Below, one piece after another: positions 1-64,000 of a stretch of DNA of 64,000 nt. A model generated the notes under the pieces. That model searched no databases. It saw only the letters and a list, made by a program, of their open reading frames with translations, and was not told the origin of the DNA. The DNA is from Candidatus Nanopelagicales bacterium (GTDB lineage Bacteria > Actinomycetota > Actinomycetes > S36-B12): contig JAIOXK010000003.1 in NCBI GenBank assembly GCA_021741645.1, positions 3,504-67,503 of the forward strand. The letters run 5' to 3'. Made by a program: the position numbers and the translations under genes. Every line of letters starts with the position of its first letter. Within the stretch, counting starts at the first letter, position 1.

Positions 1-625
1 ACGTCTTCTTGTGCCGGATGATCGTGATGCCGCCTGGTTCGAAGCCTGCCTGCGCCGTGGTGATCACGGGCCCTTCGTCCGTGAAGGTCTGACCGCCATC
101 GCGCGAGACGGCCGCATTGATGCTTCCGCCCGCGGTGTAGAAGAGTCGCATTGACTTTCCACCGAGGGACACGACTCTGGGTTGTCCCGCGGCGATTCCG
201 GGAAGCGGGTCGCCGCCGTCATTTACGAAGGTGGTGCCCCCCCTGTTCGTTGAAGTTGCTGACCTGACGCCCGGAAGCGAGGTTGATGAGTTCACGAAGG
301 CGAAGAGGCGAATCTTTCCGCTCGGCAGTCGAATGGCGGTGGCGTCCGCCACCTGGCTGCCGTCTGATGAGAATGTTGCTGCATCCAGCGCCACCCCTAG
401 CGTCCGAAAATTTCCGGCAGCCTTCAACGAGGAACTCTGCTGAGATGGGGGCGGTCCTTCCAGCACCCACTTTCCGCCTTGGCAGTTCATGGGCGCACCC
501 TCGAAGGGTGCCTTGTTTCCCTCGGGGCTGCACGAGTCGCCCGGCCTGATGTCTGCTGCCGCAGGGGTGCCGCCCACGACAACCAGGATCGATGCGATTA
601 CACCCACCAAGAGCGACCTCAGCAT
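1..625 (-). CDS. Secreted BNR/Asp-box repeat protein (sialidase-like fold), N-terminal part; 3' end outside window
   Basis: Absent from ORF track because it runs off the left edge. Manual reverse translation from ATG at 625 gives MLRSLLVGVIASILVVVGGTPAAADIRPGDSCSPEG (signal peptide). The frame stays open to position 1. Canonical Asp-box SRDGGQTF is encoded at 83..106. Confidence 0.6.
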   Translation of the reverse strand, partial: MLRSLLVGVIASILVVVGGTPAAADIRPGDSCSPEGNKAPFEGAPMNCQGGKWVLEGPPPSQQSSSLKAAGNFRTLGVALDAATFSSDGSQVADATAIRLPSGKIRLFAFVNSSTSLPGVRSATSTNRGGTTFVNDGGDPLPGIAAGQPRVVSLGGKSMRLFYTAGGSINAAVSRDGGQTFTDEGPVITTAQAGFEPGGITIIRHKKT

Positions 626-716
626 GCGAAGCAAGGTACTCTCTCCCGCTCTGTGCGGGAGGAAAATCAGGGAATCGTCGTTACGGCACTGGGGCGGGCC
701 CACCCCTGCCTGCCAC

Positions 717-2594
717 CTACTCCGCTGAGCGCGCGAGTTTGTAGAGCTTGGGATCGGTGGACGTCAGTCCCGTCACCATCGATGTGATGGCCAGGCGGGC
801 CGAGTCCACGGCGCCCTCCTGCCAGCCGGGAGTCTGGCTGTACGTGTCGCCGGCGAAGTAGATCCGACCTCGAGGCAGTGTCGTGATCTTCTTGTAGACC
901 TTCGACTGCGTCAGGTAGGTCTCGTTGGCCCAGCCGCCCACCTGGCCTGGCATGTACTGCCACGCAATCGTCAGCGCCTTGTCGGCGTAGACCTTGGCGA
1001 CGAACTGAGGGTGCAGGGATTCCCCGCCGAGCAGGGCCTGACGGATCCGGGCACGTTGATTGAGCTCCCCGTACTTCCAGCCGTCCACACCACGGTTGTA
1101 GGCCGCCGTGAGGATGCCGGTGGGAGCATTGAAGTCCTCCGAGGGGTACCAGATCTGACTTGAGGGCAGAGTCGTCCAGCTGATTCCGCCGTAGATAGAG
1201 TCCTCGTCCTCCCAGAAGCGGTAGCGGCCCTGCAGGCCAACTTTGATTGCCGGCACCATCTCGACTTCAGCGAGCAGGGACTTGACCTTCGGGGAGAGGT
1301 TTGACGTGATGCGCATCTCTGGGGGAATGGGAATGCGAAAGTCGGTGCCGTCCGGCCCGGGGGCCGAACTCTTCCCACCTAGGAGGGCCGGAGCTGCTGT
1401 GACGATGCAGAAGTCCACCTCGAGAGGCTCGGCAAGGCCATCGACCCCGATCGACACCCCGGAGTCGGTGTTGTTGATGAAGCGCACATTGCTCTCAAGG
1501 CGCACGAGGTCTCCTACGAACCGCTGACCGGCCAACTCGCCGGTGTCGCGATCTGCGAAATCTGGCGCTGGGATGCCTGTGCCCTCATATCCCAAGCTCT
1601 GCGCGGGGACTTGCTGAAGCAGCAACTGCTGCCAGATCCTGTCCATCCCGCCGATGGGCTGCATCAGGGTGGGCTGCCAGTTGATGTAGTTCGGATTGAA
1701 CAGGAACGATCCTGCTGAGGTCTCGAGGTCTCCGACGCCCGTGAAGTCGGAATCGAGGATCTCCTCCAGAGACACGGGAGTGCCTGTCTCGATTGTCGAT
1801 TGCCACCCGCCAGGCTCCTGCACATAGCCCACGGTGTCCGAGCCGTTGACAGTGCCATTGGACTGAAGGTTTCCGAACTGCGTGAGCATGGCCTGGACCT
1901 TCTTCTCCTCGTAACCCTTGAGGATGAGGCCGTCGCTCACTGCCTGGGACATGACTGTTGCCAGTTCGCCCATCAGGCTGTAGTTGATGGCACGCCACTG
2001 CACGGGCTTGCCGTCCTTGTAGGTCTCGCTCGAGAGCAGGTTCGAACCCGAAAGGAAGACGTAGGGCTCCAACCGCACGCCCACCTCACCGCAGAGGTCC
2101 AGAAGGGCTGTGTGGTTGCTCGGGATTCGGCCGGGCCCGGCATTGAGAAACAGCTCGACCGGCTCATCGGTGCCCGGCCAGTTCTCGACGACGAAGTCTG
2201 CGGTCTGTTCTTGGGGAACAGGCGAGTCCGAACGCTCGTGGTAGCCCGAGACGTACATGCGCGAGAAGAGGCGGTGAGGGTTGTACTGGTCGAACCACCA
2301 GTTCCGATACTCCGGGTCGGCAGGACGGACGGTGAGGCTGCGACCGCCATAGCGATCGTCGCTCTCGAGGACGACAACTCGAAAGCCTGCCCGCGCGGCA
2401 ACGTAGGCGGCAGTGAGTCCGGACACGCCTGATCCGACGATGGCGACTGAGCGGGTCTCGTCTGGGTTGAACGGCAGGTCCGAGAAGTCTGGCGTTCGCG
2501 CCTGAGCGGGGGAACCCTTCGGCAGGGCCAGGAATGCTCCGAGGATGGCTGCGGCTGCAAGGACGCTTCGTCTGCTCAGGGCGATGTCAGGCAT
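717..2594 (-). CDS. Tat-exported flavin-containing amine oxidase / L-amino-acid-oxidase family protein
   Basis: 625-aa ORF. N-terminus SRRSVLAAAAILGAFLALP is a twin-arginine-type signal. VAIVGSGVSGLTAAYVAARAGFRVVVLESDDRYGGR is the GxGxxG-E-x-RxGGR FAD fold of amine oxidases. Confidence 0.8.
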   Translation of the reverse strand: MPDIALSRRSVLAAAAILGAFLALPKGSPAQARTPDFSDLPFNPDETRSVAIVGSGVSGLTAAYVAARAGFRVVVLESDDRYGGRSLTVRPADPEYRNWWFDQYNPHRLFSRMYVSGYHERSDSPVPQEQTADFVVENWPGTDEPVELFLNAGPGRIPSNHTALLDLCGEVGVRLEPYVFLSGSNLLSSETYKDGKPVQWRAINYSLMGELATVMSQAVSDGLILKGYEEKKVQAMLTQFGNLQSNGTVNGSDTVGYVQEPGGWQSTIETGTPVSLEEILDSDFTGVGDLETSAGSFLFNPNYINWQPTLMQPIGGMDRIWQQLLLQQVPAQSLGYEGTGIPAPDFADRDTGELAGQRFVGDLVRLESNVRFINNTDSGVSIGVDGLAEPLEVDFCIVTAAPALLGGKSSAPGPDGTDFRIPIPPEMRITSNLSPKVKSLLAEVEMVPAIKVGLQGRYRFWEDEDSIYGGISWTTLPSSQIWYPSEDFNAPTGILTAAYNRGVDGWKYGELNQRARIRQALLGGESLHPQFVAKVYADKALTIAWQYMPGQVGGWANETYLTQSKVYKKITTLPRGRIYFAGDTYSQTPGWQEGAVDSARLAITSMVTGLTSTDPKLYKLARSAE

Positions 2595-2808
2595 GGGGGC
2601 ACTCCAGGGGCAGGTGGTGGGTGGTGTGCGAGCGACCGCTCCGTGAAGGTGGTCTTGCTTTGGAACCTAGCGCCGTGCGAGGGAAAGCCCAGCGCACGCT
2701 TGCCGTGTTCGTGTGTTTCCCGAACGTCCTGCCTTCGTCCGCGTGTGGTCTCCATTTCTCGTGCGTAGTTTCGCGATAGCGAACGTGCGATGCAGCAGAG
2801 GAGATGAC

Positions 2809-4332
2809 ATGGGCCTGACACGGCGTGACCTCATGCTTGCTGCAGGAGTGGGCACCGCCGGTCTGGTCGCGACCAGCGCCGGTGGGGCCGCGGCATGGAG
2901 CGTGGCTGGTCCGCCCGAGTCGGCGGCAGACGGGCCGGTACTGCGAAGCCGCAATGGCCGTCTGCGAGTAGACCTCAGTGCGGGGCCCGGCAATGTCAAG
3001 GTCAACGGTTCGTCGACCGGGGGGTTGTTGACCTACAACGGTCGGTTCCCCGCTCCGACCATGGTCGTGAAGCCGGGGGATCGCCTCCAGATCCGCCTGA
3101 CGAACAAGACTCCCACGTGGACCAACCTGCACTTCCACGGGCTCCACGTGTCACCCCGGGGCCTTCAGGACAACGTCTTTGCGCAAATTGAGCCGGGTGA
3201 CACTCGGGCATATGACGTCCGTATTCCGAAGGACCATCCAAGTGGCCTGTTCTGGTACCACCCGCACTTCCACACGGAGACCGGACCTCAAGTCTGGGCC
3301 GGCATGTCCGGACTCCTCATTGTTGAAGGCGGCGCCGCCGACCTCCCAGGCGTCAAGGGGCTGCGTAGACACGCCTTCGGCATTCGCGAAGGGGGGCTCG
3401 GCCCTGATGGCGGATGGGCGGACTACACGTCGCTGACGCCGGCCACGTCGCCGTTGTTTGTCAATGGGCGAATCAACCCGAGAATCACCATGCGCCCGGG
3501 GGAGACACAGTTCTGGCAGCTGGGCAATATCGGTGTCGCCGCGTACTACCAGGTTGCGCTGGATGGCCATGAGTTCACGGTTGTCGAGGAGGACGGCGCC
3601 ATGGTCTGGCGGACGTGGACTTCGGACACCCTGTTCTTCCCACCCGGCAAGCGGTACGGAGTTCTGGTGACGGCACGCAAGCGTGCCGGCGTGGTGCTGC
3701 TTCGACAGCTGGGATACGACCAAGGCAAGGATCAATGGCCGGCAGCGCCACTCGTTCGAGTTCAGATCGAGGGCGAACGTGCGCAGAGTGTCACCGTCCC
3801 GGAGCAGATTGGCGACCCACCCTCATGGCTGACGGATGACATCGCCCAGCGGCGGGTGCTCACGCTCACTCAGGCCATTGTTGACGGGGCATCTGAGTTC
3901 TACATCGACGGCATGCTCTTCGACAACCTGACCTTTGCTGACGTGATCCAGGTGAAGCTCGGCACCACTGAGGACTGGGTGATTCGCAATGCCACGTCCG
4001 TATATGCAGGTGCACCCCGGAATGAGCAGCATCCCTTCCACATCCACGTCAACGACTTCGCCGTGGTGGAGACCGGGGATTGGGATCCACTCACGAACGA
4101 GACGAGCAATCGCGTTCGAGTCACGCCGCAGAGCGTGGCCGACACCGTCAACGTCCCGTGGAACGCCTATGTGCGCTTTCGGACGCACTTCGCGGACTTC
4201 GTCGGCAGGAGCGTCTTCCACTGCCATCTGCTGTTCCACGAGGATCACGGGATGATGGGGGTCTTCGACATCGTCGACGCCCAGGGTAAAGGGGCGGGCC
4301 CAGACCAGCGCCTGCCGACGCACTCGCACTGA
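2809..4332 (+). CDS. Tat-exported multicopper oxidase (laccase/CueO-like)
   Basis: Copper-ligand motifs HFHGLHV, WYHPHFH, HPFHIHVNDF and HCHLLFHEDHGMMG. Start moved to ATG 2809 (MGLTRRDLMLAAGVGTAG, Tat motif) preceded by GAGGAG. The track ORF begins at 2713. Confidence 0.85.
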   Translation: MGLTRRDLMLAAGVGTAGLVATSAGGAAAWSVAGPPESAADGPVLRSRNGRLRVDLSAGPGNVKVNGSSTGGLLTYNGRFPAPTMVVKPGDRLQIRLTNKTPTWTNLHFHGLHVSPRGLQDNVFAQIEPGDTRAYDVRIPKDHPSGLFWYHPHFHTETGPQVWAGMSGLLIVEGGAADLPGVKGLRRHAFGIREGGLGPDGGWADYTSLTPATSPLFVNGRINPRITMRPGETQFWQLGNIGVAAYYQVALDGHEFTVVEEDGAMVWRTWTSDTLFFPPGKRYGVLVTARKRAGVVLLRQLGYDQGKDQWPAAPLVRVQIEGERAQSVTVPEQIGDPPSWLTDDIAQRRVLTLTQAIVDGASEFYIDGMLFDNLTFADVIQVKLGTTEDWVIRNATSVYAGAPRNEQHPFHIHVNDFAVVETGDWDPLTNETSNRVRVTPQSVADTVNVPWNAYVRFRTHFADFVGRSVFHCHLLFHEDHGMMGVFDIVDAQGKGAGPDQRLPTHSH

Positions 4333-4349
4333 GGTCTGGGCCCGGCCCC

Positions 4350-6419
4350 TCACAGGCTGCTCACCCGCGCGTCGACCGACTCCCAGACACCGGAGGCGCA
4401 GAAGCCGAAGTCGGCGGATTCCCCACCGGCGGGAACGGACGTCAACCAGGTCGGTGGTGTCACAGTCATGGCGCCGTCGCTTGAGCTGACGGTCCCGTTC
4501 CAGTGGGTGGTGATCTGCGACCCGGCAGGCAGGGTGAAGCGCAGGGACCACGGCCCTGATGCGGTGCTGCCCGCGTTGGTGACCACGGCAGTGCGGCAGT
4601 ACCCGCCGTCCCAGGTGGAGTCCGCTCGCCATGTGATCGCCAGCGTCGTGTCAGGAGTCGTGGGTGTGGGACTCGTGGGCGTGGGTGCTGGCGCTGGAGT
4701 TGGCGTCGGCAGCGGAGCAGGCGCCAGGCCGACATTGCCTGCAGCGTCCTCGCCAGAGTCCACCGCGCCGGCCGGAGTCGTGACTGCGAGAGCGCTGGGG
4801 GCTCCGGTGCCATTGATGCAGAAGCCGGTGTCGGAGTAGCTGCCGCCGGCGGGTGCCGTGGCCCATGCCGGCGCTGTGATCGAGAGCACCCGTCCATTGA
4901 CGGTGGCCTCGCCATTCCACACAGAGCCCAAGGTCTGCCCTGATCGCAGAGTTACCGACATGCTCACGATGTCCGCAGCTGAACGTCCGGTGTTGTTGAC
5001 AACGACGTGTCCGCACCAGCCGCTGTTCCAGGTGGAGTCAGTCACGACCGACATCGTCAGCGCGCCTGAGCCCACCTCGGTGGTGCTCGTGTCTTCGCCG
5101 GACGAATCTTCGGCGAACGAATCGTCCGTATCGGGCAGCTCTGGCTTCGCAGTCGCCGGCGGTGATGAGATCGCGCCGAAGTCCATCGGTCGACGATCCA
5201 TCAGGTCAGACAGCAGGCCCATCTTGTCTGCGTGAACGGTCTGCCAGTCGTCCTTGAGGATTCCGCCGGTGTCGCCGGAATTGGGATTCCAGGACCAGAA
5301 GGTCCAGCTGATCCCCTTGCGGCCGAGGTAGTCCGCGAACTGGCGGATCCAGTGTCCCTCGGTGGTGTCCGTGCCGACGTTCTTGGCGCCGAATTCCCCA
5401 ACGAGCAGTGGAGCGATGTCGTTGTCATGGATGTATCCGAAGCCGGCATCCCAGCGGCTCTCAAGGATGTCCGCCATGTTCGGATCACTGAACCACGGCT
5501 GGGCAAAGACGCCCGGTCCGTACTCGTGCGGGGAGTACACGAGCTTGTCGGCCACGTTCAGTCGAACGGGATTGCGTCGGACGCCTTCGAGATTGCCGCC
5601 CCACCAGTGCCGATCAAGCTGGCCGCCGGCCACGGGCTGCTCGATGCCCTCGACGAGGATGAGGAGATCGGGGTTCTGGCCGAGCACGATGTTGCCGGCA
5701 CGCTCGGCTGCTCGCCGCCAGTCTGTTGCTCCGCCCGTTCCCCAGGTCGCGCTGCCGTGCGGCTCGTTCTTGAGATCCGCTGCGATGACGTGCGGGGAGT
5801 CCGCGTAGCGCTCGGCAAGACGGCTCCATGCTTGGACCCAGTCGTTCTCTGTGTAGCCGTCCTGCCCGAACCACAGGTCGTACATGAATCCGTCATCGGA
5901 CTGCGAGTGGTTGTCCAAGATCACCATCAGGCCCTGGCGACCGGCCTCATCGATGATCACGTCCATGGCCTGCTGAGGGGTCTTGCCCTTGAGCGCGGCA
6001 TTGCGGCCACTCCCGTAGTCGATCCCGCTCGTCGTGGCGGACTCCAAAGCCTCGAGCGAGAAGGGCATGCGAATGGTGTTGAAGCCCTGCTGCTTGATCT
6101 GCCGGAGCATGTCCTTGTAGTCACGCGACCACAGTCCGTGCGGAGCATGGTTGGCCGTCTCGAACCCGAACCAGTTGACGCCTTGCAGGACCACCTCGTT
6201 GCCGCGGGCATCTACGATCTCGTTGCCGTCAGTGGACAGCGGTAGGGCAGGAAGTCCGCTCGCTGCCGTGGCCGGCGGTGTCCCCGTCAGGAGAATCGCG
6301 CAGGAGGTGGCGACCGCAGCCGTGACGGCCAGCCATCGACGAGACCTCGCTCTGGTCGACGGCTCTGGGTGGCGACTCACCAACGTGTCGGCGGTGGCTC
6401 TGCTCGGTGATGGATGCAT
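4350..6419 (-). CDS. Secreted GH5 endoglucanase (cellulase) with two C-terminal CBM2-like modules
   Basis: Signal peptide, then GH5 signature VNWFGFETANHAPHGLWSRDYKDMLRQIKQQGFNTIRMPF and DLKNEPHG. Two W/N-rich modules (TWNSGWCGHVVVNNTG..WNGE..GFC and TWDGGYCRTAVVTNAG..WNGT..GFC) are separated by a PT-rich linker. Confidence 0.85.
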   Translation of the reverse strand: MHPSPSRATADTLVSRHPEPSTRARSRRWLAVTAAVATSCAILLTGTPPATAASGLPALPLSTDGNEIVDARGNEVVLQGVNWFGFETANHAPHGLWSRDYKDMLRQIKQQGFNTIRMPFSLEALESATTSGIDYGSGRNAALKGKTPQQAMDVIIDEAGRQGLMVILDNHSQSDDGFMYDLWFGQDGYTENDWVQAWSRLAERYADSPHVIAADLKNEPHGSATWGTGGATDWRRAAERAGNIVLGQNPDLLILVEGIEQPVAGGQLDRHWWGGNLEGVRRNPVRLNVADKLVYSPHEYGPGVFAQPWFSDPNMADILESRWDAGFGYIHDNDIAPLLVGEFGAKNVGTDTTEGHWIRQFADYLGRKGISWTFWSWNPNSGDTGGILKDDWQTVHADKMGLLSDLMDRRPMDFGAISSPPATAKPELPDTDDSFAEDSSGEDTSTTEVGSGALTMSVVTDSTWNSGWCGHVVVNNTGRSAADIVSMSVTLRSGQTLGSVWNGEATVNGRVLSITAPAWATAPAGGSYSDTGFCINGTGAPSALAVTTPAGAVDSGEDAAGNVGLAPAPLPTPTPAPAPTPTSPTPTTPDTTLAITWRADSTWDGGYCRTAVVTNAGSTASGPWSLRFTLPAGSQITTHWNGTVSSSDGAMTVTPPTWLTSVPAGGESADFGFCASGVWESVDARVSSL

Positions 6420-6560
6420 GGGCTGGCTCCTCTTCGTGATCGCGAAACGATGTCCATCACGGTGCGCCAGATGTCTGGGAGTTTCCTGTGAGACCAGAGG
6501 GCAGCGTTCGGTTATTCGCGCATGCCGTGGACGGATTCCCGCGTCGTGGAGGGGGTTTCG

Positions 6561-8348
6561 TTATGCAGGGGATTTCGCACTGACGGGCCACGTGGCTGTC
6601 AGGAGCGCCCCGCCACCGGTGCTGTTGCCGAGGTGCCAGGTGGCGCCCGACTCGGTGATGCACTGCAGGCCCAGCCCCTCGTTCGGATGGGTGCTGGCGC
6701 CGATCCCGTCGTCCTCGACGGTCATGGTCACTTCACGATCGCCTAGTGAAGAGACACCAATCTGCGCATGTCGGGCCTGGCCATGGCGGCTGGCGTTCGT
6801 CAGTGCCTCCTCGGCGCAGCTCACGAGGCGGGCGATGGCGTCAGGATGATCCTTGAGCACGCTCACCGCCTCGGCGCTGACATCGAGCGTGACGTCGACG
6901 AGACCTGCCCAGGGCAGGATGAGTGCCTCGAGTTGCTCCACCACTGATGCCGATGGCGCTTCCTGCCAGCGTGCAAGCCGATCGAGGTCGTTGGCTGCCT
7001 GTTCCAGAAGGGAATCGATCCGCACCTGGAGGTCGGTGACCGAGGGCTCATGACCCCGGGCAAGTTCGTCGAGGTGAATACGCAGGGCGAAGGAGACAGC
7101 AGCGAGGCGACCTTGCACAGGGCCATGGAGGATCTCAGGGATCTGCTCGCGGGTTCGGTTCCCTTGGACGTTGAATTCCTCGGTGGCAGTGGTGAGTGCG
7201 TCGTTGGTGACTTGGAGCTCCTGGATCGATGATGATGCCTGGAGGGCGCCCTCGACGACGGTGGTGATGACCAGGAGCAGAATCACCGAGACGACGTTTG
7301 CCGCGACTGTCTCCGGCCCGGGCTCCGCCCACAGGCACCGGGGAGAGGCCGTATCGAGGATGAGCCGGTAGACCCAGAAGCCTGCCACGGTCGCGGCCAC
7401 GAGCCACATGAGTCCCCATGGGCGCATCCGTAATGGCCTCCACTGCCCGACGAGGCCAAGGGTCAATGTCACGGCCAGGAATCCCATGACGGCCATAGCC
7501 GGAACGCCGGTGCAGCCGAGGTTGAACTGCGCGATGAACAGCAGGGCTGCGGCCACTCCCATGATGGGAAGATTGATGCGAGCCGAGAGCGTGAGATCGA
7601 TGATCTGGCTGAGCGTGGAGGTTCGGGCGGGTCGATCCGTGGTCACTGCCGATGGCGGCTCAGATATCTCATGGCTGATCGATCGGACGACGCGTGATGT
7701 GTAGTCGCTGACCTCGGCATGAAGGTGAGTGAGGAGATCGGCGGAGGGGGAGGCACCTATGGCGGCCACCTGGCGGCGAAGCCGATCGATCTCGGGGGCG
7801 ACGGTGGTGGCGATCGCGAGGGCGAGGTCCTTCGACTGCTGCTCGGCATAGCCCTCGGCTCTGGACCTCAGCTCGAGGAGTCGGCGTTGCTGACGGCGCA
7901 GGAGGCGCTGTTGCCGACGGCGATCCGCCAGGGTGGCCATTCCCGAACTCGCCAGCGCCAGAATGATCGTCGTGAATACCGCCGCCAGAGCGACATTGGC
8001 GGCGGAGATGATCGGTTCTCCTGACACAAGTGACCTGAGCGTCGCTGCGGTCAGAGCCGATGTTGCTCCTGCAGCCGCCCACGTGAGGAGAATGCCGACG
8101 ATTCCGGTGCGAGTACGCCGAACCTGCGCGGAGAGGGAGACAAGGGCGAAGAGCAGGAAGCCGGAGAGAGGGGCTGACAAGGAGATGATCAGTCGAGTGG
8201 TGGCGGTGAATTCTTCGAAGCCGATCCCCGAGCGAGAGTAGGTCCCGAGCATGAACAGCGGCAGGAGGCACGCATAGAGGGGAATGGACAGGGGCCACTC
8301 GCTGCGCAGTGTGCGCGAGACGACCTCGTTGTCAGCGAACGGTGACAT
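6561..8348 (-). CDS. Polytopic sensor histidine kinase (HisKA_3-like H-box, HATPase_c)
   Basis: H-box EILHGPVQGRLAAV, N-box EEALTNASRHG, G1 VEDDGIG. Many hydrophobic helices. Start uncertain: ATG 8348 (MSPFADNEVV) or 8381. Either overlaps the upstream regulator gene. Confidence 0.75.
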   Translation of the reverse strand: MSPFADNEVVSRTLRSEWPLSIPLYACLLPLFMLGTYSRSGIGFEEFTATTRLIISLSAPLSGFLLFALVSLSAQVRRTRTGIVGILLTWAAAGATSALTAATLRSLVSGEPIISAANVALAAVFTTIILALASSGMATLADRRRQQRLLRRQQRRLLELRSRAEGYAEQQSKDLALAIATTVAPEIDRLRRQVAAIGASPSADLLTHLHAEVSDYTSRVVRSISHEISEPPSAVTTDRPARTSTLSQIIDLTLSARINLPIMGVAAALLFIAQFNLGCTGVPAMAVMGFLAVTLTLGLVGQWRPLRMRPWGLMWLVAATVAGFWVYRLILDTASPRCLWAEPGPETVAANVVSVILLLVITTVVEGALQASSSIQELQVTNDALTTATEEFNVQGNRTREQIPEILHGPVQGRLAAVSFALRIHLDELARGHEPSVTDLQVRIDSLLEQAANDLDRLARWQEAPSASVVEQLEALILPWAGLVDVTLDVSAEAVSVLKDHPDAIARLVSCAEEALTNASRHGQARHAQIGVSSLGDREVTMTVEDDGIGASTHPNEGLGLQCITESGATWHLGNSTGGGALLTATWPVSAKSPA

Positions 8349-9009
8349 GCCCGGACTGCCACCTGCGCACGGCGAGGACACGAGAGTTGTACTCAGGCGA
8401 AGGTGCGATTCCCAAGGCCTGCATTGTGCGCTGAACCGCTGCCTCGGCCGCTCTCAGTGACGTGCCGCGGCGCGAGGCGATGCCCGCATTCGACAGACCC
8501 TCAGCCATGAGATGCAGGATCTCCGCCTGCACGGAGCTGATGATGATCTCGTCGGCCACTCCCGATGTGTCGGGGCGATGGACTCCCACCTGAGTGATGG
8601 CCTGTTCGATGGCCGCCGGAATGTCATCCATCGAGTCGAGTGCGGACTTGACCAGCATGACGGCATCGGCAGGAAGCTGATCGGAGCTGCCCACGGCAAG
8701 TTCAACCGATCGGTGTGCAGTCAGGACGACCAAGCCGATCCATGGAAAGTCCGCGGATATGCGCTGGAGCAGGTCGACCCCAGACGGACCTGGGCCCAGA
8801 TCCAAGTCGGTGATGACCGCGTGCGGCTCGAACTCCTCGAGGGATGAAATCGCCTCGGCCACACTCGTCACCGCTCGCACATCAAGCCCTGCACCCGCGA
8901 GGCTGTCCGATACGGCCTGACGGGTGAAGTCCTCATCCTCGACGAGGATGATGCGTCGCGGGGGCGTCTCTGAGGAGCCATCAGGCGCCATTGCCGCGTC
9001 ATATGACAT
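8332..9009 (-). CDS. Response regulator, NarL/LuxR family
   Basis: Receiver motifs RIILVEDEDF and AVITDLDLGP. C-terminal LuxR HTH (AEILHLMAEGLSNAGIASRRGTSLRAAE). Start ATG 9009 is preceded by GGAGG. The track ORF extends to 9096. Confidence 0.8.
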   Translation of the reverse strand: MSYDAAMAPDGSSETPPRRIILVEDEDFTRQAVSDSLAGAGLDVRAVTSVAEAISSLEEFEPHAVITDLDLGPGPSGVDLLQRISADFPWIGLVVLTAHRSVELAVGSSDQLPADAVMLVKSALDSMDDIPAAIEQAITQVGVHRPDTSGVADEIIISSVQAEILHLMAEGLSNAGIASRRGTSLRAAEAAVQRTMQALGIAPSPEYNSRVLAVRRWQSGHVTVR

Positions 9010-9136
9010 GGTGCCTCCTCTCCCGCCTGAACTAGCCTGCCGACGGCTCTCGTGGTTGAGAACCGCACCTGACGGTAACGAGTCCGTCTGCCCCATGAGG
9101 AGGATGCCGCAGGAGACGTTCGGTTTTTCGCTGCGA

Positions 9137-9538
9137 TCAGTCCTCGGGCGGAGGCAGGATTCGGAAACCGCAATGCGGGCACACGCGCGCGTCCTTGGAG
9201 ATCTGCTCGGCGCAATCCGGGCACGTCTGCTTGCGCCTCCAGCCGAAGATCACGGAGACGACGGAGTTCGCCTTCGCCCCGTTCCCGACCCCGGCCAGGC
9301 AGTGCCGGCAGTAGGTGGCCAATTGGGCGGCATCCTTGGCGGGGCGGCCCTGGGCTTCTGCGGCGATCGTGTCGGCGAGATCGGCCGCCTGCTCAAGGAC
9401 ACCTCGGGACCCGGAGTCCATCGCATGGTTGACCCCCTCCCACGCCTGCCGAACCGCCTGCCTTGCTCGTCCGCGCTCCCACTCCGCACGGGCGAAGTCG
9501 ACGAGCTGCTCGGGGGTCACAGGACGATTCAACCCCAT
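9137..9538 (-). CDS. Hypothetical protein with C-terminal zinc-ribbon (CPDC..x12..CPHC)
   Basis: 133-aa ORF ending CPDCAEQISKDARVCPHCGF. The codon pattern is consistent with neighbouring genes. Confidence 0.5.
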   Translation of the reverse strand: MGLNRPVTPEQLVDFARAEWERGRARQAVRQAWEGVNHAMDSGSRGVLEQAADLADTIAAEAQGRPAKDAAQLATYCRHCLAGVGNGAKANSVVSVIFGWRRKQTCPDCAEQISKDARVCPHCGFRILPPPED

Positions 9539-9553
9539 GCGGTGGGGCCACCC

Positions 9554-10207
9554 TCACGGGGCGAAGTGCAGAGCCTCGTCCAAGGGCTTGCGCTCGAGGT
9601 CTGGAACCTCGCACGTCTCGGCTGGGTACCCGACGGGAAAGAGGATGTACGGCCGCTCGGTGGCGGGGCGCTCGAAGATCTCGGTGAGAAAGCCCATCGG
9701 ATTCGGCGTGTGCGTCAGCGTCGCCAAGCCCATGGTGTGCAGCGCGGTGATGAACAGGCCGCACGCAATGCCCACTGACTCGTTCACGTAGTAGTTCTTG
9801 CGAAGCGAGCCGTCCTCCAGGGGCGTTGACTTCTGCGCGAAGGCGACGACGATCCACGGCACGACGTCCAGGAAGCCCTTGTCGGACGATGTTCCGAGGG
9901 GGGCGATCGCATCACGCCAGGCTGGGGGAAGGCGTCCGCCTTCGTAGTTCTCCCGCTCCTCCTCCTCTGCCGCCATTCGGATGCGGTGCTTCACCTGCGG
10001 ATCGCAGGTGGCCACGAAGGTCCACGGCTGCTGGTGGGCACCGGATGGAGCCGTGTTCGCGGCAGCGACGGCCAGTTCTATCGCCTCGCGTGGGACGGGC
10101 CGGTCCGAGAAGTCCCGAACACTGCGCCTGAGAGACATGTGGTTCAGGAAGGCCTGACCGCGGTGCAGGGATTCCTGCTCAGGGACGAGCTCTGGGGAGT
10201 AGCGCAT
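9554..10207 (-). CDS. Nitroreductase family protein
   Basis: SLRRSVRDFSDRPVPREAIELAVAAANTAPSGAHQQPWTF is the typical nitroreductase/FMN-reductase N-terminal signature. Confidence 0.8.
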   Translation of the reverse strand: MRYSPELVPEQESLHRGQAFLNHMSLRRSVRDFSDRPVPREAIELAVAAANTAPSGAHQQPWTFVATCDPQVKHRIRMAAEEEERENYEGGRLPPAWRDAIAPLGTSSDKGFLDVVPWIVVAFAQKSTPLEDGSLRKNYYVNESVGIACGLFITALHTMGLATLTHTPNPMGFLTEIFERPATERPYILFPVGYPAETCEVPDLERKPLDEALHFAP

Positions 10208-10216
10208 CCGCCGACT

Positions 10217-10432
10217 CTAGGTCGCAGGTGGCGTCCGTTGGGGGCGGACGGCCACATGGTCGAAGGGGCAGTGCCGGCAGCCGTTCCCACAGCACCACCC
10301 ACGATTGGCGAGGTAGGTGCGCGTGAACACGAACAGCCCGGTGGTGGGGTCCGTGTAGCCGGAGTCCCCCCGAGCGCAGGCCCGATCGTGAGCCTCGCGC
10401 GCCCTCGGATCCAGAGCGGGCTCGACAGGCAT
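10217..10432 (-). CDS. Small Cys-rich protein (DUF5522-like, CCGNGCRHCP motif)
   Basis: 71-aa ORF with RGWCCGNGCRHCPF, recalled from DUF5522 family proteins. Confidence 0.55.
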   Translation of the reverse strand: MPVEPALDPRAREAHDRACARGDSGYTDPTTGLFVFTRTYLANRGWCCGNGCRHCPFDHVAVRPQRTPPAT

Positions 10433-10502
10433 GCCCTGATCGTAGGCGTCCGTGGCGCTGCCCGCTGTCCGCCTGCGTCCCGGCTGTTAATCTGACGCCC
10501 CC

Positions 10503-11351
10503 ATGCCCGCTTACATCCTCACGATCACCTGCCCAGACGGCCCGGGCATCATCCATGCCGTCAGCGGAGCGCTGCTCGAGATCAAGGCGAATGTCCTGGA
10601 GCAAGAGCAGTACTCGGATCTGGAGACCGGACTCTTCTTCGCCCGCACCAAGTTCGAGAGCGAACTGACCGATGTCGAGGCTGTGCGTTCACTCGTCGTC
10701 GATCGAACATCGGGGTTCGGCACTGAGGTGGGGCTGCGGCTGGAGGCCGCTCATCGTCGCGCGCTGATTCTCGTGTCGCAGTACGACCACTGCCTGCTTG
10801 ACCTCATCTACCGGCGTGAGGCAGGAGAGCTGCCCCTCGACATCGTGGGCATCGTCTCGAATCACGAGACGTGCCGCGACATCGCTGATCGTTCGGGGAT
10901 CCCCTTCCATCACCTGCCGGTGACCCCAGACACGAAGGCTGCGCAGGAGGAGCGCGTGCTCGAGCTCGTCGAACAGGAGCGGGTCGATCTCGTGGTGCTC
11001 GCCCGCTACATGCAGATCCTCTCCGATCGGGCGTGCCAGGAGTTGAGCGGACGCGTCATCAACATTCACCATTCCTTCCTTCCGGGTTTCAAGGGGGCTC
11101 GCCCTTACCACCAGGCGCATGCGCGCGGCGTCAAGCTGATTGGCGCGACGGCGCACTTCGTTACCTCCGACCTCGACGAGGGCCCGATCATTGAGCAGGA
11201 GGTCGAGCGGGTGAATCACACCTTCACGGCCGAGGCGCTGTCCGAGATCGGGCGAGACGTCGAGCGGCTTGCTCTCTCGCGGGCGGTCAAGCTGTTCGCC
11301 CAGGATCGGGTCTTCCTGAACAGAGACCGAACGGTCGTCTTCGGCGCCTGA
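10503..11351 (+). CDS. purU: Formyltetrahydrofolate deformylase
   Basis: N-terminal ACT domain (YILTITCPDGPGIIHAVSGALLE) plus formyltransferase core (INIHHSFLPGFKGARPYHQA). Confidence 0.9.
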   Translation: MPAYILTITCPDGPGIIHAVSGALLEIKANVLEQEQYSDLETGLFFARTKFESELTDVEAVRSLVVDRTSGFGTEVGLRLEAAHRRALILVSQYDHCLLDLIYRREAGELPLDIVGIVSNHETCRDIADRSGIPFHHLPVTPDTKAAQEERVLELVEQERVDLVVLARYMQILSDRACQELSGRVINIHHSFLPGFKGARPYHQAHARGVKLIGATAHFVTSDLDEGPIIEQEVERVNHTFTAEALSEIGRDVERLALSRAVKLFAQDRVFLNRDRTVVFGA

Positions 11352-11448
11352 CCTGTTGGCGGCGGCCTTCCCGTCGTCCCGTCCCACCCCATAGACTCGT
11401 GGCTCAATCGAGTCTCCTTTTTTCTGCTCCCATCACTCTGGAGGATCC

Positions 11449-11718
11449 ATGGCTGACGACGACATCGAGATCGGCGAGGACATCGAGGTGGACGTTGTCG
11501 TGGATGCCGATGGCAAGGTCGTCGGCTCCGTGGTCGATGACCTCGTGGTGGCATCTGGTCCCCAGGGCTCGCTGGTCGACGAGACCATCGATGTGCTCGA
11601 TGCCGATGGCAATCTCCTGATGGAGGACGAGAAGGTCAGCGTCTACAACGAGAACTCCGAGCTCGTTGCCGAGGAGGAGACGGTCACCATCGCCCTCGAC
11701 AGTTCCGCCAAGGACTGA
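11449..11718 (+). CDS. Highly acidic small hypothetical protein (89 aa)
   Basis: ORF rich in D/E/V (MADDDIEIGEDIEVDVVVDADGKVVG...). Its stop lies 3 nt before the next gene start, suggesting co-transcription. Confidence 0.45.
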   Translation: MADDDIEIGEDIEVDVVVDADGKVVGSVVDDLVVASGPQGSLVDETIDVLDADGNLLMEDEKVSVYNENSELVAEEETVTIALDSSAKD

Positions 11719-11721
11719 CCG

Positions 11722-12153
11722 GTGCTCAAGGGCGTCGACCCCCTGCTCAGCGGGGAGCTGCTGAAGATCCTCGACGACATGGGTCACGGTGACCAATTGG
11801 CGCTGGTGGACCGCAATTTCCCCGCGCATTCCTCGGGTCGCCCGGTTGTGCGGCTGGGTGAGGTGTCGATCATCCGCGCCGCTCGCGCGATCCTGAGTGT
11901 CTTTCCGTTGGACTCGTTCCAGTCCCATCCCCTCGAGCGCATGGAGGTGGAGGACGACCCGCACAGGACGACGGACGTGCAGGATGAACTGCTCGCCCTC
12001 GCGTCATCGCAGGAGGGTCGCCCGCTGGAGTACGGCGTCATCCCTCGTCTGGACTTCTATGAGCGCGTGCGTGGGACCTATGCCGTCGTGCACACCCTGG
12101 ACTCCGTTCCCTACGGCTGCTTCGTGATGCACAAGGGCGTCGTCTTCGACTGA
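11722..12153 (+). CDS. RbsD/FucU family sugar mutarotase
   Basis: GVDPLLSGELLKILDDMGHGDQLALVDRNFP matches the FucU/RbsD N-terminal motif. GTG start. Confidence 0.75.
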   Translation: MLKGVDPLLSGELLKILDDMGHGDQLALVDRNFPAHSSGRPVVRLGEVSIIRAARAILSVFPLDSFQSHPLERMEVEDDPHRTTDVQDELLALASSQEGRPLEYGVIPRLDFYERVRGTYAVVHTLDSVPYGCFVMHKGVVFD

Positions 12154-12216
12154 GCGGCATGCACGTCAGTGGCTCCGCCGATGCGTGATGCCCCAGAACG
12201 CGAGTAGTTTGCGGGT

Positions 12217-13608
12217 ATGGCTCTCGTGGCAGGGGTCGACTCCTCGACCCAATCGGTGAAGATCGTTGTTCGTGACGCTGATTCAGGCGCACTGGTGCGC
12301 GAGGCGCGTGCCTCTCATCCCGACGGCACCGAGGTTGATCCTGCGGCATGGGTGAGCGCGCTCGCGGCGGCCTCTGACGGTCTCCTCGATGGCGTCTCGG
12401 CCATGGCCATCGGTGGTCAGCAGCACGGCATGGTGGCCCTGGACGATGAGGGCGAGGTCGTCCGCGATGCCCTGCTGTGGAACGACACACGGTCCGCACC
12501 GGATGCTGACGACCTCATTGCCGAACTCGGCGGCCCCCAGGCGTGGGCGGATGCCGTCGGCAGTGTGCCCGTCGCTGCGTTCACGGTCACGAAGGTGCGC
12601 TGGATGGCGCGCGTGGAGCCCGAGAATGCTGCGCGCACGTCGCGTGTGCTGCTGCCGCACGACTACCTGACCTGGCTTCTGGCCGGGCGCCCTGACGAGG
12701 CCGCGACGGATCGTGGCGAGGCATCGGGAACGGGCTACTGGTCGCCCATCACGGGGGAGTACCGAACAGACCTGCTGGAGATGGCCCTTGGCCACGATGC
12801 ACGCCTGCCGCACGTGCATGGTCCGGCCTCGGCTATCGGAGAGACGAAGGCAGGGATCCTCCTCGGTCCTGGCACGGGTGACAACATGGCCGCGGCGCTG
12901 GGCATCGGTGCTGGCCCGGGAGATGTGGTCGTGTCCTTGGGCACGTCGGGAACGGCATTCGCCGTCTCGGATGTGCCTGCGAAGGATCCCAGCGGTCTCG
13001 TCGCGGGATTCGCCGATGCGACAGGGCACTTCCTCCCGCTCGTCTGCACGCTCAATGCCGCGCGGGTGCTGTCGTCAACGGCGGCGATGCTCAACGTGGA
13101 CCTTGACCAGTTGGCGACGCTCGCGATGGCGGCCGCACCCGGTGCCGGGGGACTGTCCCTGCTTCCCTATCTGGACGGGGAGCGGACCCCCAACCTGCCG
13201 ACGGCTCAGGGGTCGCTGCATGGCCTGACGCGAGACAACATGACGCCGGAGAACCTTGCCCGGGCGGCAGTCGAAGGAATGCTGGGCGGGCTGGCTGATG
13301 CGGTGGATGCACTGGTAGAGGTGGGTGTCGAACCACGTCGGGTCATCCTTGTCGGCGGTGCGGCAGCGAACCCTGCTGTGGGTGCGGTGGCCTCGACGCT
13401 GTTCACGGTGCCGGTGGTCGTGCCCCCGGCTGGCGAGTACGTCGCCGACGGTGCCGCTCGACAAGCCGCCTGGGTGCTCGCGGGCGGGGGTGAGCCGCCG
13501 GTCTGGGATGACGTTCGCGAGGGGGAGACGCGCATGTATCAGCCGGACCCCGTGGCCGCGGTGCGGCAGGCCTATGGCCGGGCTCGAGGTGCGCTCTACC
13601 CCGCCTAG
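12217..13608 (+). CDS. xylB: Xylulokinase
   Basis: FGGY kinase N-terminus [16 protein letters not shown], 463 aa, immediately upstream of xylA. Confidence 0.85.
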
Positions 13609-13721
13609 GCGCGGGGGAGTTCCGTCAACGCCCGGCTCTGTGGCTTCTGCGTGACGTGTGCGTGACCAAATCGTTACGCCAGAACGGCACTTTCGCCTTG
13701 TCAGCACTCGGATCCCGACTT

Positions 13722-13761
13722 ATGTTTGCGCAGACAACATACATTGTTGGTGACTCCAACA
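13722..13761. promoter_or_regulatory. Two adjacent TGTT..AACA inverted repeats in an AT-rich patch upstream of xylA (candidate ROK/XylR operator)
   Basis: ATGTT-n9-AACAT at 13722..13740 and TGTTGG-tgact-CCAACA at 13745..13761. They lie about 80-120 nt upstream of the xylA start in a locally AT-rich stretch. Confidence 0.45.
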
Positions 13762-13839
13762 TATTCCGGCCGCGCCCCCAGGGTGGCGGACGTGAGCGGT
13801 GTGCGGGGGAGTCCCACCGAACGACATGGAGGGCGACTC

Positions 13840-15006
13840 GTGAGCAGGGAGTTCGTTGCGCAGCCGGAGAACCGCTTCTCGTTCGGGCTGTGGACGGTCG
13901 GCAACCGCGGCCGCGATCCCTTCGGCGAGGCGGTTCGCCCCAAGATCGAGATCGACGACATGCTCCGCGGTCTTGCGGACATCGGTGTCTATGGCGTGAG
14001 CTTCCACGACGACGACCTCATGACCTTCGGGGCCCCCGAGTCCCAGCGTCGCGCTGAGCTGGATGCCTTCAAGAAGACTCTTGAGGAGACCGGGCTCGTG
14101 TGCACGATGGCCACGACCAATCTCTTCTACCACCCCATCTTCAAGGACGGTGCGTTCACGTCGAACGACCGTGATGTGCGTCGATACGCGATCCAGAAGT
14201 CGATGCGAAATATCGACGTCGCCGCCGAGCTGGGGGCGCCGACGTACGTGTTCTGGGGTGGACGAGAGGGAGTCGAGTCGGCCGCGGCAAAGGACACCCG
14301 CGACGCCCTGTCCCGCTACGCAGAGGCGCTGGACTTCCTCGGCGGCTACGTCAAGGACAAGGGCTACGACATCCGATTCGCCATCGAGCCGAAGCCGAAT
14401 GAGCCGCGGGGCGACATCTTCCTCCCCACGGTTGGGCACGCGCTCGCCTTCATCGAGAGGCTGGAGCACAGCGAGATGGTGGGCCTCAACCCGGAGGTCG
14501 CGCACGAGACGATGTCAGGCCTGTCGTTCTATCAGGGAGTGGCCCAGACCCTGTGGCAGGACAAGCTCTTCCACATCGATCTGAACGATCAGCGCATCGG
14601 CCGCTTCGACCAGGACTTCCGTTTCGGATCGGAGGGGTTGAAGGATCACTTCTTCCTCGTTCGACTGCTGGAGAACAGCGGATACGCGGGCGTCAAGCAC
14701 TTCGATGCGCACGCCTATCGCACCGAGGATGTTGCCGGTGTGTGGGACTTCGCCCGCGGCTGCATCCGCAATTACCTCGCATTCGCGGAGAAGGCCCGCG
14801 AATTCGACTCAGATCCCCGCGTTGCTGCGGCCATGGCCTACACGGGCGTGACTGACCTCGCGGAGCCGTCCATCGGTGCGTACTCCTCGGAGGCGGCTGC
14901 TGGACTCATGGCGGAGACGTTTGACGTCGAGGCCTTGGCACAACGGGGGTATGGCATTGAGGCCCTCGACCAACTCGTCGTCGATCACATTCTCGGCATC
15001 GCCTGA
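13840..15006 (+). CDS. xylA: Xylose isomerase (actinobacterial class I)
   Basis: [18 protein letters not shown] and the rest of the 388-aa protein match class I XylA. GTG 13840 is preceded by GGAGGG. The track ORF starts at 13726. Confidence 0.9.
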
Positions 15007-15074
15007 CGCCGCGGATGACGACGTAATCACCCACCACACAGGCAGCCTTGGCTGCAAGGAAGGGACACATCCAT

Positions 15075-16241
15075 ATGTCCAGGAAACTGATCGGAGCAGT
15101 CGCGAGCCTCGCCGCCGCGTCTTTGCTCGTTGCTGCGTGCAGCTCCTCCAGCGAGGAGTCCACGGACGCTGCCGTCACCGAGGAGACCGCTGCTGCTGAG
15201 GTCACCGAGGATGCAGCCGAAGAGGTTGCCGAGGAGGCTGTCGCCGCAGGCGGCAAGGCCTGCGTGATCCTGCCCGACGCGGCGTCGTCGGCTCGCTGGG
15301 AGACCGCGGACCGTCCGTTCCTCGAGCAGGCATTCACCGCGGCTGGCGTCGAGTACGACATCCAGAACGCGAATGGCGACAAGGCCAAGTTCCAGACCAT
15401 CGCCGACGGCATGCTCGCCAGCGGCTGTGGCGTCATGGCTGTCGTCAACCTCGACAGCGAGACCGGCTCAGCCGTCATCGCCAAGGCCACCGCTGCCGGT
15501 GTGCCCGTCATCGACTACGACCGTCTCACCCTCGGTGGCGGCGCTCAGTACTACGTCTCCTTCGACAACGTCGCAGTCGGCACCGCGATCGGCGAGGGCC
15601 TCATCAAGTGCCTCGGCGACGCTGGTGTGACCGAGGGCCCGGTGGCCCTGCTCAACGGTTCGCCCACGGACAACAACGCGACGCTCTTCAAGCAGGGCTA
15701 CCAGGCCGCGCTTGAGGGTGCAGGCTTCACCGTTGCTGCCGATCAGGCCGTTCCGGACTGGGACAACACCAAGGCCGGCACCATCTTCGAGCAGATGTAC
15801 ACCGAGGCGAATGGTGACTTCGTCGCCGTCGCAGCGGCCAACGACGGACTCGGTGGCGCAGCCATCGCCGTGCTCGATCGCAACGGCCAGGCTGGCGCCA
15901 TCCCGGTGTCGGGCCAGGACGCGACCGATGAGGGTCTCCAGCGCGTGCTCATGGGCACCCAGTGCGTGACCGTCTACAAGGCCGTGAAGAAGGAGGCCGA
16001 GGCAGCTGCTGCTCTCGCGGTCGCCCTGCTCAACGGTGACTCCGCCGCGGCTGACGCGCTGGCGACCGGCTCCACGACCGACAGCGAGGCTGGCACCGAG
16101 GTGCCGTCCGTGCTGCTCGAGCCGCAGCCGATCTACGCCGACACCGTGATCGACGTCATCAACGACGGCTTCACCACGGCCGAGAACGTCTGCGCGACGG
16201 ACGAGCTCATGGAGAAGTGCGTCGAGTACGGCATTCAGTAG
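15075..16241 (+). CDS. xylF: Sugar (xylose-type) ABC transporter substrate-binding lipoprotein
   Basis: Lipobox LLVAAC, then an acidic linker and a periplasmic-binding-protein type I fold. Start ATG 15075 follows AAGGAAGGGA. Confidence 0.8.
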   Translation: MSRKLIGAVASLAAASLLVAACSSSSEESTDAAVTEETAAAEVTEDAAEEVAEEAVAAGGKACVILPDAASSARWETADRPFLEQAFTAAGVEYDIQNANGDKAKFQTIADGMLASGCGVMAVVNLDSETGSAVIAKATAAGVPVIDYDRLTLGGGAQYYVSFDNVAVGTAIGEGLIKCLGDAGVTEGPVALLNGSPTDNNATLFKQGYQAALEGAGFTVAADQAVPDWDNTKAGTIFEQMYTEANGDFVAVAAANDGLGGAAIAVLDRNGQAGAIPVSGQDATDEGLQRVLMGTQCVTVYKAVKKEAEAAAALAVALLNGDSAAADALATGSTTDSEAGTEVPSVLLEPQPIYADTVIDVINDGFTTAENVCATDELMEKCVEYGIQ

Positions 16242-16248
16242 CACACTG

Positions 16249-16308
16249 CCGGCCTAGGCCGGTCCGAACGGAACCGGTGGGGACGGGTGCCATGCCCGTC
16301 CCCACCGG
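16249..16308 (+). terminator. Two strong intercistronic stem-loops after xylF (attenuator / mRNA-stabilising hairpins)
   Basis: Perfect palindrome CCGGCCTAGGCCGG at 16249..16262. Perfect 14-bp stem CCGGTGGGGACGGG (16274..16287) pairs with CCCGTCCCCACCGG (16295..16308), 7-nt loop. No U-tract. Confidence 0.5.
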
Positions 16309-16406
16309 CCGTCTGGGGGAACTGCGGTTGGTTGCGGAGTTCCCTCCGACCGAGGAACTCCCGGAAAAACCACCCACCCCACTCATCCCTACGAGAAGGT
16401 TGCTCC

Positions 16407-17195
16407 ATGACGGCTGACTCACCGATTCTGGAACTCAAGGGCATCAACAAGAGCTTCGGCGCCGTGCACGTCCTGCACGATGTGGATCTCACCGTGATGC
16501 CAGGGCAGGTCACCGCGCTCGTGGGAGACAACGGCGCCGGTAAGAGCACCCTGATCAAGGGCATCGCGGGTATCTACTCTTTCGACAGCGGTGACTACTT
16601 CTTTGAGGGCAAGCGAGCCCAGGTGCATGACCCCAAGGACGCCAACGCTCTCGGCATCGAGGTCGTGTACCAGGACCTGGCGCTGTGCGACAACCTCGAC
16701 GTGGTCCACAACATGTTCCTGGGCCGCGAGGAGACGAAAGCGGGAACGCTGGACGAGATCGACATGGAGAAGCGGGCCACGGACACCCTCAAGGGCCTGT
16801 CCGTCCGCACGCTGAAGTCGGTGCGTCAGCAGGTATCGAGCCTCTCCGGCGGTCAGAGGCAGACGGTCGCCATCGCCCGCGCAGTCTTGTGGAACTCCAA
16901 GATGGTCATCCTCGATGAGCCGACGGCCGCCCTCGGCGTCGCCCAGACGGAGCAGGTGCTCAATCTCGTCCGACGGCTAGCGGACAACGGCCTGGGAGTC
17001 ATCCTCATCTCGCACAACATGAACGACGTCATGCAGGTCGCCGACAGCGTCGCCTGCCTCTATCTCGGCCAGATGGCCGCACAGGTCCAGATCTCTGAGG
17101 TCGATCACAGCAGCATCGTGGAGCTCATCACGATGGGGCGGTCAGGTGACATCGGCATCCAGCTCGATGATGCGTTGACGGGAGACGTGGCGTGA
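16407..17195 (+). CDS. Sugar ABC transporter ATP-binding protein (single NBD, 262 aa)
   Basis: Walker A GDNGAGKST, signature LSGGQRQ, Walker B VILDEPT. ATG 16407 follows GAGAAGG. The track ORF starts at 16287. Confidence 0.85.
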   Translation: MTADSPILELKGINKSFGAVHVLHDVDLTVMPGQVTALVGDNGAGKSTLIKGIAGIYSFDSGDYFFEGKRAQVHDPKDANALGIEVVYQDLALCDNLDVVHNMFLGREETKAGTLDEIDMEKRATDTLKGLSVRTLKSVRQQVSSLSGGQRQTVAIARAVLWNSKMVILDEPTAALGVAQTEQVLNLVRRLADNGLGVILISHNMNDVMQVADSVACLYLGQMAAQVQISEVDHSSIVELITMGRSGDIGIQLDDALTGDVA

Positions 17196-18490
17196 GCAAT
17201 CATCAGACGACCGACGTGGACATTCCCGAGGCTGGTGACCGCGGGGGCATCGGCATGGCGGTGGGGGACTACTTCTCCCGCGTCAAGGGAGGCGACGTCG
17301 GTTCGCTCCCGGCCGTCCTCGGCCTCGTCGTCCTGTTCCTGCTGTTCACGGCCCTGAAGCCGGACACCTTCTTCTCCTTCTTCAACTTCGCCAACCTGCT
17401 CAACCAGTCGGCCGCCATCATCGTCCTGGCCATGGGCCTGGTGTTCGTCCTGCTGCTGGGCGAGATCGACCTCTCCGCGGGCTTCACGGCCGGCACGGCG
17501 GCGGCGGTGCTGGCCGTGGCACTGTCGAACTGGGGGCTGGCGTGGCCCCTTGCCCTGCTCGTCGGCCTGCTGACCGGAACGGTGATCGGCCTGTTTATCG
17601 GCTCCCTTGTCGCCAGGCTCGGAATTCCGTCCTTCGTCGTGACGTTGGCGATGTTCCTCGCCCTTCAGGGCGTCATGCTGCTGATCATCGGTGAAGGCGG
17701 AACCATTCGCCTCCGCAGTGATGTCCTCCTCGCCATCATGAACCAGAACATGCCGCTGTGGGCCGGGTGGCTCATGTGGGCACTGGTGATCGGCGGCTAC
17801 CTCCTTGTGTCCTGGCGGGCGATTGCCGGGCGTCGCAAGGCGGGCCTGCGGTCCACGGCCACGTCGGTGTGGATCGCCAAGGTCCTGAGCCTTGCTGTGC
17901 TGCTCGGCGTGCTCGTCTTCGTTCTCAATCAGCAGCGGCAGATTGTTCGACCGGGCAAGGAGTCGTGCCCCTCGGTGGGCGAGGCGCCGGTCGGGTGCAT
18001 CCCGGTCATCGAGGGTGTCCCCTGGGCCGTGCTCGTCGTGCTGGTCCTCGTCGTCGGTCTCACTTTCGTGCTGGGACGCACGCCCTTCGGCCGTCACGTC
18101 TACGCAGTGGGCGGCAACGCTGAGGCGTCGCGTCGAGCCGGAATCAACGTGAAGATGATCAAGATCTACTGCTTCATGATCGGGTCGACACTTGCGGCAG
18201 TCGCCGGTGTTCTCCTGGCCTCACGCGACAACTCTGTCTCGCCGACGACGGGTGGCGCGCAGACGCTGCTGTTCGCCGTCGGTGCGGCGGTTATCGGCGG
18301 CACCAGCCTCTTCGGCGGTAAGGGCAAGGTCATGGATGCCGTCGTCGGCGGTCTCGTGATTGCGGTCATCGCCAATGGGCTGCCACTGATCACCCAGCAG
18401 TCGGGCATTCAGTTCGTCGTGACAGGTTTCGTCCTTCTGGTTGCAGCGGGCGTCGATGCGATCTCTCGCAAACGTGCCTCAGCGACCTAG
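17192..18490 (+). CDS. Sugar ABC transporter permease (XylH/RbsC-like)
   Basis: 432-aa polytopic protein. GTG start overlaps the ATPase stop (GTGA). Confidence 0.8.
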   Translation: MSNHQTTDVDIPEAGDRGGIGMAVGDYFSRVKGGDVGSLPAVLGLVVLFLLFTALKPDTFFSFFNFANLLNQSAAIIVLAMGLVFVLLLGEIDLSAGFTAGTAAAVLAVALSNWGLAWPLALLVGLLTGTVIGLFIGSLVARLGIPSFVVTLAMFLALQGVMLLIIGEGGTIRLRSDVLLAIMNQNMPLWAGWLMWALVIGGYLLVSWRAIAGRRKAGLRSTATSVWIAKVLSLAVLLGVLVFVLNQQRQIVRPGKESCPSVGEAPVGCIPVIEGVPWAVLVVLVLVVGLTFVLGRTPFGRHVYAVGGNAEASRRAGINVKMIKIYCFMIGSTLAAVAGVLLASRDNSVSPTTGGAQTLLFAVGAAVIGGTSLFGGKGKVMDAVVGGLVIAVIANGLPLITQQSGIQFVVTGFVLLVAAGVDAISRKRASAT

Positions 18491-18509
18491 AAGGACTCCT
18501 TCCCCTCTC

Positions 18510-19727
18510 ATGTCAACGCATTCGGCCTCTACTCAGGATGATCTCCGGCGGATCAATCGTGCCCGCCTGCTGAGGCGGCTGCACGAGGCCGGACCTGCCC
18601 GTAGATCCGACCTCGTGGCGTTCTCGGGTCTGAACCGCAGCACGGTAGGAGCGGTGATGGCCGATCTCGCCGAGTCCGGTGTCGTGCGAGAGGTGGCTGG
18701 TCGCCCCGGGCAGGTGGGGCGTCCCTCACTTCGTGTTGAGCCGGTGAGCGAATCTGCTGTCGTGGTCGCGTTCGACCTCCGCGTGGAGTCGACCGTGGTT
18801 GCACTGGTGGGGCTCGGTGGTGAGGAGCTGTGGCGACGGGAGCAGGAGCACGCGAGAGCGAAGTACACCGCGAAGGTTGCGGTGAAGAACCTGCTCTCCC
18901 TGACTCGTCAGGCACTTCGGCGTGCGCCGGAGGATGCGGCTTGGGTGGGCATCGGGATTGCTGTTCCTGGCATCGTCGACCACGCGGACGGTCTGGTTCG
19001 GTTCGCTCCCAACCTGGGATGGGTTGACGTACCGCTGGGTGCCTTGCTCAGGGAGGCGATCAGTGCGGAGTACGGCTTCGTGCCGCATCTTGCCATCAGC
19101 AACGACGCGGACCTCGGAGCGTTGGCCGAGCACGTGCGTGGCGTGGGTGCGGACAATCGGAACCTCATCTACCTCTCCGGAGAGGTCGGTATCGGCGGCG
19201 GCGTGATCATCGATGGTCGGCCCATGCTGGGAGCTGGAGGCTTCGGCGGCGAGGTCGGCCACATGGTCGTCAATCCGGCTGGAGTCGAGTGTCGCTGCGG
19301 TGCGACCGGCTGCTGGGAGACGGTGATCGGTCGCGACGCTCTCGTCAGGGCAGCAGGGCTCAAGAAGGACCATGCCACGGTGGAGGATGTCATCGCGGCG
19401 GCCGCGTCGGGAAGCGAACGCGCGCGTCGCGCTCTCGAGGAGGCCGGTGACTGGCTGGGCATAGGTCTGGCGAATCTGGTCAACGTCTTCAATCCCGAGG
19501 TCATCGTGCTGGGAGGCCACCTGCGCCTCCTGCATCCGTTCGCCTCGGACGCAGTCGATCGTCATGTACTCACGGCGGTGCCGGCGGCTCGGGAGCAGGT
19601 GCGCATCGAAGTGCCAGCACTCTCAGGGGACAGCCCGCTCCTCGGTGCAGCAGAGGCTGCCTTTGATGCGCTGCTGGCGGATCCGATCAGCGTGATCGCC
19701 GACGTGGCTCATGCCTCCGCATCCTGA
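18510..19727 (+). CDS. ROK family transcriptional regulator (XylR-like)
   Basis: N-terminal wHTH LRRINRARLLRRLHEAGPARRSDLVAFSGLNRSTV, then a ROK sugar-kinase-like domain with a CxCGxxGC zinc motif (CRCGATGC). Confidence 0.8.
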   Translation: MSTHSASTQDDLRRINRARLLRRLHEAGPARRSDLVAFSGLNRSTVGAVMADLAESGVVREVAGRPGQVGRPSLRVEPVSESAVVVAFDLRVESTVVALVGLGGEELWRREQEHARAKYTAKVAVKNLLSLTRQALRRAPEDAAWVGIGIAVPGIVDHADGLVRFAPNLGWVDVPLGALLREAISAEYGFVPHLAISNDADLGALAEHVRGVGADNRNLIYLSGEVGIGGGVIIDGRPMLGAGGFGGEVGHMVVNPAGVECRCGATGCWETVIGRDALVRAAGLKKDHATVEDVIAAAASGSERARRALEEAGDWLGIGLANLVNVFNPEVIVLGGHLRLLHPFASDAVDRHVLTAVPAAREQVRIEVPALSGDSPLLGAAEAAFDALLADPISVIADVAHASAS

Positions 19728-20562
19728 CGCTGCCGGACTCTCCGTGATCACGCTGTCGGTCGGATCCATGTCGGTCGTCGTCGATCCGAGTGATGGCGGC
19801 AGGGCGGTGTCCTGGACGGTGGCGGGGCGTCAGCTTCTGATGCAGCACGGAGGCGATCCCATCGAGTACGGCATGTATCCCATGGCGCCATGGGCGGGCC
19901 GCATCCGAGGCAACACGGTGCCTACTGGGTCGGGCACGCATCCGCTCCCGGCGACCTATGGCCCCTGGGCGCTCCACGGCACGGTCGTGACGAAGCCCAT
20001 GCAGGTGGTCAGCCTGACGATCACCGATGATCGTGCAGACCTTGAATTGGTCAGCGACTCGCATCCGGAGTGGCCGTGGCCGATGGTGGTGCGCACAAGG
20101 TGGACGCTGCACGGTCAGGCTCTGACGACGCAGATCGAGGTCGAGGCGCCCGATGAACCGTTCCCTGCCGTGGTGGGCTGGCATCCGTGGTTCGCCAAGA
20201 TGCTCGACGGTGTCGCGGCTCAGTGGCAAGCGGAGATCGACGGCATGCTCGTGCGTGACGGGTCGGCCCTGCCTGCGGCATACGCGGCCGACGTCACGCC
20301 TGGGCCTCACGACGATGCCTTCTCAGTGCCCTCGGGTGAGTGCAGGGTGACGTGGCCCGGGGTGCTGACCCTCGAGATTGTCGCGGACTCTGGTTGGTAT
20401 GTGGTGTTCGACGAACTGCCAGACGCGCTGTGCGTGGAGCCGCAGACCGGACCGCCTGACGGACTCGTCGATCATGAGTGGAGCCCAGTGCAGGTGGCGA
20501 GCCCTGGGCGTCCGGTGCGCCAGACCGTCAGTTGGCAGGTGCGTGACCTGCAGGCGGGTTGA
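19711..20562 (+). CDS. Aldose 1-epimerase family protein
   Basis: 283-aa ORF with mutarotase-like motifs (YGMYPMAPWAGRIRGN, GWHPWF). It overlaps the ROK gene end by 17 nt. Confidence 0.65.
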   Translation: MPPHPDAAGLSVITLSVGSMSVVVDPSDGGRAVSWTVAGRQLLMQHGGDPIEYGMYPMAPWAGRIRGNTVPTGSGTHPLPATYGPWALHGTVVTKPMQVVSLTITDDRADLELVSDSHPEWPWPMVVRTRWTLHGQALTTQIEVEAPDEPFPAVVGWHPWFAKMLDGVAAQWQAEIDGMLVRDGSALPAAYAADVTPGPHDDAFSVPSGECRVTWPGVLTLEIVADSGWYVVFDELPDALCVEPQTGPPDGLVDHEWSPVQVASPGRPVRQTVSWQVRDLQAG

Positions 20563-21640
20563 GACCGACGGTCGTACCCGTGGCGCCCGAAACCCTTGCC
20601 GCATCAAGGACCCGGAGCGTGGCCACCGCATCTGTCATCGACACGGGGGCGGCACTCTCGCCGGACATTGCGGCAGCAAGGCAGCGGTAGAAGTTCGGCC
20701 AGTTGCCGTGTTCCAGCGGCACCCGTGACTCCGTGGCCCTGTTGTCGTCGTCAAAGGTGCGCAGCGTGGCCGCCGAAGTCTCGGGTTCCACTCCCCAGTC
20801 CAGCGACGGAACGATTCCGGTGCGAAGGATGTCCTCTTGAGTGTCGGACGCATCGATGCGCAGTCCACCGTGAGTGCCGAGCACGGTCATGCGGGGTCCG
20901 GGAAAGGCTGAGATCTGGCTGGCCGTGAGGACGCTGATGGCCCCAGACTCATGGGTGAGGAGAAGCGTGACGTCATCATCGGTGGGGTCGAGCGGCCGGA
21001 CGGAGCGCACCGTGGCTGCGACCTGCACCGCTGGTCCCATCAGGGCGAGGGACTGGTCGACCAGGTGTGAGCCGAGGTCGTAGAGCATGCCGCCGAGATC
21101 AGCGGGATCAGGAGATCCGCGCCACCCCTGCTTGGGCACCACGCGCATGCGGTCGATGCGCGACTCGAAGCGGTGCACGAATCCGAGAGCCCCGGATTCG
21201 ACGACCCTGCGAGCGGTCAGAAAGTCGCTGTCCCAGCGCCGGTTCTGGAACGGAACGGCAAGCAGACCTCGTGACGCCGCAAGATCGGCCAGAGCCTGGG
21301 CCTGATCGGCATCAGCAGCTACGGGCTTGTCGACGACCACGTGGGCTCCAGCGGACAAGGCGAGCTCTGCGAACGGCACATGCGTGACATTGGCGGTGGC
21401 GATAACGACGAGGTCGAATGACGTGGTCATCGCCTCGTCCAGGCTGGAGTAGATCTCGGCATTCGGATGGTCCTGATGAGCCTGAACGGAGCGCTCGGCA
21501 TTCGATGTCACGATGCCGCGAAGATCCAAGGCGGGCACGGCAGAGATCAAAGGCGCGTGGAAGACCCGGCCTGCCAGGCCGTAGCCCACGAGAAGGACTG
21601 ACATCGTCATGAGGGCAGTCAACCACTCATGAGTCGGCAT
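20528..21640 (-). CDS. Gfo/Idh/MocA family oxidoreductase
   Basis: Rossmann N-terminus LLVGYGLAGRVFHAPLI. Start ambiguous (21640, 21610 or 21604). Confidence 0.75.
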   Translation of the reverse strand: MPTHEWLTALMTMSVLLVGYGLAGRVFHAPLISAVPALDLRGIVTSNAERSVQAHQDHPNAEIYSSLDEAMTTSFDLVVIATANVTHVPFAELALSAGAHVVVDKPVAADADQAQALADLAASRGLLAVPFQNRRWDSDFLTARRVVESGALGFVHRFESRIDRMRVVPKQGWRGSPDPADLGGMLYDLGSHLVDQSLALMGPAVQVAATVRSVRPLDPTDDDVTLLLTHESGAISVLTASQISAFPGPRMTVLGTHGGLRIDASDTQEDILRTGIVPSLDWGVEPETSAATLRTFDDDNRATESRVPLEHGNWPNFYRCLAAAMSGESAAPVSMTDAVATLRVLDAARVSGATGTTVGLNPPAGHAPAN

Positions 21641-21748
21641 CGGCTTGGCGGCTCTTACCTTCCTCGTACGTGCAATGAGGTTTGAGCCGGGCGAACTCGG
21701 GGGATACCCCTGCCAAGGAAGAACTCAGCTAGAGCATGTGGAGGCACG

Positions 21749-23086
21749 ATGAAGAAGCTCACATCAATTGCTGCGGCCGGGGGCATCATGGTTGTGGGGG
21801 TCGCCAGTGCGACGCCCGCAATGGCGCACGGATATGTCAATGGCCCCGAGTCCCGTTCGATGCTGTGCAAGGCAGGCGTGAACACGGACTGTGGCGGCGT
21901 GCAATATGAGCCGCAGAGCCTTGAGGGGCTGAAGGGATTCCCTGCCGCTGGGCCCGCGGACGGACAGATCGCCTCGGCTGGGGGACTGTTCGGCGGCAAG
22001 CTCGACGAGCAGTCCGCTGATCGCTGGGCGAAGACGGATGTCACCACCGGTCCGATGCAGTTCGACTGGACATTCACCGCTCCCCACAAGACGAGTGGGT
22101 GGCACTACTACATGACCGAGCAGGGCTGGGACCCCAATGCGCCGCTGAACCGAGCGGAGTTGCAGGAGATCGGGGCGGTCGCTCATGACGGGTCCGCAGC
22201 CTCGAACAACCCGTCGCACCTCATCACGGTGCCGTCCGATCGCTCGGGGTATCACGTGATTCTGGCCGTGTGGGACATCGCAGACACGGTCAATGCGTTC
22301 TATCAGGTGATCGATGTGAACGTGGTCGGTGAGGGTTCCCCGGATGTCGTTCCGCCGTCGAGCCCGACCGGCCTCGAGGCTGTCGATATCGAATCGGGTC
22401 AGGCCACGCTCCGCTGGAGCCCCTCGCGTGACGACGTCGGCGTCAAGGGCTACACCGTGTATCGCGACGGTAGTCGCGTCGGATTCACGGCGGACACCAC
22501 GTTCATCGACACGGGTGTGCTGCCGGGCCGGTCCTACACATACTCGGTGGTGGCGGCCGATGCTGCAGGAAACCGCTCGGCTCAGAGCTCCGCGCTGAGT
22601 GTGACGACACCGCAGGCACCGGATGTTGATGAGTCCGCGCCCTCCGCGCCGACCTACCTGCACTCCATGGGTGTCACGCCATCGTCCGTCGACCTGATGT
22701 GGGGCGCGTCCAACGATGACGTCGCCGTCGCTGACTACCTGGTGTTCCGAGACGGCATCGCCATCGGATCCACCACCATGCCTCGTCTGATGGACGATGG
22801 GCTGGCGCCTGACCGCAGCTATGCGTACGTGGTCAAGGCCCGCGACGCAGCAGGAAATGTCTCGGAGGCCAGCAACACGCTGGTGATCCGCACGGAGGGG
22901 GTGCCTGCTCCGGACCCCACGCCGGAGCCGACACCGGGTGCTGAACCGTGGAGTGACCGTGGTGCCTACGCCAAGGGCGATCGGGTGACCTTCAATGGCG
23001 CGACGTACGAGTGCATTCAGGGGTACCAGGGCTGGGGTGATCCGAACTGGATCAACGCACCATCCCTGTGGACCCAGGTCTCCTGA
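21749..23086 (+). CDS. Secreted AA10 lytic polysaccharide monooxygenase with 2 FN3 modules and a C-terminal CBM5/12-like module
   Basis: The signal peptide ends AMA, followed by HGYVNGPESRSMLCK..GGVQYEPQSLEG (N-terminal His of AA10). Two ~90-aa FN3-like repeats (PTGLEAV..YTYSVVAADAAGNRS and PTYLHSM..YAYVVKARDAAGNVS). C-terminus WSDRGAYAKGDRVTFNGATYECIQGYQGWGDPNW. Confidence 0.85.
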   Translation: MKKLTSIAAAGGIMVVGVASATPAMAHGYVNGPESRSMLCKAGVNTDCGGVQYEPQSLEGLKGFPAAGPADGQIASAGGLFGGKLDEQSADRWAKTDVTTGPMQFDWTFTAPHKTSGWHYYMTEQGWDPNAPLNRAELQEIGAVAHDGSAASNNPSHLITVPSDRSGYHVILAVWDIADTVNAFYQVIDVNVVGEGSPDVVPPSSPTGLEAVDIESGQATLRWSPSRDDVGVKGYTVYRDGSRVGFTADTTFIDTGVLPGRSYTYSVVAADAAGNRSAQSSALSVTTPQAPDVDESAPSAPTYLHSMGVTPSSVDLMWGASNDDVAVADYLVFRDGIAIGSTTMPRLMDDGLAPDRSYAYVVKARDAAGNVSEASNTLVIRTEGVPAPDPTPEPTPGAEPWSDRGAYAKGDRVTFNGATYECIQGYQGWGDPNWINAPSLWTQVS

Positions 23087-23117
23087 CCCACCCGCAGGTA
23101 CGCACGTCTGATGTGAA

Positions 23118-23156
23118 CGTGATGGTCGAGCGCCGAATCGGCGCTCGACCATCACG
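23118..23156. terminator. Bidirectional stem-loop terminator between convergent LPMO and TPP-enzyme genes
   Basis: Perfect 18-bp stem (23118..23135 pairs with 23139..23156) with loop AAT, verified base by base. Confidence 0.7.
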
Positions 23157-23164
23157 CATCTGAA

Positions 23165-24802
23165 TCAGTCCTCGAACCACCGCGGAGACGTCGTGCGCGG
23201 CGGGTGGAATGGCTCCCGAAGCACCACGATGCGCGGCTCGCCACGGGTATTGGCCTCGTGCGACCGCGACAGTGCCGCGCCGATGCCGGCGACGTTCGCG
23301 ACCTCCTCCGTCGCAATGCCGAACGCCTTGCCGAGAGCGGTCCAGTCGGGAGTCAGCAGGTCGACCCCGCGCTCCGGGTGGCCGAACACCTGCTGGTCGA
23401 ATCGGAGCATGCCGTAGCCACCGTCGTCGACGACCAGCAGCGTGATCGGAAGTGACTCCTGCGCGTACGTCGCCAGCTCCCCGAGGGCGAACATCGGGCC
23501 GCCATCACCGCAGACGGCCAGGGTGGGGATACCCACCGATGCCGGGCCGATGGCGGCGGGGAGGGCGTAGCCGAGGGTCCCCCACCCGACCGGATACTGA
23601 AGGCGGCGGGGGCGCGGCTGGGAGCTGTAGCCGCCGTACCAGTAGGCGCCCACCGCCATGTCGCACACGATCGCACTGGACGCCGGCCACGCGCCATCGA
23701 TCTGATGCACCCAGGCGACTCCCGCGGAGCCGCGGGGGTCCTTGGCCAGACGAGCCATGATGGTCGGCCGGATTCCCGTGACGGCGACCCACGCAGCGCG
23801 CTCGCGCACCCCGGTGTCCTCGAGTGTCTCGTCCAGAGCCGCAAGAGTGAGCCCCACATCAGCGCGGATGACCGAGTTCCAGTCGATGGTCCTGGTGACC
23901 ACATCGCCGAGGGTCACCACCGCTCGTCGATCCGGGAGCGGGATCCGCCAGTTCTTGGTGTTCATCCCGTCGAAGGACGATCCGAGGACCAGAAGCAGGT
24001 CCGATTGCGCCAGCAGTTCTGACACCTCAGGCTCGTGGACGGGCGCATCGACCAGATGAGCATCGCCCGCTAGCAGGCCGCGGCCTGCGTAGCTCGTGAG
24101 CACGGGTGCACCGATGCGATGCGCGAGCGCGCGCAGGGACTCCTCTGCATCGGCTGCCACGACTCCGCCCCCGGCCCAGATGACCGGCCGTTGGCTGACG
24201 CTGATGAGCTCGGCCAGTACCGACACGTCATGCGGGTCCGGGGCGAGTGCAGGCAGGTGCGGGATGTGGGGGATGGCAGACGTCCAGGCCTCGCCAAGGA
24301 CGTCGGTGGGGATCCCGACGTAGCTGCCTGCGGCGGGTGGCCCCCACGCTTCACGGAGGGCGAGCACTGTGGAGGCGATGGCGTCCTGCCGCGTCCGTGC
24401 TCGCCTGGCCGTGGCTCCGAAGGCCTCGAACAGCGCCCCCTGATCGGCCATCTCGTGCAGGATGCCGCGGGGCCCCTCGGGTGATCGCAGCGACGCGTTC
24501 ACCTCGCTGGCGAAGGTGAGGACAGGTGAGCCGCTGACGAAGGCCTCCCCGAAGGCGGCAACCATGTTGGCCGCCCCGGGTCCACTCGTGAGCAGTGCTG
24601 CGGCGATCTCGCCGGTCGCCCTATGCAGGGCATCGCTTGCATAGCCGGCCGCCTGCTCATGCCGCACGCCGATGATTCGCGGGATGTCCGGGCCCTCGGC
24701 ATCCCAGAAGGGGAGGTTGTGGACACCGGGAATGCCGAACGCGCGCCGAACTCCGTGTCGCCCCAACAGGGTCAAGATGGCAGAGGCGACGGACGTGCTC
24801 AT
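23165..24802 (-). CDS. Thiamine-pyrophosphate-dependent enzyme (acetolactate-synthase-like family; substrate unknown)
   Basis: N-terminal PYR domain (FGIPGVHNLPFWDA, HEQAAGYASDA, TSGPGAANM). TPP-binding motif CGDGGPMF..x..VVDDGGYG. Confidence 0.8.
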   Translation of the reverse strand: MSTSVASAILTLLGRHGVRRAFGIPGVHNLPFWDAEGPDIPRIIGVRHEQAAGYASDALHRATGEIAAALLTSGPGAANMVAAFGEAFVSGSPVLTFASEVNASLRSPEGPRGILHEMADQGALFEAFGATARRARTRQDAIASTVLALREAWGPPAAGSYVGIPTDVLGEAWTSAIPHIPHLPALAPDPHDVSVLAELISVSQRPVIWAGGGVVAADAEESLRALAHRIGAPVLTSYAGRGLLAGDAHLVDAPVHEPEVSELLAQSDLLLVLGSSFDGMNTKNWRIPLPDRRAVVTLGDVVTRTIDWNSVIRADVGLTLAALDETLEDTGVRERAAWVAVTGIRPTIMARLAKDPRGSAGVAWVHQIDGAWPASSAIVCDMAVGAYWYGGYSSQPRPRRLQYPVGWGTLGYALPAAIGPASVGIPTLAVCGDGGPMFALGELATYAQESLPITLLVVDDGGYGMLRFDQQVFGHPERGVDLLTPDWTALGKAFGIATEEVANVAGIGAALSRSHEANTRGEPRIVVLREPFHPPRTTSPRWFED

Positions 24803-24804
24803 CC

Positions 24805-26352
24805 CTAGGCCCGAGAGTCGAACATGCCGAGGAGGGCGGCGATGCCCAGCACACTTCGTGGCGAGTAGGCCGCCCGCCAGAGACCTCCGTGGTTGGCCCC
24901 CTGTGCGAACAGGTCCATGGGGTTGGCCAAGGGTGTGCTCGGCTGAGCCGCTGCAGACGGATTGCGGAGGTCATGCACCAGGAGTGCAGCCATGAGCGTC
25001 GTCGTCGTCGGTGGGTCGAAGACCTCGACGCCAAAGCGCCCGGCACCGGCGTACGCGGCTGCTAGCGCCCGATTCTTGACGACGGAATTGGTGCGAGTGG
25101 CCGGGGCAAGATTCAAGGAGACAGGGACGCCGTCAGCCCGGGCGACGAGAGCACGCCAGCGCTGAAGGCGCTTGGCGAGGGCGTAGTTGGGTCCCTGCTG
25201 GGGCACCAGTGAGTCGTTGATGCCGAACACGTTGCCGTTGTCTGCGGTGTAGGTGCGCGTGTAGTTCGGCTCGAACTGCTTCAGCAGGCGCAGCGGCGTC
25301 TGGAGCAGACCGCCGATCCCTCGCGACTCCCATCTGCGCCGTGACTCCTCGACCGCCGCGAGGGGAACCATGAACACGTCCGTCGGCGTTGCGAGGTAGG
25401 CGAGGGTGACGTCCGTGCGAGTGGACGTGAGCTCGGTGACGATGGCGTCTGCGGCCATCGACAGCAGCACGTGGGCGGAGCCGTCCGCGTAGGCGTACAT
25501 GCCCATGACGAAGGGATTCTCGATCTGGCGCAGCCACGTCAGGAGTTCGGGAGTCTGGCGCAGGAGGTCTGCACCCGCATGAGTCGCGACGGCGTCGTCG
25601 TCCTCTGGATGCACGTGCCCGCCCACGACGAACGGGGGCTGGCCGTGGTCGTCCAGGGCCACCGGGATGCGGAGCGACCCTGCGGTGCTCCGAGTAGTGG
25701 AGATCAGGCGCTGCCAGATGTCCGGGCGCGGCAGGTCCACCGCATGGACGCGCGCTCCCCAGCGCAGCAGGGATCGAGTCGGGGCGAGTTCGGCCCCCGC
25801 TCCGAGCACGGCGATGTCGATATCCCGCAGGTCCATCCACTCCGGGTTGGCCACGATCAGGTCGATCGCCTCCGCGAAGCCGGGCTCGGCGATGCCCGTG
25901 CCAACCCAGGAGTCGATCTGCCGGCGCAGGTCGTCACCGAAGAGGCGACGTCCCTTGTAGGGAAGGGTGAGCCGCGTCTCGCGATCGGCGATGCCCTGCA
26001 CGGTGACGGATCCGAAGCCGGGCGCGGACCAGCGGCGCATCGCCTCCCAGAGCGGCAGCTGCTCGCCAGATCGGGAGAACACGAATCTGCGGTGAGCGGA
26101 CTCGAGGCCGTCACGCGAGACGGTGAGGGCAGCTTCACTGTTCATGGCAGAGGCGAGGGAGATGTCGCGCAGGGGGCCGATGTAGCCGCCGCGCCAGTCT
26201 GATGTGTGCTCGATCTGCGCTGCGATTCCGGGGTCCACTCTGCGGGCGCAGTCCGCGAACACCGCGCGTCCGGTCGCACTCGTGCTGCGCTGGCCGTCAC
26301 CGCCCGTGGGGAAGGCGACGCCTTCCATCTCGGTGCGGGGAACGTCAGCCAT
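24805..26352 (-). CDS. Conserved-looking 515-aa protein of unknown function with a central Rossmann-like segment
   Basis: Long ORF tightly packed between the ferredoxin-reductase and TPP-enzyme genes (2-nt and 9-nt gaps). IAVLGAGAELAPTRSLLRWGARVHAVD resembles a beta-alpha-beta dinucleotide-binding unit. I recognise no family. Confidence 0.6.
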   Translation of the reverse strand: MADVPRTEMEGVAFPTGGDGQRSTSATGRAVFADCARRVDPGIAAQIEHTSDWRGGYIGPLRDISLASAMNSEAALTVSRDGLESAHRRFVFSRSGEQLPLWEAMRRWSAPGFGSVTVQGIADRETRLTLPYKGRRLFGDDLRRQIDSWVGTGIAEPGFAEAIDLIVANPEWMDLRDIDIAVLGAGAELAPTRSLLRWGARVHAVDLPRPDIWQRLISTTRSTAGSLRIPVALDDHGQPPFVVGGHVHPEDDDAVATHAGADLLRQTPELLTWLRQIENPFVMGMYAYADGSAHVLLSMAADAIVTELTSTRTDVTLAYLATPTDVFMVPLAAVEESRRRWESRGIGGLLQTPLRLLKQFEPNYTRTYTADNGNVFGINDSLVPQQGPNYALAKRLQRWRALVARADGVPVSLNLAPATRTNSVVKNRALAAAYAGAGRFGVEVFDPPTTTTLMAALLVHDLRNPSAAAQPSTPLANPMDLFAQGANHGGLWRAAYSPRSVLGIAALLGMFDSRA

Positions 26353-26361
26353 GGTCGGAGA

Positions 26362-27546
26362 TTAGCAATGTGATCGGGCCGCGATTTCTTTGCGATAGGG
26401 GATGAGGTCAGAGGTGCGATCAATGCCCACCACGCCCACGAGTCCCAAGGGATCCCGGTACTCGACGATGCAGGGACCATTCAGGTCGCCGTCGACGAGA
26501 CTGATGTCCGTGGCCAGGCCCGGCATTCCGAATGACTGGATCCTAAGGGCGTACTGATCGGACCAGAAAGAGGGCATGGCGGTGAAGGGGGCCTCGCTAG
26601 GCGATTCCCCGCGGAGGATCTGTGCCAGTGTCTGTCCTGCTCGCCGTCCAGTCTCGGTGGGGATGCTCCAATGTTCGACTCGTCGCGGCGCTGAGCCGAA
26701 GAGGGCATTGGGGTGGCGAGCGATGTCTCCCACCGCGACCACGGGCGCCAGCTCGGTTGGCACCCGCATGGCGCTATCAGTCTCGACTCCGTCGCTCAGG
26801 TCGAGTCCGTTGCCCTCGAGCCACTCAACATTGGGCACGCTACCCACGGCTTCGATGAGCACATCGGCCAGAAGCTCCGTCCCGTCATCCAAGGTCACAC
26901 TTCGAACTTGGTCACCGCCATTGGTTGCTTCAATGGTGTGCCCGAGTCGAAAGTGCACCCCCTGAGCCTCATGGCGACGCCGCAACGCTGAACTCAACTC
27001 GTCACCAAGCGGCCGGACCATCGGCTCATGATCAGCGGCGATGACGGTCACGTGCGCGCCAAGTGCGCGTGCCGTGGCTGCAACCTCACACCCGAGGAAG
27101 CCGGATCCGAGAATGACCAGATTCAGTTCACGTCGAAGCCTTGCTCGGACTGCTGCAGCATCGGCAGCGGTGCGCAGCACGAATCGTCCTTGGGTCGGGC
27201 CGGGAAACGGTAGCCGTCGTGGTCTGATGCCTGTTGCGATGACGAGCGCGTCGAAGGGCACGGCCTCACCGGTATCGAGGGTGAGAAGGCGGTCGGTCAG
27301 ATCAGTTTTCGTGATCGTGGAGTTGACCATCCAGTCGACATCGTCGACGGAGGACTTTCGTGGAAACTCCAGAGCCTCAACGTCGACGCCGTTGAGCAGG
27401 GCCCCCTTCGAAAGGGGAGGTCGGTTGTACGGCATGGAGTCCTCGTTGCCGATGACCGTGAGGGGACCCGCGAAACCGCTCGCACGCAATGACTCTGCGG
27501 TCCGAAGCGCTCCGAGTCCGCCGCCTGCTACGACCACACCATTCAT
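26362..27546 (-). CDS. NAD(P)H-dependent ferredoxin reductase (FAD, pyridine-nucleotide disulfide oxidoreductase fold)
   Basis: VVVAGGGLGALRTAESLR..YNRPPLSK and a second GSGFLGCEVA motif. Start set to ATG 27546 (MNGVVVAGGG). The track ORF extends to 27585. Confidence 0.8.
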   Translation of the reverse strand: MNGVVVAGGGLGALRTAESLRASGFAGPLTVIGNEDSMPYNRPPLSKGALLNGVDVEALEFPRKSSVDDVDWMVNSTITKTDLTDRLLTLDTGEAVPFDALVIATGIRPRRLPFPGPTQGRFVLRTAADAAAVRARLRRELNLVILGSGFLGCEVAATARALGAHVTVIAADHEPMVRPLGDELSSALRRRHEAQGVHFRLGHTIEATNGGDQVRSVTLDDGTELLADVLIEAVGSVPNVEWLEGNGLDLSDGVETDSAMRVPTELAPVVAVGDIARHPNALFGSAPRRVEHWSIPTETGRRAGQTLAQILRGESPSEAPFTAMPSFWSDQYALRIQSFGMPGLATDISLVDGDLNGPCIVEYRDPLGLVGVVGIDRTSDLIPYRKEIAARSHC

Positions 27547-27554
27547 TTTCAGAC

Positions 27555-27743
27555 CTAGGAAACGGTGATCGCCTGCATGGGACACATGTCGGCAGCCCGT
27601 TCCGCGTCGTCCCGCCGTTCGTCTCCGACGCCGCTGGTCGGCACGCTGACGCCGTCGTCATCCAGTTCAAACAGGTCCTCAGACTCGAGAACACACTGGC
27701 CATAGCCCTCGCACTTCGCACGATCCACCACGATGGTGAGCAT
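27555..27743 (-). CDS. Small [3Fe-4S]/[4Fe-4S]-type ferredoxin (P450 redox partner type)
   Basis: 62-aa protein with MLTIVVDRAKCEGYGQCV....CPMQAI. ATG 27743 follows AGGAGG. Confidence 0.8.
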   Translation of the reverse strand: MLTIVVDRAKCEGYGQCVLESEDLFELDDDGVSVPTSGVGDERRDDAERAADMCPMQAITVS

Positions 27744-27784
27744 CACGCGGAACCTCCTCTGTGAATAGGGTAGGCACAAGACAT

Positions 27785-27800
27785 TGTTCGGACCCTAATG
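27785..27800. promoter_or_regulatory. Operator-like palindrome, copy 1 (TGTTCGGACCCTAATG; reverse complement CATTAGGGTCCGAACA)
   Basis: One of four near-identical 16-mers in island promoters. It sits 42 nt upstream of the ferredoxin ATG, in the divergent region shared with the PuuD-like gene. Confidence 0.6.
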
Positions 27801-27891
27801 GACAATGGGGCAGCGGTTTGTCTTCGCCACCAGTTCAGGCGCGTGAGGCGATCTGCTGGCGAAGGGTCAACGACCGAGAACGGAGTAGTAC

Positions 27892-28590
27892 ATGGCTGCG
27901 CGACCGCGGATTGCGATTCTTGGACGCTTCACCGAGTCCGCGAGTGCGCTGCGCTACCGGGGTGTGATCTCGGCTCGAGCGCTTCTCGACGCCGTATGGG
28001 CGGCCGGAGGTGATCCTGTGACGCTGCTTCCCGGCGACGACCCCGAGGCGCTTGACTGGAGCGCACGACTGGCCGGTTTCGGTGCGGTTCTCCTGGCCGG
28101 CGGAGGTGACATCGATCCTCGACACTATGGGGGTGACCACCAGCACCACTCCGTGTACGACGTGGATCAGGTGCAGGACACGGCTGATCTGTCCCTAGCC
28201 TCTTACTGCCTGACATGGGGCATGCCGACGCTTGCGGTATGCCGTGGGATGCACATCGTGAACGTTGTGCGCGGCGGATCTCTTATCGTGGACATGCCGA
28301 AGAATCATCGGAACGTCGTTCAGGAAATCCGACTTGGCGAAGGCTCCGCACCCTTGGGAATCGGAGATGATCGCGTCACCATAAGTTGCTACCACCATCA
28401 GGCGATCGACCGACTGGGTGCTGGAATGAAGGTCGTTTCGCGATCCGATGACGGCACTGTCGAAGCGGTCGTCATTGACGCACCGGCGTGGGCAGTGGGC
28501 GTTCAGTGGCACCCTGAGGACACGTGGTCAACGGACCCAGCGCAGGTTCGATTGCTGAGAACTCTGGTGGAACACGCTCGCGGGCGTTGA
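27892..28590 (+). CDS. Gamma-glutamyl-gamma-aminobutyrate hydrolase family protein (PuuD-like, peptidase C26, class I GATase)
   Basis: Nucleophile elbow LAVCRGMHIVNVVRGG and GVQWHPE. Confidence 0.8.
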   Translation: MAARPRIAILGRFTESASALRYRGVISARALLDAVWAAGGDPVTLLPGDDPEALDWSARLAGFGAVLLAGGGDIDPRHYGGDHQHHSVYDVDQVQDTADLSLASYCLTWGMPTLAVCRGMHIVNVVRGGSLIVDMPKNHRNVVQEIRLGEGSAPLGIGDDRVTISCYHHQAIDRLGAGMKVVSRSDDGTVEAVVIDAPAWAVGVQWHPEDTWSTDPAQVRLLRTLVEHARGR

Positions 28591-28626
28591 ACGCTCGTCG
28601 GTCGGCAGTGGATGACCGGTGAAGGA

Positions 28627-29436
28627 CTAGAGGGGTCGAGAGGAGTCTGCCAGCAGAGTGCCGCCTGCAAAGGTGGTGCCAACCTCACAGTAGTAGCCGC
28701 CGATGACCTCGTCCACGGGAAGCAGGCGTGCGGGCTCGTCCCACGGTGAGTTGAAGAGGGAGAGCTCAGCATCGCCCTTCCACGGTTGTCCGAGGTCCAC
28801 GTCAATGCCGCCCATGGTCACGATCTGCTCCATCGACATGCCTGCGCCAGGGACCAGAGATGGCATGTAGCGGTGGTGGAGCATCTTGTGCGCATTGACA
28901 AAGCCGTTCGACTCGGCCGGCTCACGCAAGGTGACTCTTGCCTGCGCGATCCGGTGGTCGTAGGCGGCAAGTGAGGCACCGAAGGTGCCGCCTTCGCCGA
29001 TCCGAGGGGCGGCGATTCCGCGGTTGTACGGGCGGGTGACATAGATGCTGCCGAGCTTCTTGGGATAACCCTGGAACCAGCCGCGACCAATCGCAAAGTC
29101 CGTGGTCACCCAGATCAGGACGCAGCGGCTGTAGGTGACCCCTTGGTACTTTGTGCGGACCACGACGAATGCCTCGAGGTATTGCGAGCGGGCCGGGTCG
29201 AGGAGTTCCTCCCCACCAGTGCTGCAGGACTGCCAGTCGGCCCAGATAAAGGCGACTGCGCCCGGGTCCTCATCGGCCAGATCCAGGTCCGGAGGCAGGA
29301 TCGCGCGAACGTTCGCGGGATCCGTCCGGTACTCGACCGTCAGGAGGGTTCCGGAGTAGTGCCAGGGCATCTCCGGGATGAGGGCGGTGCGGCCGGAATC
29401 GGTGTAGGGCGGCAGAAATCCTCGGGAGTGGGTCAT
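28627..29436 (-). CDS. Acetoacetate decarboxylase-like superfamily protein
   Basis: 269-aa ORF with PPYTDSGRTALIPEMPWHYSGTLLTVEYRTDPANVRAILPP, typical of the ADC family N-terminus. Last gene of the meta-cleavage operon. Confidence 0.65.
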   Translation of the reverse strand: MTHSRGFLPPYTDSGRTALIPEMPWHYSGTLLTVEYRTDPANVRAILPPDLDLADEDPGAVAFIWADWQSCSTGGEELLDPARSQYLEAFVVVRTKYQGVTYSRCVLIWVTTDFAIGRGWFQGYPKKLGSIYVTRPYNRGIAAPRIGEGGTFGASLAAYDHRIAQARVTLREPAESNGFVNAHKMLHHRYMPSLVPGAGMSMEQIVTMGGIDVDLGQPWKGDAELSLFNSPWDEPARLLPVDEVIGGYYCEVGTTFAGGTLLADSSRPL

Positions 29437-30332
29437 GGGCGGTTGTTCACCTGATCCTTTGCCTCGGTGACCGTGGACGGATACAGGTCCTTGGACGGTG
29501 TGCGAATCCCGCGGAACTCCCAGTCGCCACCCATGGCAGTGGAGACGACCTCTTCACTCTCGGTGGGCTGGGCACCGCAGTCATCACGGATGGGGGCTGG
29601 GCCCTGAACAATCGTGTTGGAGAGGGTTCCGATCCCTTCGACCTCGACCTCGACGACATCGCCGGGGTAGACGGTCCGCGAGAAGGCGGGTGTTCCGGAG
29701 AACAGGACATCTCCGGGAACGAGGGTGATGGTTCGCGCGATGTCGGCGACGAGGTAGTTCATGTCCCACTCCATCTCGGCCGTGGTGGAGTCCTGCTTGA
29801 CGACTCCGTTGACGCGCGTCTGGATCCCCTTGTTGCGGAAGTCCCAGTCCGTGACGAGCCCGGGACCGATGGGGGCCAGAGTGTCGGAGCCCTTCACCCG
29901 GAGCATCGATCCGGCGTCGGTGTCGCGGAAGTCGTGCAGCCCGTAGTCGTTTCCGACCGTGTAGCCAGCGATGTAGTCCCCGGCCTCGTCAGGCGAGATA
30001 TTGCGGCAGGTCCGGCCGATGACGATGACGATCTCGCCCTCGTAGTTCAGCCACTTGCAGCGCTCGGGACGGACCACGTCCCCTCTGTGCGAGTTGAGTG
30101 CGGTGATCGGCTTGTGGAAGTAGGTGGGGGCGGCGGGGAGCTTCGTCATGAACTCCTCGGTGCGGGAGGCGTAGTTCAAGTGCACCGCAATGATCTTTGT
30201 CGGCTCCACTGGGGGCAGGTGGACGGCTTCTTCGACTCCGACGGTGCGCCCGTCTGGTGCTGCGAGCTCGTCACCGTGTCGGACGACCTGAACGGGAGCT
30301 CCCTCGAGGAGGATGCGCCGGTACTCCGTCAT
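29433..30332 (-). CDS. Fumarylacetoacetate hydrolase family protein (HpaG/OPET-decarboxylase-like)
   Basis: FAH-fold motifs (KIIAVHLNYASR, YEGEIVIVIG, GDVLFSGTP). ATGA overlaps on both sides. Confidence 0.8.
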   Translation of the reverse strand: MTEYRRILLEGAPVQVVRHGDELAAPDGRTVGVEEAVHLPPVEPTKIIAVHLNYASRTEEFMTKLPAAPTYFHKPITALNSHRGDVVRPERCKWLNYEGEIVIVIGRTCRNISPDEAGDYIAGYTVGNDYGLHDFRDTDAGSMLRVKGSDTLAPIGPGLVTDWDFRNKGIQTRVNGVVKQDSTTAEMEWDMNYLVADIARTITLVPGDVLFSGTPAFSRTVYPGDVVEVEVEGIGTLSNTIVQGPAPIRDDCGAQPTESEEVVSTAMGGDWEFRGIRTPSKDLYPSTVTEAKDQVNNRP

Positions 30333-31234
30333 GCCATAGCTCCCTTACCTGTCCATCCCGATTCCGGGCGGTCGAACCACACATGCACCTGACTTGTTCC
30401 AATTGAGTTCTCATAGTCGGAGATCTGGCGACCGGATGCCACAAAGTCACGCTCGCCCAGGGCGGCGGCCATCATCAGGTAGTGCGCGAACTTGGCCTCC
30501 GGCCGCACGGTGAGGAACTCGTCCATCGTGTCGAGCACCGTGTCGTGTCGCCCCTCGGACATCCATGCCAGACGCTCGTAGTCCATTTCGCGAGCCTTGT
30601 CACTGAAGAGGTACTTGGGGTCTGAGCGCTCCACCTCGGGGTTCGTGCGGATCTCGCGCAGGGGGTAGAAGGTGTGCGACATCGATCCGGTCGCGATGAC
30701 GATGACCTTGCGGTCGACGTCGGCGATGGCCTGCCCGATCGCACGTCCGACGCGCAGGTAGTCCTCGGTATCAGCTGTCTGGCAAACGCTCATCGACAGC
30801 CACTGCTTGTCGAGTCCTCTTCCGAGGTACGACCAGATGTTGATGCTGGGGTAGTACAGCGGGAGGTACTCATCGTCATTCGGGGTGATCCAGGTGCCCT
30901 GCTCGTCAGCATGGGAGGCGATCGCATGAGCGAACTCCGGGTCCCCGCGCCACTCGTAGGGGATTCGGCACATTCCCCGGGGGAGTTCCTCGGCCGTGAA
31001 GAGCCCGGCTCGTCTATTGTGCGCGGTGACGACGAACTCGACCGTGGTGAACCAGTGGGAGTCGAGGACGAGGACGGTGTCGTAATCCATGGCCTCGAAG
31101 ACGTCCTTGCGGAGCTTCTCGAGCGCTGGGACAAGGGATATCTCCTTGCCGTCGTTCAACTCCAGTCGAGTCTCACGCGGGAGCATGATCGTCGGAACGT
31201 GAGACAGCAACCCTGCGGCGACGAACTCACCCAT
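30329..31234 (-). CDS. Class III (LigB-type) extradiol dioxygenase, homoprotocatechuate 2,3-dioxygenase-like
   Basis: SHVPTIML, VLDSHWF and ATGSMSHTF parallel E. coli HpcB/HpaD motifs (THVPSMYL, DTHWL, ASGSLSHRF; recalled). Start ATG 31234 lies 2 nt after the ALDH stop. The first 73 codons of the track ORF overlap the ALDH gene and are rejected. Confidence 0.75.
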   Translation of the reverse strand: MGEFVAAGLLSHVPTIMLPRETRLELNDGKEISLVPALEKLRKDVFEAMDYDTVLVLDSHWFTTVEFVVTAHNRRAGLFTAEELPRGMCRIPYEWRGDPEFAHAIASHADEQGTWITPNDDEYLPLYYPSINIWSYLGRGLDKQWLSMSVCQTADTEDYLRVGRAIGQAIADVDRKVIVIATGSMSHTFYPLREIRTNPEVERSDPKYLFSDKAREMDYERLAWMSEGRHDTVLDTMDEFLTVRPEAKFAHYLMMAAALGERDFVASGRQISDYENSIGTSQVHVWFDRPESGWTGKGAMA

Positions 31235-31236
31235 GC

Positions 31237-32700
31237 CTAGCCCTTCCATCCGTTCGGTGCGTAGACCGTGTTCTTGACATCGGCGTAGAAGTCGAAGGAC
31301 CACAGGCCGCCCTCGCGCCCGATTCCTGACTTCTTCGATCCGCCGAAGGGTGCGGAGAGATCGCGGACGAAGAAGCAGTTCACCCAGATGGTCCCGGCGA
31401 CGAGGAACCGGCAGAAGTCCTCCGCCCTCATCCGGCTGCCGCTGACGACGCACGCCGCGAGGCCGAACTCGGTGCCGTTGGCAAGATCAAGGCCCTCCTC
31501 GTCGGTATCGAAGACCTGCATGGTGAGGACCGGCCCGAAGACCTCCTGGGTCAGGATCTCACTGCCCTGGGGAGCATCGACGATGAGCGTGGGTCTGAAG
31601 TAGTGCGATCCCAATTCGGTGTTGACTTCGCCGCCGTAGGCGAGGGTCGCGCCGTCGGAAACCGCGCGATCGACGAAGGCCTGCACCCGCTCGATGTGCG
31701 TAAGGTGGATGTTCGGCCCGATCTGAGTCTCCTCATTGCGCGGGTCGCCCTGCGTGATCTGGCCCGCGCGCTCACGGAATCGCTCGATGAAGGCGTCGGC
31801 GACACCACGTTGAACGAGCAGCCGGGTGCCCGCCAGGCACACCTGGCCCGCGTTGTCGTACTGCTCGATGGCTAGATCGACGGCAAGGTCCAGATCAGCA
31901 TCGTCCAGGATGACGGTGGGACTCTTGCCACCCAGCTCGAACGAGCACGGAGTCAGATTGTCAGCGGCCGCATGAGCGATGACCTTCGCGGTGGGCACTG
32001 ACCCGGTGAAGCAGATGCGCGAAACGTCGGGGTTGGAGGTCAGGGGTGCTCCGGCTTCCGCGCCGAACCCCTGCACGACGTTGAAGACGCCCGCGGGCAG
32101 GCCGGCCCTATGGGCCAGGTCAGCGAAGTAGGAAGCGGTGAGAGGTGCCCACTCCGGTGGCTTCAGGACGACTGTGTCGCCGGAGGCAAGAGCAGGTCCG
32201 ATCCGCCAGGTGGCGAGCATGAGGGGCGCGTTCCAGGGCGTGATGATGACGGCGACTCCGGAGGGATCCCACGACACGTGGTTGGTATGCCCACGAGTCT
32301 CGAACTCTGGGTGGCTGAGGCGATTCATCGCGTAGTCAGCGAAGAAGCGGATGTTCATTGCGACGCGAGGCATGACTCCTCGGCGATGGGATCGCAGGAG
32401 CGAGCCGTTGTCGAGCGTCTCGATCTGGGCTAGCTCTTCAACGTGCTCGTCGATCGAGTCGGCCAGACGGAGAAGGATCTCGCCGCGCTCGGCGGGCGAC
32501 ATGCGCGACCACGTGAGGAAAGCCTCCCTGGCGGCGGCCACGGCGGCATCCGCCTCGAGCTTCCCACCGCGCGAGATCTGACCGAGGACGGATCCGTCCA
32601 CCGGAGAGACGGTGTCGAAGGTGCTGTCGGACGCGACGCGTGTGCCACCGATCCAATGCCGGGTGTCGATGTCGACCCCGGCGATGGTGATCGAGGTCAT
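31237..32700 (-). CDS. Aldehyde dehydrogenase (5-carboxymethyl-2-hydroxymuconate semialdehyde dehydrogenase-like)
   Basis: ALDH catalytic motifs (ELGGKSP, FFVRDLSAPFGG region) and Cys region CLAGTR. First gene of the operon with the LigB dioxygenase. Confidence 0.8.
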   Translation of the reverse strand: MTSITIAGVDIDTRHWIGGTRVASDSTFDTVSPVDGSVLGQISRGGKLEADAAVAAAREAFLTWSRMSPAERGEILLRLADSIDEHVEELAQIETLDNGSLLRSHRRGVMPRVAMNIRFFADYAMNRLSHPEFETRGHTNHVSWDPSGVAVIITPWNAPLMLATWRIGPALASGDTVVLKPPEWAPLTASYFADLAHRAGLPAGVFNVVQGFGAEAGAPLTSNPDVSRICFTGSVPTAKVIAHAAADNLTPCSFELGGKSPTVILDDADLDLAVDLAIEQYDNAGQVCLAGTRLLVQRGVADAFIERFRERAGQITQGDPRNEETQIGPNIHLTHIERVQAFVDRAVSDGATLAYGGEVNTELGSHYFRPTLIVDAPQGSEILTQEVFGPVLTMQVFDTDEEGLDLANGTEFGLAACVVSGSRMRAEDFCRFLVAGTIWVNCFFVRDLSAPFGGSKKSGIGREGGLWSFDFYADVKNTVYAPNGWKG

Positions 32701-32740
32701 GGGTCTCCTCTGATGGGCCTACGGACGCCCTATCCTAGAT

Positions 32741-32756
32741 CGTTCGGACCCAAACG
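32741..32756. promoter_or_regulatory. Operator-like palindrome, copy 2 (CGTTCGGACCCAAACG)
   Basis: 41 nt upstream of the ALDH start codon (32700). Preceded by GAT, as in copies 3 and 4. Confidence 0.6.
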
Positions 32757-32786
32757 GAAAGTGCTTTGTCGGATCCGACGAAGAGG

Positions 32787-33284
32787 TCACTTCGTGTTGA
32801 CGGCCTTGACGAGCAGTCGCAGCGTCTCAGCCGTGTCCTCCTTGCTGCCGACTGGCAGCAGGCGACTTGAGTAGGTCTCCTGCTCATTGATTTGCGGGAA
32901 GAGGCTGGTGATCAAGCGGGTGCCTGACTTGGTGAGGGTCACCCTGACCAACCGGCCATCGTCCACACTCTTGGTGCGTCGAACGAGCTTCCGCTTCTCA
33001 AGAGTGGTGAGCACGCCGCTGAGAGTGGCCTTCGAGACGCCTGCCTCATCGGCGATGACTCGCGTTTCCGCACCATCCCAGATCCAGACGACCCAGAGGA
33101 CCACGAATGCCGTCCAGGTCAGATCCACCGGCGTGAGGACGTGACGCTCCATGTGGTTGCGGACGGCATTTGCGGCGCGAAAGAGGTTGGAGATCACGCG
33201 CATGGACTCGAAATCCATGGCCAGGCCGGCAATCTTTGATTCAGCGGCACGCTCTGTCTCCAGAAGGGTATGCGGTCCCGCCAC
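32787..33284 (-). CDS. MarR family transcriptional regulator
   Basis: wHTH core (LTWTAFVVLWVVWIWDGAETRVIADEAGVSKATLSGVLTTLEKRKLVRR). GTG 33284 follows GGGAGG. Confidence 0.8.
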   Translation of the reverse strand: MAGPHTLLETERAAESKIAGLAMDFESMRVISNLFRAANAVRNHMERHVLTPVDLTWTAFVVLWVVWIWDGAETRVIADEAGVSKATLSGVLTTLEKRKLVRRTKSVDDGRLVRVTLTKSGTRLITSLFPQINEQETYSSRLLPVGSKEDTAETLRLLVKAVNTK

Positions 33285-33383
33285 GCTGCCTCCCTTGTCC
33301 GGTCATCGAACCCTAGACGATGGGTGGCGGACCGGCCTGTCGGGTCCGTTCGTGGACCCGGGTCGATGCGCGAGGTGGTCGGC

Positions 33384-34376
33384 TCACAGGTCGATCGACA
33401 GGTGGCCGGACTTCCAGCGGGAGACGCAGATCATCATCGTCTCGTTGCTGGCGCGTTCCTCGTCATTCAGGATGGAATCGCGATGGTCGACCTCGCCGCT
33501 GAGAACGACGGTCTCGCAGGTGCCGCAGATGCCCTCGTGGCACGAGCCGAGCACGCTCACCCCGTTATCCTGTGCGGTGTCGAAGATGGACCTGTCTGCG
33601 GGCACGGTGATGGTGATCCCGGTGCGCGCGAGTTCGACCTCGAACTCGGAGTCGACAGCCCCGTCGATCACCTTGGGCGAGAACCGCTCGACATGGAGTG
33701 CACCTGCGGGCCAGGCGGCGCAGCGCGCTTCCACGGCGGTCAGGAGCCCCTCTGGGCCGCAGGCATAGACCAGAGTGTCGGGGCGTACGGTGCCCAGCCG
33801 CTCATCGAGGGCAGCGGACATGGCAGAGATGTCGTCGCCGGGCAGCAGGGTGATGCGGTCGCCGTAGGCCGTGAGCTCGTCAGTGAATCCCATCGACGAT
33901 GCGCTGCGACCGCCGTAGGCCAGTGTCCAGTCCGATCCCGCCTCGTTGGCCTCGGCGATCATGGGCAGGATCGGGGTGATCCCCACACCTCCGGCGATGA
34001 ATACGTAGCGCGGCGAGGGGACCAGCGGAAAGTGGTTTCGGGGTCCGCGAACATGCATCGTGCTCCCGCGCGACGCGTTCTCGTGGACGAAGCGTGACCC
34101 CCCTCGACCGTCAGGGGCGTTGAGCACTCCCACGCGGTAGGCGAAGCGGTCTGCTGGCGAACCGCAGAGTGAGTACTGGCGGGTGATCTCGGGAGTGAGG
34201 TCCATGTCGATGTGGGCACCGGGAGCCCACTCGGGCAGCGGCAGGCCGTCAGGATGGCGCAGGGTCAGGACCAGGAGGTCGTCGGCGACAACATCACGGG
34301 ACTCAACGATCGCATCGCACTCGAACTCCACCGCCGACTCGATCGCTGCAGTGTCGGTCGTTGCCGTGTGAGACAT
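33384..34376 (-). CDS. PDR/VanB-type oxidoreductase (FMN/NAD-binding plus C-terminal plant-type 2Fe-2S)
   Basis: YVFIAGGVGITPILPM and the C-terminal cluster motif CHEGICGTCETVV. Its start lies 3 nt downstream of the P450 gene stop. Confidence 0.85.
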   Translation of the reverse strand: MSHTATTDTAAIESAVEFECDAIVESRDVVADDLLVLTLRHPDGLPLPEWAPGAHIDMDLTPEITRQYSLCGSPADRFAYRVGVLNAPDGRGGSRFVHENASRGSTMHVRGPRNHFPLVPSPRYVFIAGGVGITPILPMIAEANEAGSDWTLAYGGRSASSMGFTDELTAYGDRITLLPGDDISAMSAALDERLGTVRPDTLVYACGPEGLLTAVEARCAAWPAGALHVERFSPKVIDGAVDSEFEVELARTGITITVPADRSIFDTAQDNGVSVLGSCHEGICGTCETVVLSGEVDHRDSILNDEERASNETMMICVSRWKSGHLSIDL

Positions 34377-34379
34377 GGG

Positions 34380-35639
34380 CTACTTGGCCTTGACCCGCAC
34401 GGGGAAGCGCTTGACCCCGTTGACGAAATTGCTGCGGACGCGCTCGATCTCGCCGGTCTGCTCGATGGAGGCGAGGCGGGGGAGCAGCTCCTCGAACAGG
34501 ATCCGAATCTCCAGTCGGGCGAGATTCGCGCCGAGGCAGGTGTGGACGCCCTTGCCGAAGGTCAGATGATCATTGGGGAAGCGAGAGAGATCCAGGTCGT
34601 AGGGGTTGCTGAATCTCTCAGGATCGCGGTTGCCTGCGGCGAACCACGTCACGATCTTGTCGCCCTTCTTGATGGTCTTCCCGTGGAGCTCGACGTCCTT
34701 CGTCGCCGTCCGTCGGAAGTGGTAGACGGGGGAGGCGTAGCGGAGCATCTCCTCCACCATGATCTGCGACTTGTCCATGTTGTCGAGGAAGTACTGCATC
34801 TGGTCGGGGTAGTCCATCAGGGCCTTCATGGACAGCGTCATGGCCTGGCGGGTTGTCTCGTTGCCCGCAACGATGAGCAGCAGGAAGTAGTTGTCGAAGT
34901 CGGTGTCGGTCAGGGGGATGCCGTCGTCGGGCATGCGATTGACCAACTTGCTGATTAGGTCTTCGCCTTCACCACCGCGTCGCTCCTGGGCGAGCTGACG
35001 TCCATACTCGAAGATCTCCATGGACACGGGATTACGGAACGGCAGGTGTGTCCACTTCTGCGCCTCGTCGCTGTCGACCAGCACCTTGGACAGCTCGGGG
35101 TCGGAGAAGCCGATGATGGTGTTGCCCCATTCGATGAGCTGGGGAGTCATCTCGTCGGGAACGTCGAGCAGACGGGCCAAGACGTTGATCGGGAAGTCCG
35201 CGGCGACGGCCTCGACGAAGTCGACGTCCTCTTGCTGCAGCGCCTGTTCGATGGACGTGCGCGCGAGACCTCGCAGGAAGTCCTCGTAGCGCCTGAGCTG
35301 GGCCACGCTGAAGTCGCGTGCGAGGAGCTTCCGCAGCGCAAGATGACGGGAACCGTCACTCTCCAGAATCGAGCGTCGCAGGTCCTGGAACTCCTCTGGC
35401 GGCTCCTCCAAGTTGACGAACTGCGTGGATGTGAACGTCTCGCCGTCCTTGTTGACCCTCTCGATGTCATCGAAGCGCGTCACCGACCAGAAGCCGCGCC
35501 CGTCACTGGTGAGCTCGTCCTGCCAGTGCAGGGGGTCCTCCGACCGGAGCGTCTCGAACATGCCCCACGCCTCGTCGTGCTCGAAGTAGTCGAGGTTCGT
35601 GAGATCGACGTCTGTGAGCGGAATGGGCGTTGGCTGCAT
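34380..35639 (-). CDS. Cytochrome P450 (no. 1)
   Basis: Heme-thiolate loop FGKGVHTCLGANLA, EMLR (ExxR) and AGNETT I-helix motif. GGAGA RBS. Confidence 0.9.
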   Translation of the reverse strand: MQPTPIPLTDVDLTNLDYFEHDEAWGMFETLRSEDPLHWQDELTSDGRGFWSVTRFDDIERVNKDGETFTSTQFVNLEEPPEEFQDLRRSILESDGSRHLALRKLLARDFSVAQLRRYEDFLRGLARTSIEQALQQEDVDFVEAVAADFPINVLARLLDVPDEMTPQLIEWGNTIIGFSDPELSKVLVDSDEAQKWTHLPFRNPVSMEIFEYGRQLAQERRGGEGEDLISKLVNRMPDDGIPLTDTDFDNYFLLLIVAGNETTRQAMTLSMKALMDYPDQMQYFLDNMDKSQIMVEEMLRYASPVYHFRRTATKDVELHGKTIKKGDKIVTWFAAGNRDPERFSNPYDLDLSRFPNDHLTFGKGVHTCLGANLARLEIRILFEELLPRLASIEQTGEIERVRSNFVNGVKRFPVRVKAK

Positions 35640-35664
35640 CGCGTCTCCAGGTGCTGTGGAAGAT

Positions 35665-35680
35665 CGTTAGGGTCCGAACG
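35665..35680. promoter_or_regulatory. Operator-like palindrome, copy 3 (CGTTAGGGTCCGAACG)
   Basis: 26 nt upstream of the P450 no. 1 start codon. Confidence 0.6.
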
Positions 35681-35708
35681 GTAGGCTAGGCAGTAGTCGC
35701 GTGGTTGG

Positions 35709-36443
35709 TCAAGGGGTGGACGCAAGCGTCCGGGCTCCGGGTGCGCCGGCGATACGGTCGATGAAGGCGTCGACGAGGCTCTGTGCACGAAGTGCGGCGT
35801 CCTCCCCCTCGGCAAGGGTGTGCTGGTAGAGGATGTCGGGATCTTGACCGTCGGCCTCCACCTGTGAGCGTCCTCCGTTGTTGAACCACCCCTGAAGTCC
35901 GGCCGCTGTGAGTTCTGGGTGAAATTGGACGGCGAGGTTTCTTCGGAGCGTGAACGCCTGTGAGGCGAGGGAGTCCCGAGCAATCTCATGGGCCCCCGGG
36001 GGTAGCTGCCATCGGTCGAAGTGCCACTGGAACCACGGTCCCGGGCCCACGAGATCGGGCTCCTGCGTCCAGATGGGGGTCCACCCGATCTGGGGGCGCG
36101 GAGACCGAGCCACGGAGCCTCCGTGCGCTCGGGCCAGCAGCTGGCCGCCGAAGCAGATGCCCAGGATGGGTACGTCGAGCTCATCGGCCCGGCGCAGCCA
36201 GTCCATCTCGGGCAGCAGCCAGTTGCCGATCGTCTCGTCGTCCCACGCGCCCCACGGGGCGCCCATCACGACCAGGGCGTCGAAGTCACGAGGATCGGGG
36301 AATTCGAAGGGGATGTTGGGATCGTGGAAGTGCTCGGGCGCTACGACGACCCGATCGACCACCTCGTACCCGCGGTGAGCGAACCTCTCGGCCACTGGGC
36401 CTGCCGGACTCAGATGGTCATGCTGGAGAAACAGCACTCGCAT
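35709..36443 (-). CDS. Class I glutamine amidotransferase-like protein (GMP-synthase-type GATase1, stand-alone)
   Basis: VPILGICFGGQLLARAHGG nucleophile elbow and QFHPE. Divergent from a GS-like gene. Confidence 0.8.
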   Translation of the reverse strand: MRVLFLQHDHLSPAGPVAERFAHRGYEVVDRVVVAPEHFHDPNIPFEFPDPRDFDALVVMGAPWGAWDDETIGNWLLPEMDWLRRADELDVPILGICFGGQLLARAHGGSVARSPRPQIGWTPIWTQEPDLVGPGPWFQWHFDRWQLPPGAHEIARDSLASQAFTLRRNLAVQFHPELTAAGLQGWFNNGGRSQVEADGQDPDILYQHTLAEGEDAALRAQSLVDAFIDRIAGAPGARTLASTP

Positions 36444-36513
36444 GGTCTACCCCCTGCCAGAATCGTCAGAAGTCCTTCCCCGTTCGCCGGGGTCGGTCTA
36501 GTATCCACAAGAT

Positions 36514-36529
36514 CGTTGGGGTCCGAACG
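36514..36529. promoter_or_regulatory. Operator-like palindrome, copy 4 (CGTTGGGGTCCGAACG; extended GATCGTT..AACGAATC)
   Basis: 40 nt upstream of the GS-like start (36569) and 71 nt upstream of the divergent GATase1 start. Confidence 0.6.
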
Positions 36530-36568
36530 AATCTTCTCGGATTCCGTCAGAACTCGTGAGGGAGACCC

Positions 36569-37927
36569 ATGCAGCACGACCTGGCCGAAACCCGCCGCAT
36601 CCTGGAGACGCAGGACATCGACGTCGTTCGTCTGATCTTCGCCGACCTCCTCGGCATCACGCGATCCAAGGACGTCCTGGTCTCCCAGCTGGAGCGCGCG
36701 GCGGAGCACGGTCCGGCGTTCTGCCAGGGCACCTGGGTGACGACCACGCGGGGCGGTGTCCTGGACGCCGGCAGTGGCACCGGCAGCATCGAGGACGGCC
36801 TGCCGGACATGATCTCCAAGCTCGACGTCGACACGATCCGCCCGATCCCGTGGCTCCCCGGCGTCGCCTACGCGATAGCGGACATCGACAACCCGGACGG
36901 CAGTCGCAGCACGATCGCACCGCGGGCCGTGCTCCGCGCAGTTCTCGACGAGTATGCGAAGGACGGGCTGCTCCCCATCTGCGGTCCCGAGCTCGAGTTC
37001 TATCTCGCGCAGCGCACGGACGATGGCTGGGAGCGCCTCCTCAACAAACTCGGCCGTGTCTACACGACAGGGTCAATGGTGGATCCCGATGGTCACTACC
37101 TGCACCTGCTTCGGATGATGGATCAGTTGAACATCGGGGCATTCGCCGGCAACCACGAGTTCTGTCCCTCTCAGTACGAGATCAACCTGTGGCACAGCGA
37201 GGCCATGGATGCCGCTGATCGCACGTTCCTCTTCAAGACGGCAGTCAAGGATGTGAGCGCGTCCAGGGGAATCCTGGGCACGTTCCTTGGCAAGCCTTGG
37301 AACGACGAGGGCGGTAGCGGCTTTCACGTGCACCTTTCCGTCAACGACGATTCCGGTGTCAACCGCATGCACGACGGTGCAGGCGAGCTCTCGCCACTGG
37401 CACTCCAGATGATCGCGGGCATCATCGATCATGCCCCCGCCCTTGCGGCCTTCACCAACCCGACGGTGAACGCCTACAAACGGCTGGGTCCTGACACGCT
37501 GGCGCCGTATCGGTCCAATTGGGGCTACGACAACCGATCCACCATGCTGCGGGTCCCGCCGGATCGAGGCCAGGGCACTCGCCTGGAACTGCGCATCGGA
37601 GATGGAACGGCGAACCCGTATGTCGTCATCGCGGTTGTGCTTGCGGCTGCACTCGACGGCGTGCGTCGTGGCCTCACGCCGCCGGAGGCTGCCGCAGGAT
37701 GGGCCTATGAGGACGAGGCCTTCCCGGTGCTACCGATGACTCTGGCCGAGGCGCTCGATGCCCTTCAGGCTGATGAGACGCTGCGAGAACTGCTGCCGAG
37801 CGACTTCCTCAATGTGTTCGTCACGATGAAGCGTGATGAGGTGGAGCGCTACGAGGCCGAGGTCGAGGACCCGACCACCCGTGAGGTCACCCGCTGGGAG
37901 CTCGAGGAGTACATCGAGGACTTCTAG
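36569..37927 (+). CDS. Glutamine synthetase family protein (gamma-glutamyl-amine ligase candidate), copy A
   Basis: GS catalytic-domain motifs GPELEFYL, NHEFCPSQYEINL and GSGFHVHLS. 452 aa. Confidence 0.8.
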   Translation: MQHDLAETRRILETQDIDVVRLIFADLLGITRSKDVLVSQLERAAEHGPAFCQGTWVTTTRGGVLDAGSGTGSIEDGLPDMISKLDVDTIRPIPWLPGVAYAIADIDNPDGSRSTIAPRAVLRAVLDEYAKDGLLPICGPELEFYLAQRTDDGWERLLNKLGRVYTTGSMVDPDGHYLHLLRMMDQLNIGAFAGNHEFCPSQYEINLWHSEAMDAADRTFLFKTAVKDVSASRGILGTFLGKPWNDEGGSGFHVHLSVNDDSGVNRMHDGAGELSPLALQMIAGIIDHAPALAAFTNPTVNAYKRLGPDTLAPYRSNWGYDNRSTMLRVPPDRGQGTRLELRIGDGTANPYVVIAVVLAAALDGVRRGLTPPEAAAGWAYEDEAFPVLPMTLAEALDALQADETLRELLPSDFLNVFVTMKRDEVERYEAEVEDPTTREVTRWELEEYIEDF

Positions 37928-37972
37928 GGCCTGTGACGGCTGACGTTTCGGTGGCCGCAGCGGACTCCTTAG

Positions 37973-39160
37973 TCACCACCTGACGTGCACTGCCGTGGGA
38001 GCGCGGAACTCCCACCCGCGAAATTCCACCGGCTGTGTCAGCTCGAGGGAGGGCAGCGCCTCCACGAGCGTGCGCAGGGAGATTCGCTCGACGTCCCGGG
38101 CGAACGCGTGACCGGCGCAGAAGTGGGGCCCGTAGCCGAAGGCCGCGTTCGGCGTTCGCGGGCGATGGATGTCGAAGACGTGGGGTGAGTCGAACAGCTC
38201 CTCGTCGTGGCAGGCACTGGACACCACAGCAGAGATGAGCTCCCCCTCGGGAATGGTGACCCCGCCGAGCGTGGTCTGCTGAACCGTCGTGGCCTGCATG
38301 GTGCCGATGGGCGCCATCCACCGCAGTGCCTCATGGATGACGTCGTCCCAAGAGTCCGGGTGCTCCTTGATCCACCTCATCTGCTCGGGGTGGGCGAAGA
38401 GCGCGGCGAGACACGATGCTGCGCCGTGACCCGGCTCCTGCATACCGCCGAGAAGGATCACCTTGATCGACGGAAGGAGATCGTCAACCTCGCGATGCTG
38501 GCCCGCAGGACACCCGTGATGGATCATCGAGGAGATCGCGGAGTCATCCGGCTGGGCCTGCCACTCGGCCATCAGGGGTCGAAGCTCCGACTCGATGTCT
38601 GAACATGCAGTCGCATTGTCGGCGGACTTGGTCGGATCGTCCTCGAAGTTCGTGGCTCCCTGGGACAGGCCGTGGAACCACTCCTGCAGGCGCTGCGGTG
38701 GGACGTGCCCGAGGCCGAGCGTCTGGGCGAGCGCGAGCACGCTGATGGGCTCGAAGTACTCGGTCACGAGTTCGGCCTCGTGGGGCTCCTTGGTCATGAG
38801 GGTGGTGACGTATCGGTCCGCGAGGGGCTGGACGAGATCGTCGATGTACGTGGCGACTCGACGAGGCCGGTACTTCTCGTCAAGCGTCCTTCGCAGTTCC
38901 AGATGCTCGGCACCATCCATGGTCATCAGAGTCCGGCCGCCGAAGAACCGGTCGACGGGCGACGAGGGTGCCTCAGCAGTGAAGATCTCGGTCTGCGTCG
39001 TGACGCGCTCCACCTCCGCGGCGCGTGTCACGAGCCAGCAGCCGATCGACGGTACCCAGGCCACCGGCGCCTCCCGGCGCAGTCGGGCATAGATCGGATA
39101 AGGATCTCGTTCTAGGTCCTCCACCGTGATGGACTCGGCGAAACCGGCGTCAGGTGTCAC
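37973..39160 (-). CDS. Cytochrome P450 (no. 2)
   Basis: FGYGPHFCAGHAFA heme loop, EALR ExxR. 4-nt overlap with the upstream LLM gene. Confidence 0.9.
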   Translation of the reverse strand: MTPDAGFAESITVEDLERDPYPIYARLRREAPVAWVPSIGCWLVTRAAEVERVTTQTEIFTAEAPSSPVDRFFGGRTLMTMDGAEHLELRRTLDEKYRPRRVATYIDDLVQPLADRYVTTLMTKEPHEAELVTEYFEPISVLALAQTLGLGHVPPQRLQEWFHGLSQGATNFEDDPTKSADNATACSDIESELRPLMAEWQAQPDDSAISSMIHHGCPAGQHREVDDLLPSIKVILLGGMQEPGHGAASCLAALFAHPEQMRWIKEHPDSWDDVIHEALRWMAPIGTMQATTVQQTTLGGVTIPEGELISAVVSSACHDEELFDSPHVFDIHRPRTPNAAFGYGPHFCAGHAFARDVERISLRTLVEALPSLELTQPVEFRGWEFRAPTAVHVRW

Positions 39161-40116
39161 GTCGTCAAGGTAGCGACGCGCGCGATGACCTCGGAGCAGA
39201 ATCGGGCATGTTCGTTGCGGTCGTCGATGAAGATCGAAGGCTTGATGGCGAAGGTGGTGAAACCGAGATCCTGTTGCCGAGGAATCTCCTCGAGGGCCTC
39301 GCCCAAGGGCGCCACAGAGTCATTGTCGGGGAACTCGACGCGAGTGCCGCCCACCATCTCGAAGTCGTCTGTCGTCCGGCCGGCGGCCACGAGTGCGGCT
39401 CGCAGATTCGCGACGTCCTCATCCTCGACCCGGCCCACGGGGTGGAATCCGCTTCCGTAGCGCACCAATCGGTCGATCATCTTGTCGTGCACGCGTTCGC
39501 CGCCGAACCACATGGCAGGTCCCTGAGGGCGGAACGGCTTGGGCTCCAGGTAGACATCCTCGAACGTGAAGAACTCCCCCGAGTGGCTCACGGGGGAGTG
39601 GGACCAGGCCTTGGCCCAGATGTCGAGCTGCTCGTCCAGGATCCGGCCGCGTCGGTTGAACGGGACGGCCAGTGCGTCGTACTCGTCCCTGTGCCAGCTG
39701 ACGGTGGGCTGGATGACGAGGCGTCCTTCGCTCAGCAGGTCGAGCGTGGCGAGGTCATGCGCGAGGACGAGCGGGTGCCGCAGGGGTGCGATCAGGGCGA
39801 TGGCACCGATCCGGATTCGCGTGGTCGCGGCCGCGATGGCGCTCAGAAGCACAAGGTTCGACGGCCACGGGGTTGCCGGGTCCTGGTTGCCCGGCATGGC
39901 GTAGTCACGCGGATTGGCCATCCGTCCCTGGCTTCCGGCGCTCGGACCGAGCAGCACGTGGTCACTCACCATGACCATGTCGAAGCCCGCATCCTCCGCC
40001 TCCTGGGCCATTCGCACGAGCCCGCGAATGTCCCGCGGGTCGGTCATCGTCCAGTTCTCGGTCAACACGTTGACCATGCGAGGCGTGGACCGAGTCGAGC
40101 CGTCAGCCGTCTGCAT
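39157..40116 (-). CDS. LLM-class (luciferase-like) flavin/F420-dependent oxidoreductase
   Basis: AQEAEDAGFDMVMVSDHVL is typical of the LLM N-terminal region. Start ambiguous (40116, 40077 or 40047). Confidence 0.7.
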   Translation of the reverse strand: MQTADGSTRSTPRMVNVLTENWTMTDPRDIRGLVRMAQEAEDAGFDMVMVSDHVLLGPSAGSQGRMANPRDYAMPGNQDPATPWPSNLVLLSAIAAATTRIRIGAIALIAPLRHPLVLAHDLATLDLLSEGRLVIQPTVSWHRDEYDALAVPFNRRGRILDEQLDIWAKAWSHSPVSHSGEFFTFEDVYLEPKPFRPQGPAMWFGGERVHDKMIDRLVRYGSGFHPVGRVEDEDVANLRAALVAAGRTTDDFEMVGGTRVEFPDNDSVAPLGEALEEIPRQQDLGFTTFAIKPSIFIDDRNEHARFCSEVIARVATLTT

Positions 40117-40189
40117 GCCGTGAAACTAGCGGCCGTGAGTGCCCATGGAGGCGTAACGGGCCTTCGCATCGGCAATGTCGCAATTTTTC

Positions 40190-40205
40190 TGATATTTGAT
40201 GAAAG
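40190..40205. promoter_or_regulatory. AT-rich box, copy 1 (reverse complement CTTTCATCAAATATCA)
   Basis: Lies in the divergent LLM / APC-permease promoter. Shares the ATCAA(A/G)TATC core with the boxes at 44206 and 48594. Confidence 0.45.
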
Positions 40206-40290
40206 TGCTTGACCGGTCAATGGCGATGCGGGAATGTGAGCCATCGTTTGGTCCCGTATGACTCGACTATCCCGTCCCCGTGGAGGAAGC

Positions 40291-41862
40291 ATGTCCCAAA
40301 GGGAGAATCTCCCCAAGTCCGATCAGAGTCTTGGATCACCTGATCCCGAGACCCCTGACACAACTCTGAAGCGCGGCACGCTGGGACTCGCAGGAATCAT
40401 CTTCTTCGTCGTGGCCGCAGCCGCACCTTTGGCGGGCATGACCGGCGCATTCCCGGTTGCCGTCGGCATCGGCAATGGCGCGGCTGCTGCAGGCATGTAT
40501 CTGGCGGTCGGCGTCATCCTGCTGATCTTCAGCGTTGGCTACGCCACGATGAGCCAGTACGTCACCAACACGGGTGCCTTCTTCGCCTATGTGGGTCGTG
40601 GACTCGGCATCGTTCCCGGTGTCGGCTCGGCCGCAGTATCCGTTCTCGCCTACCTGGCCGTGCAATGGGCGGTCATCGGCTTCATCGCCGCCCAGATGTC
40701 CTTCCAGTTCCAGGCGAAGTTCGGAATCGACCTGCCCTGGTGGCTGTACGCGCTCGTCCTGATCGTCATCGTCTGGGCCCTGTCCGCCCTGTCGGTCGAC
40801 ATCGGCGCCAAGGTCCTCGGCGTCTTCCTGACCGTTGAACTGCTCGCTCTTATCATCGTGGGCATCGCGGCAATGGCCAACGGTGGGCCCGAGGGCCCCG
40901 ATTTCGCTGCATCCTTCAGCCCGACGGAGATCTTCGCCGGAGGGCTTGCCGGTGGTGCGGGTATTGCCTTCTCGTTCGCTCTCGCATCCTTCATCGGCTT
41001 CGAGGCGACCGCGATCTACGGCGAGGAGTCCAAGAACCCGAAGCGCAACGTTCCCCTGGCCACCTACATCTCGGTCGTCCTGATCACCGTGATCTTCGCC
41101 TTCGTCGGCTTCGCGCTGGTGACCGGCCTCGGTGCCTCGGACATCCAGAACAAGGTGTTCGAAGTTACGGCGATCGACGGTGTTCCGCTGGCCGATCCCT
41201 CGGGCATGCTGTTCGGGCTCACCACGCAGTTCGTCGGATCCTGGATGACAGAGTTGTTCGGCTGGGTGGTTCTCACCTCGCTGTTCGCCGCCATGCTGGC
41301 GTTCCAGAACAGCGCGGCTCGCTACCTGTTCTCGATGGGTCGCGCAGGAGTCCTCAGCAAGAAGCTCGATCGCACCAACAGCCGTCAGGCTCCTCAGGTT
41401 GCCACGACGGTCGTGTCGATCCTGGCAGTGGCGATCGTCATCATCGGCATCGTGGCCAACTGGGATCCGATCCTGAACATCTTCTACTGGTTCTCTGCGG
41501 TGGCCGTGCTGGCCATCGTGTTCACCGAGATCCTGGTGAGCATCGCGGTGATTGTGTACTTCCGTCGCACCAAGGAGGACACCCGGCTCTGGCATACCTT
41601 GATCGCTCCGATCCTGGCGGTCCTGGGTCTTGGCACCGGAATGATCATGCTGATGGCGCGTTTCAACCTGTTCGCAGGTACCGCGCCGGATCCGAACATG
41701 TGCCCGGGCGATGCGGGATCAGGCTGTGGACCGTTCGAGCTCAACAGCCTCGGCTGGTTCCTCGTGCTGGCACCCTTCGTCATGTTCATCGTCGGGCTCA
41801 TCCTGGGAGCACTCCGACGCGACAAGGAGAACTACGACGCGGTTCACAACTTCGTCAGCTAG
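40291..41862 (+). CDS. APC superfamily amino acid/amine permease
   Basis: About 12 TM helices with an APC-type N-terminal region. ATG 40291 follows GGAGGA. Confidence 0.8.
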   Translation: MSQRENLPKSDQSLGSPDPETPDTTLKRGTLGLAGIIFFVVAAAAPLAGMTGAFPVAVGIGNGAAAAGMYLAVGVILLIFSVGYATMSQYVTNTGAFFAYVGRGLGIVPGVGSAAVSVLAYLAVQWAVIGFIAAQMSFQFQAKFGIDLPWWLYALVLIVIVWALSALSVDIGAKVLGVFLTVELLALIIVGIAAMANGGPEGPDFAASFSPTEIFAGGLAGGAGIAFSFALASFIGFEATAIYGEESKNPKRNVPLATYISVVLITVIFAFVGFALVTGLGASDIQNKVFEVTAIDGVPLADPSGMLFGLTTQFVGSWMTELFGWVVLTSLFAAMLAFQNSAARYLFSMGRAGVLSKKLDRTNSRQAPQVATTVVSILAVAIVIIGIVANWDPILNIFYWFSAVAVLAIVFTEILVSIAVIVYFRRTKEDTRLWHTLIAPILAVLGLGTGMIMLMARFNLFAGTAPDPNMCPGDAGSGCGPFELNSLGWFLVLAPFVMFIVGLILGALRRDKENYDAVHNFVS

Positions 41863-41868
41863 ATCTGC

Positions 41869-41913
41869 CAACGATGAAGGGCCGTTCCGACTCGGATCGG
41901 CCCTTCATCGTTG
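41869..41913. terminator. Bidirectional stem-loop terminator between convergent permease and P450 genes
   Basis: 16-bp perfect stem CAACGATGAAGGGCCG / CGGCCCTTCATCGTTG, with further pairing inside. Confidence 0.65.
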
Positions 41914-41924
41914 TGCGGCTCGCC

Positions 41925-43166
41925 CTAGCGGGATGCGGTCACCAGTGCCGGGAAGGCCGCAATGCCATTGACGAAGCTGGAATTGGTGCGCGTGATAGGC
42001 CCGGTCTGCTCGAACCGGATCTGCCTCTTGATCATCTCCTCGAGGAGCACCCGGATCTCCATCCGTGCCAGCGGCGCCCCGAGGCAGTGGTGTGGACCCT
42101 TGGCCCCGAAGGACACCTGAGGCGGCTTGATCGGCCTGGTGATGTCGAATCTCAGCGGATCCGTGAACTCCTCCTCGTCGAAGTTAGCTGAGCAGTAGAA
42201 GATCACGACCTTGTCGTGGGCCGCTATCTTCACCCCACCCAATTCCGTGTCGCGAGTGGTGGATCTGCGCATGTGCAGCACGGGTGACGCGTAGCGGATG
42301 ATCTCCTCGACGGCCTGGTCGACGAGTTCGGGGCGCGCGTAGAGAAGGTCCAGTTGGTCCGGGTTGTCGACGAAGGCCTTGATCCCGTTGCTGATGGCGG
42401 TCCGTGTGGTCTCATTGCCCGCGAACACCAGCACGTGGAACATGTTCTTGAAGTCGTAGTCCGACAGGGCCTCGCCTTCGAACCGGGCCTCCACCAAGGT
42501 CGTGACCAGATCGTTCTTTGGACTGCGCTCCCGCTCCTCGCGCATCTTGCGCCCGTACTCGAAGAGAGCATGCGATGCGGGGGCGCTAAAGGGCAGCAGC
42601 TCCAACGGGGTGGTGTTGCCGTATGCGTCGGCCGGGACCCCGCTGGAGTCGATCAGCTCGTCGGACCACTGGACCAGCATGTCGGCATCCTCCTCGGGAA
42701 CTCCAAGGATGTTCACGATCACGCGAATGGGCAGGGGTGCACTGATACTCGTGACGATGTCCAACTCTCCTCGCTCGGCTGCCTCCTCGAGCAGGTGCGT
42801 GGTGATGTCACGGGTCACGTCCTCGTAGCCCTTCACCTTGTGACTCGTGAAGGCCGGCATGCCGAGTCGGCGCAAACGGATGTGCTCCGGCCGGTCGGTG
42901 TCGATGATGGACCGTCGGGCTGTCATCTGATCTTCCGTCAGATCGGGAAGGTTGGTCATGCCCAGGGCACTGGAGTAGGTGTCGACGTCGCGCGTGACAG
43001 TCACCAGGTCGCTGTACCGAGTCACGGCCCAGAAGGGACGTCCCTCGTACAGGCGCTGGGCCACTGGCTCCTCGCGCCTCATCTGGGCGAAGACCTCATG
43101 CGGAATACCGGATGAATACGCTGCGGGATCGGTGATGTCCACGGGTGCTCCTGTCTGGGGACTCAT
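41925..43166 (-). CDS. Cytochrome P450 (no. 3)
   Basis: FGAKGPHHCLGAPLA heme loop, EIIR ExxR, AGNETT I-helix. Confidence 0.9.
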   Translation of the reverse strand: MSPQTGAPVDITDPAAYSSGIPHEVFAQMRREEPVAQRLYEGRPFWAVTRYSDLVTVTRDVDTYSSALGMTNLPDLTEDQMTARRSIIDTDRPEHIRLRRLGMPAFTSHKVKGYEDVTRDITTHLLEEAAERGELDIVTSISAPLPIRVIVNILGVPEEDADMLVQWSDELIDSSGVPADAYGNTTPLELLPFSAPASHALFEYGRKMREERERSPKNDLVTTLVEARFEGEALSDYDFKNMFHVLVFAGNETTRTAISNGIKAFVDNPDQLDLLYARPELVDQAVEEIIRYASPVLHMRRSTTRDTELGGVKIAAHDKVVIFYCSANFDEEEFTDPLRFDITRPIKPPQVSFGAKGPHHCLGAPLARMEIRVLLEEMIKRQIRFEQTGPITRTNSSFVNGIAAFPALVTASR

Positions 43167-44137
43167 GCCGTTACTCCGGGAACGATGACGAAGCGACCCG
43201 AGACGTCACCGCTGTGAAGTCGCTCGTGGGCCGCTGGGACATCGTCGAGCCCGATGACTTCGATGGGCGAGTGCAGGCGATGCTCCTGTGCGAGAGCGAC
43301 CATGTCGTGCATCTGATCGAGGGATCCCCAGATTGAGGTCATGAAACGGGCCTCGTGCGGGACGGTACCGAAGCCGAAGGGGATGGTCCCCCCATAGAGA
43401 CCGACGACAACCACGACGCCCTGCCGATGCACGTGATCGCGTGCTGTCACCAGAGTTGCCTCAGCGCCGACGAAGTCGATCACCGCGGTAAACGTCCCTT
43501 CGACCTCGCCTGGGGCGGCAACGGCATCGGCGCCGAGTTGCAGCGCGACCTCCCGCTTCTCTGCGGATGCATCCACCACCGTGACGGCAGCGTCGGAGCG
43601 CATCTTGAGCCACTGGAGCCCGAACTGGCCGAGCCCGCCGGCCCCGATCACCAGTGCTCTGGGTGAGGCAGCGTCATGAAGGGTGCTCAGGGTGTGGTCG
43701 ACGGCCCGGTAGGCGGTCAGCCCGCCGCATGCCAGGGGCGCTGCGTGGGCGGGATCCAGATTGCCGAGTGGGACGAGATACCTGTCATCCGGCACTGCCA
43801 GCCGCTCGGCGTAGCCACCGTCGCGGAACAGTCCTGCCTCGGTGGCATTCGGGCAGATCATCTCCTGGCCGGACTCGCACGCCCAGCACCCGGGCTGGCG
43901 ACAGCCCCAGCACGCATAGACGAGGACCGGCCCGAGCAGGGGGTGCATCGCCGCCACCTCGTGACCGAGGATGACCGGGAGGGTCGTCGGGTAGTCGCCT
44001 GCGGCGGCGTGGAGGTCGGAGTGGCAGATCCCGCAGGCCAGAACGTCGACGACGCTCCCTCCCGACGGCGCTGTCGGTTCGGAGGCGTCGCGGACCTCCA
44101 GCGGCTGCCCTGGTGCGGAGAGGACTACGGCGCGCAT
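43163..44137 (-). CDS. Zinc-dependent alcohol dehydrogenase (MDR family)
   Basis: CGICHSDLH, GHEVAA and a GAGGLG Rossmann motif. 4-nt overlap with P450 no. 3. Confidence 0.85.
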   Translation of the reverse strand: MRAVVLSAPGQPLEVRDASEPTAPSGGSVVDVLACGICHSDLHAAAGDYPTTLPVILGHEVAAMHPLLGPVLVYACWGCRQPGCWACESGQEMICPNATEAGLFRDGGYAERLAVPDDRYLVPLGNLDPAHAAPLACGGLTAYRAVDHTLSTLHDAASPRALVIGAGGLGQFGLQWLKMRSDAAVTVVDASAEKREVALQLGADAVAAPGEVEGTFTAVIDFVGAEATLVTARDHVHRQGVVVVVGLYGGTIPFGFGTVPHEARFMTSIWGSLDQMHDMVALAQEHRLHSPIEVIGLDDVPAAHERLHSGDVSGRFVIVPGVTA

Positions 44138-44205
44138 GGGGAGGCCTTTCGATTGGGTGCGGACGGTTATGCCGATTTACGCTCACGATAGCCGCTCGGA
44201 CACTA

Positions 44206-44220
44206 CATTTATCAAGTATC
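44206..44220. promoter_or_regulatory. AT-rich box, copy 2 (CATTTATCAAGTATC)
   Basis: Lies in the divergent ADH / GS-like promoter. The 10-mer CATTTATCAA is identical to 48594..48603. Confidence 0.45.
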
Positions 44221-44241
44221 CGAGGTGATCTGGGAGGTTCA

Positions 44242-45588
44242 ATGCAGTCGTGGGACCCGGCCGAGCGTGAGCAAGTGGCGGCCCTGTGCGAGGAGCACGG
44301 CATTCACACGGTCGAATGCGTCATCGTGGACACCTGGGGGATGCCCCGAGGCAAGCGCATCCCGGTGCGACAGTTCCTCCGGGGTGGCGGATTCCACATC
44401 GCCAACGTCGTCTACACGTGGGATCCGACGTGCTTCATCTTCTCCACTCCATGGGTCAACGAGGAGCACGGCTTCCCGGACATGCACGCGGTGCCCGATC
44501 TCGCCAGCTTCCGGGTCGCGGGCTGGACCGAGGGTGTGGCCATCGTCATGTGCGACACGTATGACGAGCAGACCCGCGATCCCGTCGAGATGGACTCGCG
44601 AGCGATGCTCAAGAGGCAGGTGCGGCGGGCCGCTGACCTGGGCTTGGGCATCGACGCGGCGACTGAGCTTGAGTGCCATTTCTTCACCGACGACTGGCAG
44701 CCGTTGTACTCCGACATCGACTGCTACTCGATCTACCGGGGCTTCGAGATGGAGCCCTTCATGCTCGACATCCGCGAGTCGCTGCGCAAGACCGGAATAG
44801 AGGTCGAGGCCGCGAATGTCGAGTACGGACCCGGCCAGACAGAGATCAACCTGCGCTACGGGCCGATCATGGACATGGCAGACCACACGGTCTACTTCAA
44901 GTACATCGTCCGGCTCGTTGCGCGCCGGCACGGACTTCGGGTGACCTTCATGGCAAAGCCGTACCTCCTGGAGGCAGGCAACGGCATGCACATCCACCAG
45001 TCGCTCACACGCGACGGCGTCAACGTGTTCGCTGAGACCGACGAGGAGAGCATCCTCGGGAACAGCACCATGCGGCGGTACCTCACCGGGCTGCTTGCCC
45101 ATCACCGTGACCTGCAGTTGATCATGACGCCGACCATTAGCGGCTACAAGCGCGTTCAGGACTACTCGTTTTCACCCACCCAGGTGACCTGGGGCCTGGA
45201 TCACCGGCTCGTTGGTGTCCGGTCGATCGTGGGTGCCGGAAGCGCCAACCGCCTTGAGGCCAGATGGGCGGCGGCGGATGCCAACCCGTATCTCGTGCTC
45301 GCCGGCTGTATCGCGGCCGGGCTCGATGGCCTCGAACGAGATGACGAGCTCATGCCCCAGGTGACGGGTGATCCGCACGCCGATGAGCGTTGGGAGCGGC
45401 TGCCCACTTCGATCGACGGCGCCATCGAGAATTTCGATACCCCGTTCACCCGGTCCGTGTTCGGAGATACGTTCGTCGACACGTTCACCATCATGCAACG
45501 GCGTGAGGCCCAGGAGTTCCTGGAGAACGCCGACCAAGGCGAGGACGTGTCCGACTGGGAGATCCGCAGGTATCGGGCGGTCATGTAG
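44242..45588 (+). CDS. Glutamine synthetase family protein (gamma-glutamyl-amine ligase candidate), copy B
   Basis: ELECHFF, GPGQTEINLRY and GNGMHIHQSL. ATG 44242 follows GGGAGG. The track ORF starts at 44113. Confidence 0.8.
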   Translation: MQSWDPAEREQVAALCEEHGIHTVECVIVDTWGMPRGKRIPVRQFLRGGGFHIANVVYTWDPTCFIFSTPWVNEEHGFPDMHAVPDLASFRVAGWTEGVAIVMCDTYDEQTRDPVEMDSRAMLKRQVRRAADLGLGIDAATELECHFFTDDWQPLYSDIDCYSIYRGFEMEPFMLDIRESLRKTGIEVEAANVEYGPGQTEINLRYGPIMDMADHTVYFKYIVRLVARRHGLRVTFMAKPYLLEAGNGMHIHQSLTRDGVNVFAETDEESILGNSTMRRYLTGLLAHHRDLQLIMTPTISGYKRVQDYSFSPTQVTWGLDHRLVGVRSIVGAGSANRLEARWAAADANPYLVLAGCIAAGLDGLERDDELMPQVTGDPHADERWERLPTSIDGAIENFDTPFTRSVFGDTFVDTFTIMQRREAQEFLENADQGEDVSDWEIRRYRAVM

Positions 45589-46284
45589 ATGGCGCGCATC
45601 CTGCTCATCAGCCATGAACCGGAAGCCGCCCCGGCGGTGGTCGGACAGATCCTGGAGGAGCGCGGCCATGACGTGGATCTGCACGTCGTCCTTGCCGACC
45701 CTGCCAGTCCTGACACGGTGTTCCCCTCCCCAGACGCCTACGACGCGGTCGTTGCCTTCGGCTCGTTCGCCAATGCCTACGACTCGGCGGCTCGAGTTTG
45801 GGTCGAGCCGGAGATCGACTTCATCAAAGGGCTGGTGACCGAGGACATTCCGTACCTCGGAGTCTGCTTCGGAGGCCAGCTCCTTGCTGAAAGCATGGGC
45901 GGCTCTGTGGAGCGCGCCCCGGCCTCCGAGCAGGAGATCGGGCTCGTGTCGTTCCCTCACACTGGCGAACGCCCGGTTCCTGCTGGCCCCTGGTTCACCT
46001 GGCACGAGGATCGAGTTGTCGTCCCGGATTCCATGGACGTCCTTGTCCGAAACTCGAATGCACCTCAGCTGTTCCGTCAGGGGCGCGCGGTGGGGACCCA
46101 GTTTCATCCAGAGGTGAACGTCGAACTTGTGCAGTCATGGCTCAGGATCGGAGGGGATCACGTGCCGTCGCACACCACGGGCGATGCCCTCATCGCTGAT
46201 CTGCAGGCCCATGAAGGGGACCTCCGTCGCAATTGCGCGGCTCTGGTTGACTGGTTCCTCCATGACATCGCGGACCTCGCATGA
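45589..46284 (+). CDS. Class I glutamine amidotransferase-like protein, copy B
   Basis: IPYLGVCFGGQLLAESMGG and QFHPE. It starts at the nucleotide immediately after the GS-like stop. Confidence 0.8.
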   Translation: MARILLISHEPEAAPAVVGQILEERGHDVDLHVVLADPASPDTVFPSPDAYDAVVAFGSFANAYDSAARVWVEPEIDFIKGLVTEDIPYLGVCFGGQLLAESMGGSVERAPASEQEIGLVSFPHTGERPVPAGPWFTWHEDRVVVPDSMDVLVRNSNAPQLFRQGRAVGTQFHPEVNVELVQSWLRIGGDHVPSHTTGDALIADLQAHEGDLRRNCAALVDWFLHDIADLA

Positions 46285-47432
46285 CTGCTCCTCTTGATGG
46301 CGTGATCGTCGTCGCCTTGGAGCAGGCGATCTCCGCCCCCTTCGCCACTCGGCAGCTCGCCGATCTCGGGGCGACGGTGATCAAGATCGAGCGGCCGGAG
46401 GGCGACTTCGCCCGGCACTACGACTCCGTTGTCCAAGGCGAGTCGGCCTTCTTCGTCTGGGCCAACCGGGGCAAGCAGTCGATCGCCCTGGACGTGAAGG
46501 AGCCTGAGGGCGCCGCTACTCTGATGAGCCTGATTGCCGGATGCGATGTCTTCCTGCACAACCTGTCACCTCGCGCAGCAACGTCACTGGGAATCGATGC
46601 CACTACGCTCCACGAGCGCTATCCGCATCTCATCGCTGCGGAGATCTCGGGCTACGGGCTCGACGGTCCCCGCACCGATGACAAGGCTTACGACCTCGCG
46701 ATTCAGGCGGAGGCAGGCGTCTTCTCGGTGACGGGCACCGGCGAGATGAGCAAGGTGGGCTTCTCCGTCGCCGACATCTGCTCCGGTATGTATGCGATGT
46801 CCGGCATCCTTGCCGCTCTCGTGCGCCGGGAGCGGACGGGAGAAGGTGCTGCCATCCACGTCTCCATGCTGGACAGCCTCGTGGAGTGGATGTCGGCTCC
46901 GCTCTACGGCGCGGTGTACGGGGGTGGACAGGGTCCGCGAGCAGGGCGTAGGCACCATGCCATCGCGCCCTACGGGACCTTCGAGCTGGCAGACGGGTCC
47001 GTGGTGCTCATCGCTGTGCAGAGTGACGGTGAATGGCGCAGCATGGCCGAGCACCTCATGGGCGACCCCGACCTCGGCGTGGACGAGCGCTTCGACACGA
47101 ATGCGCATCGGATCGCAGCGGTTGACGACCTGGAGGACGCGATCCGGACTCGCCTGGCCGCACTGAAGGCATCCGAGGCCCTGGCTCTTCTGGAGGAGGG
47201 CCGTATCGCCCACGCACGTGTGAATGACCTCGCGGGTGTTTGGCAGCACGAGCAGTTGCGGGCGCGTGGTCGTTTCGGTCCCGTGTCGACGCCCAGCGGT
47301 GATGTCGAACTGCTCGCGTCGCCCTTCGACATCTCAGGGCTGCCGGCTGCGCAGCAGCGCGTGCCGGCACTGGACGAGCATCAGGCCGAGGTGATCGAGG
47401 AGATCACTCGGCGTGGCCGCGAGCGTCAATAG
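46281..47432 (+). CDS. CaiB/BaiF family (class III) CoA-transferase
   Basis: LDGVIVVALEQAISAPFATRQLADLGATVIKIERPEGD is the family N-terminal signature. Confidence 0.85.
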   Translation: MTAPLDGVIVVALEQAISAPFATRQLADLGATVIKIERPEGDFARHYDSVVQGESAFFVWANRGKQSIALDVKEPEGAATLMSLIAGCDVFLHNLSPRAATSLGIDATTLHERYPHLIAAEISGYGLDGPRTDDKAYDLAIQAEAGVFSVTGTGEMSKVGFSVADICSGMYAMSGILAALVRRERTGEGAAIHVSMLDSLVEWMSAPLYGAVYGGGQGPRAGRRHHAIAPYGTFELADGSVVLIAVQSDGEWRSMAEHLMGDPDLGVDERFDTNAHRIAAVDDLEDAIRTRLAALKASEALALLEEGRIAHARVNDLAGVWQHEQLRARGRFGPVSTPSGDVELLASPFDISGLPAAQQRVPALDEHQAEVIEEITRRGRERQ

Positions 47433-48580
47433 GACTTGGGCAGGCCCAGGACATGCTGACCGAGATACGCGAGCACGAGATTGTTGTTGATGGGAGCCAC
47501 TTGGTACAGGCGCGTCTCGCGGAACTTGCGCTCGATGTCGTACTCGACCGCGAAGCCGAAGCCACCGTGCGCGTCGAGCGCCGCATTGGCTGCAGCCCAC
47601 GAGGCCTCGGACGCGAGGTACTTGGCCATGTTCGCCTCCGTGGCGCAGGCCTCGCCCGCATCGAACTTCGCGGCGGCCTCGAAGCGCACGAGGTTCGCGG
47701 CGCTCAACTGGGCGTACGCGCGGGCCAGCGGAAACTGCACTCCCTGGTTGGCGCCGATCGCCCTTCCGAACACCTCACGCCCGTTGGCGTAGGCGACAGC
47801 GCGATCCAGGACGAACCTGCCATCGCCGATGCACTCTGCGGCGATCAGGATTCGTTCGGCGTTCATCCCGTCGAGGATGTAGCGGAAGCCGTTGCCCTCC
47901 TCACCGATGAGGGCGTCGGCGGGAATGAGGACGTCGTCGAAGAAGACCTCGGTCGAGTTGTGGTTGATCATCGTCGGAATCGGCTTGATCGTCAGGCCGT
48001 GCAAGTCCCGCATGTCGAAGATGAAGACGGACAAGCCACCGGTCTTCTTCTCGACCTCGTCGTAGGGGGTTGTGCGGGCGAGAAGGATCATCAGATCGGA
48101 GTAGAGGGCGCGCGATGTCCAGATCTTCTGGCCGTTGATGCGCCAGCCCTCGGGCACTCGCTCCGCCTTGGTGCGGATGCGAGTCGTCTCGGATCCCGCC
48201 TCGGGTTCGGTGACGCCGAAGGCCTGGAGCCGCAGACTCCCGTCGGCGATGCCGGGGAGATAGCGCTGCTTCTGCTCCTCGCTGCCGTGCCGCAGGAGGG
48301 TCCCCATGATGTACATCTGGGCGTGACAGGCACTCGGGTTGCCACCGGAGGCGGAGATTTCCTCGAGGATGATCGACGCCTCCGTGATGGTGGCACCGCC
48401 GCCGCCGTATTCCTCCGGGACAAGGGCACCCAGGAAGCCCGCGTCGGTCAGGGCTCTCACGAACTCCTCGGGATAGCGATCCGGCTCAAGGGCGCGCCAG
48501 TAGGGGCCGTCGAACCGCTCGACCACCTCGCGTACGCCGCTGCGAAGATCGTCATAGTCGTTGCTCTGAAGAAGATCCAC
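47426..48580 (-). CDS. Acyl-CoA dehydrogenase
   Basis: 384-aa ACAD fold (TEPEAGSETT, catalytic-region GGFGFAVEYDIERKFRE). GTG start. Confidence 0.8.
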   Translation of the reverse strand: MDLLQSNDYDDLRSGVREVVERFDGPYWRALEPDRYPEEFVRALTDAGFLGALVPEEYGGGGATITEASIILEEISASGGNPSACHAQMYIMGTLLRHGSEEQKQRYLPGIADGSLRLQAFGVTEPEAGSETTRIRTKAERVPEGWRINGQKIWTSRALYSDLMILLARTTPYDEVEKKTGGLSVFIFDMRDLHGLTIKPIPTMINHNSTEVFFDDVLIPADALIGEEGNGFRYILDGMNAERILIAAECIGDGRFVLDRAVAYANGREVFGRAIGANQGVQFPLARAYAQLSAANLVRFEAAAKFDAGEACATEANMAKYLASEASWAAANAALDAHGGFGFAVEYDIERKFRETRLYQVAPINNNLVLAYLGQHVLGLPKSY

Positions 48581-48593
48581 AGGATGTTTGTAT

Positions 48594-48609
48594 CATTTAT
48601 CAAATCAAT
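48594..48609. promoter_or_regulatory. AT-rich box, copy 3 (CATTTATCAAATCAAT)
   Basis: Lies in the 44-bp divergent ACAD / ALDH region, inside TGTTTGTATCATTTATCAAATCAATGTG, the most AT-rich stretch nearby. Confidence 0.45.
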
Positions 48610-48624
48610 GTGCAGGAGAGATGC

Positions 48625-50109
48625 ATGACGAACCCGCCTCCGGACTGGCACGTACTGGCTGCCACTGTCGAGTACCCGACCGATCTGCTCATCGATGGAG
48701 GCTGGGTGCCGGGCGAGCATCGATCAGATGTCGTCAGCCCGATTGACGGTCGGGTGATCACCGATGTCGCGTATGCCGATGCTGCGTCCGTCGACCGGGC
48801 TGTCGCCTCGGCACGCCGAGCCTTCGAGGACCGTCGATGGTCGGGCATGGCGCCGGCCGATCGCAAGGATGTCCTCATCCGCTGGTCGCATCTGGTGAAC
48901 GAGCACGCTGAGCAACTCGCAGTCCTCACATCTCTGGAGATGGGGAAACCAGCCCGAGAGGCCCAGGCGATCGATGTGCGTGCCTGCCATCGCACACTGC
49001 GCTGGTACGGCGAAGCCATCGACAAGGTGCTGGACGAGATGCCCAGCGTCCCGGATTCCTCCTGGGCCTTGATCGAACGCGAGCCGGCCGGGGTGGTCGG
49101 CGCCATCACTCCGTGGAACTTCCCCCTGACGCTAGAGACCTGGAAGGTCGCCCCGGCGCTCGCGGTCGGCTGCTCGGTGGTGCTCAAGCCCGCAGAGCTA
49201 TCTCCGCTGACTGCGCTCTACGTTGCGCGACTCGGGCTCGAGGCCGGGCTCCCGGACGGCGTCCTCAATGTCGTCAACGGCAGTGGAGCGGTGGCGGGAG
49301 CGGCTCTGGCCGGGCACATGGATGTGGATGTGATCACCTTCACCGGGTCGACGGCGACCGGGCGAGCCATCATGGCCGCTGCTGCGCAGTCGAACATGAA
49401 GCGCCCCTATCTTGAGCTTGGCGGAAAGGGCGCGAACATCGTCTTCCCTGATGCCGATCTGGACAAAGCGGCAGCCGCCACGGCCTGGGCCGTGACCTAC
49501 AACGCCGGGCAGATGTGCACGGCTGGGTCGCGGCTCATCGTGCACGAGTCGATCAAGGACGAGGTCGTTGGCAAGGTTCTGGAGGCGATGGCGGCCTTGC
49601 AGCCGAACGACCCACTTCGCCATGACGCCCCCCTCGGTGCGATTGCCAGTGCACGCCAGCTCGAGACGATCCACAGCATCGTGACGGAGGGCCTGGCCGA
49701 GGGCGGACACCTCCTCATGGGCGGCGAGCCCGTACTCACCGAGTCAGGCGGCTCCTACTACCCGCCCACCGTTGTGGAGGGTCTCAATCCGCATTCGTTG
49801 CTGGCCCAGAAGGAGGTGTTCGGTCCAGTCCTGTCCGTGCTCACCTTCGCAACGGATGACGAGGCCATCGCCATCGGCAACGCGACTCCCTACGGCCTTG
49901 CCTCCGCGATATGGACGAACGACCTCAACCGGGCTCGTCGGGCATCCAAGGGATTGCGCATGGGGACGGTATGGGTCAACTGCTTCGAGGAGGGGGATCT
50001 CACGGTGCCTTTCGGCGGCGTCAAGCAGTCCGGCTTCGGAAGCGACAAGTCACTCCACGCCCTCGAGAAGTTCACCAATCTCAAGACGACCTGGATCGAA
50101 CTGTCATGA
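48625..50109 (+). CDS. Aldehyde dehydrogenase
   Basis: ALDH motifs (LELGGKGANIVF, CTAGSRL, EVFGPVL). ATG 48625 follows AGGAGA. The track start is 48610. Confidence 0.85.
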   Translation: MTNPPPDWHVLAATVEYPTDLLIDGGWVPGEHRSDVVSPIDGRVITDVAYADAASVDRAVASARRAFEDRRWSGMAPADRKDVLIRWSHLVNEHAEQLAVLTSLEMGKPAREAQAIDVRACHRTLRWYGEAIDKVLDEMPSVPDSSWALIEREPAGVVGAITPWNFPLTLETWKVAPALAVGCSVVLKPAELSPLTALYVARLGLEAGLPDGVLNVVNGSGAVAGAALAGHMDVDVITFTGSTATGRAIMAAAAQSNMKRPYLELGGKGANIVFPDADLDKAAAATAWAVTYNAGQMCTAGSRLIVHESIKDEVVGKVLEAMAALQPNDPLRHDAPLGAIASARQLETIHSIVTEGLAEGGHLLMGGEPVLTESGGSYYPPTVVEGLNPHSLLAQKEVFGPVLSVLTFATDDEAIAIGNATPYGLASAIWTNDLNRARRASKGLRMGTVWVNCFEEGDLTVPFGGVKQSGFGSDKSLHALEKFTNLKTTWIELS

Positions 50110-50783
50110 GCAGCATCGGACGCGAAACACGCCCGAAGCGGCGAGCGAACCTCGCCGAGGAGGTAGCGACCCACCTGCGGAAGGAGATCCTGTCAGGACG
50201 CCTGCGACCGGGGGTCCGGATCGATCAGGACGGTGTTGCGGACGAGCTCGGAGTCAGCCGCCTGCCAGTCCGCGAGGCGCTCATCTCTCTTGACAGAGAA
50301 GGGCTTGTCCAGACGATCCCGCGCAAGGGCACCTATGTCTCCCGTGTCGATCGCACCGACATCATGGATCACTACCTCATCTTCGGACAGGTTGCCGGAC
50401 TCGCTGCCGCGCGGGCCGTGTCACGACTCGATGACGACGAACTTGCCAATCTGGTCGACCTTCACGACCGGATGCTCGCGGCAGCGAGCCTGAGCGAGCA
50501 GCAGCAGTTGAACCACGAATTCCACCGGAGCATCAACTATGCGGCAGGCAGTCAGCGCATGACGAGCATGCTGCAATTGCTCTCGCGATCCCTGCCCATG
50601 CCCTATCAGGACTTCCCGGCAGAGTGGCTGGACGAGGCCAACCGCCAGCACCGGGAGATCGTCGAGGCTTTCAAGGACCGCGACACCCTGGCCGCTCAAC
50701 GAGCCATGGAACAGCACATCAACGCAAGTGCACGACACGCCATCGAGGTGCTGGAGCGCCTCGACTTCTTTGAGGATGAGTGA
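50106..50783 (+). CDS. GntR family transcriptional regulator (FadR/FCD subfamily)
   Basis: wHTH VADELGVSRLPVREALISLDREGLV plus a helical C-terminal FCD-like domain. ATGA overlap with the upstream ALDH. The track ORF (49911) includes an out-of-gene extension. Confidence 0.85.
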   Translation: MSSIGRETRPKRRANLAEEVATHLRKEILSGRLRPGVRIDQDGVADELGVSRLPVREALISLDREGLVQTIPRKGTYVSRVDRTDIMDHYLIFGQVAGLAAARAVSRLDDDELANLVDLHDRMLAAASLSEQQQLNHEFHRSINYAAGSQRMTSMLQLLSRSLPMPYQDFPAEWLDEANRQHREIVEAFKDRDTLAAQRAMEQHINASARHAIEVLERLDFFEDE

Positions 50784-52255
50784 TGGACCAACACCTGCAC
50801 TGGATCGATGGCGCTCGCACTGCTCCCCTCACGGGAGAGTTCTTGCCGACCTTGGATCCCATGACTGGTGAGCCTTGGGCTCTGATCGCGCGAGGGTCCG
50901 CAGCCGACATAGAGGTCGCTGCTGAGTCGGCGCACCGGGCCTTCGCTTCATGGCGTGCCGTCGGGCCCACTCGTCGTGCTGAAATCATCTGGCGGTTGGG
51001 GGACCTGATCGCTGAGCACGCCGATGAGCTTGCAGCGCTGGAGGCGCGCGACGCGGGAAAGGTGGTGCGTGAAGTTAAGGGCCAGATGCTGTCAATGCGT
51101 GCTTGGTATCACTACTACGCCTCATTGGCGTATCAGACTGAAGGTCGAAGCATTCCCCAGGACAGAGCGAGTCTGACCGTGTTCACGCAGCGGATTCCCT
51201 TTGGCGTGGTTGGTGTCATCCCGGCCTTCAACTCCCCGATGCTGCTGGGCGGCATGGGACTGGCACCGGCTCTTGCCGCTGGCAACACGGTGGTCGTCAA
51301 GCCCCCAGAGGTGAACTCGCTGTCACTGCTGCGCCTGGGTGAGCTCGCACAGCAGGCAGGACTCCCAGACGGGTGCCTGAACGTGGTCTCGGGCTACGGT
51401 CATGAGGCGGGCGATGCGTTGGTGGCACACCCGTCTGTCCGAAAGATCTGGTTCACCGGTGGCCCGGACAGTGCACGTTTCGTCGCGGCTCGCGCTGCTG
51501 AGAACCTGAAGCCACTGGTGCTGGAGTTGGGTGGCAAAAGCGCGAACATCTTCTTCGACGACGTACGGGTCGACGATGTGGTCAACGGCGTGATCGCTGG
51601 CATCTTTGCCGCGGCAGGCCAGACATGCGTGGCGGGATCGCGACTTCTGGTTCAGGAGGGTGTTGCGGATGAACTGGTGGCGCGCATTGCTGAGCGCGCT
51701 GGGAGTATCCGGCTCGGGGATCCGGTCGCCGAGGAAACCGATATGGGCCCCATCTCTCAGGAGAAGATCCTCGATGGTGTTCAGAGCCGGGTGCTGGAGG
51801 CAATAGCCGAGGGCGCAAATCTTGTCTGTGGCGGTGACGACGCGGATCGTCCTGACCATGGCTGGTTCTACGCCCCTACCGTTCTCGACAATGTCACGAA
51901 CGACATGTCCGTCGCCCGCAATGAGCTCTTTGGCCCTGTGCTCTCTGTTATTCGGTTCTCGACGGAGGAGGAGGCTGTAGCCATCGCCAACGACTCGCCG
52001 TTTGCACTTGCGGCGGGGGTCTGGACTCGCGACCTCGGTCGGGCGCACAGAATGGCAGGGCGATTGGACACGGGGACGGTTTGGGTGAACATGTACCGAG
52101 CTCTTCAGTTTGCTACTCCATTCGGAGGCAACAAGCTCTCCGGATACGGGCGCGAGAACGGCATGGATGGGTTCGCTGAATTCACTCAGCCCAAGGGTGT
52201 GTGGGTGGAGTCAAGCGACGACCCTGTCGGAGACCCTTTCGTGCTTCGGGCCTGA
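50780..52255 (+). CDS. Aldehyde dehydrogenase
   Basis: ALDH motifs (LELGGKSANIFF, CVAGSRLL, ELFGPVL). GTGA-type overlap with the GntR gene. Confidence 0.85.
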   Translation: MMDQHLHWIDGARTAPLTGEFLPTLDPMTGEPWALIARGSAADIEVAAESAHRAFASWRAVGPTRRAEIIWRLGDLIAEHADELAALEARDAGKVVREVKGQMLSMRAWYHYYASLAYQTEGRSIPQDRASLTVFTQRIPFGVVGVIPAFNSPMLLGGMGLAPALAAGNTVVVKPPEVNSLSLLRLGELAQQAGLPDGCLNVVSGYGHEAGDALVAHPSVRKIWFTGGPDSARFVAARAAENLKPLVLELGGKSANIFFDDVRVDDVVNGVIAGIFAAAGQTCVAGSRLLVQEGVADELVARIAERAGSIRLGDPVAEETDMGPISQEKILDGVQSRVLEAIAEGANLVCGGDDADRPDHGWFYAPTVLDNVTNDMSVARNELFGPVLSVIRFSTEEEAVAIANDSPFALAAGVWTRDLGRAHRMAGRLDTGTVWVNMYRALQFATPFGGNKLSGYGRENGMDGFAEFTQPKGVWVESSDDPVGDPFVLRA

Positions 52256-52276
52256 CTGGGTAGCGAACCGGGCTGG

Positions 52277-53239
52277 TCATTGGCGGTAGCGCTCGGCGAG
52301 GTAGACGCCCACCAGCACCACCAACGCACCAACGACCTGCACGGGGGCGAGGATCTCACCGAGGGCTACCCACGCAATGAACGTCGCGAGCAGCGGTTCG
52401 GTCATCCCGATGACCGATGCCCTGGACGCACGGATGTGGTGCAGCGACATGACGATCAGCCAGAACGGGACGACGGTGCCCAGAACCACCATGGACGTGA
52501 CCAGCATCCAGATCGGTACTCCTGATGAGTCCGCGCCCAGCGGGTAGCCCGTTCCTGCGAGCTCACCCCAGGGGAACAGCCACCACGGCTTGACGATCAC
52601 CCAGAACAAGGTGGCCGCGCCGAATCCCCACATCGTCATGGAGACGGCGTCGCGGGGCTCTGGCCTGCGCACCTGCGCATCGCCGAGCAGGAAGAAGATC
52701 GCGAGCGCGGCCGCAGCGCCGAAGGCGGCAGTGACTCCCATCGGGTCGAGCGTGAACCCCTTCCAGACCTCGGCCACCATGGCGAGGCCGGCGAGAGCGA
52801 CGAAGAGGCCCAACCACACGATCCGGGGGGTCGGATGACGCAAGCCGAAGTGGAACCAGAGCGCCACCATGATGGGAGCGGTGAACTCGATGAGCAGCGC
52901 GATGCCGACCGGGAGGGTCTCCAAGGCGAGGAAGTACAGGTACTGCGTCATGGCGACGCCGAGGACGCCGTAGGCGAGGAGGATCCCGATCTCGTCCCGC
53001 CGGATGCGCAGGGATCGCGGTCGAGTGATCGCGACGAAGGCGAAGAGGATCAAAAATGCAAGGGTGACGCGAAGCTGTGACAGGTAGGTCGAATCGATGC
53101 CCGTCAGGAGAAGGGCCTTGGAGACCGTCCCGTTGATCGCGAAGAGGGTTGCGGCAAGCAGGTAGAGCGCGTAGCCGAGAAGCGGTCGTGTGGAACGGAC
53201 TTGCGCGATGCCGGGAATCGGCTCGGCAACGTCACTCAT
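52277..53239 (-). CDS. EamA/DMT family transporter
   Basis: 10 predicted TM helices in two repeats, 320 aa. Confidence 0.75.
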   Translation of the reverse strand: MSDVAEPIPGIAQVRSTRPLLGYALYLLAATLFAINGTVSKALLLTGIDSTYLSQLRVTLAFLILFAFVAITRPRSLRIRRDEIGILLAYGVLGVAMTQYLYFLALETLPVGIALLIEFTAPIMVALWFHFGLRHPTPRIVWLGLFVALAGLAMVAEVWKGFTLDPMGVTAAFGAAAALAIFFLLGDAQVRRPEPRDAVSMTMWGFGAATLFWVIVKPWWLFPWGELAGTGYPLGADSSGVPIWMLVTSMVVLGTVVPFWLIVMSLHHIRASRASVIGMTEPLLATFIAWVALGEILAPVQVVGALVVLVGVYLAERYRQ

Positions 53240-54393
53240 GTACGTATCGCCGCGTCGTAGACGGCGATCGTCTGGTCAGCGATGGTGTCCCAGCTGAAGT
53301 TGCTCACTGCGCGTGCCCGACCTGCGGCGCCCATGGCGCGTGCCCGCGGCTCGTCGGCGGCGAGGGTGTTGATGGCGTCGGCGAAGGCATGCTCGAATGC
53401 GCGTGGTTCATCGACGTCGTAGGGAACGAGAAGTCCGGTCTCCCCATCGACGACGACCTCGGGGATGCCGCCGACGGCTGATGCCACGACGGCTGTCTCG
53501 CAGGCCATGGCCTCGAGATTGACGATGCCCAGGGGCTCGTAGATGGAGGGGCAGGCGAACGCCAGGGCATGCGTGAACAGCTGGATGAGGCGGGTGCGGT
53601 CCACCTGCTCCTGAATCCAGACCACAGAGTCCTCGCCGCGCTCCTGGCGGAGTTGGTTCACGGCCGTCGCGGTCTCCACGCCCATCTCAGGGGTGTCGGG
53701 CGACGATGCGCAGAGGACGAGCTGTACGCCTTCGTCGAAACGGCGGGCCGCCTGGATGAGATGGAGGATGCCCTTCTGTCGCGTGATGCGACCGACGAAG
53801 AGTACGTAGGGCCGAGAGATGCCCAGCTGAACCAGCACCGTCTCGTCGTAATCGGGGACGTAGACCGTCGTGTCGATCCCGTTGTGGACGACATCGACGC
53901 GATCTGGGTCGACCTCGGGGTACGCATGAAGCACATCGGCGCGCATTCCATGGCTCACCGCGATGATGCGGTCCGCCGCCTCGTAGGCCGTGCGTTCGAC
54001 CCAGGACGAGACGCGGTAGCCACCACCGAGCTGCTCCTCCTTCCAGGGACGGAGCGGCTCGAGGGAGTGCGCCGTCAGCACATGAGGAACGCCGTGCAGC
54101 AGGCCTCCGATGTGGCCACCGAGGTTCGTGTACCACGTGTGCGAGTGGAGTAGGTCCACTCCATCGGTCGCCTCCACCATCTCGAGGTCGACGCCAAGAG
54201 TCTGGATCGCGGCATTGGCTCTCCGGAGGGACGGCGGGACCTGGTGCGCGTCGGCATCGGTCCGTCGCTCTCCGAAACAGTGGACATCGACATCGATGCG
54301 CTTGCGCAGCTCGGCCACAAGATGCTCGACATGGACGCCCGCACCCCCGTAGGTGTCTGGCGGCCACTCCTTGGTCAGCATCCCTATCCGCAC
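53236..54393 (-). CDS. glgA: Actinobacterial GT4 glycogen synthase (GlgA; GlgM-type maltose-1-phosphate synthase in mycobacteria)
   Basis: MRIGMLTKEWPPDTYGGAGVHVEHLVAELR matches the actinobacterial GlgA N-terminus (recalled). Divergent from glgC, as in mycobacteria. Confidence 0.85.
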   Translation of the reverse strand: MRIGMLTKEWPPDTYGGAGVHVEHLVAELRKRIDVDVHCFGERRTDADAHQVPPSLRRANAAIQTLGVDLEMVEATDGVDLLHSHTWYTNLGGHIGGLLHGVPHVLTAHSLEPLRPWKEEQLGGGYRVSSWVERTAYEAADRIIAVSHGMRADVLHAYPEVDPDRVDVVHNGIDTTVYVPDYDETVLVQLGISRPYVLFVGRITRQKGILHLIQAARRFDEGVQLVLCASSPDTPEMGVETATAVNQLRQERGEDSVVWIQEQVDRTRLIQLFTHALAFACPSIYEPLGIVNLEAMACETAVVASAVGGIPEVVVDGETGLLVPYDVDEPRAFEHAFADAINTLAADEPRARAMGAAGRARAVSNFSWDTIADQTIAVYDAAIRT

Positions 54394-54461
54394 GTGAGAA
54401 CCCTAGGGGTGTTCACCTCAAGGTCGCATCTGCGCCCCGCATAGGGGCTAGTGTTTAAGGC

Positions 54462-55685
54462 GTGAGCACCGACCCGCATGTGCTGTCGATGGTCCTCGCC
54501 GGGGGAGAAGGAAAGCGCCTGATGCCCCTGACGGCGGACCGCGCCAAGCCGGCCGTCCCGTTCGGTGGCTCCTATCGACTCGTCGACTTCGTGCTCTCCA
54601 ATCTGATCAACGCCGGCCTTCGTCGCGTGTGTGTTCTGACGCAGTACAAGTCGCACAGTCTTGACCGTCACATCACGCAGACGTGGCGGATGCCGACCCT
54701 GCTCGGTGACTACGTGACTCCAGTTCCGGCCCAGCAGAGGCTGGGCCCCCGCTGGTACACGGGGTCGGCGGACGCGATCTTCCAGAGCCTCAACCTCGTG
54801 TACGACGAGGAGCCCGAGTACGTCGTCGTCTTCGGAGCCGATCACGTGTACCGCATGGACCCCATGCAGATGATCCGCGCGCACATCGAGAACGGTGCCG
54901 GTGTGACGGTGGCGGGCATCCGTATGCCCAAGGCGGTGTCGCACCAGTTCGGGGTCATCCAGACGGCCGCGGATGGACTGCACATCTCGCAGTTCCTGGA
55001 GAAGCCCAGCGATCCGCCGACGATTCCTGGCGACGACGACAACTGCTACGTGTCTATGGGCAACTACGTGTTCTCGACGGACGTGCTGCTGGAGGCGCTC
55101 AAGGCTGACGCATCGGATCCGTCATCGGTCCACGACATGGGCGGCAACATCCTCCCGATGCTCACGGCGCAGGGGGCAGCGCAGGTCTATGACTTCGCGA
55201 CCAACATCGTGCCGGGAGCGACGGAGCGCGACCGCGGATACTGGCGCGACGTCGGCACGCTGGACAGCTACCACGATGCGCACATGGATCTGGTTTCCGT
55301 GCACCCCATCTTCAATCTGTACAACCGCCGTTGGCCGATCCTGTCCAACCTGCCTCCGATGCCGCCTGCGAAATTCGTGGAGGGCGGAAATGCGCACGAG
55401 TCCATGGTGGGAGCAGGCACGATCGTGTCGGGTGCGCATGTGCGCACGTCGGTGCTCGCTTCGGGAGTGAATGTGGAGGCCGGGGCATACGTCGAGGGCA
55501 GCGTCGTCATGCCGGGTGTGCGGATTGGCCGGAATGCCGTAGTGCGTCGGGCGATCCTCGACAAGAACGTCGAGATTCCCGACGGGGCGCAGATTGGCGT
55601 TGATCTTGACCGAGATCGCGAGCTGTACACGGTGAGTGACAGCGGCGTCGTCGTCCTCGGCAAGGGTGTCACCGCCGAGCTCTAA
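54462..55685 (+). CDS. glgC: Glucose-1-phosphate adenylyltransferase
   Basis: [37 protein letters not shown], then a C-terminal left-handed beta-helix. GTG start. Confidence 0.9.
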
Positions 55686-55691
55686 CCCCCC

Positions 55692-55796
55692 GCGAGCGGT
55701 GGATCTGCGCGCGAGCGGTGGATCTGCGCGCGAACGGTGGATCTGCGCGCGAACGGTGGATCTGCGCGCGAACGGTGGATCTGCGCGCGAACGGTG
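55692..55796. repeat. Tandem array, 19-bp unit GCGA(G/A)CGGTGGATCTGCGC, 5 full copies plus a 10-bp partial
   Basis: Counted directly. Units start at 55692, 55711, 55730, 55749, 55768 and 55787 (partial). The array starts 6 nt after the glgC stop. Confidence 0.95.
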
Positions 55797-55804
55797 TCAG
55801 TCCG

Positions 55805-56665
55805 TCATGCCTGTCTTGAACGCAGGAGTTGAGCAACGACTGCGGCGAGATCGCCTGGCGTGGCCAAGTCCTCCTTGCGGATGACGACGATTTCCCAGCC
55901 AGCCCTGCGCAGCAGGTCACGTCGTCGAGCATCATGTAGGTGTCTGTCCGGTCCATGGTGTTCAACTCCGTCGTACTCGACGGCAACCTTCTCGGGCAGC
56001 CATGCCAGATCCAGACGGACCCGGCGGTTGCCGATGCGGACCGTTGGATTGCACGCGGGTGGCCGAATTCCGGCTCGGATGAGGTGGGCGCGTACCCAGG
56101 ATTCCGCGGGCGACTCAGCGTGAGGGTCAAGAATCGGTAGAGCCCATCGGGCCGCCCGTATACCCCGACGCCCCTTCCCCCAGGCGACAATCCGACTCAG
56201 GTCGTCTCGAGTGGCCAGCGACGCACGTAGGAGTCCGTCACCCATGGCGACGACGTCCGTCCAGCTTATGAATGCAGCGCAGTCGATCCACGTGCGGGCA
56301 GGCGTCGTAATGGGCGTCCCGTTGAGCAGCGTGACGTGCTCTGGAGGCAACTCGAGGCGGCGCCCGCGCACGCCCCGGGACTGAAGCCGGGTGCCATCGC
56401 GAATAGTCGCCACCGCGCATGCCTGCGCATCCACGTCAAGGCCAAAGCCGCCGGGGACAACCATCGACCACAGGTGCGCGGACGTCAGGTCGCATGCCAC
56501 GGCGAATCGATCAGCTGCGGCGATGAGGCACTGCGTCATGAGTGCATGAGTGACGTCGACGTCGCCTCTGACGCGTGTCCCGCGGACGGGCATCGTCCAG
56601 CCGTCCTGATCTGAGGCAATGCGGCCAATAGCGGAGCCGGACTGGTGCGAGCGAAGAATCTCCAT
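55805..56665 (-). CDS. DUF559 (Vsr-like endonuclease fold) domain protein, AbiEi-N-like degenerate N-terminus
   Basis: C-terminus RLDLAWLPEKVAVEYDGVEHHGPDRHLHDARRRDLLRRAGWEIVVIRKEDL is the DUF559 signature. TTPARTWIDCA motif upstream. Start uncertain (56665 or 56593). The track start at 56764 reads into the repeat array. Confidence 0.65.
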   Translation of the reverse strand: MEILRSHQSGSAIGRIASDQDGWTMPVRGTRVRGDVDVTHALMTQCLIAAADRFAVACDLTSAHLWSMVVPGGFGLDVDAQACAVATIRDGTRLQSRGVRGRRLELPPEHVTLLNGTPITTPARTWIDCAAFISWTDVVAMGDGLLRASLATRDDLSRIVAWGKGRRGIRAARWALPILDPHAESPAESWVRAHLIRAGIRPPACNPTVRIGNRRVRLDLAWLPEKVAVEYDGVEHHGPDRHLHDARRRDLLRRAGWEIVVIRKEDLATPGDLAAVVAQLLRSRQA

Positions 56666-56743
56666 ACGCACATGAGAGTGATCTCCGCAGGCCCGATGTA
56701 GACCCCATTCATGGTCTGTGGATGGCCGCTTCGTTGTCCACAG

Positions 56744-56813
56744 GCCGTTCGAACGCGGATCCACCGTTCGTACGCGGATCCACCGTTCGTGCGCGGATCC
56801 ACCGTTCGCGGAT
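56744..56813. repeat. Tandem array of the same 19-bp unit in inverted orientation (CGCGGATCCACCGTTCGT(A/G)), 3 full copies plus partials
   Basis: Units start at 56754, 56773 and 56792, with a partial at 56744..56753. The 13-mer GATCCACCGTTCG is the exact reverse complement of the left-array core CGAACGGTGGATC. The array ends at the stop codon of the Nudix gene. Confidence 0.95.
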
Positions 56814-57742
56814 TAGGGCTTGGAGAGGGTGTGGCGCTCTATCTCGACGACCTCAACGGATCCATCCTTGCCGAACGCGCGATGGAAGACGATGAAGGAG
56901 CCAGGTGACAGGCGCGGGTCGAGCTCGGCCCGCCACCGCTCATCGCCGGGGTCGACGCCCAGAGCTCGTGCAGCGGCCGTCACGATCGTCGCCAGCACCG
57001 GGCGATGCGAGCAGACGACCATGGGTCGCCGATCACGGACGAGGTGCGCGATGCGGGCGTCCGCTGCAGCGGGGTTGTCCCGGTGCGCCTCCTCGGTCAG
57101 CGCTGGCTCGTGCACGACGCCCATGCTGAGGCTCTTGGCGAACTTCACCACGGTCTGATGGCACCGGCGCGAGGGGCTCGATCGCACGTCGTCGACACCG
57201 AAGGCGTCCAGGATCGGCACGAGCGCCTTGGCCTGCGATCGGCCCTTTCCGCTCAGGGGGCGCTCGGCGTCCACAGCACCATCGAACTTCGCCCGCTTGA
57301 GAGCCTGCGTGTGCCGCAGAAGGATGAAGGGGCTGGTGTCCGGGAGGGCCGCGGCGCGGGAGACGAGGTCGACCTCAGCGGGGTAGGTCAGATGGTCGGC
57401 GGCCTCGCTCACCGGGAGCCAGCGCACCTCGTCCACTTCATCATCGGGTGCGAAGCCGTTCTCCTCGCGAACCGAGGCGCGCCAGTAGTGGACGATCTTG
57501 GGACGGCTCCCGATGCTGTAAGACTGAAGAGGCAGGGGTGCACCCAGGATCGGCCAGTAGCCGGTTTCCTCGTCACACTCGCGGAGTGCCGCGAGCAGCG
57601 CATGCTCCCCCTCATCGAGCTTTCCCTTCGGCAGCGACCAATCCTGACGACCGGGACGGTGCACGACGGCAAACTCCTGGCCCTGCTCGCCGGTGCGCAG
57701 GAGCACGACGCCTGCCGCGCGGATGACCGAGTCGTTGGACAT
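56813..57742 (-). CDS. Nudix hydrolase fused to histidine phosphatase (SixA-like) domain (MutT1-type)
   Basis: Nudix box GKLDEGEHALLAALRECDEETGY and a C-terminal RH motif (FILLRHTQA). ATG 57742 lies 1 nt after the CHAD gene stop. The track ORF extends to 58069. Confidence 0.85.
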   Translation of the reverse strand: MSNDSVIRAAGVVLLRTGEQGQEFAVVHRPGRQDWSLPKGKLDEGEHALLAALRECDEETGYWPILGAPLPLQSYSIGSRPKIVHYWRASVREENGFAPDDEVDEVRWLPVSEAADHLTYPAEVDLVSRAAALPDTSPFILLRHTQALKRAKFDGAVDAERPLSGKGRSQAKALVPILDAFGVDDVRSSPSRRCHQTVVKFAKSLSMGVVHEPALTEEAHRDNPAAADARIAHLVRDRRPMVVCSHRPVLATIVTAAARALGVDPGDERWRAELDPRLSPGSFIVFHRAFGKDGSVEVVEIERHTLSKP

Positions 57743-57743
57743 G

Positions 57744-59282
57744 TCAGGCCAGACCTGCCGATCGGGCGCGCTTCTGCGCGCGTGCCCACTCGTCCTTGAA
57801 CCGGAATCGGTCATGCATTTCCACATGGCACTCGTACTCGAACAGCAGACCCAGAGACATGCCGGTGGCTCCGCTGGTGCTGGGCTGCGCCGCAATGTCG
57901 CGGAGGACGTTCTGGGCGACGTAGGCATCCTGATGGTCCCCGAGCACTTCCGTGACCTCGGCGAGGGCATTGGCGAGTCGGCGCATGGACTTGCCGAACA
58001 CGTCCTCGATGGCCTCCGCGGTGTATCGAGCTTGCTTCGCCTTGATCCGCGCCTCGTGCCACGGGGCACTGGGTCCGTCGATCCTCATGCGGGTGACGGA
58101 TCGGACGAGTCGACGCCAGGTGTCCGTGACCAAGGAGGGCATGACCTCCTCGCATGGGCGGTAGGCGTCGTTCGTGACGGGAGGGGCGACAGCGGCGTCC
58201 ATCAGGTCGTCCACGAGCTGCTGGTGTCGATCACTGCGCAGGGCTGCGAGGGCGCTGGAGCGCGCGGCAGCGAGACGTGGCCCGAGGATCGACGCAACGG
58301 CCTCGCGGCATCGCTCGGAATCGGACGCATCGACGAGGTCCGCCGCATGGCTGCTCAGTCGATCCATCATGACCTCGGTGTCGCGGATGGCGCCGAGCTC
58401 GCTGGCGATCCACTTCAGCTCCTCGCGGAGTCGTGCGGACTGCTCCTGCTGCAGCAGCGGAGCGAAGGCCCCGAGTGTGCTTCGCAGGCGGCGGGCCGAC
58501 ACCCGCATCTGATGAACCGAATCCGGCAGATCGCGGCGGACTCCGACATCAGCGAGCAGAAGGCTGCGTACGTGCTGACTCAGGGTCGACCGGATGGCAT
58601 CGACGGCCAGTCCCGACGGGCCAGGCGCGCGCACTGCCGGCACATCTGGTGGCTCCGCGGTGCGGGGGCCCAGAGCACTGGCGGCCTTGCTGACGGAGCT
58701 GGGCTCGGCGCCGCTTTCAAGCAGGAGTGCCGTCATGCGTCGCATCACGTCGGACGTCGCCGGATCGTCGTCGGCGATGACCTCGACCTCGATCTCGCGA
58801 AAGACGCTCACGGTGCGACCCTCGTGGCGCACCGTCACGATGTCGTCGACGACCTCGACGAGGGGTTGGCCGTCGCTGTTGGCGAGGACAGTGGGTGTGC
58901 GCATCGTGCTGAGCCGCACGACGGGTTCCAGCGGCAATTCATGCAGCAGGGGAGCGACGATCTGCACCAGTGATGCCGGAACGGATCCGATCGCGCCAGC
59001 GTCCAGCGGTAGATGGATCTCGTCGCGGGTCGTGCCGTCCGCGCCGGCCACCGGGAGTTTCATGTGCCATCCGGCGTCCTTGCCGCCCTCGCGTCGGCGC
59101 AAGGTGACACCCCAGCGAAAGAGGGTCAATTCGGGGGTGTCGTGGTAGACGGCCTCCATCTCGAATGGTTCGCCGACGTGCGCCTGAGGGGCCACACCAA
59201 GTTCGACGAGATCAGGCATCTGAAAGAGGCCGTGCACGCGGAACTTGAGTTCCACCTCCCGGTGCGTGACGGGAGGGGTCAC
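57744..59282 (-). CDS. CYTH (triphosphate tunnel) plus CHAD domain protein
   Basis: CYTH N-terminus [19 protein letters not shown] helices [17 protein letters not shown] and [20 protein letters not shown] 59282 overlaps the ppk stop (GTGA). Confidence 0.85.
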
Positions 59283-61438
59283 GGAGCGAAGCCCCGCTTG
59301 AGCTTGATGTCGATGAGGGCTTCCTGAAAGTCCACGAGATGGTCGCCTGCCCGATCGGTGAGGCGACGCACCCACTCGCCGTCGGGCTGCAGGTCCCATG
59401 CGGAGGTGATCGGATCGAAGGCCATGTCGAACAGCGCCTCCAGGTCGGCGATCTGCTCGGGGTCGACCAGGCTCACCAGGGTCTCGACCCGGCGATCCAG
59501 ATTCCGATGCATGAGGTCGGCCGAGCCGATCCATGCTTCACGGTTGCCGCCGTTCTCGAACATGAAAACTCGGGAGTGCTCGAGGAACCGACCGAGGATG
59601 CTGATCGCTCGAATGTTCTCGCTCAGTCCCGGAACTCCCGCTCGGATCGCGCAGATGCCGCGCACCCAGATGTCGACCTTCACGCCGGCCTGAGACGCAC
59701 GGTAGAGCGCGTCGATGATCCCCTCGTCGACGATGGAGTTGCACTTGAAGCGGATCCCCGACGGCCTGCCCGCCAGCTGATTGTCGATCTCACGCTCAAT
59801 CCGCTCAACCAGCCCGGTCCGGACGGAGTGGGGGGCAACCAGGAAGCGCTTGTACTCGGTGTTCATGGAGTAGCCGGAGAGCACGTTGAAGATGTTGGAG
59901 ACGTCCTCGCCGACCTCGGGGTCACAGGTCAGGAGTCCGAGATCCTCGTAGAGCCGTGCCGTCTTCGGGTGGTAGTTGCCGGTGCCGATGTGGCAGTAGC
60001 GCCGGAGTTGGTCACCGTCGTTACGAACGACCATGGACAGCTTGGCGTGCGTCTTGAGGCCGACGAGACCGTAGACGACGTGGACGCCAGCCTCTTCCAG
60101 CTTGCGAGCCCAGTCGATGTTGTTCTGCTCGTCGAATCGTGCCTTGATCTCGACGAGGGCGAGGACCTGCTTGCCTGCCTGGGCCGCCTTGATGAGTGCA
60201 TCGACGATGGGCGAGTCACCGGAGGTGCGGTAGAGAGTCTGCTTGATGGCCAGGACGTGGCGATCGCGCGCTGCCTGCTCCAAGAACAGCTGAACGCTGG
60301 TGGAGAAGGAGTCGTAGGGATGGTGGACCAGCACGTCGTGCTCGCGCACCACGGCCATGATGTCGGGCTCGTTCGCGCTCTCCACCTCGCTGAGCTGCCG
60401 GGAGGTCTTGGAAACGAACTTCCGCTGCTTCAGGTCGTCGCGATCGAGGTTGACGATGGTCCACAGGCCAGTGAGGTCCAGGGGGCCAGGGAGCCGGAAG
60501 ACCTCAGTCTCGCTGACATCGAGTTCGTCGATGAGCAGCTCGAGGACGTGTGGATCGATGGACTCCTCAACCTCGAGGCGTACCGGCGGTCCGAAGCGAC
60601 GTCGGATGAGCTCGCGCTCCAGGGCGAGCAACAGGTTCTCGGCGTCGTCCTCTTCGACCTCCACGTCCTCGTTGCGAGTGACGCGGAAGGTGTGAGTCTG
60701 CTGAATCTCCATACCGGGAAAGAGGGCGTCGAGATGCGCCGCGATGACATCCTCGAGCGGAACGAAGCGCGCAGGCCCAACCTCGACGAATCGGGGAAGC
60801 AGCGGCGGGACCTTCACTCGGGCAAAGAGCTCGTTTCCGGTGGTGGGGTTCCTGACGACGACCGCAAGGTTCAGTGAGAGACCGCTGATGTACGGAAAGG
60901 GGTGGGACGGATCCACGGCCAGCGGTGTCAGTACGGGGAAGACCTTGGTGGTGAAGAACTCCTGGATGGTTTCCTTCTCGACGGGAGTGAGCTCATCCCA
61001 CCGCAGAAGCTGGATGCCCTCTTGCTCCAACGCCGGGAGAACCTCGTGGTGGAAGAGCCGGGCCTGCTCCAGTTGGAGTTCGTACGCGTGTGCCCAGATG
61101 TTCTCGAGCACCTCGCGGGGGGTGAATCCACTTGCAGCCCGCACGGCAATGCCGGTCGCGATGCGTCGTTTGAGCCCGGCAACGCGGACCATGAAGAACT
61201 CGTCGAGGTTGCTTGCGAAGATGGCGAGGAACTTCGCACGGTCCAGGACCGGCAGGTCCTCGTCCTGGGAGAGTTCGAGCACGCGCTGGTTGAACGCCAG
61301 CCAGGAGACCTCCCGATCGAGGAATCGATCGTCGGGCAGGGGCTCGAGCATGGCGGGGGGTCGAGCGGCCATCGTTCCAGCGGGGGGAAGGGAGCCCTCG
61401 GTGGCTGGCCCGGAAGGGGACTCGATCGTGTCGGTCAC
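59279..61438 (-). CDS. ppk: Polyphosphate kinase 1
   Basis: [40 protein letters not shown] and two PLD-like HKD regions. 719 aa. Confidence 0.9.
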
Positions 61439-61526
61439 CCCGAGATGCTCCCACAGTCAGGTTAACGAGGGGCAGCCAACGGGTGACTGAGATCTTGCCC
61501 TGAACGGGGCAACGCATCACCGAAGA

Positions 61527-62447
61527 TCAGCGCCGGTAGAGCACGTCCGTGTCCCAGCGGGCGAAGCCAAGCCCCTCGTACAGGGAGATGGCCGCGGTGT
61601 TGCTGGCATCGACGTAGAGCATGGCCTGATTGAGGTCCAAAGAGCGCAGATGATTCAGCCCGAGCAGAGTCAGTGTTCGACCCAGCCCGGTGCCACGCTC
61701 CTGTGGATCGACGGCCACGACGTACACCTCACCGAAGGGATCATGGTGGTGCCCGTGCCCGCCACCGCCGTGCACCTTGGTCCAGTGGAAGCCGACCAGC
61801 TGCTCGCCCCGCCAGGCCATGAGGAAGCCATCCGCAGAGAACCACGGCTCGTGCAGGCGACGCTCAAGGTCCTTGCGCGTCCATGACCCTTGATCGGGAA
61901 GGTGCGGGAAGGCTCGGGCATTGAGATCAAGCCAGGCCTCCTCATCATGTCCGACACGGAATGCGCGGATCACGATGTCGTCGGGCACGACAGCGCGGGG
62001 GACAGGCGCATAGAGGGATCGACGCATCTGCCAGAGGACCCGGCTGCGGTGGAAGCCCATGCTTTCAGCGAGGGCGGTGGCGCCGGCCTGCTCTCCGTGC
62101 GACCACAGGCGAAGTCGACCGTCGGGCGACAAGCGGAGAAGGGTCTCGATGAGCTGCCTGCCGATGCCGGCCCTGCGCCGCGATGGGCTGACGGTCAGCT
62201 CGGCGCTGGCCCCCTCCACCTCGTCGGTGACGTCGATGTGGGCGTAGCCGACGAGCTGGCCGTCCTCGGCACGGGCGAGGACGTGCAGGCCGTGCTCCTC
62301 GCCGCCCTCCTTGACGTGCAGCCACACGTGCTCGGATAGCGGTCGAAGTCCGTCGTGCTCGGTGACATCCTCAAGCAGGACCGCGAGTTCGGTGACGGTC
62401 GCTCGGTCGAGACGCGGCACGGTCTCGAATCCAGTGGTCGGGGCCAT
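61527..62447 (-). CDS. mshD: Mycothiol synthase (tandem GNAT)
   Basis: Two acetyltransferase domains (RRRAGIGRQLIE and ERGTGLGRTLTL). Conserved synteny next to glnR, as in M. tuberculosis. ATG 62447; the track ORF extends to 62624. Confidence 0.85.
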   Translation of the reverse strand: MAPTTGFETVPRLDRATVTELAVLLEDVTEHDGLRPLSEHVWLHVKEGGEEHGLHVLARAEDGQLVGYAHIDVTDEVEGASAELTVSPSRRRAGIGRQLIETLLRLSPDGRLRLWSHGEQAGATALAESMGFHRSRVLWQMRRSLYAPVPRAVVPDDIVIRAFRVGHDEEAWLDLNARAFPHLPDQGSWTRKDLERRLHEPWFSADGFLMAWRGEQLVGFHWTKVHGGGGHGHHHDPFGEVYVVAVDPQERGTGLGRTLTLLGLNHLRSLDLNQAMLYVDASNTAAISLYEGLGFARWDTDVLYRR

Positions 62448-62457
62448 GCAACGACCC

Positions 62458-63183
62458 TCAGGCGTGGGTGTCGGCGGCGGTGGTCTCGACACTGTCGGAT
62501 TCACTGGTGCCTGCCGGCACGAATCGGTAGCCCACGTTGCGCACGGTGCCGATGAGACTCTCGTGCTCGGCACCGAGTTTCGCCCGCAAACGACGGACGT
62601 GGACGTCGACCGTTCGGGTGCCACCGAAGTAGTCGTAGCCCCAGACCTCCTGCAGCAGCACTGCCCGAGTGAAGACGCGGCCAGGGTGCTGTGCGAGGAA
62701 CTTGAGCAGCTCGAACTCCTTGAAGGTCAGATCCAGAGTGCGGGTGCGCAGTTTGGCTGTGTAGGTCGCCTCGTCGATGTGCAGGTCTCCGCTGTGAATC
62801 TCCTCGGGAGAGTCGTCGCCGACCTCGGCGCCGTTGTTCATGCCAGTCGTGGCCAAGCGCAGACGGGCCTCGACCTCGGCGGGTGACGCGGTGTCGAGGA
62901 GAACGTCGTCCATGCCCCAGTCGTGCTGGATGGCTGCCAGACCGCCCTCGGTGGTGACAAGCATTAGAGGGACGTCGAGCCCGGTCTGGCGGAGGAGTCG
63001 GCACAGGCCGCGGATGGCCGGCAGATCTCGGCGACCGTCGACGAGAAGGGCATCGGCGTCGGGTGCATGGAGGAGGGCGGTGGCCTCCGCGGGCATCGTG
63101 TGAATGTGATGTGCCAGCAGGCCCAGTGCCGGCAACACCTCGAACGAGGGCTCCATGGCACGAGTGAGGAGGATCAGGCGCAC
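62458..63183 (-). CDS. glnR: Orphan OmpR-family response regulator GlnR (global nitrogen regulator of Actinomycetota)
   Basis: Near-identity over long stretches to GlnR as recalled ([83 protein letters not shown]). No kinase gene adjacent. GTG start. Confidence 0.85.
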
Positions 63184-63294
63184 GGTGGCCTCCCCTGCCT
63201 CGACGACGAGCCCATCTGTGATGCGCCCGGGTGTTGCGGTCGTTCCATCTGGGCCCCAACACTACGGCACTGCTCTCCTTGGCAGGATGGGCGC

Positions 63295-64000
63295 GTGGCT
63301 GCAGGGGAATTGCATGGAGACGCTGGCGAGGAGCGCACGCTCCGCAGTGCCGACGGTGTATCCATCAGTGCGGTGCACGTTCCTGCGAGGGAATCGGCGT
63401 CGAAATCCCGGGGCATGTGCTTCATCGTGGTGCACGGCTTCACCGGGCACTGGCGGCAGGAGCGCGTTCAGCGCGTGATCACGCGGTTCACCGCATTCGG
63501 TGCAGTCGTGGCGCTGGACATGCGGGGACATGGGGCCTCGGGTGGTGCGACCACGGTGGGTGACGAGGAGGTATTGGACGTCGCCGCGGCTGTGGAGTGG
63601 GCCAGAGAGCTGGGGTACACCAAGGTCGTGACGGTCGGCTTCTCGCTGGGAGGCGCGGTCGTCCTGAGGGAGGCAGCCCTGCTGGCGGACGGCCCGGCAA
63701 GGGTCGATGCGGTGGTGAGCGTCAGTGCCCCGGCGTTCTGGTTCTATCGAGGCACGCGCATCATGCGGGTGGCGCACTGGATGGTGGAGACGGCGCCCGG
63801 ACGCGCGGTGATGCGACTGCGACGCACTCGCATCAGCAGCCAGCCGTGGCAGCAGCCTTACCCGGTGCAGCCCTTCGAGGCTGCGGCCCAGCTGGCGGGA
63901 ATGCCGTTGCTCGTCGTCCATGGCGATGCCGATCACTACTTCCCGCTGGAGCACCCGGAGACGATCATCACCGCGGCCACAGGAGTGGCGTCTCGGGCGG
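63295..64000 (+). CDS. Alpha/beta hydrolase, N-terminal part; 3' end outside window
   Basis: Absent from the track because it runs off the right edge. Manual translation gives ..RSADGVSISAVHVPARE..GMCFIVVHGFTGHW..VTVGFSLGGAVVL (GxSxG nucleophile elbow) ..LLVVHGDADHYFP. Start uncertain (GTG 63295 or TTG 63310). Confidence 0.6.
   Translation, partial: MAAGELHGDAGEERTLRSADGVSISAVHVPARESASKSRGMCFIVVHGFTGHWRQERVQRVITRFTAFGAVVALDMRGHGASGGATTVGDEEVLDVAAAVEWARELGYTKVVTVGFSLGGAVVLREAALLADGPARVDAVVSVSAPAFWFYRGTRIMRVAHWMVETAPGRAVMRLRRTRISSQPWQQPYPVQPFEAAAQLAGMPLLVVHGDADHYFPLEHPETIITAATGVASRA

Follow-up and report, generated by a model that had tools for sequence, protein, structure and literature searches.

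A composite catabolic gene block with two candidate gamma-glutamylation modules for amine degradation in an actinobacterial genome

Does the interval 23165-52255 of the window (the whole 64-kb stretch of DNA analysed) encode one catabolic pathway or several? A preliminary description had read it as a single island-wide pathway. Its gene inventory held up: Pfam and NCBIfam scans confirmed every named family in place, and the open reading frames agree with those called independently for a public contig of identical sequence. The first two genes, however, encoding a TPP-dependent enzyme and a 515-aa protein (unk515), were missing from it. The block is a composite catabolic unit inside a conserved chromosomal backbone, and we infer that it holds two separately regulated amine-degradation modules, in each of which an amine is first gamma-glutamylated at the expense of ATP: module 1 (26362-41862, the presumed MarR regulon) and module 2 (41925-52255, the presumed GntR regulon). 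Taken as a whole, with an arylalkylamine route and an Ipu/Puu-like route, this explanation seems to us about equally likely to stand or to fall.

Edges and operators of the block

The block is framed by the following genes.

23165-24802, minus strand: TPP-dependent enzyme, acetolactate-synthase/2-oxoacid-decarboxylase type (Pfam TPP_enzyme_N/M/C)
24805-26352, minus strand: unk515, conserved 515-aa protein
26362-27546, minus strand: ferredoxin reductase FdR, 394 aa (Pyr_redox_2 and Reductase_C)
27555-27743, minus strand: small ferredoxin Fdx, 62 aa, 3Fe-4S-type, Fer4_13/15 (translation and Pfam on the identical public contig)
52277-53239, minus strand: EamA transporter (PF00892)

The first four form an operon in the order Fdx-FdR-unk515-TPP. 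The TPP enzyme, all of whose NCBIfam matches are under cut-off, also comes after unk515 in another locus. A Pfam scan found no domain in unk515, which has over 6000 homologs (68-99% identity among the top 120) and an AF2 model (pLDDT 73) with weak Rossmann-like fold matches only; its gene directly adjoins EamA in two other loci. It belongs to the chromosomal backbone, here co-transcribed with Fdx and FdR. EamA, also a backbone gene, bounds the variable block on the right. FdR, syntenic in 32 loci, is the predicted redox partner for the P450s.

Regulatory features are as follows (gene names are those of the feature lines).

27786-27800, plus strand: operator, exact GTTCGGACCCNAAYG, divergent Fdx/C26 promoter region
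32742-32756, plus strand: operator, exact GTTCGGACCCNAAYG, upstream of the ALDH1-LigB-FAH-ADC operon
35665-35679, minus strand: operator, exact GTTCGGACCCNAAYG, upstream of P450a
36514-36528, minus strand: operator, exact GTTCGGACCCNAAYG, divergent GATa/GS1 promoter region
32787-33284, minus strand: MarR-family regulator (PF01047)
44206-44216, plus strand: match to CATTTATCAAR, divergent ADH/GS2 promoter region
48594-48604, plus strand: match to CATTTATCAAR, divergent ACAD/ALDH2 promoter region
50106-50783, plus strand: GntR/FCD regulator (GntR and FCD domains)

The four copies of the 15-bp GTTCGGACCCNAAYG lie solely in these module 1 promoters, a count matched by none of 100 shuffles. The copy ~40-55 bp upstream of GS1 is kept in seven other loci, and that upstream of the ALDH1 operon recurs at orthologous places in related loci. 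Four shared operators, their conserved orthologous sites and the deep synteny of the core (below) thus link the module 1 genes functionally, bearing out the earlier connection of ligase, P450 and ring cleavage. The MarR protein, whose gene is syntenic in 59 loci, is the presumed binder of this operator. CATTTATCAAR has two matches in the whole window, both in divergent promoters of module 2 (chance expectation 0.14), and the GntR/FCD protein, whose ATG overlaps the ALDH2 stop codon, is presumed to regulate that module. In the related genome OZ257127.1, module 2 sits ~13 kb from module 1. This distance, together with a motif confined to its own two divergent promoters, sets module 2 apart, and the presence of at least two regulons with differing motifs argues further against a single island-wide pathway.

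Ligases, hydrolases and the conserved core

27892-28590, plus strand: C26, Peptidase C26 family, PuuD-like gamma-glutamyl amide hydrolase (PF07722, E 1e-38)
35709-36443, minus strand: GATa, stand-alone class-I GATase-type hydrolase (PF00117)
36569-37927, plus strand: GS1, predicted glutamate-amine ligase (gamma-glutamyl amide synthetase; Gln-synt_C, E 1e-87)
44242-45588, plus strand: GS2, second, distantly related predicted glutamate-amine ligase, module 2 (Gln-synt_C, E 8e-78)
45589-46284, plus strand: GATb, class-I GATase-type hydrolase, module 2 (PF00117)

As had been proposed, GS1 and GS2 appear to be organic-amine ligases rather than glutamine synthetases: both score under the NCBIfam cut-offs for GlnA, type III GS and PuuA (GS1 under all NCBIfam cut-offs), and in both the residues for metal, ATP and glutamate are conserved, whereas those of the ammonium site in true GS are missing. 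As in PuuA and IpuC, substitutions affect the Glu327 flap, Tyr179 and Asn264 (in GS1, Glu327 by Leu, Tyr179 by Val and Asn264 by Gly; in GS2, Glu327 by Phe and Tyr179 by Cys, with Asp50 replaced by Ser). Of the characterised amine ligases in the PDB, GS1 best matches the arylamine ligase NpaA1 (8wwu, 193 bits), and GS2 is 34% identical to TC1 IpuC. The pairing of ligase with hydrolase also stands, since each ligase adjoins a hydrolase whose Cys-His-Glu triad is intact: Cys97/His175/Glu177 in GATa (PDB match 7d54 at 2e-62; found in 71 loci) and Cys93/His173/Glu175 in GATb, whose start codon abuts the GS2 stop. Calling the pairs duplicated is nevertheless misleading, as they are distant paralogs (GS1/GS2 28.5% identical, GATa/GATb 34.6%). 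In C26, which shares 29% identity with E. coli PuuD and 34% with the GATase of the TC1 Ipu cluster, Cys117 and His207-Pro-Glu209 are in place.

The core of module 1 comprises 11 genes, namely those for the GS-like ligase, GATase, C26, P450, ferredoxin reductase, LigB, HpaE-like ALDH, HpaG-like FAH, ADC-family enzyme, APC permease and MarR. Of 31 full-length related loci in freshwater Actinobacteria (Aurantimicrobium, Nanopelagicaceae), 29 keep at least nine of these genes in synteny, among them the loci of Aurantimicrobium minutum, Alpinimonas and a Nanopelagicaceae MAG, which argues that the association is not due to chance. The set recurs on plasmids of S. canus, S. lunaelactis and Novosphingobium, and a 19.9-kb Ca. 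Planktophila locus carries nine of the 11. Counting against the scheme developed below, the Planktophila locus has GATa as a remnant only and no C26, and in Novosphingobium both hydrolases are missing from the vicinity. Module 1 is a widely conserved, horizontally mobile unit. Our literature searches found no characterised member of it, no such bacterial route for gamma-glutamyl plus P450 or gamma-glutamyl-arylalkylamine catabolism, and nothing relevant on P450s in these freshwater taxa; the core is an uncharacterised gene set, shared by highly abundant lake bacteria and plasmid-borne as well.

Proposed ring cleavage, substrate and fate of the glutamate tag

28627-29436, minus strand: ADC-family (acetoacetate decarboxylase) enzyme, MppR/Sbi00515-like (PF06314, E 1.5e-57)
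29433-30332, minus strand: FAH-family enzyme, HpaG C-terminal-domain-like (decarboxylase/isomerase; PF01557)
30329-31249, minus strand: LigB-type extradiol ring-cleavage dioxygenase (PF02900)
31237-32700, minus strand: ALDH1, HpaE-like ring-fission semialdehyde dehydrogenase (top match TIGR02299 HpaE)
33384-34376, minus strand: PDR-type reductase, FNR-like NAD-binding domain with C-terminal 2Fe-2S (NAD_binding_1 and Fer2)
34380-35639, minus strand: P450a, CYP124/125/153 clan (PF00067)
37973-39160, minus strand: P450b, CYP255/GcoA-like (full-length GcoA match)
39157-40077, minus strand: F420-dependent LLM-class oxidoreductase (TIGR03619, 184.6 bits, above the 166.9 cut-off)
40291-41862, plus strand: APC-family permease (AA_permease_2)
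48610-50109, plus strand: ALDH2, PuuC-like aldehyde dehydrogenase, module 2 (PuuC model top match)

The ALDH1-LigB-FAH-ADC operon (28627-32700, minus strand) had been described as HPC-type. Its end gene, however, is of the ADC family and not HpaH or HpaI. The members all score under the NCBIfam Hpa equivalog cut-offs (ALDH1, HpaE 499 bits versus 638; LigB, HpaD_Fe 122 versus 316; FAH, TIGR02303 198 versus 276). The best PDB match of LigB is HPC 2,3-dioxygenase 8iq8, and its SHVP, DSHW and GSMSH motifs presumably hold the metal/catalytic histidines. FAH is 74-82% identical across phyla. The ADC-family enzyme (PDB matches 4jm3, 6eej and 4zbo; PKK motif at Lys125/126) is proposed to act as a Schiff-base hydratase-aldolase of the lower pathway. 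The cluster has no HpaF-type isomerase, which, like these scores under cut-off, counts against the proposed scheme.

P450a, with its heme-Cys motif and AGNETT and with orthologs 50-88% identical in 60 loci, is the cluster's core P450 and is proposed to hydroxylate the ring of the gamma-glutamyl amide, although its best PDB matches (CYP125MRCA, 1e-101, and CYP124) fall among aliphatic omega-hydroxylases (CYP124/125/153), not aromatic hydroxylases. The PDR-type reductase shares its operon and is found in 14 loci. P450b, present in 29 loci, matches GcoA over its full length (296 bits, E 5e-87) and is accordingly annotated as a predicted GcoA-type aromatic O-demethylase; Phe75 and Phe395 are kept, Thr296 is Gln, and Phe169 is Ala, a pocket-widening position in engineered GcoA variants. 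The LLM oxidoreductase is in operon with P450b here and adjoins ADC in other loci.

The LigB enzyme with its HpaE-like and HpaG-like partners, and the GcoA match of P450b, point to an aromatic, catechol-forming substrate. The arylethylamines suggested earlier gain support from this O-demethylase and from decarboxylase genes in clusters elsewhere: in 14 loci overall the cluster also includes aromatic-amino-acid-decarboxylase-like genes, in 13 of 80 as a group II PLP decarboxylase adjoining FdR or APC, with tryptophan and DOPA decarboxylases as best PDB matches. Against this, the group II gene is confined to those 13 loci and the 64-kb window has no such gene; moreover, the best NCBIfam match of the enzyme is diaminobutyrate decarboxylase, far under cut-off. 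On S. lunaelactis pSLUN1, a decarboxylase of another lineage follows FAH; its best PDB matches, 5hsi and 7cwx, labelled only "decarboxylase" in the search output, are presumably the L. brevis and E. faecalis tyrosine decarboxylases. The pSLUN1 cluster lacks P450 genes altogether, an indication that its substrate enters as a catecholamine.

Removal of the tag before ring cleavage, as previously suggested, does not fit best. On each of the two Streptomyces plasmids, a PuuC-like ALDH orthologous to ALDH2 (46-50.5% identity with E. coli PuuC) shares an operon with the PuuD-like C26. Such an ALDH also adjoins APC in three other loci, and the cluster has no amine oxidase or transaminase; on a dopamine side chain, moreover, the carbon bookkeeping of the HPC pathway yields a 4-(acylamino)butanal, a PuuC substrate. 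The operon and the absent amine oxidase suggest that the tag is probably still in place during ring cleavage and remains until after aldol cleavage, giving pyruvate and gamma-glutamyl-GABA. Minimal clusters without ALDH2 count against this. ALDH2 itself, 46% identical to E. coli PuuC, reaches 514 bits against the PuuC cut-off of 850.

With the tag so retained, we propose that the APC permease (syntenic in 51 loci; presumed amine importer) brings the amine in, or that an aromatic-amino-acid-type PLP decarboxylase, encoded next to the cluster in certain genomes, makes it from the amino acid. GS1 would form the gamma-glutamyl amide, and P450a, partnered by Fdx/FdR or the PDR-type reductase, would hydroxylate the phenol ring to a gamma-glutamyl-catecholamine, which P450b could also produce by demethylating a methoxy analogue. 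The LigB-type dioxygenase would then open the ring; ALDH1, FAH and the ADC-family hydratase-aldolase would release pyruvate, CO2 and gamma-glutamyl-4-aminobutanal; and ALDH2 and C26 would convert the last to GABA and glutamate, while GATa would hydrolyse surplus gamma-glutamyl amide. Module 1 thus probably lets freshwater actinobacteria use tyramine/dopamine-like amines, with glutamate attached first and the ring opened later.

Module 2 and its known counterpart

41925-43142, minus strand: P450c (PF00067, heme motif)
43163-44137, minus strand: ADH, Zn-dependent alcohol dehydrogenase (ADH_N and ADH_zinc_N)
46281-47432, plus strand: family III CoA-transferase (PF02515, E 3e-103)
47426-48580, minus strand: ACAD, acyl-CoA dehydrogenase (Acyl-CoA_dh_N/M/1)
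50780-52255, plus strand: ALDH3, aldehyde dehydrogenase (PF00171)

P450c is 37% identical to P450a and is found in 12 loci. The best NCBIfam matches of the CoA-transferase and ACAD, both under cut-off, are succinate-glutarate CoA-transferase and glutaryl-CoA dehydrogenase; the NCBIfam scan gave no specific assignment for ALDH3. By analogy, module 2 looks like an Ipu/Puu-type pathway acting on a small aliphatic amine or an amino alcohol, in which GS2 would make the amide, P450c, ADH and ALDH would oxidise it, GATb would hydrolyse it, and the CoA-transferase and ACAD would process the resulting acid. Its architecture parallels the ipu cluster of Paenarthrobacter aurescens TC1, whose Ipu pathway joins IpuC to P450/Fdx/FdR and GATases (PMC6776027). 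The use of a P450 in place of a Rieske oxygenase, part of the preliminary description, is not new: gamma-glutamylation combined with a P450 is already known from the Ipu-type pathway.

Setting and composition of the block

The block at 23165-52255 is composite. Two modules make it up, module 1 (26362-41862) with a MarR-type regulator and module 2 (41925-52255) with a GntR-type regulator. The window DNA is high-GC (about 65%) and actinobacterial, and a public Logan contig that encodes a protein identical to GS1, one of the two glutamine-synthetase-like (GS-like) ligases, has gene calls that agree with the window ORFs. The families named in the preliminary description were borne out by Pfam and NCBIfam, although its inventory had left out the TPP enzyme and a 515-aa protein.

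Genes from 23165 to 53239, in order (families from Pfam and NCBIfam)
TPP enzyme
24805-26352, minus strand: 515-aa protein (unk515)
ferredoxin reductase (FdR) and small ferredoxin (Fdx)
27892-28590: Peptidase_C26 hydrolase (C26)
operon ALDH1-LigB-FAH-ADC: HpaE-like aldehyde dehydrogenase, extradiol dioxygenase, HpaG-like protein, acetoacetate-decarboxylase-family protein
MarR regulator
operon GATa-P450a-PDR-type reductase: amidotransferase GATa at 35709-36443, cytochrome P450a at 34380-35639
36569-37927: GS-like ligase GS1
operon LLM-P450b: F420-dependent oxidoreductase, cytochrome P450b at 37973-39160
APC permease
operon ADH-P450c: cytochrome P450c at 41925-43142
operon GS2-GATb-CoA-transferase: GS-like ligase GS2 at 44242-45588, amidotransferase GATb at 45589-46284
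ACAD
operon ALDH2-GntR-ALDH3
EamA

The surrounding backbone is shared with a small-genome relative (GCA_018402235.1, locus L088), where the order is GNAT-PPK-CHAD-NUDIX-...-GlgC-GT4-EamA-unk515-ROK-FGGY and only 16 bp lie between EamA and unk515; in the window, 26353-52276 is inserted between these two genes of an otherwise matching backbone. We reject a classic mobile island in this genome: the window lacks tRNA genes, a Pfam scan of the block ORFs turned up neither integrase nor transposase domains, and the GC content of the block (63.8%) is just 1.6 points lower than that of its flanks (65.5%). The unk515 protein has no Pfam domain and more than 6000 homologs of near-constant length in freshwater actinobacterial data; its AF2 model (pLDDT 73) has a weak Rossmann/SDR-like core by Foldseek against the PDB. 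It adjoins EamA as a backbone gene in L088 and lies within an operon PLP-decarboxylase-unk515-TPP in another related locus (L087). Elsewhere the window encodes a flavin amine oxidase outside the block (717-2594), a multicopper oxidase (2713-4332), a GH5 cellulase with CBM2 (4350-6419) and an LPMO10-fn3-CBM5/12 protein (21749-23086), the last inserted between the TPP and GFO/MocA genes relative to L087; the genes at 717-6419 and 21749-23086 suggest that the organism lives by degrading polysaccharides. Beside a response-regulator gene lies a 606-aa ORF (6561-8381, minus strand) for which Pfam gives no match.

Ligases, regulation and distribution of the two modules

GS1 and GS2 reach 262 and 209 bits, respectively, against the NCBIfam GlnA model TIGR00653 (cut-off 429) and 259 and 202 bits against the PuuA model NF045547 (cut-off 650), and both also lie well under the NCBIfam cut-off for type III GS; their identity to E. 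coli PuuA is 31% and 29%. In a MAFFT alignment of the two with E. coli GlnA and PuuA and with IpuC of Paenarthrobacter aurescens TC1 (S. typhimurium numbering), all nine metal, ATP and glutamate residues (E129, E131, E212, E220, H269, R321, R339, E357 and R359) are present in each, the Glu327 flap is Leu in GS1 and Phe in GS2, Tyr179 is Val and Cys, and Asn264 is Gly and Ala; at the position of Asp50 an Asp is aligned in GS1 and a Ser in GS2. Replacements of the same kind are seen in PuuA (Tyr, Val) and IpuC (Trp, Thr). A replaced Glu flap and ammonium pocket is the criterion that sets glutamyl-organic-amide synthetases apart from glutamine synthetases (PMC11335346), and GS1 and GS2 carry both sequence hallmarks of the glutamate-organic amine ligases (GoaS: PuuA, IpuC, AtdA1 and NpaA1). 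The cut-offs and the active-site alignment together rule out true glutamine synthetases, and on this point the preliminary description, which had taken the pair to be something other than bona fide GS, holds at the level of sequence. The placement is one of bit scores and identities rather than of a tree with AtdA1, TdnQ and GlnA2-4.

All three hydrolases retain an intact Cys-His-Glu triad (Cys97/His175/Glu177 in GATa, Cys93/His173/Glu175 in GATb and Cys117/His207/Glu209 in C26), and a search of plasmids with GATa for annotated TdnT or AtdA2 returned generically named amidotransferases only. To call the ligase/GATase pairs duplicated, as had been done, overstates their likeness: GS1 and GS2 share 28.5% identity and GATa and GATb 34.6%, values that rule out a recent tandem duplication of the pair. 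Some of the Nanopelagicales-type loci (L019, L026-L028, L031 at 14547-15806, L033, L045, L080 and L081) encode a third GS-like paralog with 35-39% identity to GS1, near LLM-ADC and on the opposite strand.

The two modules differ in their promoter motifs. Exactly four copies of GTTCGGACCCNAAYG occur in the window, all of them in promoter regions of module 1 (Fdx/C26, the ALDH1 operon, P450a and GATa/GS1); at up to two mismatches there are 6 matches against 1.2 expected, a number reached in 0 of 100 shuffles, and the motif is found again at orthologous intergenic sites of related loci. The motif CATTTATCAAR has two matches in the window (0.14 expected), only in the ADH/GS2 and ACAD/ALDH2 divergent promoters. 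The LLM/APC divergent promoter (40078-40290) holds GTTTGGTCCCGTATG, a relative of the module 1 operator with 3 mismatches, and an inverted repeat, GGGTCCGTTCGTGGACCC, lies upstream of MarR; a generic promoter/terminator scan gave no signal above shuffles. In OZ257127.1, a 3.68-Mb MAG, some 13 kb separate module 1 from module 2, which is accompanied there by ADC and APC, and the window's backbone flanks enclose both modules. The differing motifs and this separation rule out one island-wide operon or regulon, and on the same grounds we reject the single island-wide pathway proposed earlier.

Module 2 consists of GS2-GATb-CoA-transferase, ADH-P450c, ACAD and ALDH2-GntR-ALDH3. By analogy, it follows the pathway logic of Ipu and Puu and probably acts on a small aliphatic amine or amino alcohol. 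The CoA-transferase and ACAD have a glutarate-type pair as their best matches, under the NCBIfam cut-off. One related locus (L092; ERZ25039555 contig_1769) holds a 57% GS2 homolog with an adjacent GATase, in the company of nitrile hydratase, N-methylglutamate-synthase-like genes (GATase_6/7, Glu_synthase), a 2-oxoacid dehydrogenase complex and a diol-dehydratase/reactivase set.

A scan with GS1, taking one genome per species, gave 80 loci, nearly all from freshwater or wastewater actinobacterial MAGs and isolates, and these were searched by tblastn with all 27 window proteins. The core of module 1 is FdR(-Fdx)-FAH-LigB-ALDH1-C26-MarR-P450a-GATa-GS1-ADC-APC, and of the 31 loci having full 10-kb flanks, 29 contain at least 9 of its 11 scored genes; full-length loci include Aurantimicrobium minutum, Alpinimonas psychrophila and a Nanopelagicaceae MAG, and a Ca. 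Planktophila locus of 19.9 kb has 9 of the 11. P450b with LLM (26-29 loci), the PDR-type reductase (14 loci) and the module 2 genes (about 12 loci) are accessory. Other hosts of the module 1 set are Embleya, S. lunaelactis (on pSLUN1), S. canus (on a linear plasmid, where a transposase and integrases are its neighbours) and Novosphingobium sp. EMRT-2, a freshwater alphaproteobacterium that has it on a plasmid; in the Novosphingobium version the ligase and P450 are more divergent (35-36% identical) and LigB, FAH and ADC are 52-75% identical. Cultured carriers are Aurantimicrobium minutum, Alpinimonas psychrophila DSM 23737, S. canus NBC_00633, S. lunaelactis MM109 and Novosphingobium sp. EMRT-2.

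Several of these loci have features of their own. The Streptomyces plasmid copies (L082, 18309-25340; L090, 23709-24602) are bordered by a transposase and two integrases in S. canus and by an IS5 transposase in S. lunaelactis, borders consistent with horizontal spread of module 1. In the Ca. Planktophila locus (L066), GATa is a 79-aa remnant (8282-8479) and C26 is absent, with the rest of the core and a PLP decarboxylase intact. In the Nanopelagicaceae locus L062, the genes after the APC permease (13847-16224) encode an Old-Yellow-Enzyme-type flavin oxidoreductase and a saccharopine-dehydrogenase-like protein; neither was found beside the cluster in any other searched locus.

One could suppose that the genes are mere neighbours: the GS-like/GATase pairs would detoxify polyamines or ethanolamine in the manner of GlnA2-4 and PuuA, the P450s would have unrelated substrates, and homoprotocatechuate-like acids would be degraded independently by the LigB operon. 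Such an arrangement would suit the clearly composite block, the about equal similarity of GS1 and GS2 to PuuA, IpuC or any other ligase (29-34% identity) and the polyamine use for which freshwater actinobacteria are known. However, an identical operator stands before the ligase/GATase, P450, redox-partner/C26 and ring-cleavage units, and the gene set stays together across Actinomycetota orders, plasmids and an alphaproteobacterium despite rearrangements, and so we regard mere adjacency as very unlikely.

A predicted catabolic route for module 1

Judging from the proteins it encodes, the substrate of module 1 is probably aromatic. LigB has a PF02900 domain (1.4e-22) and the motifs SHVP (His17), DSHW (His65) and GSMSH (His192), which, judged by eye, we take to hold the metal and catalytic histidines of LigB enzymes. 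Its best matches are to HPC 2,3-dioxygenase, those of ALDH1 to HpaE and those of FAH to the C-terminal domain of HpaG, but none reaches its NCBIfam cut-off (HpaD, 122 bits vs 316; HpaE, 499 vs 638; HpaG, 198 vs 276), which argues that the three represent a distinct subfamily. ADC, last in the operon, occupies the hydratase/aldolase position and has a Lys-Lys motif; it matches 4jm3 (labelled mppR; 1.6e-46) and 6eej and 4zbo (both labelled 'acetoacetate decarboxylase'; about 5e-44), presumably Swit_4259 and Sbi00515, respectively, and with 184 bits is below the MppR equivalog cut-off of 380.

P450b aligns with GcoA, a guaiacol O-demethylase, over residues 3-395 (296 bits) and with 8u09, which we assume to be AgcA, at 269 bits; two of the three pocket phenylalanines of GcoA are kept (Phe75 and Phe395), Phe169 is Ala and Thr296 is Gln. 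Because it is a full-length GcoA homolog with Phe75 and Phe395, its predicted role is likely the making of catechols from methoxyphenols, and given the replacements at positions 169 and 296 it likely takes a larger para-substituted substrate. A PDR-type reductase and the Fdx/FdR pair are present in the block. P450a, a member of the CYP124/125/153 clan, is the universal P450 of the cluster and may be the ring hydroxylase of a long, extended gamma-glutamyl amide.

Further indications come from decarboxylases that are accessory to the cluster and absent from the window. In 13 loci a group II PLP decarboxylase, whose best solved relatives are tryptophan and DOPA decarboxylases, lies directly beside FdR or APC, and in pSLUN1 a different lineage follows FAH, with best PDB matches 5hsi and 7cwx (labelled 'decarboxylase'), which we take to be the tyrosine decarboxylases of L. 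brevis and E. faecalis. That decarboxylases of the aromatic-amino-acid type have been placed in the cluster three times independently suggests arylethylamine substrates, and the pSLUN1 cluster, in which no P450 or reductase was found, suggests that the shared intermediate is a catecholamine. An arylamine with ring nitrogen (of aniline, aminophenol or aminobenzoate type) might instead be degraded in the manner of Atd/Tdn/Npa with a P450 in place of the Rieske dioxygenase, for example with a gamma-glutamyl-anilide hydroxylated at the ortho position and LigB then cleaving the ring in an aminophenol- or catechol-type reaction; the pairing of GS-like ligase and class-I GATase mirrors AtdA1/AtdA2 and NpaA1/NpaA2, the best PDB match of GS1 among characterised amine ligases is NpaA1, and LigB weakly matches 2-aminophenol 1,6-dioxygenase beta. 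The recruitment of aromatic-amino-acid-type decarboxylases from two lineages into three positions speaks against an arylamine, as do the best lower-pathway matches, which are of the HPC type for catechols bearing a side chain, and the PuuC-like ALDH associated with the cluster; conservation in pristine-lake taxa would likewise favor a natural biogenic substrate. We consider an arylamine unlikely, and the nitrogen of the module 1 substrate is probably on a side chain rather than on the ring.

Our tentative proposal, held with rather less than even confidence, is that module 1 encodes an undescribed catabolism of tyrosine, tyramine and dopamine in which the gamma-glutamyl tag serves as a retained protecting group, and that this is a conserved freshwater-actinobacterial, plasmid-exchanged trait. 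The gamma-glutamyl group would stay on through hydroxylation or O-demethylation by P450s, extradiol cleavage by LigB and an ADC-type aldol cleavage, its retention preventing on chemical grounds the cyclisation of an amino ring-fission product, and the products, pyruvate and gamma-glutamyl-GABA, would enter a Puu-like finish. Carriers of the route would be abundant freshwater Actinobacteria with streamlined genomes, namely Nanopelagicales/acI and Luna-type Microbacteriaceae, with plasmid exchange involving Streptomyces and sphingomonads. Retention of the tag through ring cleavage is itself probable, and three observations favor it. No amine oxidase or transaminase was found in the cluster. The Hpa pathway proceeds through HPC, CHMS, CHM, OPET, HHDD, OHED and HKHD to pyruvate and succinic semialdehyde, and the same carbon bookkeeping applied to an N-acyl-dopamine would release 4-(acylamino)butanal, of which the gamma-glutamyl form is the PuuC substrate. 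In both Streptomyces clusters the PuuD-like C26 shares an operon with an ALDH that has 46-50.5% identity to E. coli PuuC (a PuuC-like ALDH also follows APC in L048, L052 and L079). Counting against the route are the merely accessory occurrence of the decarboxylase and its absence from this window, minimal clusters that have no ALDH2, and the Planktophila locus, from which both hydrolases are missing.

The preliminary description had ordered these steps differently, with the amine tagged, oxidised by P450 and freed of its tag before ring cleavage; GATa or C26 would remove the tag, and a free catechol, catecholamine or homoprotocatechuate would enter the LigB operon. The ligase and P450 do have two hydrolases as neighbours, the enzymes of the lower pathway are similar to HpaD, HpaE and HpaG, which take the untagged acid, a PuuC-like ALDH is missing from the minimal clusters, and nitrogen leaves before ring cleavage in Atd/Tdn/Npa (PMC11335346). 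Hydrolysis, however, regenerates the free amine, with no oxidase or transaminase there to take off its nitrogen, and the Streptomyces PuuC-like/PuuD-like operon would be left with no obvious substrate. Moreover, the ring-fission product of a free catecholamine is expected to cyclise, as is established for the extradiol products of DOPA. Early removal of the tag is thus doubtful in our view, if less so than an arylamine substrate.

Another possible reading is a biosynthetic role, in which a tagged catecholamine would be ring-opened for a pigment, alkaloid or pyridine-type metabolite, comparable to the DOPA-extradiol routes to betalamic acid and alkylprolines. LigB-type DOPA dioxygenases and F420-dependent LLM reductases occur in those pathways, an F420 LLM is in the cluster, and the plasmids of the Streptomyces copies carry secondary-metabolite genes. 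Biosynthesis is difficult to reconcile with a lower pathway that is complete as far as pyruvate-type products (ALDH, FAH decarboxylase and ADC-type aldolase), with a permease for uptake, hydrolases that recycle the tag and a MarR repressor, or with maintenance in streamlined genomes of 1.4-1.6 Mb, and we give this explanation hardly any weight.

The retained-tag route has not, in the papers open to our search, been described: we found no bacterial gamma-glutamylation route for arylalkylamines and no route joining a glutamyl tag, P450 chemistry and extradiol ring cleavage, and literature on gamma-glutamyl-tyramine, -dopamine and -phenylethylamine, on Swit_4259/Sbi00515 and on the P450s of Aurantimicrobium and Planktophila yielded no description of the cluster. 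Because bacteria that dominate lake plankton keep the 11-gene core in genomes of 1.4-1.6 Mb, its substrate would be an ecologically important source of dissolved N and C. If the route is correct, it would reveal a nutrient niche for acI-type Actinobacteria, a new use of the glutamyl protecting group in ring fission and a physiological role for ADC-superfamily aldolases, and would add as new enzymes an arylalkylamine glutamyl ligase, P450s acting on gamma-glutamyl amides and a LigB for tagged catecholamines. Module 1 yields a precise, testable pathway prediction, and cultured carriers exist.

Comparison with known amine and aromatic pathways

To our knowledge, no ADC-superfamily member has been shown to act physiologically in a meta-cleavage pathway; the window ADC, with its Lys-Lys motif, is related to the aldolase-dehydratases of that superfamily (Sbi00515, Swit_4259 and MppR). 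Gamma-glutamylation-dependent amine catabolism itself is already described for putrescine, small alkylamines, ethanolamine and anilines. The closest precedent for the front end is Ipu, the isopropylamine/ethylamine pathway of Pseudomonas sp. KIE171 and the TC1 plasmids, in which the GS-like ligase IpuC makes a gamma-glutamyl amide and a P450/ferredoxin/ferredoxin-reductase system is followed by GATase-type and C26-type hydrolases, a dehydrogenase and ALDHs. The TC1 ipu cluster holds IpuC, a P450, a ferredoxin, a reductase, two GATases, an SDR and ALDHs, and the whole Ipu-type component set (ligase, P450 with Fdx/reductase, amidohydrolase, alcohol and aldehyde dehydrogenases) is found in the window in an arrangement parallel to that on pTC1 of TC1, though at 28-34% identity the proteins are not orthologs of those of TC1. 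Because gamma-glutamyl-isopropylamide is hydroxylated by the P450 system there (PMC6776027), gamma-glutamylation followed by P450 oxidation was already known. Module 2 has the Ipu architecture; module 1 shares its front end. Ipu, however, has no ring-cleavage genes and an aliphatic substrate, whereas module 1 adds LigB, the HpaE-like ALDH, the HpaG-like FAH, the ADC-family enzyme and a GcoA-like P450.

In the Puu pathway of E. coli (PuuA, PuuB, PuuC and PuuD), the tag is kept through the oxidation steps, as proposed for module 1, whose predicted last steps, gamma-glutamyl-4-aminobutanal to gamma-glutamyl-GABA to GABA, are Puu intermediates. ALDH2 is 46% identical to PuuC (its Streptomyces orthologs, 50.5%) and C26 29% to PuuD, under the equivalog cut-offs. 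The two differ in that module 1 is without PuuE, no PuuB-type gamma-glutamylputrescine oxidase was found between 23165 and 53239, and the aminoaldehyde is predicted to come from aldol cleavage of a ring-fission product, whereas in Puu it comes from oxidation of putrescine. Among actinobacterial GS-like amine ligases, the gamma-glutamyl-ethanolamide and -polyamine synthetases GlnA4, GlnA2 and GlnA3 of Streptomyces, likened here by description, are not known to be linked to P450s or ring-cleavage genes; the follow-up proposed for them is dehydrogenase, ALDH and hydrolase steps (PMC6529630), a logic that fits module 2.

For aromatic amines, a GS-like ligase and a class-I GATase-like hydrolase open degradation in AtdA1-A5, TdnQTA1A2B and NpaA1-A5 (PMC11335346), where the catalytic Glu flap of true GS is lost as in GS1 and GS2. 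Rieske or ring-hydroxylating dioxygenase domains were found in none of the block ORFs, which have P450s instead, and cleavage in module 1 is LigB/HPC-like rather than the meta- or ortho-cleavage of catechol. Among the CYP255 aromatic O-demethylases (GcoAB/AgcA), P450b aligns end to end with GcoA, but its neighbour is the F420 LLM, and none of the reductases present was identified as a GcoB type. With Hpa/Hpc, module 1 shares the order ALDH, LigB-type dioxygenase, FAH-family decarboxylase/isomerase and a MarR-type regulator; its LigB is just 26-30% identical to annotated HpaD, and no HpaF isomerase, HpaH hydratase or HpaI aldolase was found in the block. Module 1 thus falls below the equivalog cut-offs for both Puu and Hpa and has no Rieske components, and, as far as its sequences indicate, its front and back ends would work like Ipu, Puu, Atd and Npa and its middle like Hpa.

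What the first reader, a model, noticed from the sequence alone, without database searches (positions are those of the whole stretch)
23165..27743. Operon ferredoxin - ferredoxin reductase - unknown 515-aa protein - TPP enzyme: an orphan enzyme in a redox/TPP context
Four minus-strand genes are packed with gaps of 8, 9 and 2 nt. The operon is headed by operator copy 1. The third gene (24805..26352) encodes a 515-aa protein that matches no family I recognise. It has only a Rossmann-like stretch (IAVLGAGAELAPTRSLLRWGARVHAVD) in the middle. This operon contains no P450, although it supplies a P450-type Fdx/FdR pair. Two of the island P450s (37973, 41925) lack a dedicated reductase. Inference: the unknown protein and the ALS-like TPP enzyme carry out an undescribed C-C bond-forming or -cleaving step coupled to the pathway, and the Fdx/FdR pair serves the P450s in trans.
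Basis: partly seen in the sequence, partly recalled or inferred. Interest (0 to 1): 0.6.

Follow-up and report, generated by a model that had tools for sequence, protein, structure and literature searches.

The report
Uncharacterised reductase-like gene beside TPP enzyme
The 515-aa "orphan" belongs to a very large protein family that no curated database describes; it looks like a distant ketoreductase, and it sits next to the thiamine enzyme and the ferredoxin genes because intervening genes were lost, not because the four form an old shared pathway.

Summary
Four minus-strand genes sit with gaps of 8, 9 and 2 nt: a 3Fe-4S ferredoxin, a ferredoxin reductase, a 515-aa protein and a TPP enzyme. 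The 515-aa protein (UNK) matches nothing in Pfam, NCBIfam or PDB sequences.

UNK is not rare. It has over 6,000 homologues in Actinomycetota and across Acinetobacter. In many eukaryotes it is fused to the 3-hydroxyacyl-CoA dehydratase domain.

A confident AlphaFold model (pLDDT 90) matches FAS/PKS ketoreductase domains and classical SDRs. An invariant YxxxK, a Gly-rich loop and an NAD-type Asp lie on the expected secondary-structure elements.

The "operon" is a mosaic:
- Near-identical strains have lost Fdx/FdR but keep UNK-TPP.
- A TANNNT hexamer lies exactly at -12..-7 of the UNK start codon in most relatives, which predicts a separate leaderless promoter.
- More distant TPP orthologues lack UNK and pair with a divergent aldehyde dehydrogenase/DAO-oxidase operon. 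This marks the TPP enzyme as an AruI-like 2-oxoacid decarboxylase.
- Fdx/FdR most plausibly serve the neighbouring P450s.

A joint UNK+TPP C-C step coupled to the island pathway is therefore only weakly supported. UNK itself is a worthwhile new SDR-fold family of unknown substrate.

The parts
27555..27743 (-). 62-aa single-cluster ferredoxin with motif C11-E-G-Y-G-Q-C17...C54-P (CxxYxxC(x)nCP), the P450-type 3Fe-4S class
   Evidence: Pfam Fer4_15 at 3.9e-17 and Fer4_13; translation; motif class described in PMC6237146
27753..27757 (-). GGAGG Shine-Dalgarno sequence, 9 nt upstream of the ferredoxin ATG
   Evidence: Read directly from the sequence
27766..27797 (.). 32-nt palindrome TAGGGTAGGCACAAgacaTTGTTCGGACCCTA in the divergent Fdx / Peptidase_C26 intergenic region. 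It is the candidate operator. Its half-site GTTCGGACCC recurs at 32741, 35671 and 36520.
   Evidence: (0 matches expected by chance)
26362..27546 (-). NAD(P)H:ferredoxin reductase, 394 aa from the ATG (alternative GTG start at 27585)
   Evidence: Pfam Pyr_redox_2 at 5.7e-53, Pyr_redox and Reductase_C; best NCBIfam models are HcaD/AndAa-type ferredoxin reductases, below their cut-offs
26359..26364 (-). TAATCT, a TANNNT -10-like hexamer at -12..-7 of the UNK start codon, preceded by TGc. It overlaps the FdR stop codon TAA (26362-26364). Predicted promoter for a leaderless UNK-TPP mRNA.
   Evidence: The same hexamer sits at the same offset in 19 of 24 species loci, with at most 1 at any other offset from -40 to -6, and in 12 of 12 further loci. 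Mycobacterial -10 rule from PMC3898074. No experimental TSS is available.
24805..26352 (-). UNK, 515 aa: member of an unannotated family with an SDR/ketoreductase-like fold. Layout: N-terminal ~170-aa helical/beta domain, Rossmann core, amphipathic C-terminal helix.
   Evidence: No Pfam, NCBIfam or PDB sequence match. AF2 model with pLDDT 89.9 and pTM 0.90. Foldseek best hit yeast FAS 9p4v at E 3.4e-6, then SQD1, LovB KR, classical SDRs (TM 0.57-0.59 normalised to target) and PKS KRs.
25735..25818 (-). Nucleotide-binding beta-alpha-beta, residues 179-206: strand 1, Gly-rich loop LGAGAELAP, helix, strand 2 ending in D206 (the NAD-type acidic residue)
   Evidence: Secondary structure of the model. 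G184, A185, P191 and D206 are invariant across actinobacterial, Acinetobacter and eukaryotic members.
25171..25185 (-). Y390-A-L-A-K394, the candidate SDR catalytic YxxxK, within the motif QQGPNYALAKRLQxWR near the N-terminus of helix 384-406
   Evidence: Y390 and K394 are invariant in alignment A4. Position on the helix.
23165..24802 (-). 545-aa TPP-dependent enzyme of the ALS/POX superfamily. It starts 2 nt after the UNK stop codon. Most likely an AruI-like 2-oxoacid decarboxylase.
   Evidence: TPP_enzyme_N/M/C. Best NCBIfam models are PRK07064, PRK08266 and PRK07524 (5-guanidino-2-oxopentanoate decarboxylase), all below cut-off. Orthologues are paired with ALDH + DAO oxidase.
26371..52276 (.). 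Strain-variable region between backbone genes UNK and EamA (52277..53239). Contents: Fdx/FdR, Peptidase_C26, ADC, FAA_hydrolase, LigB, 3 Aldedh, MarR, GntR, 3 P450, Fer2 reductase, 2 GS-like, 2 GATase, luciferase-like, permease, Zn-ADH, CoA_transf_3, acyl-CoA dehydrogenase.
   Evidence: Pfam. blastn breakpoints against L003/L004 and L087.

Best explanation
The four genes are a mosaic of three modules brought together by gene loss.

(1) Fdx-FdR. This is a P450-type electron-transfer pair at the edge of a strain-variable amine/aromatic catabolic region. It is expressed from an operator-controlled promoter shared with the divergent Peptidase_C26 gene, and it most likely feeds the nearby P450s.

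(2) UNK. This is a chromosomal-backbone gene from a large, unannotated family with a short-chain dehydrogenase/ketoreductase fold.
- Shown: the fold match, the conserved Gly-rich loop, the Asp at the end of strand 2, and YxxxK on the catalytic helix.
- Inferred: it uses NAD(H) with Tyr390/Lys394 to interconvert a carbonyl and a hydroxyl, probably on an acyl thioester or another lipophilic substrate. The basis is that eukaryotic members are fused, in both domain orders, to the 3-hydroxyacyl-CoA dehydratase (PTPLA/HACD) domain.
- Inferred: it has its own -10 element (TAATCT at -12..-7), so that transcription starts at the ATG and gives a leaderless mRNA.

(3) TPP enzyme. This is an AruI-like 2-oxoacid decarboxylase.
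- Its older partners are a divergent aldehyde dehydrogenase and a DAO-type FAD amino-acid oxidase. Together these would run amino acid -> 2-oxoacid -> aldehyde -> acid.
- In this clade that ALDH-DAO operon, which lay between UNK and TPP, was lost.
- The TPP gene now lies 2 nt behind UNK and is presumably translated by coupling from the UNK transcript.

Loss of a PLP decarboxylase gene between FdR and UNK then produced the 9-nt FdR-UNK junction seen here.
For: Fold and motifs:
- AF2 model with pLDDT 89.9.
- Foldseek hits with probability 1.0 to the yeast FAS chain 9p4v_1 (E 3.4e-6), LovB KR, classical SDRs and PKS KRs.
- Invariant G184, D206, T324, Y390, K394, P417 and T421 across three kingdom-level groups.

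Fusions: 18 of 20 long members scanned carry PF04387, at either end. They occur in choanoflagellates, Arcella, Thecamonas and many diatoms.

UNK as a backbone gene:
- Synteny glgC-like / GT4 / EamA / UNK.
- Stand-alone with unrelated neighbours in distant Actinomycetota and in Acinetobacter.

Mosaic structure:
- L003, L004 and a JGI contig (99% aa identity) have CoA_transf_3 instead of Fdx/FdR. Homology with the window starts 18 nt before the UNK ATG.
- L087/L088 keep only the last ~325 nt of FdR.
- A PLP decarboxylase lies between FdR and UNK in 11 genome loci and several metagenome loci, but is absent from this window.

Own promoter:
- TANNNT at exactly -12 in 19 of 24 plus 12 of 12 loci, whatever the upstream gene.
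- More distant relatives have GGAG-type Shine-Dalgarno sequences at that position instead.
- This agrees with the mycobacterial promoter rule.

TPP enzyme:
- The 20 orthologues at >=69% identity with enough upstream DNA all have UNK upstream.
- 40 of 41 orthologues at 43-56% identity lack UNK and have a divergent ALDH upstream. In the two loci examined that operon also encodes a DAO oxidase, plus an acyl-CoA dehydrogenase in one.
- L111, L031 and L032 show the intermediate arrangement UNK(+) DAO(-) ALDH(-) TPP(+).
- The named NCBIfam model among the top three is 5-guanidino-2-oxopentanoate decarboxylase.

Fdx/FdR for P450s: motif class and the conserved P450-MarR-...-Fdx-FdR cluster.
Against: - No experiment supports any of this. 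No TSS data exist, so read-through from the Fdx promoter into UNK-TPP is not excluded. No terminator-like site was found in 22900..28000.
- The SDR assignment rests on fold and motif positions. Sequence-profile methods fail: hhalign against E. coli FabG aligns only the Gly-rich loop, with probability 0.5%.
- The usual Ser-to-Tyr spacing and the NNAG motif are not kept.
- Within the window's clade, UNK-TPP adjacency with a 2-nt gap or an overlap is strictly conserved (20 of 20). This could reflect a functional coupling acquired later.
- FdR lies next to UNK in genomes where no Fdx or P450 was found within 8 kb (L016, L018, L023). The 'P450 only' role does not explain this.
- One family member (P0127) has Val at the Lys394 position.
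- The HACD fusion is eukaryotic. No PTPLA gene lies near any bacterial UNK.
Confidence: 0.6

Rival explanations
1. Fdx-FdR-UNK-TPP is one functional operon of the island pathway. UNK and the ALS-like TPP enzyme together make or break a C-C bond on a pathway intermediate. For example, the TPP enzyme forms or cleaves an acyloin or 2-oxoacid, and UNK reduces or oxidises the adjacent carbonyl, much as acetolactate synthase and acetoin reductase work together.
For: - Tight spacing and no terminator-like site.
- The operator half-site is shared with three island promoters.
- The arrangement Aldedh-LigB-FAA_hydrolase-Fdx-FdR-(PLP decarboxylase)-UNK-TPP recurs in at least seven species-level genomes.
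- UNK-TPP adjacency is 20 of 20 in the clade.
- A ketoreductase next to a TPP enzyme is chemically sensible.
Against: - UNK-TPP persists under purifying selection in strains without the island.
- The deeper partners of TPP are ALDH and DAO, not UNK.
- UNK is mostly stand-alone.
- A conserved -10-like element lies at the UNK start.
Confidence: 0.2
2. The FdR-like flavoprotein is a dedicated redox partner of UNK, together with the PLP decarboxylase where that gene is present. It would not be, or not only be, a P450 reductase. FdR-(decarboxylase)-UNK would then form a small pathway of its own in freshwater Nanopelagicales.
For: - FdR lies directly upstream on the same strand in 19 of 29 loci with UNK >=64% identical.
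- This includes low-GC genomes (GC 0.52-0.54) where no Fdx or P450 was detected within 8 kb: L015, L016, L018, L019 and L023-L025.
Against: - FdR is absent next to UNK in all loci below 60% identity, in Acinetobacter, and in the island-less strains.
- The -10-like hexamer separates UNK from FdR transcriptionally.
- UNK has its own dinucleotide-binding site.
Confidence: 0.07
3. UNK is not a catalytic oxidoreductase. It would be a structural or regulatory pseudo-enzyme, for example a scaffold that binds HACD-like membrane enzymes.
For: - No sequence-level match to any SDR model.
- Non-canonical Gly-rich motif and Ser/Asn positions.
- PKS ketoreductases contain a non-catalytic pseudo-KR subdomain of similar fold (general knowledge).
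Against: Tyr, Lys, the strand-2 Asp and the Gly-rich loop are invariant from actinobacteria to diatoms. This pattern is typical of active sites.
Confidence: 0.03

Closest known systems
Ketoreductase (KR) domains of fungal type I FAS and of polyketide synthases ('complex' SDRs), and classical SDRs such as FabG / 3-ketoacyl reductases
   Same: - Rossmann core with the same order of elements.
- Gly-rich loop after strand 1.
- Acidic residue at the end of strand 2.
- YxxxK near the start of the catalytic helix.
- N-x-x-P-x-T-x-T after the next strand, comparable to the SDR NxxxPGxxxT.
- Extra N-terminal subdomain, as in FAS/PKS KRs.
- Best structural matches.
- A link to the fatty-acyl elongation cycle through the HACD fusions.
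   Different: - No detectable sequence similarity to adh_short, KR or Epimerase models.
- 515 aa as a free-standing protein.
- A 65-residue insertion between the strand-5 Thr/Thr-Asp and the Tyr.
- YAYADG in place of NNAG.
- Asp206 suggests NAD, whereas biosynthetic KRs typically use NADPH.
- Substrate unknown.
5-guanidino-2-oxopentanoate (2-ketoarginine) decarboxylase AruI, with KauB aldehyde dehydrogenase and DauA-type FAD amino-acid dehydrogenase (Pseudomonas arginine catabolism; recalled from general knowledge)
   Same: - The TPP enzyme's only functionally named model among its top three NCBIfam matches is PRK07524.
- Its orthologues sit next to an ALDH and a DAO-family FAD oxidase. These are the same three enzyme types.
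   Different: - Scores are about half the family cut-off (244 vs 500 bits).
- The ALDH best resembles piperideine-6-carboxylate / KGSA dehydrogenases.
- The substrate is therefore probably a different amino acid.
- In this window the ALDH-DAO partners are missing.
Actinobacterial P450 redox chains: CxxYxxC(x)nCP 3Fe-4S ferredoxin plus FAD ferredoxin reductase (M. marinum Fdx3/FdR1/CYP147G1)
   Same: Same ferredoxin motif class and size, and the same reductase domain architecture (PMC6237146).
   Different: No P450 in the same transcription unit. The nearest P450 is 6.6 kb away.
Catabolic acetolactate synthase / acetoin reductase (budB-budC) pairing
   Same: A TPP enzyme of the ALS superfamily lies beside an SDR-fold reductase.
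   Different: - The TPP enzyme fails every ALS equivalog cut-off.
- There is no acetolactate decarboxylase.
- The adjacency is evolutionarily recent.

Membership tests
Short-chain dehydrogenase/reductase (SDR) superfamily | Rossmann fold with a Gly-rich dinucleotide-binding loop after strand 1 | tested here: met
   Strand 179-183 followed by LGAGAE(L/M)(A/G)P. G184, A185 and P191 are invariant. Foldseek probability 1.0 to SDRs and KRs.
Short-chain dehydrogenase/reductase (SDR) superfamily | Catalytic Tyr-x-x-x-Lys at the N-terminus of the helix after strand 5 | tested here: met
   Y390 and K394 are invariant in A4, near the start of helix 384-406. One outlier has Val at the Lys position.
Short-chain dehydrogenase/reductase (SDR) superfamily | Catalytic Ser about 13 residues before the Tyr, and Asn / NNAG motif at strand 4 | tested here: not met
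   The candidates T322/T324 lie 66-68 residues before Y390. Strand 4 is followed by YAYADG, not NNAG.
Short-chain dehydrogenase/reductase (SDR) superfamily | Match to a curated SDR sequence model (adh_short, adh_short_C2, KR, Epimerase) | tested here: not met
   No Pfam or NCBIfam hit for the window protein or for 26 relatives. hhalign against FabG gives probability 0.5%.
Short-chain dehydrogenase/reductase (SDR) superfamily | NAD(P)(H) binding and hydride transfer | not testable with these tools
   Needs purified protein.
Acetolactate synthase (ALS/AHAS) large subunit | TPP_enzyme N, M and C domains with the catalytic Glu and the GDG...(N/D)(N/D) Mg-TPP motif | tested here: met
   Pfam. E49 in VRHEQAAGY and GDGG...DDGGYG, read from the translation.
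Acetolactate synthase (ALS/AHAS) large subunit | Score above the equivalog cut-off of an ALS model | tested here: not met
   Best ALS model TIGR00118 scores 175 bits against a cut-off of 538. Every ALS model listed is far below its cut-off.
AruI-like 2-oxoacid decarboxylase (PRK07524 subfamily) | Score above the subfamily cut-off | tested here: not met
   244 bits against a cut-off of 500.
AruI-like 2-oxoacid decarboxylase (PRK07524 subfamily) | Genomic association with an aldehyde dehydrogenase and an amino-acid oxidase or transaminase | tested here: inconclusive
   Met in orthologues at 43-56% identity: divergent ALDH in 40 of 41, and DAO in the two loci examined. Not met in this window, where those genes are absent beside the TPP gene.
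P450-type ferredoxin / ferredoxin reductase pair | Small single-cluster Fdx with CxxXxxC(x)nCP, plus an FAD reductase with Pyr_redox_2 + Reductase_C | tested here: met
   motif class in PMC6237146.
P450-type ferredoxin / ferredoxin reductase pair | Electron transfer to a P450 | not testable with these tools
   Only the genomic association with P450 genes was seen.
Single four-gene operon | One promoter, no internal transcription start | tested here: inconclusive
   Same strand, short gaps and no terminator-like site. However, a conserved TANNNT at -12..-7 of the UNK ATG argues for an internal leaderless start.

The most novel reading that the evidence does not exclude
UNK would define a previously unrecognised class of NAD(P)-dependent 3-oxoacyl/3-hydroxyacyl-thioester oxidoreductase. 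In diatoms, choanoflagellates, amoebozoans and apusozoans it is physically fused to the HACD dehydratase, giving a two-step reductase-dehydratase (or hydratase-dehydrogenase) module of very-long-chain fatty-acid metabolism that current annotation labels only as 'HACD'. The bacterial stand-alone forms, found across Acinetobacter and widely in freshwater Actinomycetota, would then act in an undescribed lipid or acyl-CoA pathway.
Probability: 0.3. Interest if true: 0.75.

Novelty: new variant of a known kind. Interest (0 to 1): 0.55.

Why it matters
- A family of this size has no curated model and no known function. It has over 6,000 90%-identity clusters and 1,825 50%-identity clusters. It occurs in at least 592 species genomes and in abundant freshwater bacteria, and it appears across the genus Acinetobacter and in many protists.
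- Placing it in the SDR/ketoreductase fold and linking it to HACD gives a concrete, testable biochemical hypothesis. It also flags a mis-annotated second domain in hundreds of eukaryotic 'HACD' proteins.
- The locus is a clear example of how tight gene spacing can imitate an operon. Three unrelated modules were joined by deletions, and the promoter of a leaderless gene overlaps the stop codon of the gene before it.

Tried and rejected
- Sphingosine-1-phosphate lyase / alpha-oxidation idea (PF00282 enzyme + HACL-like TPP enzyme). Rejected: the PLP enzyme of relatives is closest to Trp/DOPA/Lys decarboxylases, with S1P lyase only at 1.7e-8. The TPP enzyme scores 125 bits against the 600-bit cut-off of the HACL model.
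- Organosulfonate idea (Xsc-like TPP enzyme, a TauD neighbour in one Burkholderiaceae locus, sulfatase genes near the Acinetobacter gene). These are single or non-operonic occurrences only.
- CoA-transferase III + TPP as an Frc/Oxc-like pair. CoA_transf_3 lies near UNK-TPP only in a few strains.
- A bacterial PTPLA gene near UNK: none found.
- Conserved neighbours of distant UNK homologues: none. The neighbours were GlnE, PEPCK, a P-type ATPase, M20 and M36 peptidases, MobA and MoeA.
- Riboswitch or tRNA in the window: none.
- Sigma-70 promoter and terminator consensus scan of 22900..28000: nothing found.
- Profile search of PDB sequences: only non-significant hits to SDR N-termini.
- Literature searches for the HACD fusion or for this family found nothing relevant.

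Full report
**1. The observation**

The window is about 65% G+C. Four co-directional minus-strand ORFs occupy 23165..27743:
- ferredoxin, 27555..27743
- ferredoxin reductase, 26362..27546, taking the ATG that precedes the GxGxxG motif (the longest ORF begins at GTG 27585)
- a 515-aa protein, here called UNK, 24805..26352
- a 545-aa TPP enzyme, 23165..24802

The next gene is a convergent LPMO_10-fn3-CBM5_12 gene at 21749..23086, so the unit ends at the TPP gene.

Pfam confirms Fer4_15, Pyr_redox_2 + Reductase_C, and TPP_enzyme_N/M/C. UNK matches nothing:
- no Pfam or NCBIfam family at E<=0.1
- no PDB sequence
- none of 26 diverse relatives matches a Pfam family even at E<=5

UNK and the TPP gene are real genes. 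Against a 97%-identical relative they differ at 31 synonymous vs 5 non-synonymous codons and at 35 vs 6.

**2. What UNK is**

UNK is not an orphan in the sense of being rare.
- The word-indexed search found 6,114 homologues, almost all 505-520 aa and all labelled 'hypothetical'.
- The exhaustive search found 1,825 50%-identity clusters.
- At least 592 species genomes carry it. The closest 80 are almost all Actinomycetota: many Nanopelagicales MAGs, plus cultured Longivirga, Phycicoccus, Pedococcus and Phytoactinopolyspora.
- It is present in many Acinetobacter species.

About one in six of the best 150 representatives are 630-800 aa. Of 20 such proteins scanned, 18 carry PF04387 (PTPLA, the very-long-chain 3-hydroxyacyl-CoA dehydratase HACD/PHS1). 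The domain sits at the N-terminus in ten and at the C-terminus in eight. These are eukaryotic proteins from choanoflagellates, a dinoflagellate, a chytrid, Arcella, Thecamonas trahens and many diatoms. Databases annotate them only as HACD.

A first AlphaFold model built on close relatives had pLDDT 79.8. A second, built on an alignment spanning actinobacteria, Acinetobacter and eukaryotes, reached pLDDT 89.9 and pTM 0.90. Foldseek of the second model against the PDB gave:
- yeast fatty-acid synthase chain 9p4v_1 (the FAS subunit I take to carry the ketoreductase domain) as the best hit, E 3.4e-6, probability 1.0
- then SQD1, the LovB ketoreductase, and classical SDRs (TM 0.57-0.59 normalised to the target, rmsd about 5.3 Å)
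- then A-type PKS ketoreductases and the high-molecular-weight FabG of A. baumannii

The conserved residues fall where an SDR needs them:

| SDR element | In UNK |
|---|---|
| Gly-rich loop after strand 1 | strand 179-183, then LGAGAE(L/M)(A/G)P |
| acidic residue ending strand 2 (NAD-type position) | invariant D206 |
| catalytic Ser position after strand 5 | T322-P-T324-D325, after strand 315-321 |
| YxxxK on the catalytic helix | invariant Y390 and K394 near the start of helix 384-406, in the motif QQGPNYALAKRLQxWR |
| NxxxPGxxxT after the next strand | N414-L-A-P417-A-T419-R-T421, after strand 411-415 |

There are departures from canonical SDRs:
- The protein is twice the usual size, with a ~170-residue N-terminal domain.
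- It has a 65-residue insertion before the Tyr.
- There is no NNAG motif.
- There is no sequence-level similarity. hhalign against FabG aligns only the Gly-rich loop, and a profile search of PDB sequences gives only non-significant SDR N-termini.

I therefore call UNK a new, highly divergent lineage of the SDR/ketoreductase fold. The inference that it acts on a 3-oxo- or 3-hydroxy-acyl thioester rests on the HACD fusions and on the FAS/PKS-KR structural matches. It is not shown. No PTPLA gene lies near any bacterial UNK.

**3. The genomic context is a mosaic**

Backbone synteny in this actinobacterial group is glgC-like(-) / GT4(+) / EamA(+) / UNK(+). In the window these backbone genes are at 54462..55685, 53236..54393 and 52277..53239.

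Between EamA and UNK the window carries 25.9 kb (26371..52276). It holds Fdx/FdR, Peptidase_C26, ADC, FAA_hydrolase, LigB, three ALDHs, MarR, GntR, three P450s, a Fer2 reductase, two glutamine-synthetase-like genes, two GATases, a luciferase-like oxygenase, a permease, a Zn-ADH, a CoA-transferase III and an acyl-CoA dehydrogenase. I read this as a gamma-glutamyl-amine plus homoprotocatechuate-type catabolic region. That reading is an inference from the family names.

Comparison with other assemblies:
- Three independent assemblies whose UNK is 99% identical (L003, L004, a JGI contig) lack this region. Homology with the window begins only 18 nt upstream of the UNK ATG and resumes at EamA.
- L087 and L088 (97% identical DNA) retain just the last ~325 nt of FdR.
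- L107 shows the same arrangement as the window at 98% identity.
- Species-level relatives (UNK 69-80% identical) carry Aldedh-LigB-FAA_hydrolase-Fdx-FdR-PLP decarboxylase-UNK-TPP. Several of them also carry Peptidase_C26, and some a P450 and MarR, at the upstream end.
- That PLP decarboxylase (PF00282) is closest to Trp/DOPA/Lys decarboxylases. It is absent from the window.

The 9-nt FdR-UNK junction is therefore the scar of that gene's loss.

**4. UNK probably has its own promoter**

The 18-20 nt before the UNK ATG are conserved whatever lies upstream. They contain TANNNT exactly at -12..-7.
- The hexamer is at that offset in 19 of 24 species loci with UNK >=64% identical, with at most one occurrence at any other offset from -40 to -6.
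- It is there in 12 of 12 further metagenomic loci.
- More distant relatives have GGAG-type Shine-Dalgarno sequences at that position instead.

In M. tuberculosis, TANNNT lies 7-12 bp upstream of 73% of primary transcription start sites, there is no -35 consensus, and leaderless mRNAs are common (PMC3898074).

In the window the hexamer is TAATCT (26359..26364), preceded by TGc. Its first three bases are the FdR stop codon. There is no Shine-Dalgarno sequence before UNK. By contrast, Fdx has GGAGG 9 nt upstream of its ATG.

I infer a leaderless UNK-TPP transcript that is independent of the Fdx promoter. Read-through is not excluded, because no terminator-like site was found.

**5. The TPP enzyme**

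It fails every named equivalog cut-off. Its best models are PRK07064 (unnamed), PRK08266 and PRK07524, the 5-guanidino-2-oxopentanoate decarboxylase (257-244 bits). ALS models reach at most 175 bits against cut-offs of 509 bits and above. The best PDB relatives are ALS, HACL and similar enzymes at E of about 1e-33 to 1e-39, without discrimination between them.

A reciprocal scan from the TPP side was decisive.
- The 20 orthologues at >=69% identity with enough upstream DNA all have UNK immediately upstream.
- Of 41 orthologues at 43-56% identity, 40 lack UNK and have a divergently transcribed aldehyde dehydrogenase directly upstream.
- In the two loci examined, that operon also encodes a DAO-family FAD amino-acid oxidase, plus an acyl-CoA dehydrogenase in L147.
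- L111, L031 and L032 show the intermediate arrangement UNK(+) DAO(-) ALDH(-) TPP(+).

The old functional partners of this TPP enzyme are thus an amino-acid oxidase and an aldehyde dehydrogenase. That is the enzyme set of an amino acid -> 2-oxoacid -> aldehyde -> acid route, as in DauA/AruI/KauB (recalled from general knowledge). The UNK-TPP adjacency arose in one clade when the ALDH-DAO operon between them was lost. The TPP gene now follows UNK by 2 nt or overlaps it, so it probably depends on the UNK transcript.

**6. Fdx/FdR**

The ferredoxin has CxxYxxC(x)nCP. This is the class of 3Fe-4S ferredoxins shown to support actinobacterial P450s together with an FAD reductase (PMC6237146).

The divergent Fdx/Peptidase_C26 intergenic region holds a 32-nt palindrome. 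Its half-site GTTCGGACCC recurs at three other island intergenic regions, which suggests a shared regulator.

One observation remains unexplained. FdR stays next to UNK in low-GC Nanopelagicales loci where no Fdx or P450 was detected within 8 kb.

**7. Verdict**

The proposed joint UNK+TPP C-C step coupled to the island is weakened by the comparative evidence.

UNK is the interesting part. It is a large, unannotated, SDR-fold family with a strong fusion link to HACD. I rate it a new variant of a known kind, with interest 0.55.

Noticed in passing
window 21749..23086 (+): A secreted-type LPMO_10 (AA10) with fn3 and CBM5/12 domains is convergent with the TPP gene. The 463-aa ORF on the opposite strand (21764..23155) has no Pfam match and is probably a shadow ORF.
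   Followed up: partly
window 26371..52276; L003, L004, L087, L088, L107: This 25.9-kb region is polymorphic among near-identical strains. L003/L004 replace it with a single CoA_transf_3 gene. L087/L088 keep a ~325-nt 3' remnant of FdR fused to DNA 77% identical to window 44908..47333. L107 has the same arrangement as the window.
   Followed up: partly
window 36569..37927, 44113..45588 (GS-like); 27892..28590, 35709..36443, 45589..46284 (Peptidase_C26/GATase); P450s at 34380, 37973, 41925: Two glutamine-synthetase-like genes, three amidotransferase/hydrolase genes, three P450s and three ALDHs lie in the region. The gene set looks like duplicated gamma-glutamylation (Puu/Ipu-like) amine catabolic modules.
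   Followed up: no
window 27822..27864: A second inverted repeat (CTTCGCCACCAGTTC / GATCTGCTGGCGAAG, 13-nt loop) lies in the same intergenic region, just upstream of the Peptidase_C26 start. Its function was not examined.
   Followed up: no
window 16261..16270 (-): One more copy of the half-site CGTTCGGACC lies outside the island, in the 15048..16241 / 16287..17195 intergenic region.
   Followed up: no
L110-L166 (e.g. L147 1002..6644; L111 721..6659): In many freshwater metagenome contigs the TPP orthologue is divergently paired with an ALDH directly upstream. In the two loci examined the operon also encodes a DAO-type FAD oxidase, plus an acyl-CoA dehydrogenase in L147. The ALDH is closest to piperideine-6-carboxylate / KGSA dehydrogenases but below their cut-offs.
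   Followed up: partly
proteins P0191, P0432, P0438, P0440, P0489, P0495 and others: Hundreds of eukaryotic proteins annotated as 'very-long-chain 3-hydroxyacyl-CoA dehydratase' carry an unannotated ~500-aa UNK domain. Some unfused eukaryotic members end in a predicted transmembrane helix.
   Followed up: partly
L085 7001..8557; L086 7001..8548: In Acinetobacter the orthologue is a stand-alone gene with an unusually long (~500-nt) upstream intergenic region. It lies between a sulfatase/FGE-sulfatase pair and a PHO4 transporter.
   Followed up: no
window 28627..29436 (-): An acetoacetate-decarboxylase-family gene follows the Aldedh-LigB-FAA_hydrolase genes here. It is absent from the corresponding cluster of L001.
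   Followed up: no

Follow-up and report, generated by a model that had tools for sequence, protein, structure and literature searches.

A palindromic promoter element and its MarR-type regulator, which very probably switches off a catabolic island in around 80 uncultured actinobacterial species

Regulators of the MarR family typically act by ligand-released repression from a palindrome of 16-20 bp that lies over the promoter, as described for PcaV (PMC3616709) and HpaR (PMC7180172). PcaV represses the protocatechuate (pca) operon of Streptomyces coelicolor. Its sites are inverted repeats of around 20 bp that are conserved across species; the structural genes are served by an operator close to the transcription start, the regulator gene by a second one, and the protein is released by the pathway substrate (PMC3616709). 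HpaR represses the homoprotocatechuate (hpa-meta) operon of E. coli W, Yersinia and Acinetobacter (PMC7180172; PDB 7el2/7el3), and one of its operators overlaps the -10 element and represses (PMC7180172). Furthermore, a local repressor, EpuRI, controls the glutamine synthetase (GS)-like gene glnA4 in S. coelicolor (PMC6529630). Another set of MarR proteins, PecS, MftR and HucR (the UrtR group), is characterized by an extra N-terminal helix. These urate-responsive proteins control genes for efflux or virulence from operators that bear no relation to the motif described below.

The locus analyzed here lies in a window of 64 kb (the whole stretch of DNA under study). It is an island that encodes gamma-glutamyl ligases and hydrolases, P450s with their redox partners and a ring-cleavage module of the homoprotocatechuate type. 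The gene names proposed in an earlier, sequence-only reading of this DNA were confirmed by Pfam. The relevant features are:

23165-27743, minus strand: predicted target operon 1, encoding a ferredoxin, a ferredoxin reductase, a protein of 515 aa without family assignment and a TPP enzyme (Pfam)
27785-27800, minus strand: site 1, CATTAGGGTCCGAACA, separating the minus-strand ferredoxin operon from the divergent, plus-strand Peptidase_C26 gene
27892-28590, plus strand: predicted target, Peptidase_C26/PuuD-like gamma-glutamyl hydrolase, divergent from site 1 (Pfam)
28627-32700, minus strand: predicted target operon 2, encoding an ALDH (HpaE-like), a LigB-type dioxygenase (HpaD-like), a FAH protein (HpaG-like) and an ADC/MppR-like protein (Pfam)
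32741-32756, minus strand: site 2, CGTTTGGGTCCGAACG, in the gap that separates the ALDH start from the MarR stop codon
32787-33284, minus strand: MarR-family regulator of 165 aa, proposed cognate repressor (Pfam, structure model, Foldseek)
33384-35639, minus strand: predicted target operon 3, encoding a P450 (CYP124/125-like) and a PDR-type reductase (Pfam, PDB sequence search)
35665-35680, no strand assigned: site 3, with the plus-strand sequence CGTTAGGGTCCGAACG, or CGTTCGGACCCTAACG when read in the direction of the P450 gene
35709-36443, minus strand: predicted target GATase1, divergent partner of the GS-like gene (Pfam)
36514-36529, plus strand: site 4, CGTTGGGGTCCGAACG, in the divergent GATase1/GS-like intergenic region
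36569-37927, plus strand: predicted target GS-like gamma-glutamyl ligase (Pfam)
40245-40260, minus strand: degenerate site, CATACGGGACCAAACG, in the divergent luciferase-like/permease region
44150-44165, plus strand: doubtful degenerate site, CGATTGGGTGCGGACG, in the divergent ADH/second GS-like region
49911-50783: GntR/FCD regulator gene, rival candidate
62458-63183: GlnR gene, rival candidate, 26 kb away in the window

The 13-mer TTNGGGTCCGAAC was found as an exact match at four positions in the window, 27786-27798 (-), 32742-32754 (-), 35667-35679 (+) and 36516-36528 (+), and at none in 100 dinucleotide-preserving shuffles of the same DNA. The four near-identical 16-mers around these matches, and the GAT flank that copies 2, 3 and 4 have on their 5' side in the plus strand, read as the earlier reading gave them. 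Its distances of about 26-42 nt between the intergenic copies and the start codons agree with the 25-41 nt that we measured for all four: 41 nt from site 1 to the ferredoxin ATG (27743, minus strand), 40 nt from site 2 to the ALDH start (32700), 25 nt from site 3 to the P450 start (35639) and 39 nt from site 4 to the GS-like start (36569). The divergent partners start at 91 nt from site 1 (Peptidase_C26, 27892) and at 70 nt from site 4 (GATase1, 36443). Relative to its gene, site 3 is oriented opposite to sites 1, 2 and 4; reversal is harmless in a palindrome, but it shows that recognition does not include the asymmetric positions as a fixed element. A position weight matrix (PWM) trained on external loci only and then run over the window scored the four sites at 26.1, 31.4, 30.0 and 31.2 bits, respectively, as compared to a mean best score of 11.5 and a maximum of 18.5 bits in 20 block-shuffled windows.

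To these data we could add a comparison with relatives. Orthologues of the MarR protein (57-78% identity) were recovered from 80 species-level genomes, all of uncultured Actinomycetota, and the island is syntenic in these loci, in which the presence of MarR is given by construction and its co-occurrence with the motif was tested in one direction only, as the loci were gathered by the MarR search. Within these MarR-centred loci (1.02 Mb) the motif CGTTNGGGNCCGAACG, allowing up to two mismatches, was matched 246 times versus around 17 times in shuffles; for zero, one and two mismatches the numbers were 58, 101 and 87 versus 0, 0.8 and 16.4. The motif was present in 79 of the 80 loci, the exception being a locus that ends at the MarR start. 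Only around five of the 246 matches were located inside island coding sequence; the others occupied fixed slots, namely between the GS and GATase genes, before P450a, ALDH and ferredoxin, at the permease/luciferase-like genes or ADC, and in the MarR promoter. The conservation in orthologous islands that the earlier reading had named as a check was thus found in the same intergenic slots, and in around 80 species the sites are conserved in both position and sequence. The consensus derived from 124 distinct sites is aTCGTTnGGGtCCGAACGAT, and in full it constitutes a 20-bp palindrome, ATCGTTCGGnCCCGAACGAT. Each site has one perfect half (CCGAACG), the other half carrying a promoter-specific substitution. 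The element is an inverted repeat of around 16-20 bp within or next to the regulated promoters, which is the form of a MarR-type operator.

The individual slots show the same conservation. The sequence ccattagggtccgaacaatgtct at site 1 is identical in the near relatives L201-L203, the identity being limited to the site plus 7 nt within an otherwise diverged intergenic region, like a short-range footprint. The slot is held by CATTAGGGTCCGAACG in loci L019, L024 and L034, and by the variant CATTAGGGTCCTAACG in L028. A site orthologous to site 2 was found upstream of ALDH in around 60 loci, and in most relatives this site separates ALDH from the Peptidase_C26 gene as its divergent neighbour. The divergent GATase1/GS-like pair with a site in between was kept in nearly all loci, and cTAGTATCCAcnaGAT-CGTTGGGGnCCGAACG at site 4 in most of the 26 loci aligned. 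Operon 1 is syntenic in the relatives and located downstream of a site, and operon 2 is syntenic as well.

All four sites overlap or adjoin conserved promoter hexamers, which are candidates derived from conservation; an E. coli-type promoter scan detected none of them. For ferredoxin, the candidate -10 is TAGGGT (27793-27798), a hexamer located within site 1. In the ALDH promoter site 2 is positioned 3 nt upstream of the candidate -10 TAGGAT (32732-32737, minus strand) and thus occupies the promoter spacer. The arrangement of the site followed by c/tTAGGAT is that of the window clade, whereas the other clades have the -10 hexamer TAGGGT within the site itself, and TGACG 16 nt upstream. In the P450-PDR promoter the -10 is followed after 2 nt by site 3, which therefore spans the region where transcription would start. 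The order TTGACC/G, 17-18 nt, TAGCCT, 2 nt and operator was kept in 12 of 12 aligned loci, the window having its -35 at 35707-35712 and its -10 at 35683-35688 on the minus strand. Finally, the GS-like gene has the candidate -10 TAGTAT (36499-36504), which is followed after 9 nt by site 4; on the other strand the site precedes, by 8 nt, the sequence GATACT, which may be the -10 of the GATase1 gene. The position of the sites over conserved core promoter elements indicates repression by promoter occlusion, as a MarR protein bound there would exclude or trap RNA polymerase.

The regulator encoded next to site 2 is a clear member of the family, with 47.8 bits to PF01047 (cut-off 24.6) and 32.5 bits to PF12802 (cut-off 27). 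Its AlphaFold model (pLDDT 91.5) displays the winged helix-turn-helix, with helices at residues 74-81 and 85-97 and strands at 101-105 and 113-117. Foldseek connected the model with probability 1.00 to HpaR, MftR, PcaV, MarR and OhrR, including several DNA complexes, and the best matches were DNA-bound MarR-family proteins. Around 970 homologues were found, and in an alignment of 40 sequences the residues of the helix-turn-helix and the wing are invariant; an invariant DNA-reading helix and wing fit the invariant operator. Most lineages have an autoregulatory layout, usually with a pair of sites, 34 bp apart, between the divergent P450a and MarR genes, or else with a single site 21-24 nt before the MarR start. 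No recognisable site was found in the region upstream of MarR in either the window or the clade closest to it (L001-L007, L201-L203). The weak variant that had been proposed there, at 33305-33321, found no support: the best match has 4-5 mismatches and close relatives lack a site at that place. The gap between PDR and MarR in the window comprises 99 bp, with a candidate -10 (TAGGGT) only and no operator. Operon 3 is probably read through into MarR, and in the window clade this read-through from the P450-PDR operon is probably the only way in which MarR is autoregulated.

The claim that MarR is the sole regulator of the region stands for positions 23-46 kb, but not for the window, which elsewhere contains the GlnR and GntR/FCD genes. 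Within the island MarR is the only regulator gene that is conserved and travels with the motif; a TetR gene was present in just one of seven loci examined, and in relatives the PDR-MarR gap encodes a Rieske oxygenase and no regulator.

Two weaker matches extend the picture. The degenerate site at 40245-40260 has three mismatches and is located 30 nt before the true permease ATG at 40291. Its PWM score (17.9 bits for 40243-40262) is close to the shuffled maximum, but by its position it is orthologous to a conserved site that reads CGTGCGGGGCCGAACG or CGTACGGGCCCGAACG in loci L002-L007, L013, L021 and L027, and the degenerate site is identical in L201 and L202. It is probably a fifth operator of the same repressor. 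The variant suggested around 44192-44208 is not the motif, and nearby 44150-44165 is a better candidate. It may be a site but is doubtful, with three mismatches and a score (9.4 bits for 44148-44167) under the shuffled mean maximum; only L017 shares it, with a similar CGGTCGGGCCCGGACG in the corresponding position.

Considering the enrichment, the fixed slots and the sites in the MarR promoter across the 80 loci, the earlier proposal of one repressor, with the adjacent MarR as candidate, is well founded, and none of the tests that we ran spoke against it. With good confidence, the four sites, probably together with 40245-40260, can be regarded as the operators of one dimeric winged-helix repressor, MarR. 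We infer that MarR is the protein that binds and represses, and that a small-molecule effector relieves the repression. Exclusion of RNA polymerase would keep the whole island off, until a substrate or intermediate of the pathway, as the presumed effector, binds MarR, which would then be released and allow the island to be switched on. Such a switch would be of an ordinary kind; this case has not been described before and is well supported by comparison.

The resemblance to the known systems is one of scheme. Like PcaV, the protein is an actinobacterial MarR encoded beside an aromatic-catabolic operon (PMC3616709), and we propose the PcaV scheme as a working model. Nevertheless, the two proteins are only marginally similar (phmmer E = 0.002 to 4fht, around 20% identity in the structural alignment), the PcaV operator TCAGxxxxCTGA (PMC3616709) is unrelated to CGTTCGGnCCCGAACG, and the system here involves another pathway and four to six promoters over more than 12 kb, as compared to one intergenic region. 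A PcaV-type regulator in the strict sense was thus rejected for lack of a close relationship in sequence and operator. HpaR is the best match in both NCBIfam and Foldseek, and the island shares HpaD-, HpaE- and HpaG-like genes with the hpa clusters. Yet, the identity is 22-23% by Foldseek and the score to the HpaR equivalog (TIGR02337) is 50.5 bits with a cut-off of 121.2, which led us to reject this assignment as well. The HpaR site is AT-rich, TTAA-N4-TTAA (PMC7180172), whereas the sites here are GC-rich. In addition, the enzymes of the island score under the Hpa cut-offs (all best NCBIfam matches of operon 2 do so), and the context of gamma-glutamylation and P450s is missing from hpa clusters. 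The matches of the GS-like gene to gamma-glutamylputrescine synthetase and type III GS are also under their cut-offs. With the UrtR group the protein shares the extra N-terminal helix (residues 7-18 in the monomer model), and among solved structures an alignment over the full 165 residues was obtained only with PDB 8yli and 8ylg of this group (TM 0.86 and 0.80), although at 21-22% identity. Like EpuRI, finally, it would be a pathway-specific, GlnR-independent repressor beside a gamma-glutamyl-amide synthetase gene in an actinobacterium; EpuRI serves the ethanolamine pathway and a single gene pair as compared to the multi-operon island here, and its operator was left undefined (PMC6529630).

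It seems improbable that the palindrome is the operator of another factor, like the GntR/FCD protein, GlnR or a global regulator encoded outside the window, and that MarR controls something else. Such a reading could draw on the presence of both genes in the window, on the GS-like genes of the island, which respond to nitrogen regulators in some actinobacteria, on the MarR gene of the window clade lacking a site of its own, and on the GT...AC outline of the motif, which is loosely GntR-like. However, within 10 kb of MarR the 80 loci contain no GlnR gene and only 1-2 matches to GntR, and in most lineages the motif is found in the MarR promoter itself. The GT and AC of the motif are 10 nt apart and FadR-type GntR sites have a much shorter spacing. 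The GlnR box is gTnAc-n6-GaAAc, and a GlnR regulon site was rejected on the lack of GlnR genes at loci that nearly all bear the motif, and on the dissimilarity to this box, judged by inspection.

A role at the RNA level, in which a hairpin in the 5' leader (CGUUCGG..CCGAACG) would affect stability, termination or translation, is more improbable still. The sequence is self-complementary, and at the P450 and GS-like promoters the element would be at the very start of the transcript. What is conserved, though, is the sequence rather than the pairing, including the unpaired flanks (AT...AT): among the 124 distinct sites position 5 is free (A 32, C 47, G 24, T 21), whereas its would-be partner, position 12, stays G in 121, without compensatory change. 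Moreover, a single site serves divergent genes, and the ALDH site of the window clade is positioned upstream of the -10 and would not be transcribed. The MarR operator is also to be preferred to a dispersed (REP- or MITE-like) repeat or a part of an alternative-sigma promoter, the least probable explanation of all. The distance and orientation of the element to the conserved -10 hexamers vary between promoters, which rules out a fixed -35 or -10 role. As to a repeat, the element measures 16-20 bp only, without flanking repeat structure, and the window contains no copy outside the island, unlike the promoter-unrelated dispersal that the earlier reading had named as counter-evidence. The exact 16-mer pattern does occur on many unrelated metagenome contigs, but 110 of the 120 matches sampled were single copies in unrelated contexts with a GC content of 0.38-0.73, and at least 62 of 122 matched sites were inside likely coding ORFs; with 15 bases specified, a collection as large as this is expected to yield such scattered single matches by chance. 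The other 10 sampled matches had an island context and were located in the usual intergenic slots.

An exact search of the 64-kb window for the core TTNGGGTCCGAAC returned four matches, at 27786-27798 and 32742-32754 on the minus strand and at 35667-35679 and 36516-36528 on the plus strand, and none in 100 dinucleotide-preserving shuffles of the window. The sequence-only reading had placed 16-bp palindromes around these cores (27785-27800, 32741-32756, 35665-35680 and 36514-36529; sites 1 to 4), and exact search and direct reading found the letters of all four as claimed, including the GAT flanks, which belong to a longer, 20-bp palindrome. Its gene names are borne out by Pfam, and all four copies (4/4) lie between genes, 41 nt (ferredoxin), 40 nt (ALDH), 25 nt (P450) and 39 nt (GS-like) from the start codon. 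The catabolic gene block in which they lie, the island, contains the following genes.

Genes of the island near the four sites (identified by Pfam unless stated otherwise)
23165-24802, minus strand: TPP enzyme
24805-26352, minus strand: 515-aa protein of no family, without a Pfam or NCBIfam match
26362-27585, minus strand: ferredoxin reductase
27555-27743, minus strand: ferredoxin
27892-28590, plus strand: Peptidase_C26
28627-32700, minus strand: ADC, FAH, LigB and ALDH
32787-33284, minus strand: MarR
33384-35639, minus strand: PDR-type reductase and P450
35709-36443, minus strand: GATase1
36569-37927, plus strand: GS-like
Beyond these: second P450, luciferase-like monooxygenase, amino-acid permease, third P450, ADH, second GS-like and second GATase

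The ring-cleavage genes are similar to HpaD, HpaE and HpaG, with every score under its cut-off, and the P450 beside site 3 is nearest to CYP124/125/153-type hydroxylases.

Around 970 homologues of the MarR protein were found (57-96% identity), nearly all of them metagenomic. Via an alignment of 40 MarR sequences, 80 loci were taken from species-representative genomes, all of uncultured Actinomycetota and many labelled Nanopelagicales; the loci having been gathered by a MarR search, the co-occurrence of MarR and motif is sampled from the MarR side only. A tblastn comparison with the window proteins showed that the island is syntenic across the loci, with lineage-specific rearrangements, and that GS-like, GATase1, P450, PDR, MarR, Peptidase_C26, ALDH, LigB, FAH and ADC are common to them, as are the ferredoxin reductase, the 515-aa protein, the TPP enzyme, the permease and the luciferase-like gene. 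Matches to CGTTNGGGNCCGAACG were far more numerous in these loci than in shuffled sequence.

Counts of CGTTNGGGNCCGAACG matches: loci (1.02 Mb) and shuffles
0 mismatches: 58 observed, 0 shuffled
1 mismatch: 101 observed, 0.8 shuffled
2 mismatches: 87 observed, 16.4 shuffled

At least one match was present in 79 of the 80 loci, the exception being a locus that starts inside MarR and thus lacks the upstream region. Only around five matches fell inside island coding sequence, the others occupying a handful of slots.

Slots occupied by the motif
Divergent GS-like / GATase1 region
Upstream of P450
Upstream of ALDH
Upstream of ferredoxin
Permease / luciferase-like (or ADC) region
MarR promoter: a pair of sites at a distance of 34 bp where P450 and MarR are divergent, or a single site 21-24 nt ahead of the MarR start

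Each of sites 1 to 4 is the positional orthologue of one such slot, so that conservation in orthologous islands, which the sequence-only reading had put forward as a check, was indeed found. The 124 distinct sites, when pooled, give the consensus aTCGTTnGGGtCCGAACGAT, a 20-bp palindrome, and the perfect palindrome CGTTCGGGCCCGAACG does occur among them. Three near relatives, whose MarR is 96% identical, have diverged in the intergenic DNA between Peptidase_C26 and ferredoxin, except for a perfectly kept ccattagggtccgaacaatgtct.

Alignments of orthologous intergenic regions revealed conserved hexamers beside or within the operator. At the P450 promoter all 12 aligned loci show the order TTGACC/G, 17-18 nt, TAGCCT, 2 nt and operator (window positions 35707-35712, 35683-35688 and 35665-35680). 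At the GS-like promoter the order is TAGTAT, 9 nt and operator (36499-36504 and 36514-36529), and GATACT, 8 nt beyond site 4 on the other strand, is a possible GATase1 -10. The ALDH promoter of the window clade has the operator followed after 3 nt by TAGGAT (32732-32737); in other clades TGACG is followed after 16 nt by a -10 hexamer TAGGGT within the operator, and the ferredoxin site CATTAGGGTCCGAACA likewise includes TAGGGT. An E. coli-type promoter and terminator scan of 27.5-36.7 kb, the criteria of which reject actinobacterial TAnnnT -10 hexamers, recovered none of these promoters, and the promoter calls are therefore drawn from conservation. The placement of the operator on the -10, the spacer or the start point indicates that a bound repressor would act by occlusion. 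Position 5, which is not palindromic, is A/T for ALDH and ferredoxin, G for GS-like and C for P450 and MarR, and is kept within each promoter class because operator and promoter have bases in common there.

This variation at position 5 bears on the possibility that the palindrome acts as an RNA hairpin, as it occurs without a compensating change at position 12 and there is thus no covariation; considering also that the ALDH site of the window clade lies upstream of the -10, a hairpin is unlikely. A sigma-factor element does not fit either, given that neither the distance from the -10 hexamers nor the orientation towards them is constant between promoters. The remaining alternative, a dispersed repeat, is excluded as far as testable: the window holds no copy outside the island, and of 120 matching contigs taken from an exact-pattern scan of metagenome contigs, 10 were pieces of the island in which the site lay where it normally does, and 110 carried single copies in unrelated contexts, which is chance-like for 15 specified bases.

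The earlier proposal that the sites constitute the operator of one repressor, the adjacent MarR, is supported by the enrichment of the motif in conserved island slots and by the fact that no other regulator accompanies it; we consider it very probable that the operator belongs to the MarR encoded at 32787-33284. Unassigned ORFs were listed for a diverse set of seven loci; ten of the ORFs, belonging to five loci, proved in a Pfam scan to encode enzymes or proteins without known function, along with a TetR in a single locus. The MarR protein scores above the Pfam MarR threshold, and the residues of its helix-turn-helix and wing are invariant in the 40-sequence alignment. Its predicted structure is a confident winged helix-turn-helix with an extra N-terminal helix, for which the best structural matches are MarR-DNA complexes, HpaR (7el3) first; PecS (8yli) and MftR (8ylg) can be aligned with it from end to end. 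That MarR is the only regulator in the region holds for the island, but the window as a whole encodes others as well.

Other regulators in the window
8332-9096: response regulator
49911-50783, plus strand: GntR/FCD regulator
62458-63183, minus strand: GlnR (GlnR_1st and Trans_reg_C)

As cognate regulators, GlnR (no match in the 80 loci) and GntR/FCD (one clear orthologue only, 72% identical, in L009) were rejected. The GntR/FCD gene lies between two aldehyde dehydrogenase genes and adjoins genes for a CoA-transferase and an acyl-CoA dehydrogenase, and its product probably controls this adjacent module. The GlnR ORF overlaps that of a neighbouring GNAT acetyltransferase, which a polyphosphate kinase gene adjoins.

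PcaV of Streptomyces and HpaR are MarR repressors of aromatic catabolism that bind inverted-repeat operators in promoters and are released by a pathway metabolite (PMC3616709, PMC7180172), and the mode of action proposed for the island system resembles theirs. However, the island MarR is a member of neither group, as it scores 50.5 against the HpaR equivalog cut-off of 121.2 and its similarity to PcaV is marginal, and the operators TTAA-N4-TTAA (HpaR) and TCAGxxxxCTGA (PcaV) are unrelated to the island motif (PMC7180172, PMC3616709). A search of published full text for the motif strings yielded unrelated primer or siRNA sequences only, and a literature search for the island or its regulator found no description.

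Three weaker variants had been proposed beside the main copies. The one at 40245-40260 (CATACGGGACCAAACG on the minus strand) is the positional orthologue of the conserved permease-side site, but it is degenerate, reaching 17.9 bits with a position weight matrix (PWM) trained on external loci only (best score in 20 block-shuffled windows: mean 11.5 bits, maximum 18.5). The other two did not hold up, as the one at 44192-44208 overlaps a different conserved element and the best match in the gap upstream of MarR, where 33305-33321 had been named, has 4-5 mismatches. Close to the first of these two, 44150-44165 (CGATTGGGTGCGGACG; 9.4 bits), with similar sequence in L017 only, is a doubtful operator site. 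The conserved feature in the gap upstream of MarR is a -10-like TAGGGT/TACTGT with ATCGTC before it, and MarR in the window clade seems to have a -10-like element of its own without an operator; any autoregulation there would proceed via read-through from the P450-PDR operon. In loci with divergent P450 and MarR (L014-L016, L020, L029, L033, L044 and others) two operators 33-34 bp apart surround a GATAGT -10-like hexamer, a spacing strictly kept in many species, which suggests that the MarR promoter would be bracketed by two dimers, whose binding may be cooperative.

A second shared element, ACnTTnATCAAnTATC, occurs in the window at 40191-40206 (minus strand) and 44205-44220 (plus strand), twice against 0.05 expected, namely in the luciferase-like promoter region (with TTGACC before it) and upstream of the second GS-like gene, and also in L017 upstream of its second GS-like gene. 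The main palindrome is degenerate in just those two intergenic regions that hold the window copies, and the element may serve as a promoter (-10 AAATAT/AAGTAT) or be bound by a different regulator.

Through these sites at least five transcription units, and perhaps a sixth (~23-42 kb of the window), are joined in one predicted regulon, which recurs in around 80 species-level genomes of uncultured Actinomycetota. The predicted switch is of the classic MarR kind and unsurprising in mechanism; it is a well-delimited new case, of interest for the regulon that it would define. The 515-aa protein (more than 6,000 homologues, the best 120 all at least 68% identical) is a strongly conserved member of this predicted regulon. 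Operator and likely repressor offer a practical route to the inducer (EMSA release assays, reporter fusions), and the operator helps to spot the island in fragmentary metagenome assemblies. The hosts are uncultured Actinomycetota of fresh water and estuaries, some of the lineages being labelled Nanopelagicales. Tentatively, and with the odds rather against it, the MarR-operator pair could bound a widely conserved, apparently undescribed catabolic pathway, in which a compound with an amine group would undergo gamma-glutamylation and hydroxylation, the latter by up to three P450s, and pass into a homoprotocatechuate-type ring-cleavage module, with MarR sensing an unusual effector, e.g. a gamma-glutamyl amide or catecholic intermediate. 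If so, operator and repressor would form a ready-made biosensor for a substrate search.

Several gene boundaries probably need correction. The permease starts at ATG 40291 (not 40258), after the ribosome-binding site GGAGGAAG, and the second GS-like gene at ATG 44242 (ORF start 44113); these two ORF starts and that of the LigB ORF (30329-31453) are probably too far upstream, the LigB-type dioxygenase probably having ~301-306 aa, as called in the near relatives L201-L203, and not 374 aa overlapping ALDH. In the closest genome relatives (L002-L007) a Rieske/VanA_C-type oxygenase gene (~8860-9930) lies in a 1.1-kb gap between PDR and MarR; in the window (33285-33383) and L201-L203 this gap is just 99 bp, so that the PDR reductase there would have lost its putative Rieske/VanA_C partner. 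Finally, genes flanking the island at 21749-23086 (plus strand), 4350-6419 (minus) and 2713-4332 (plus) encode secreted enzymes of the polysaccharide-degrading or oxidative kind: an LPMO_10 carrying fn3 and CBM5/12, a CBM2-bearing GH5 cellulase and a multicopper oxidase. In L202 and L203, too, the LPMO gene is next to the island.
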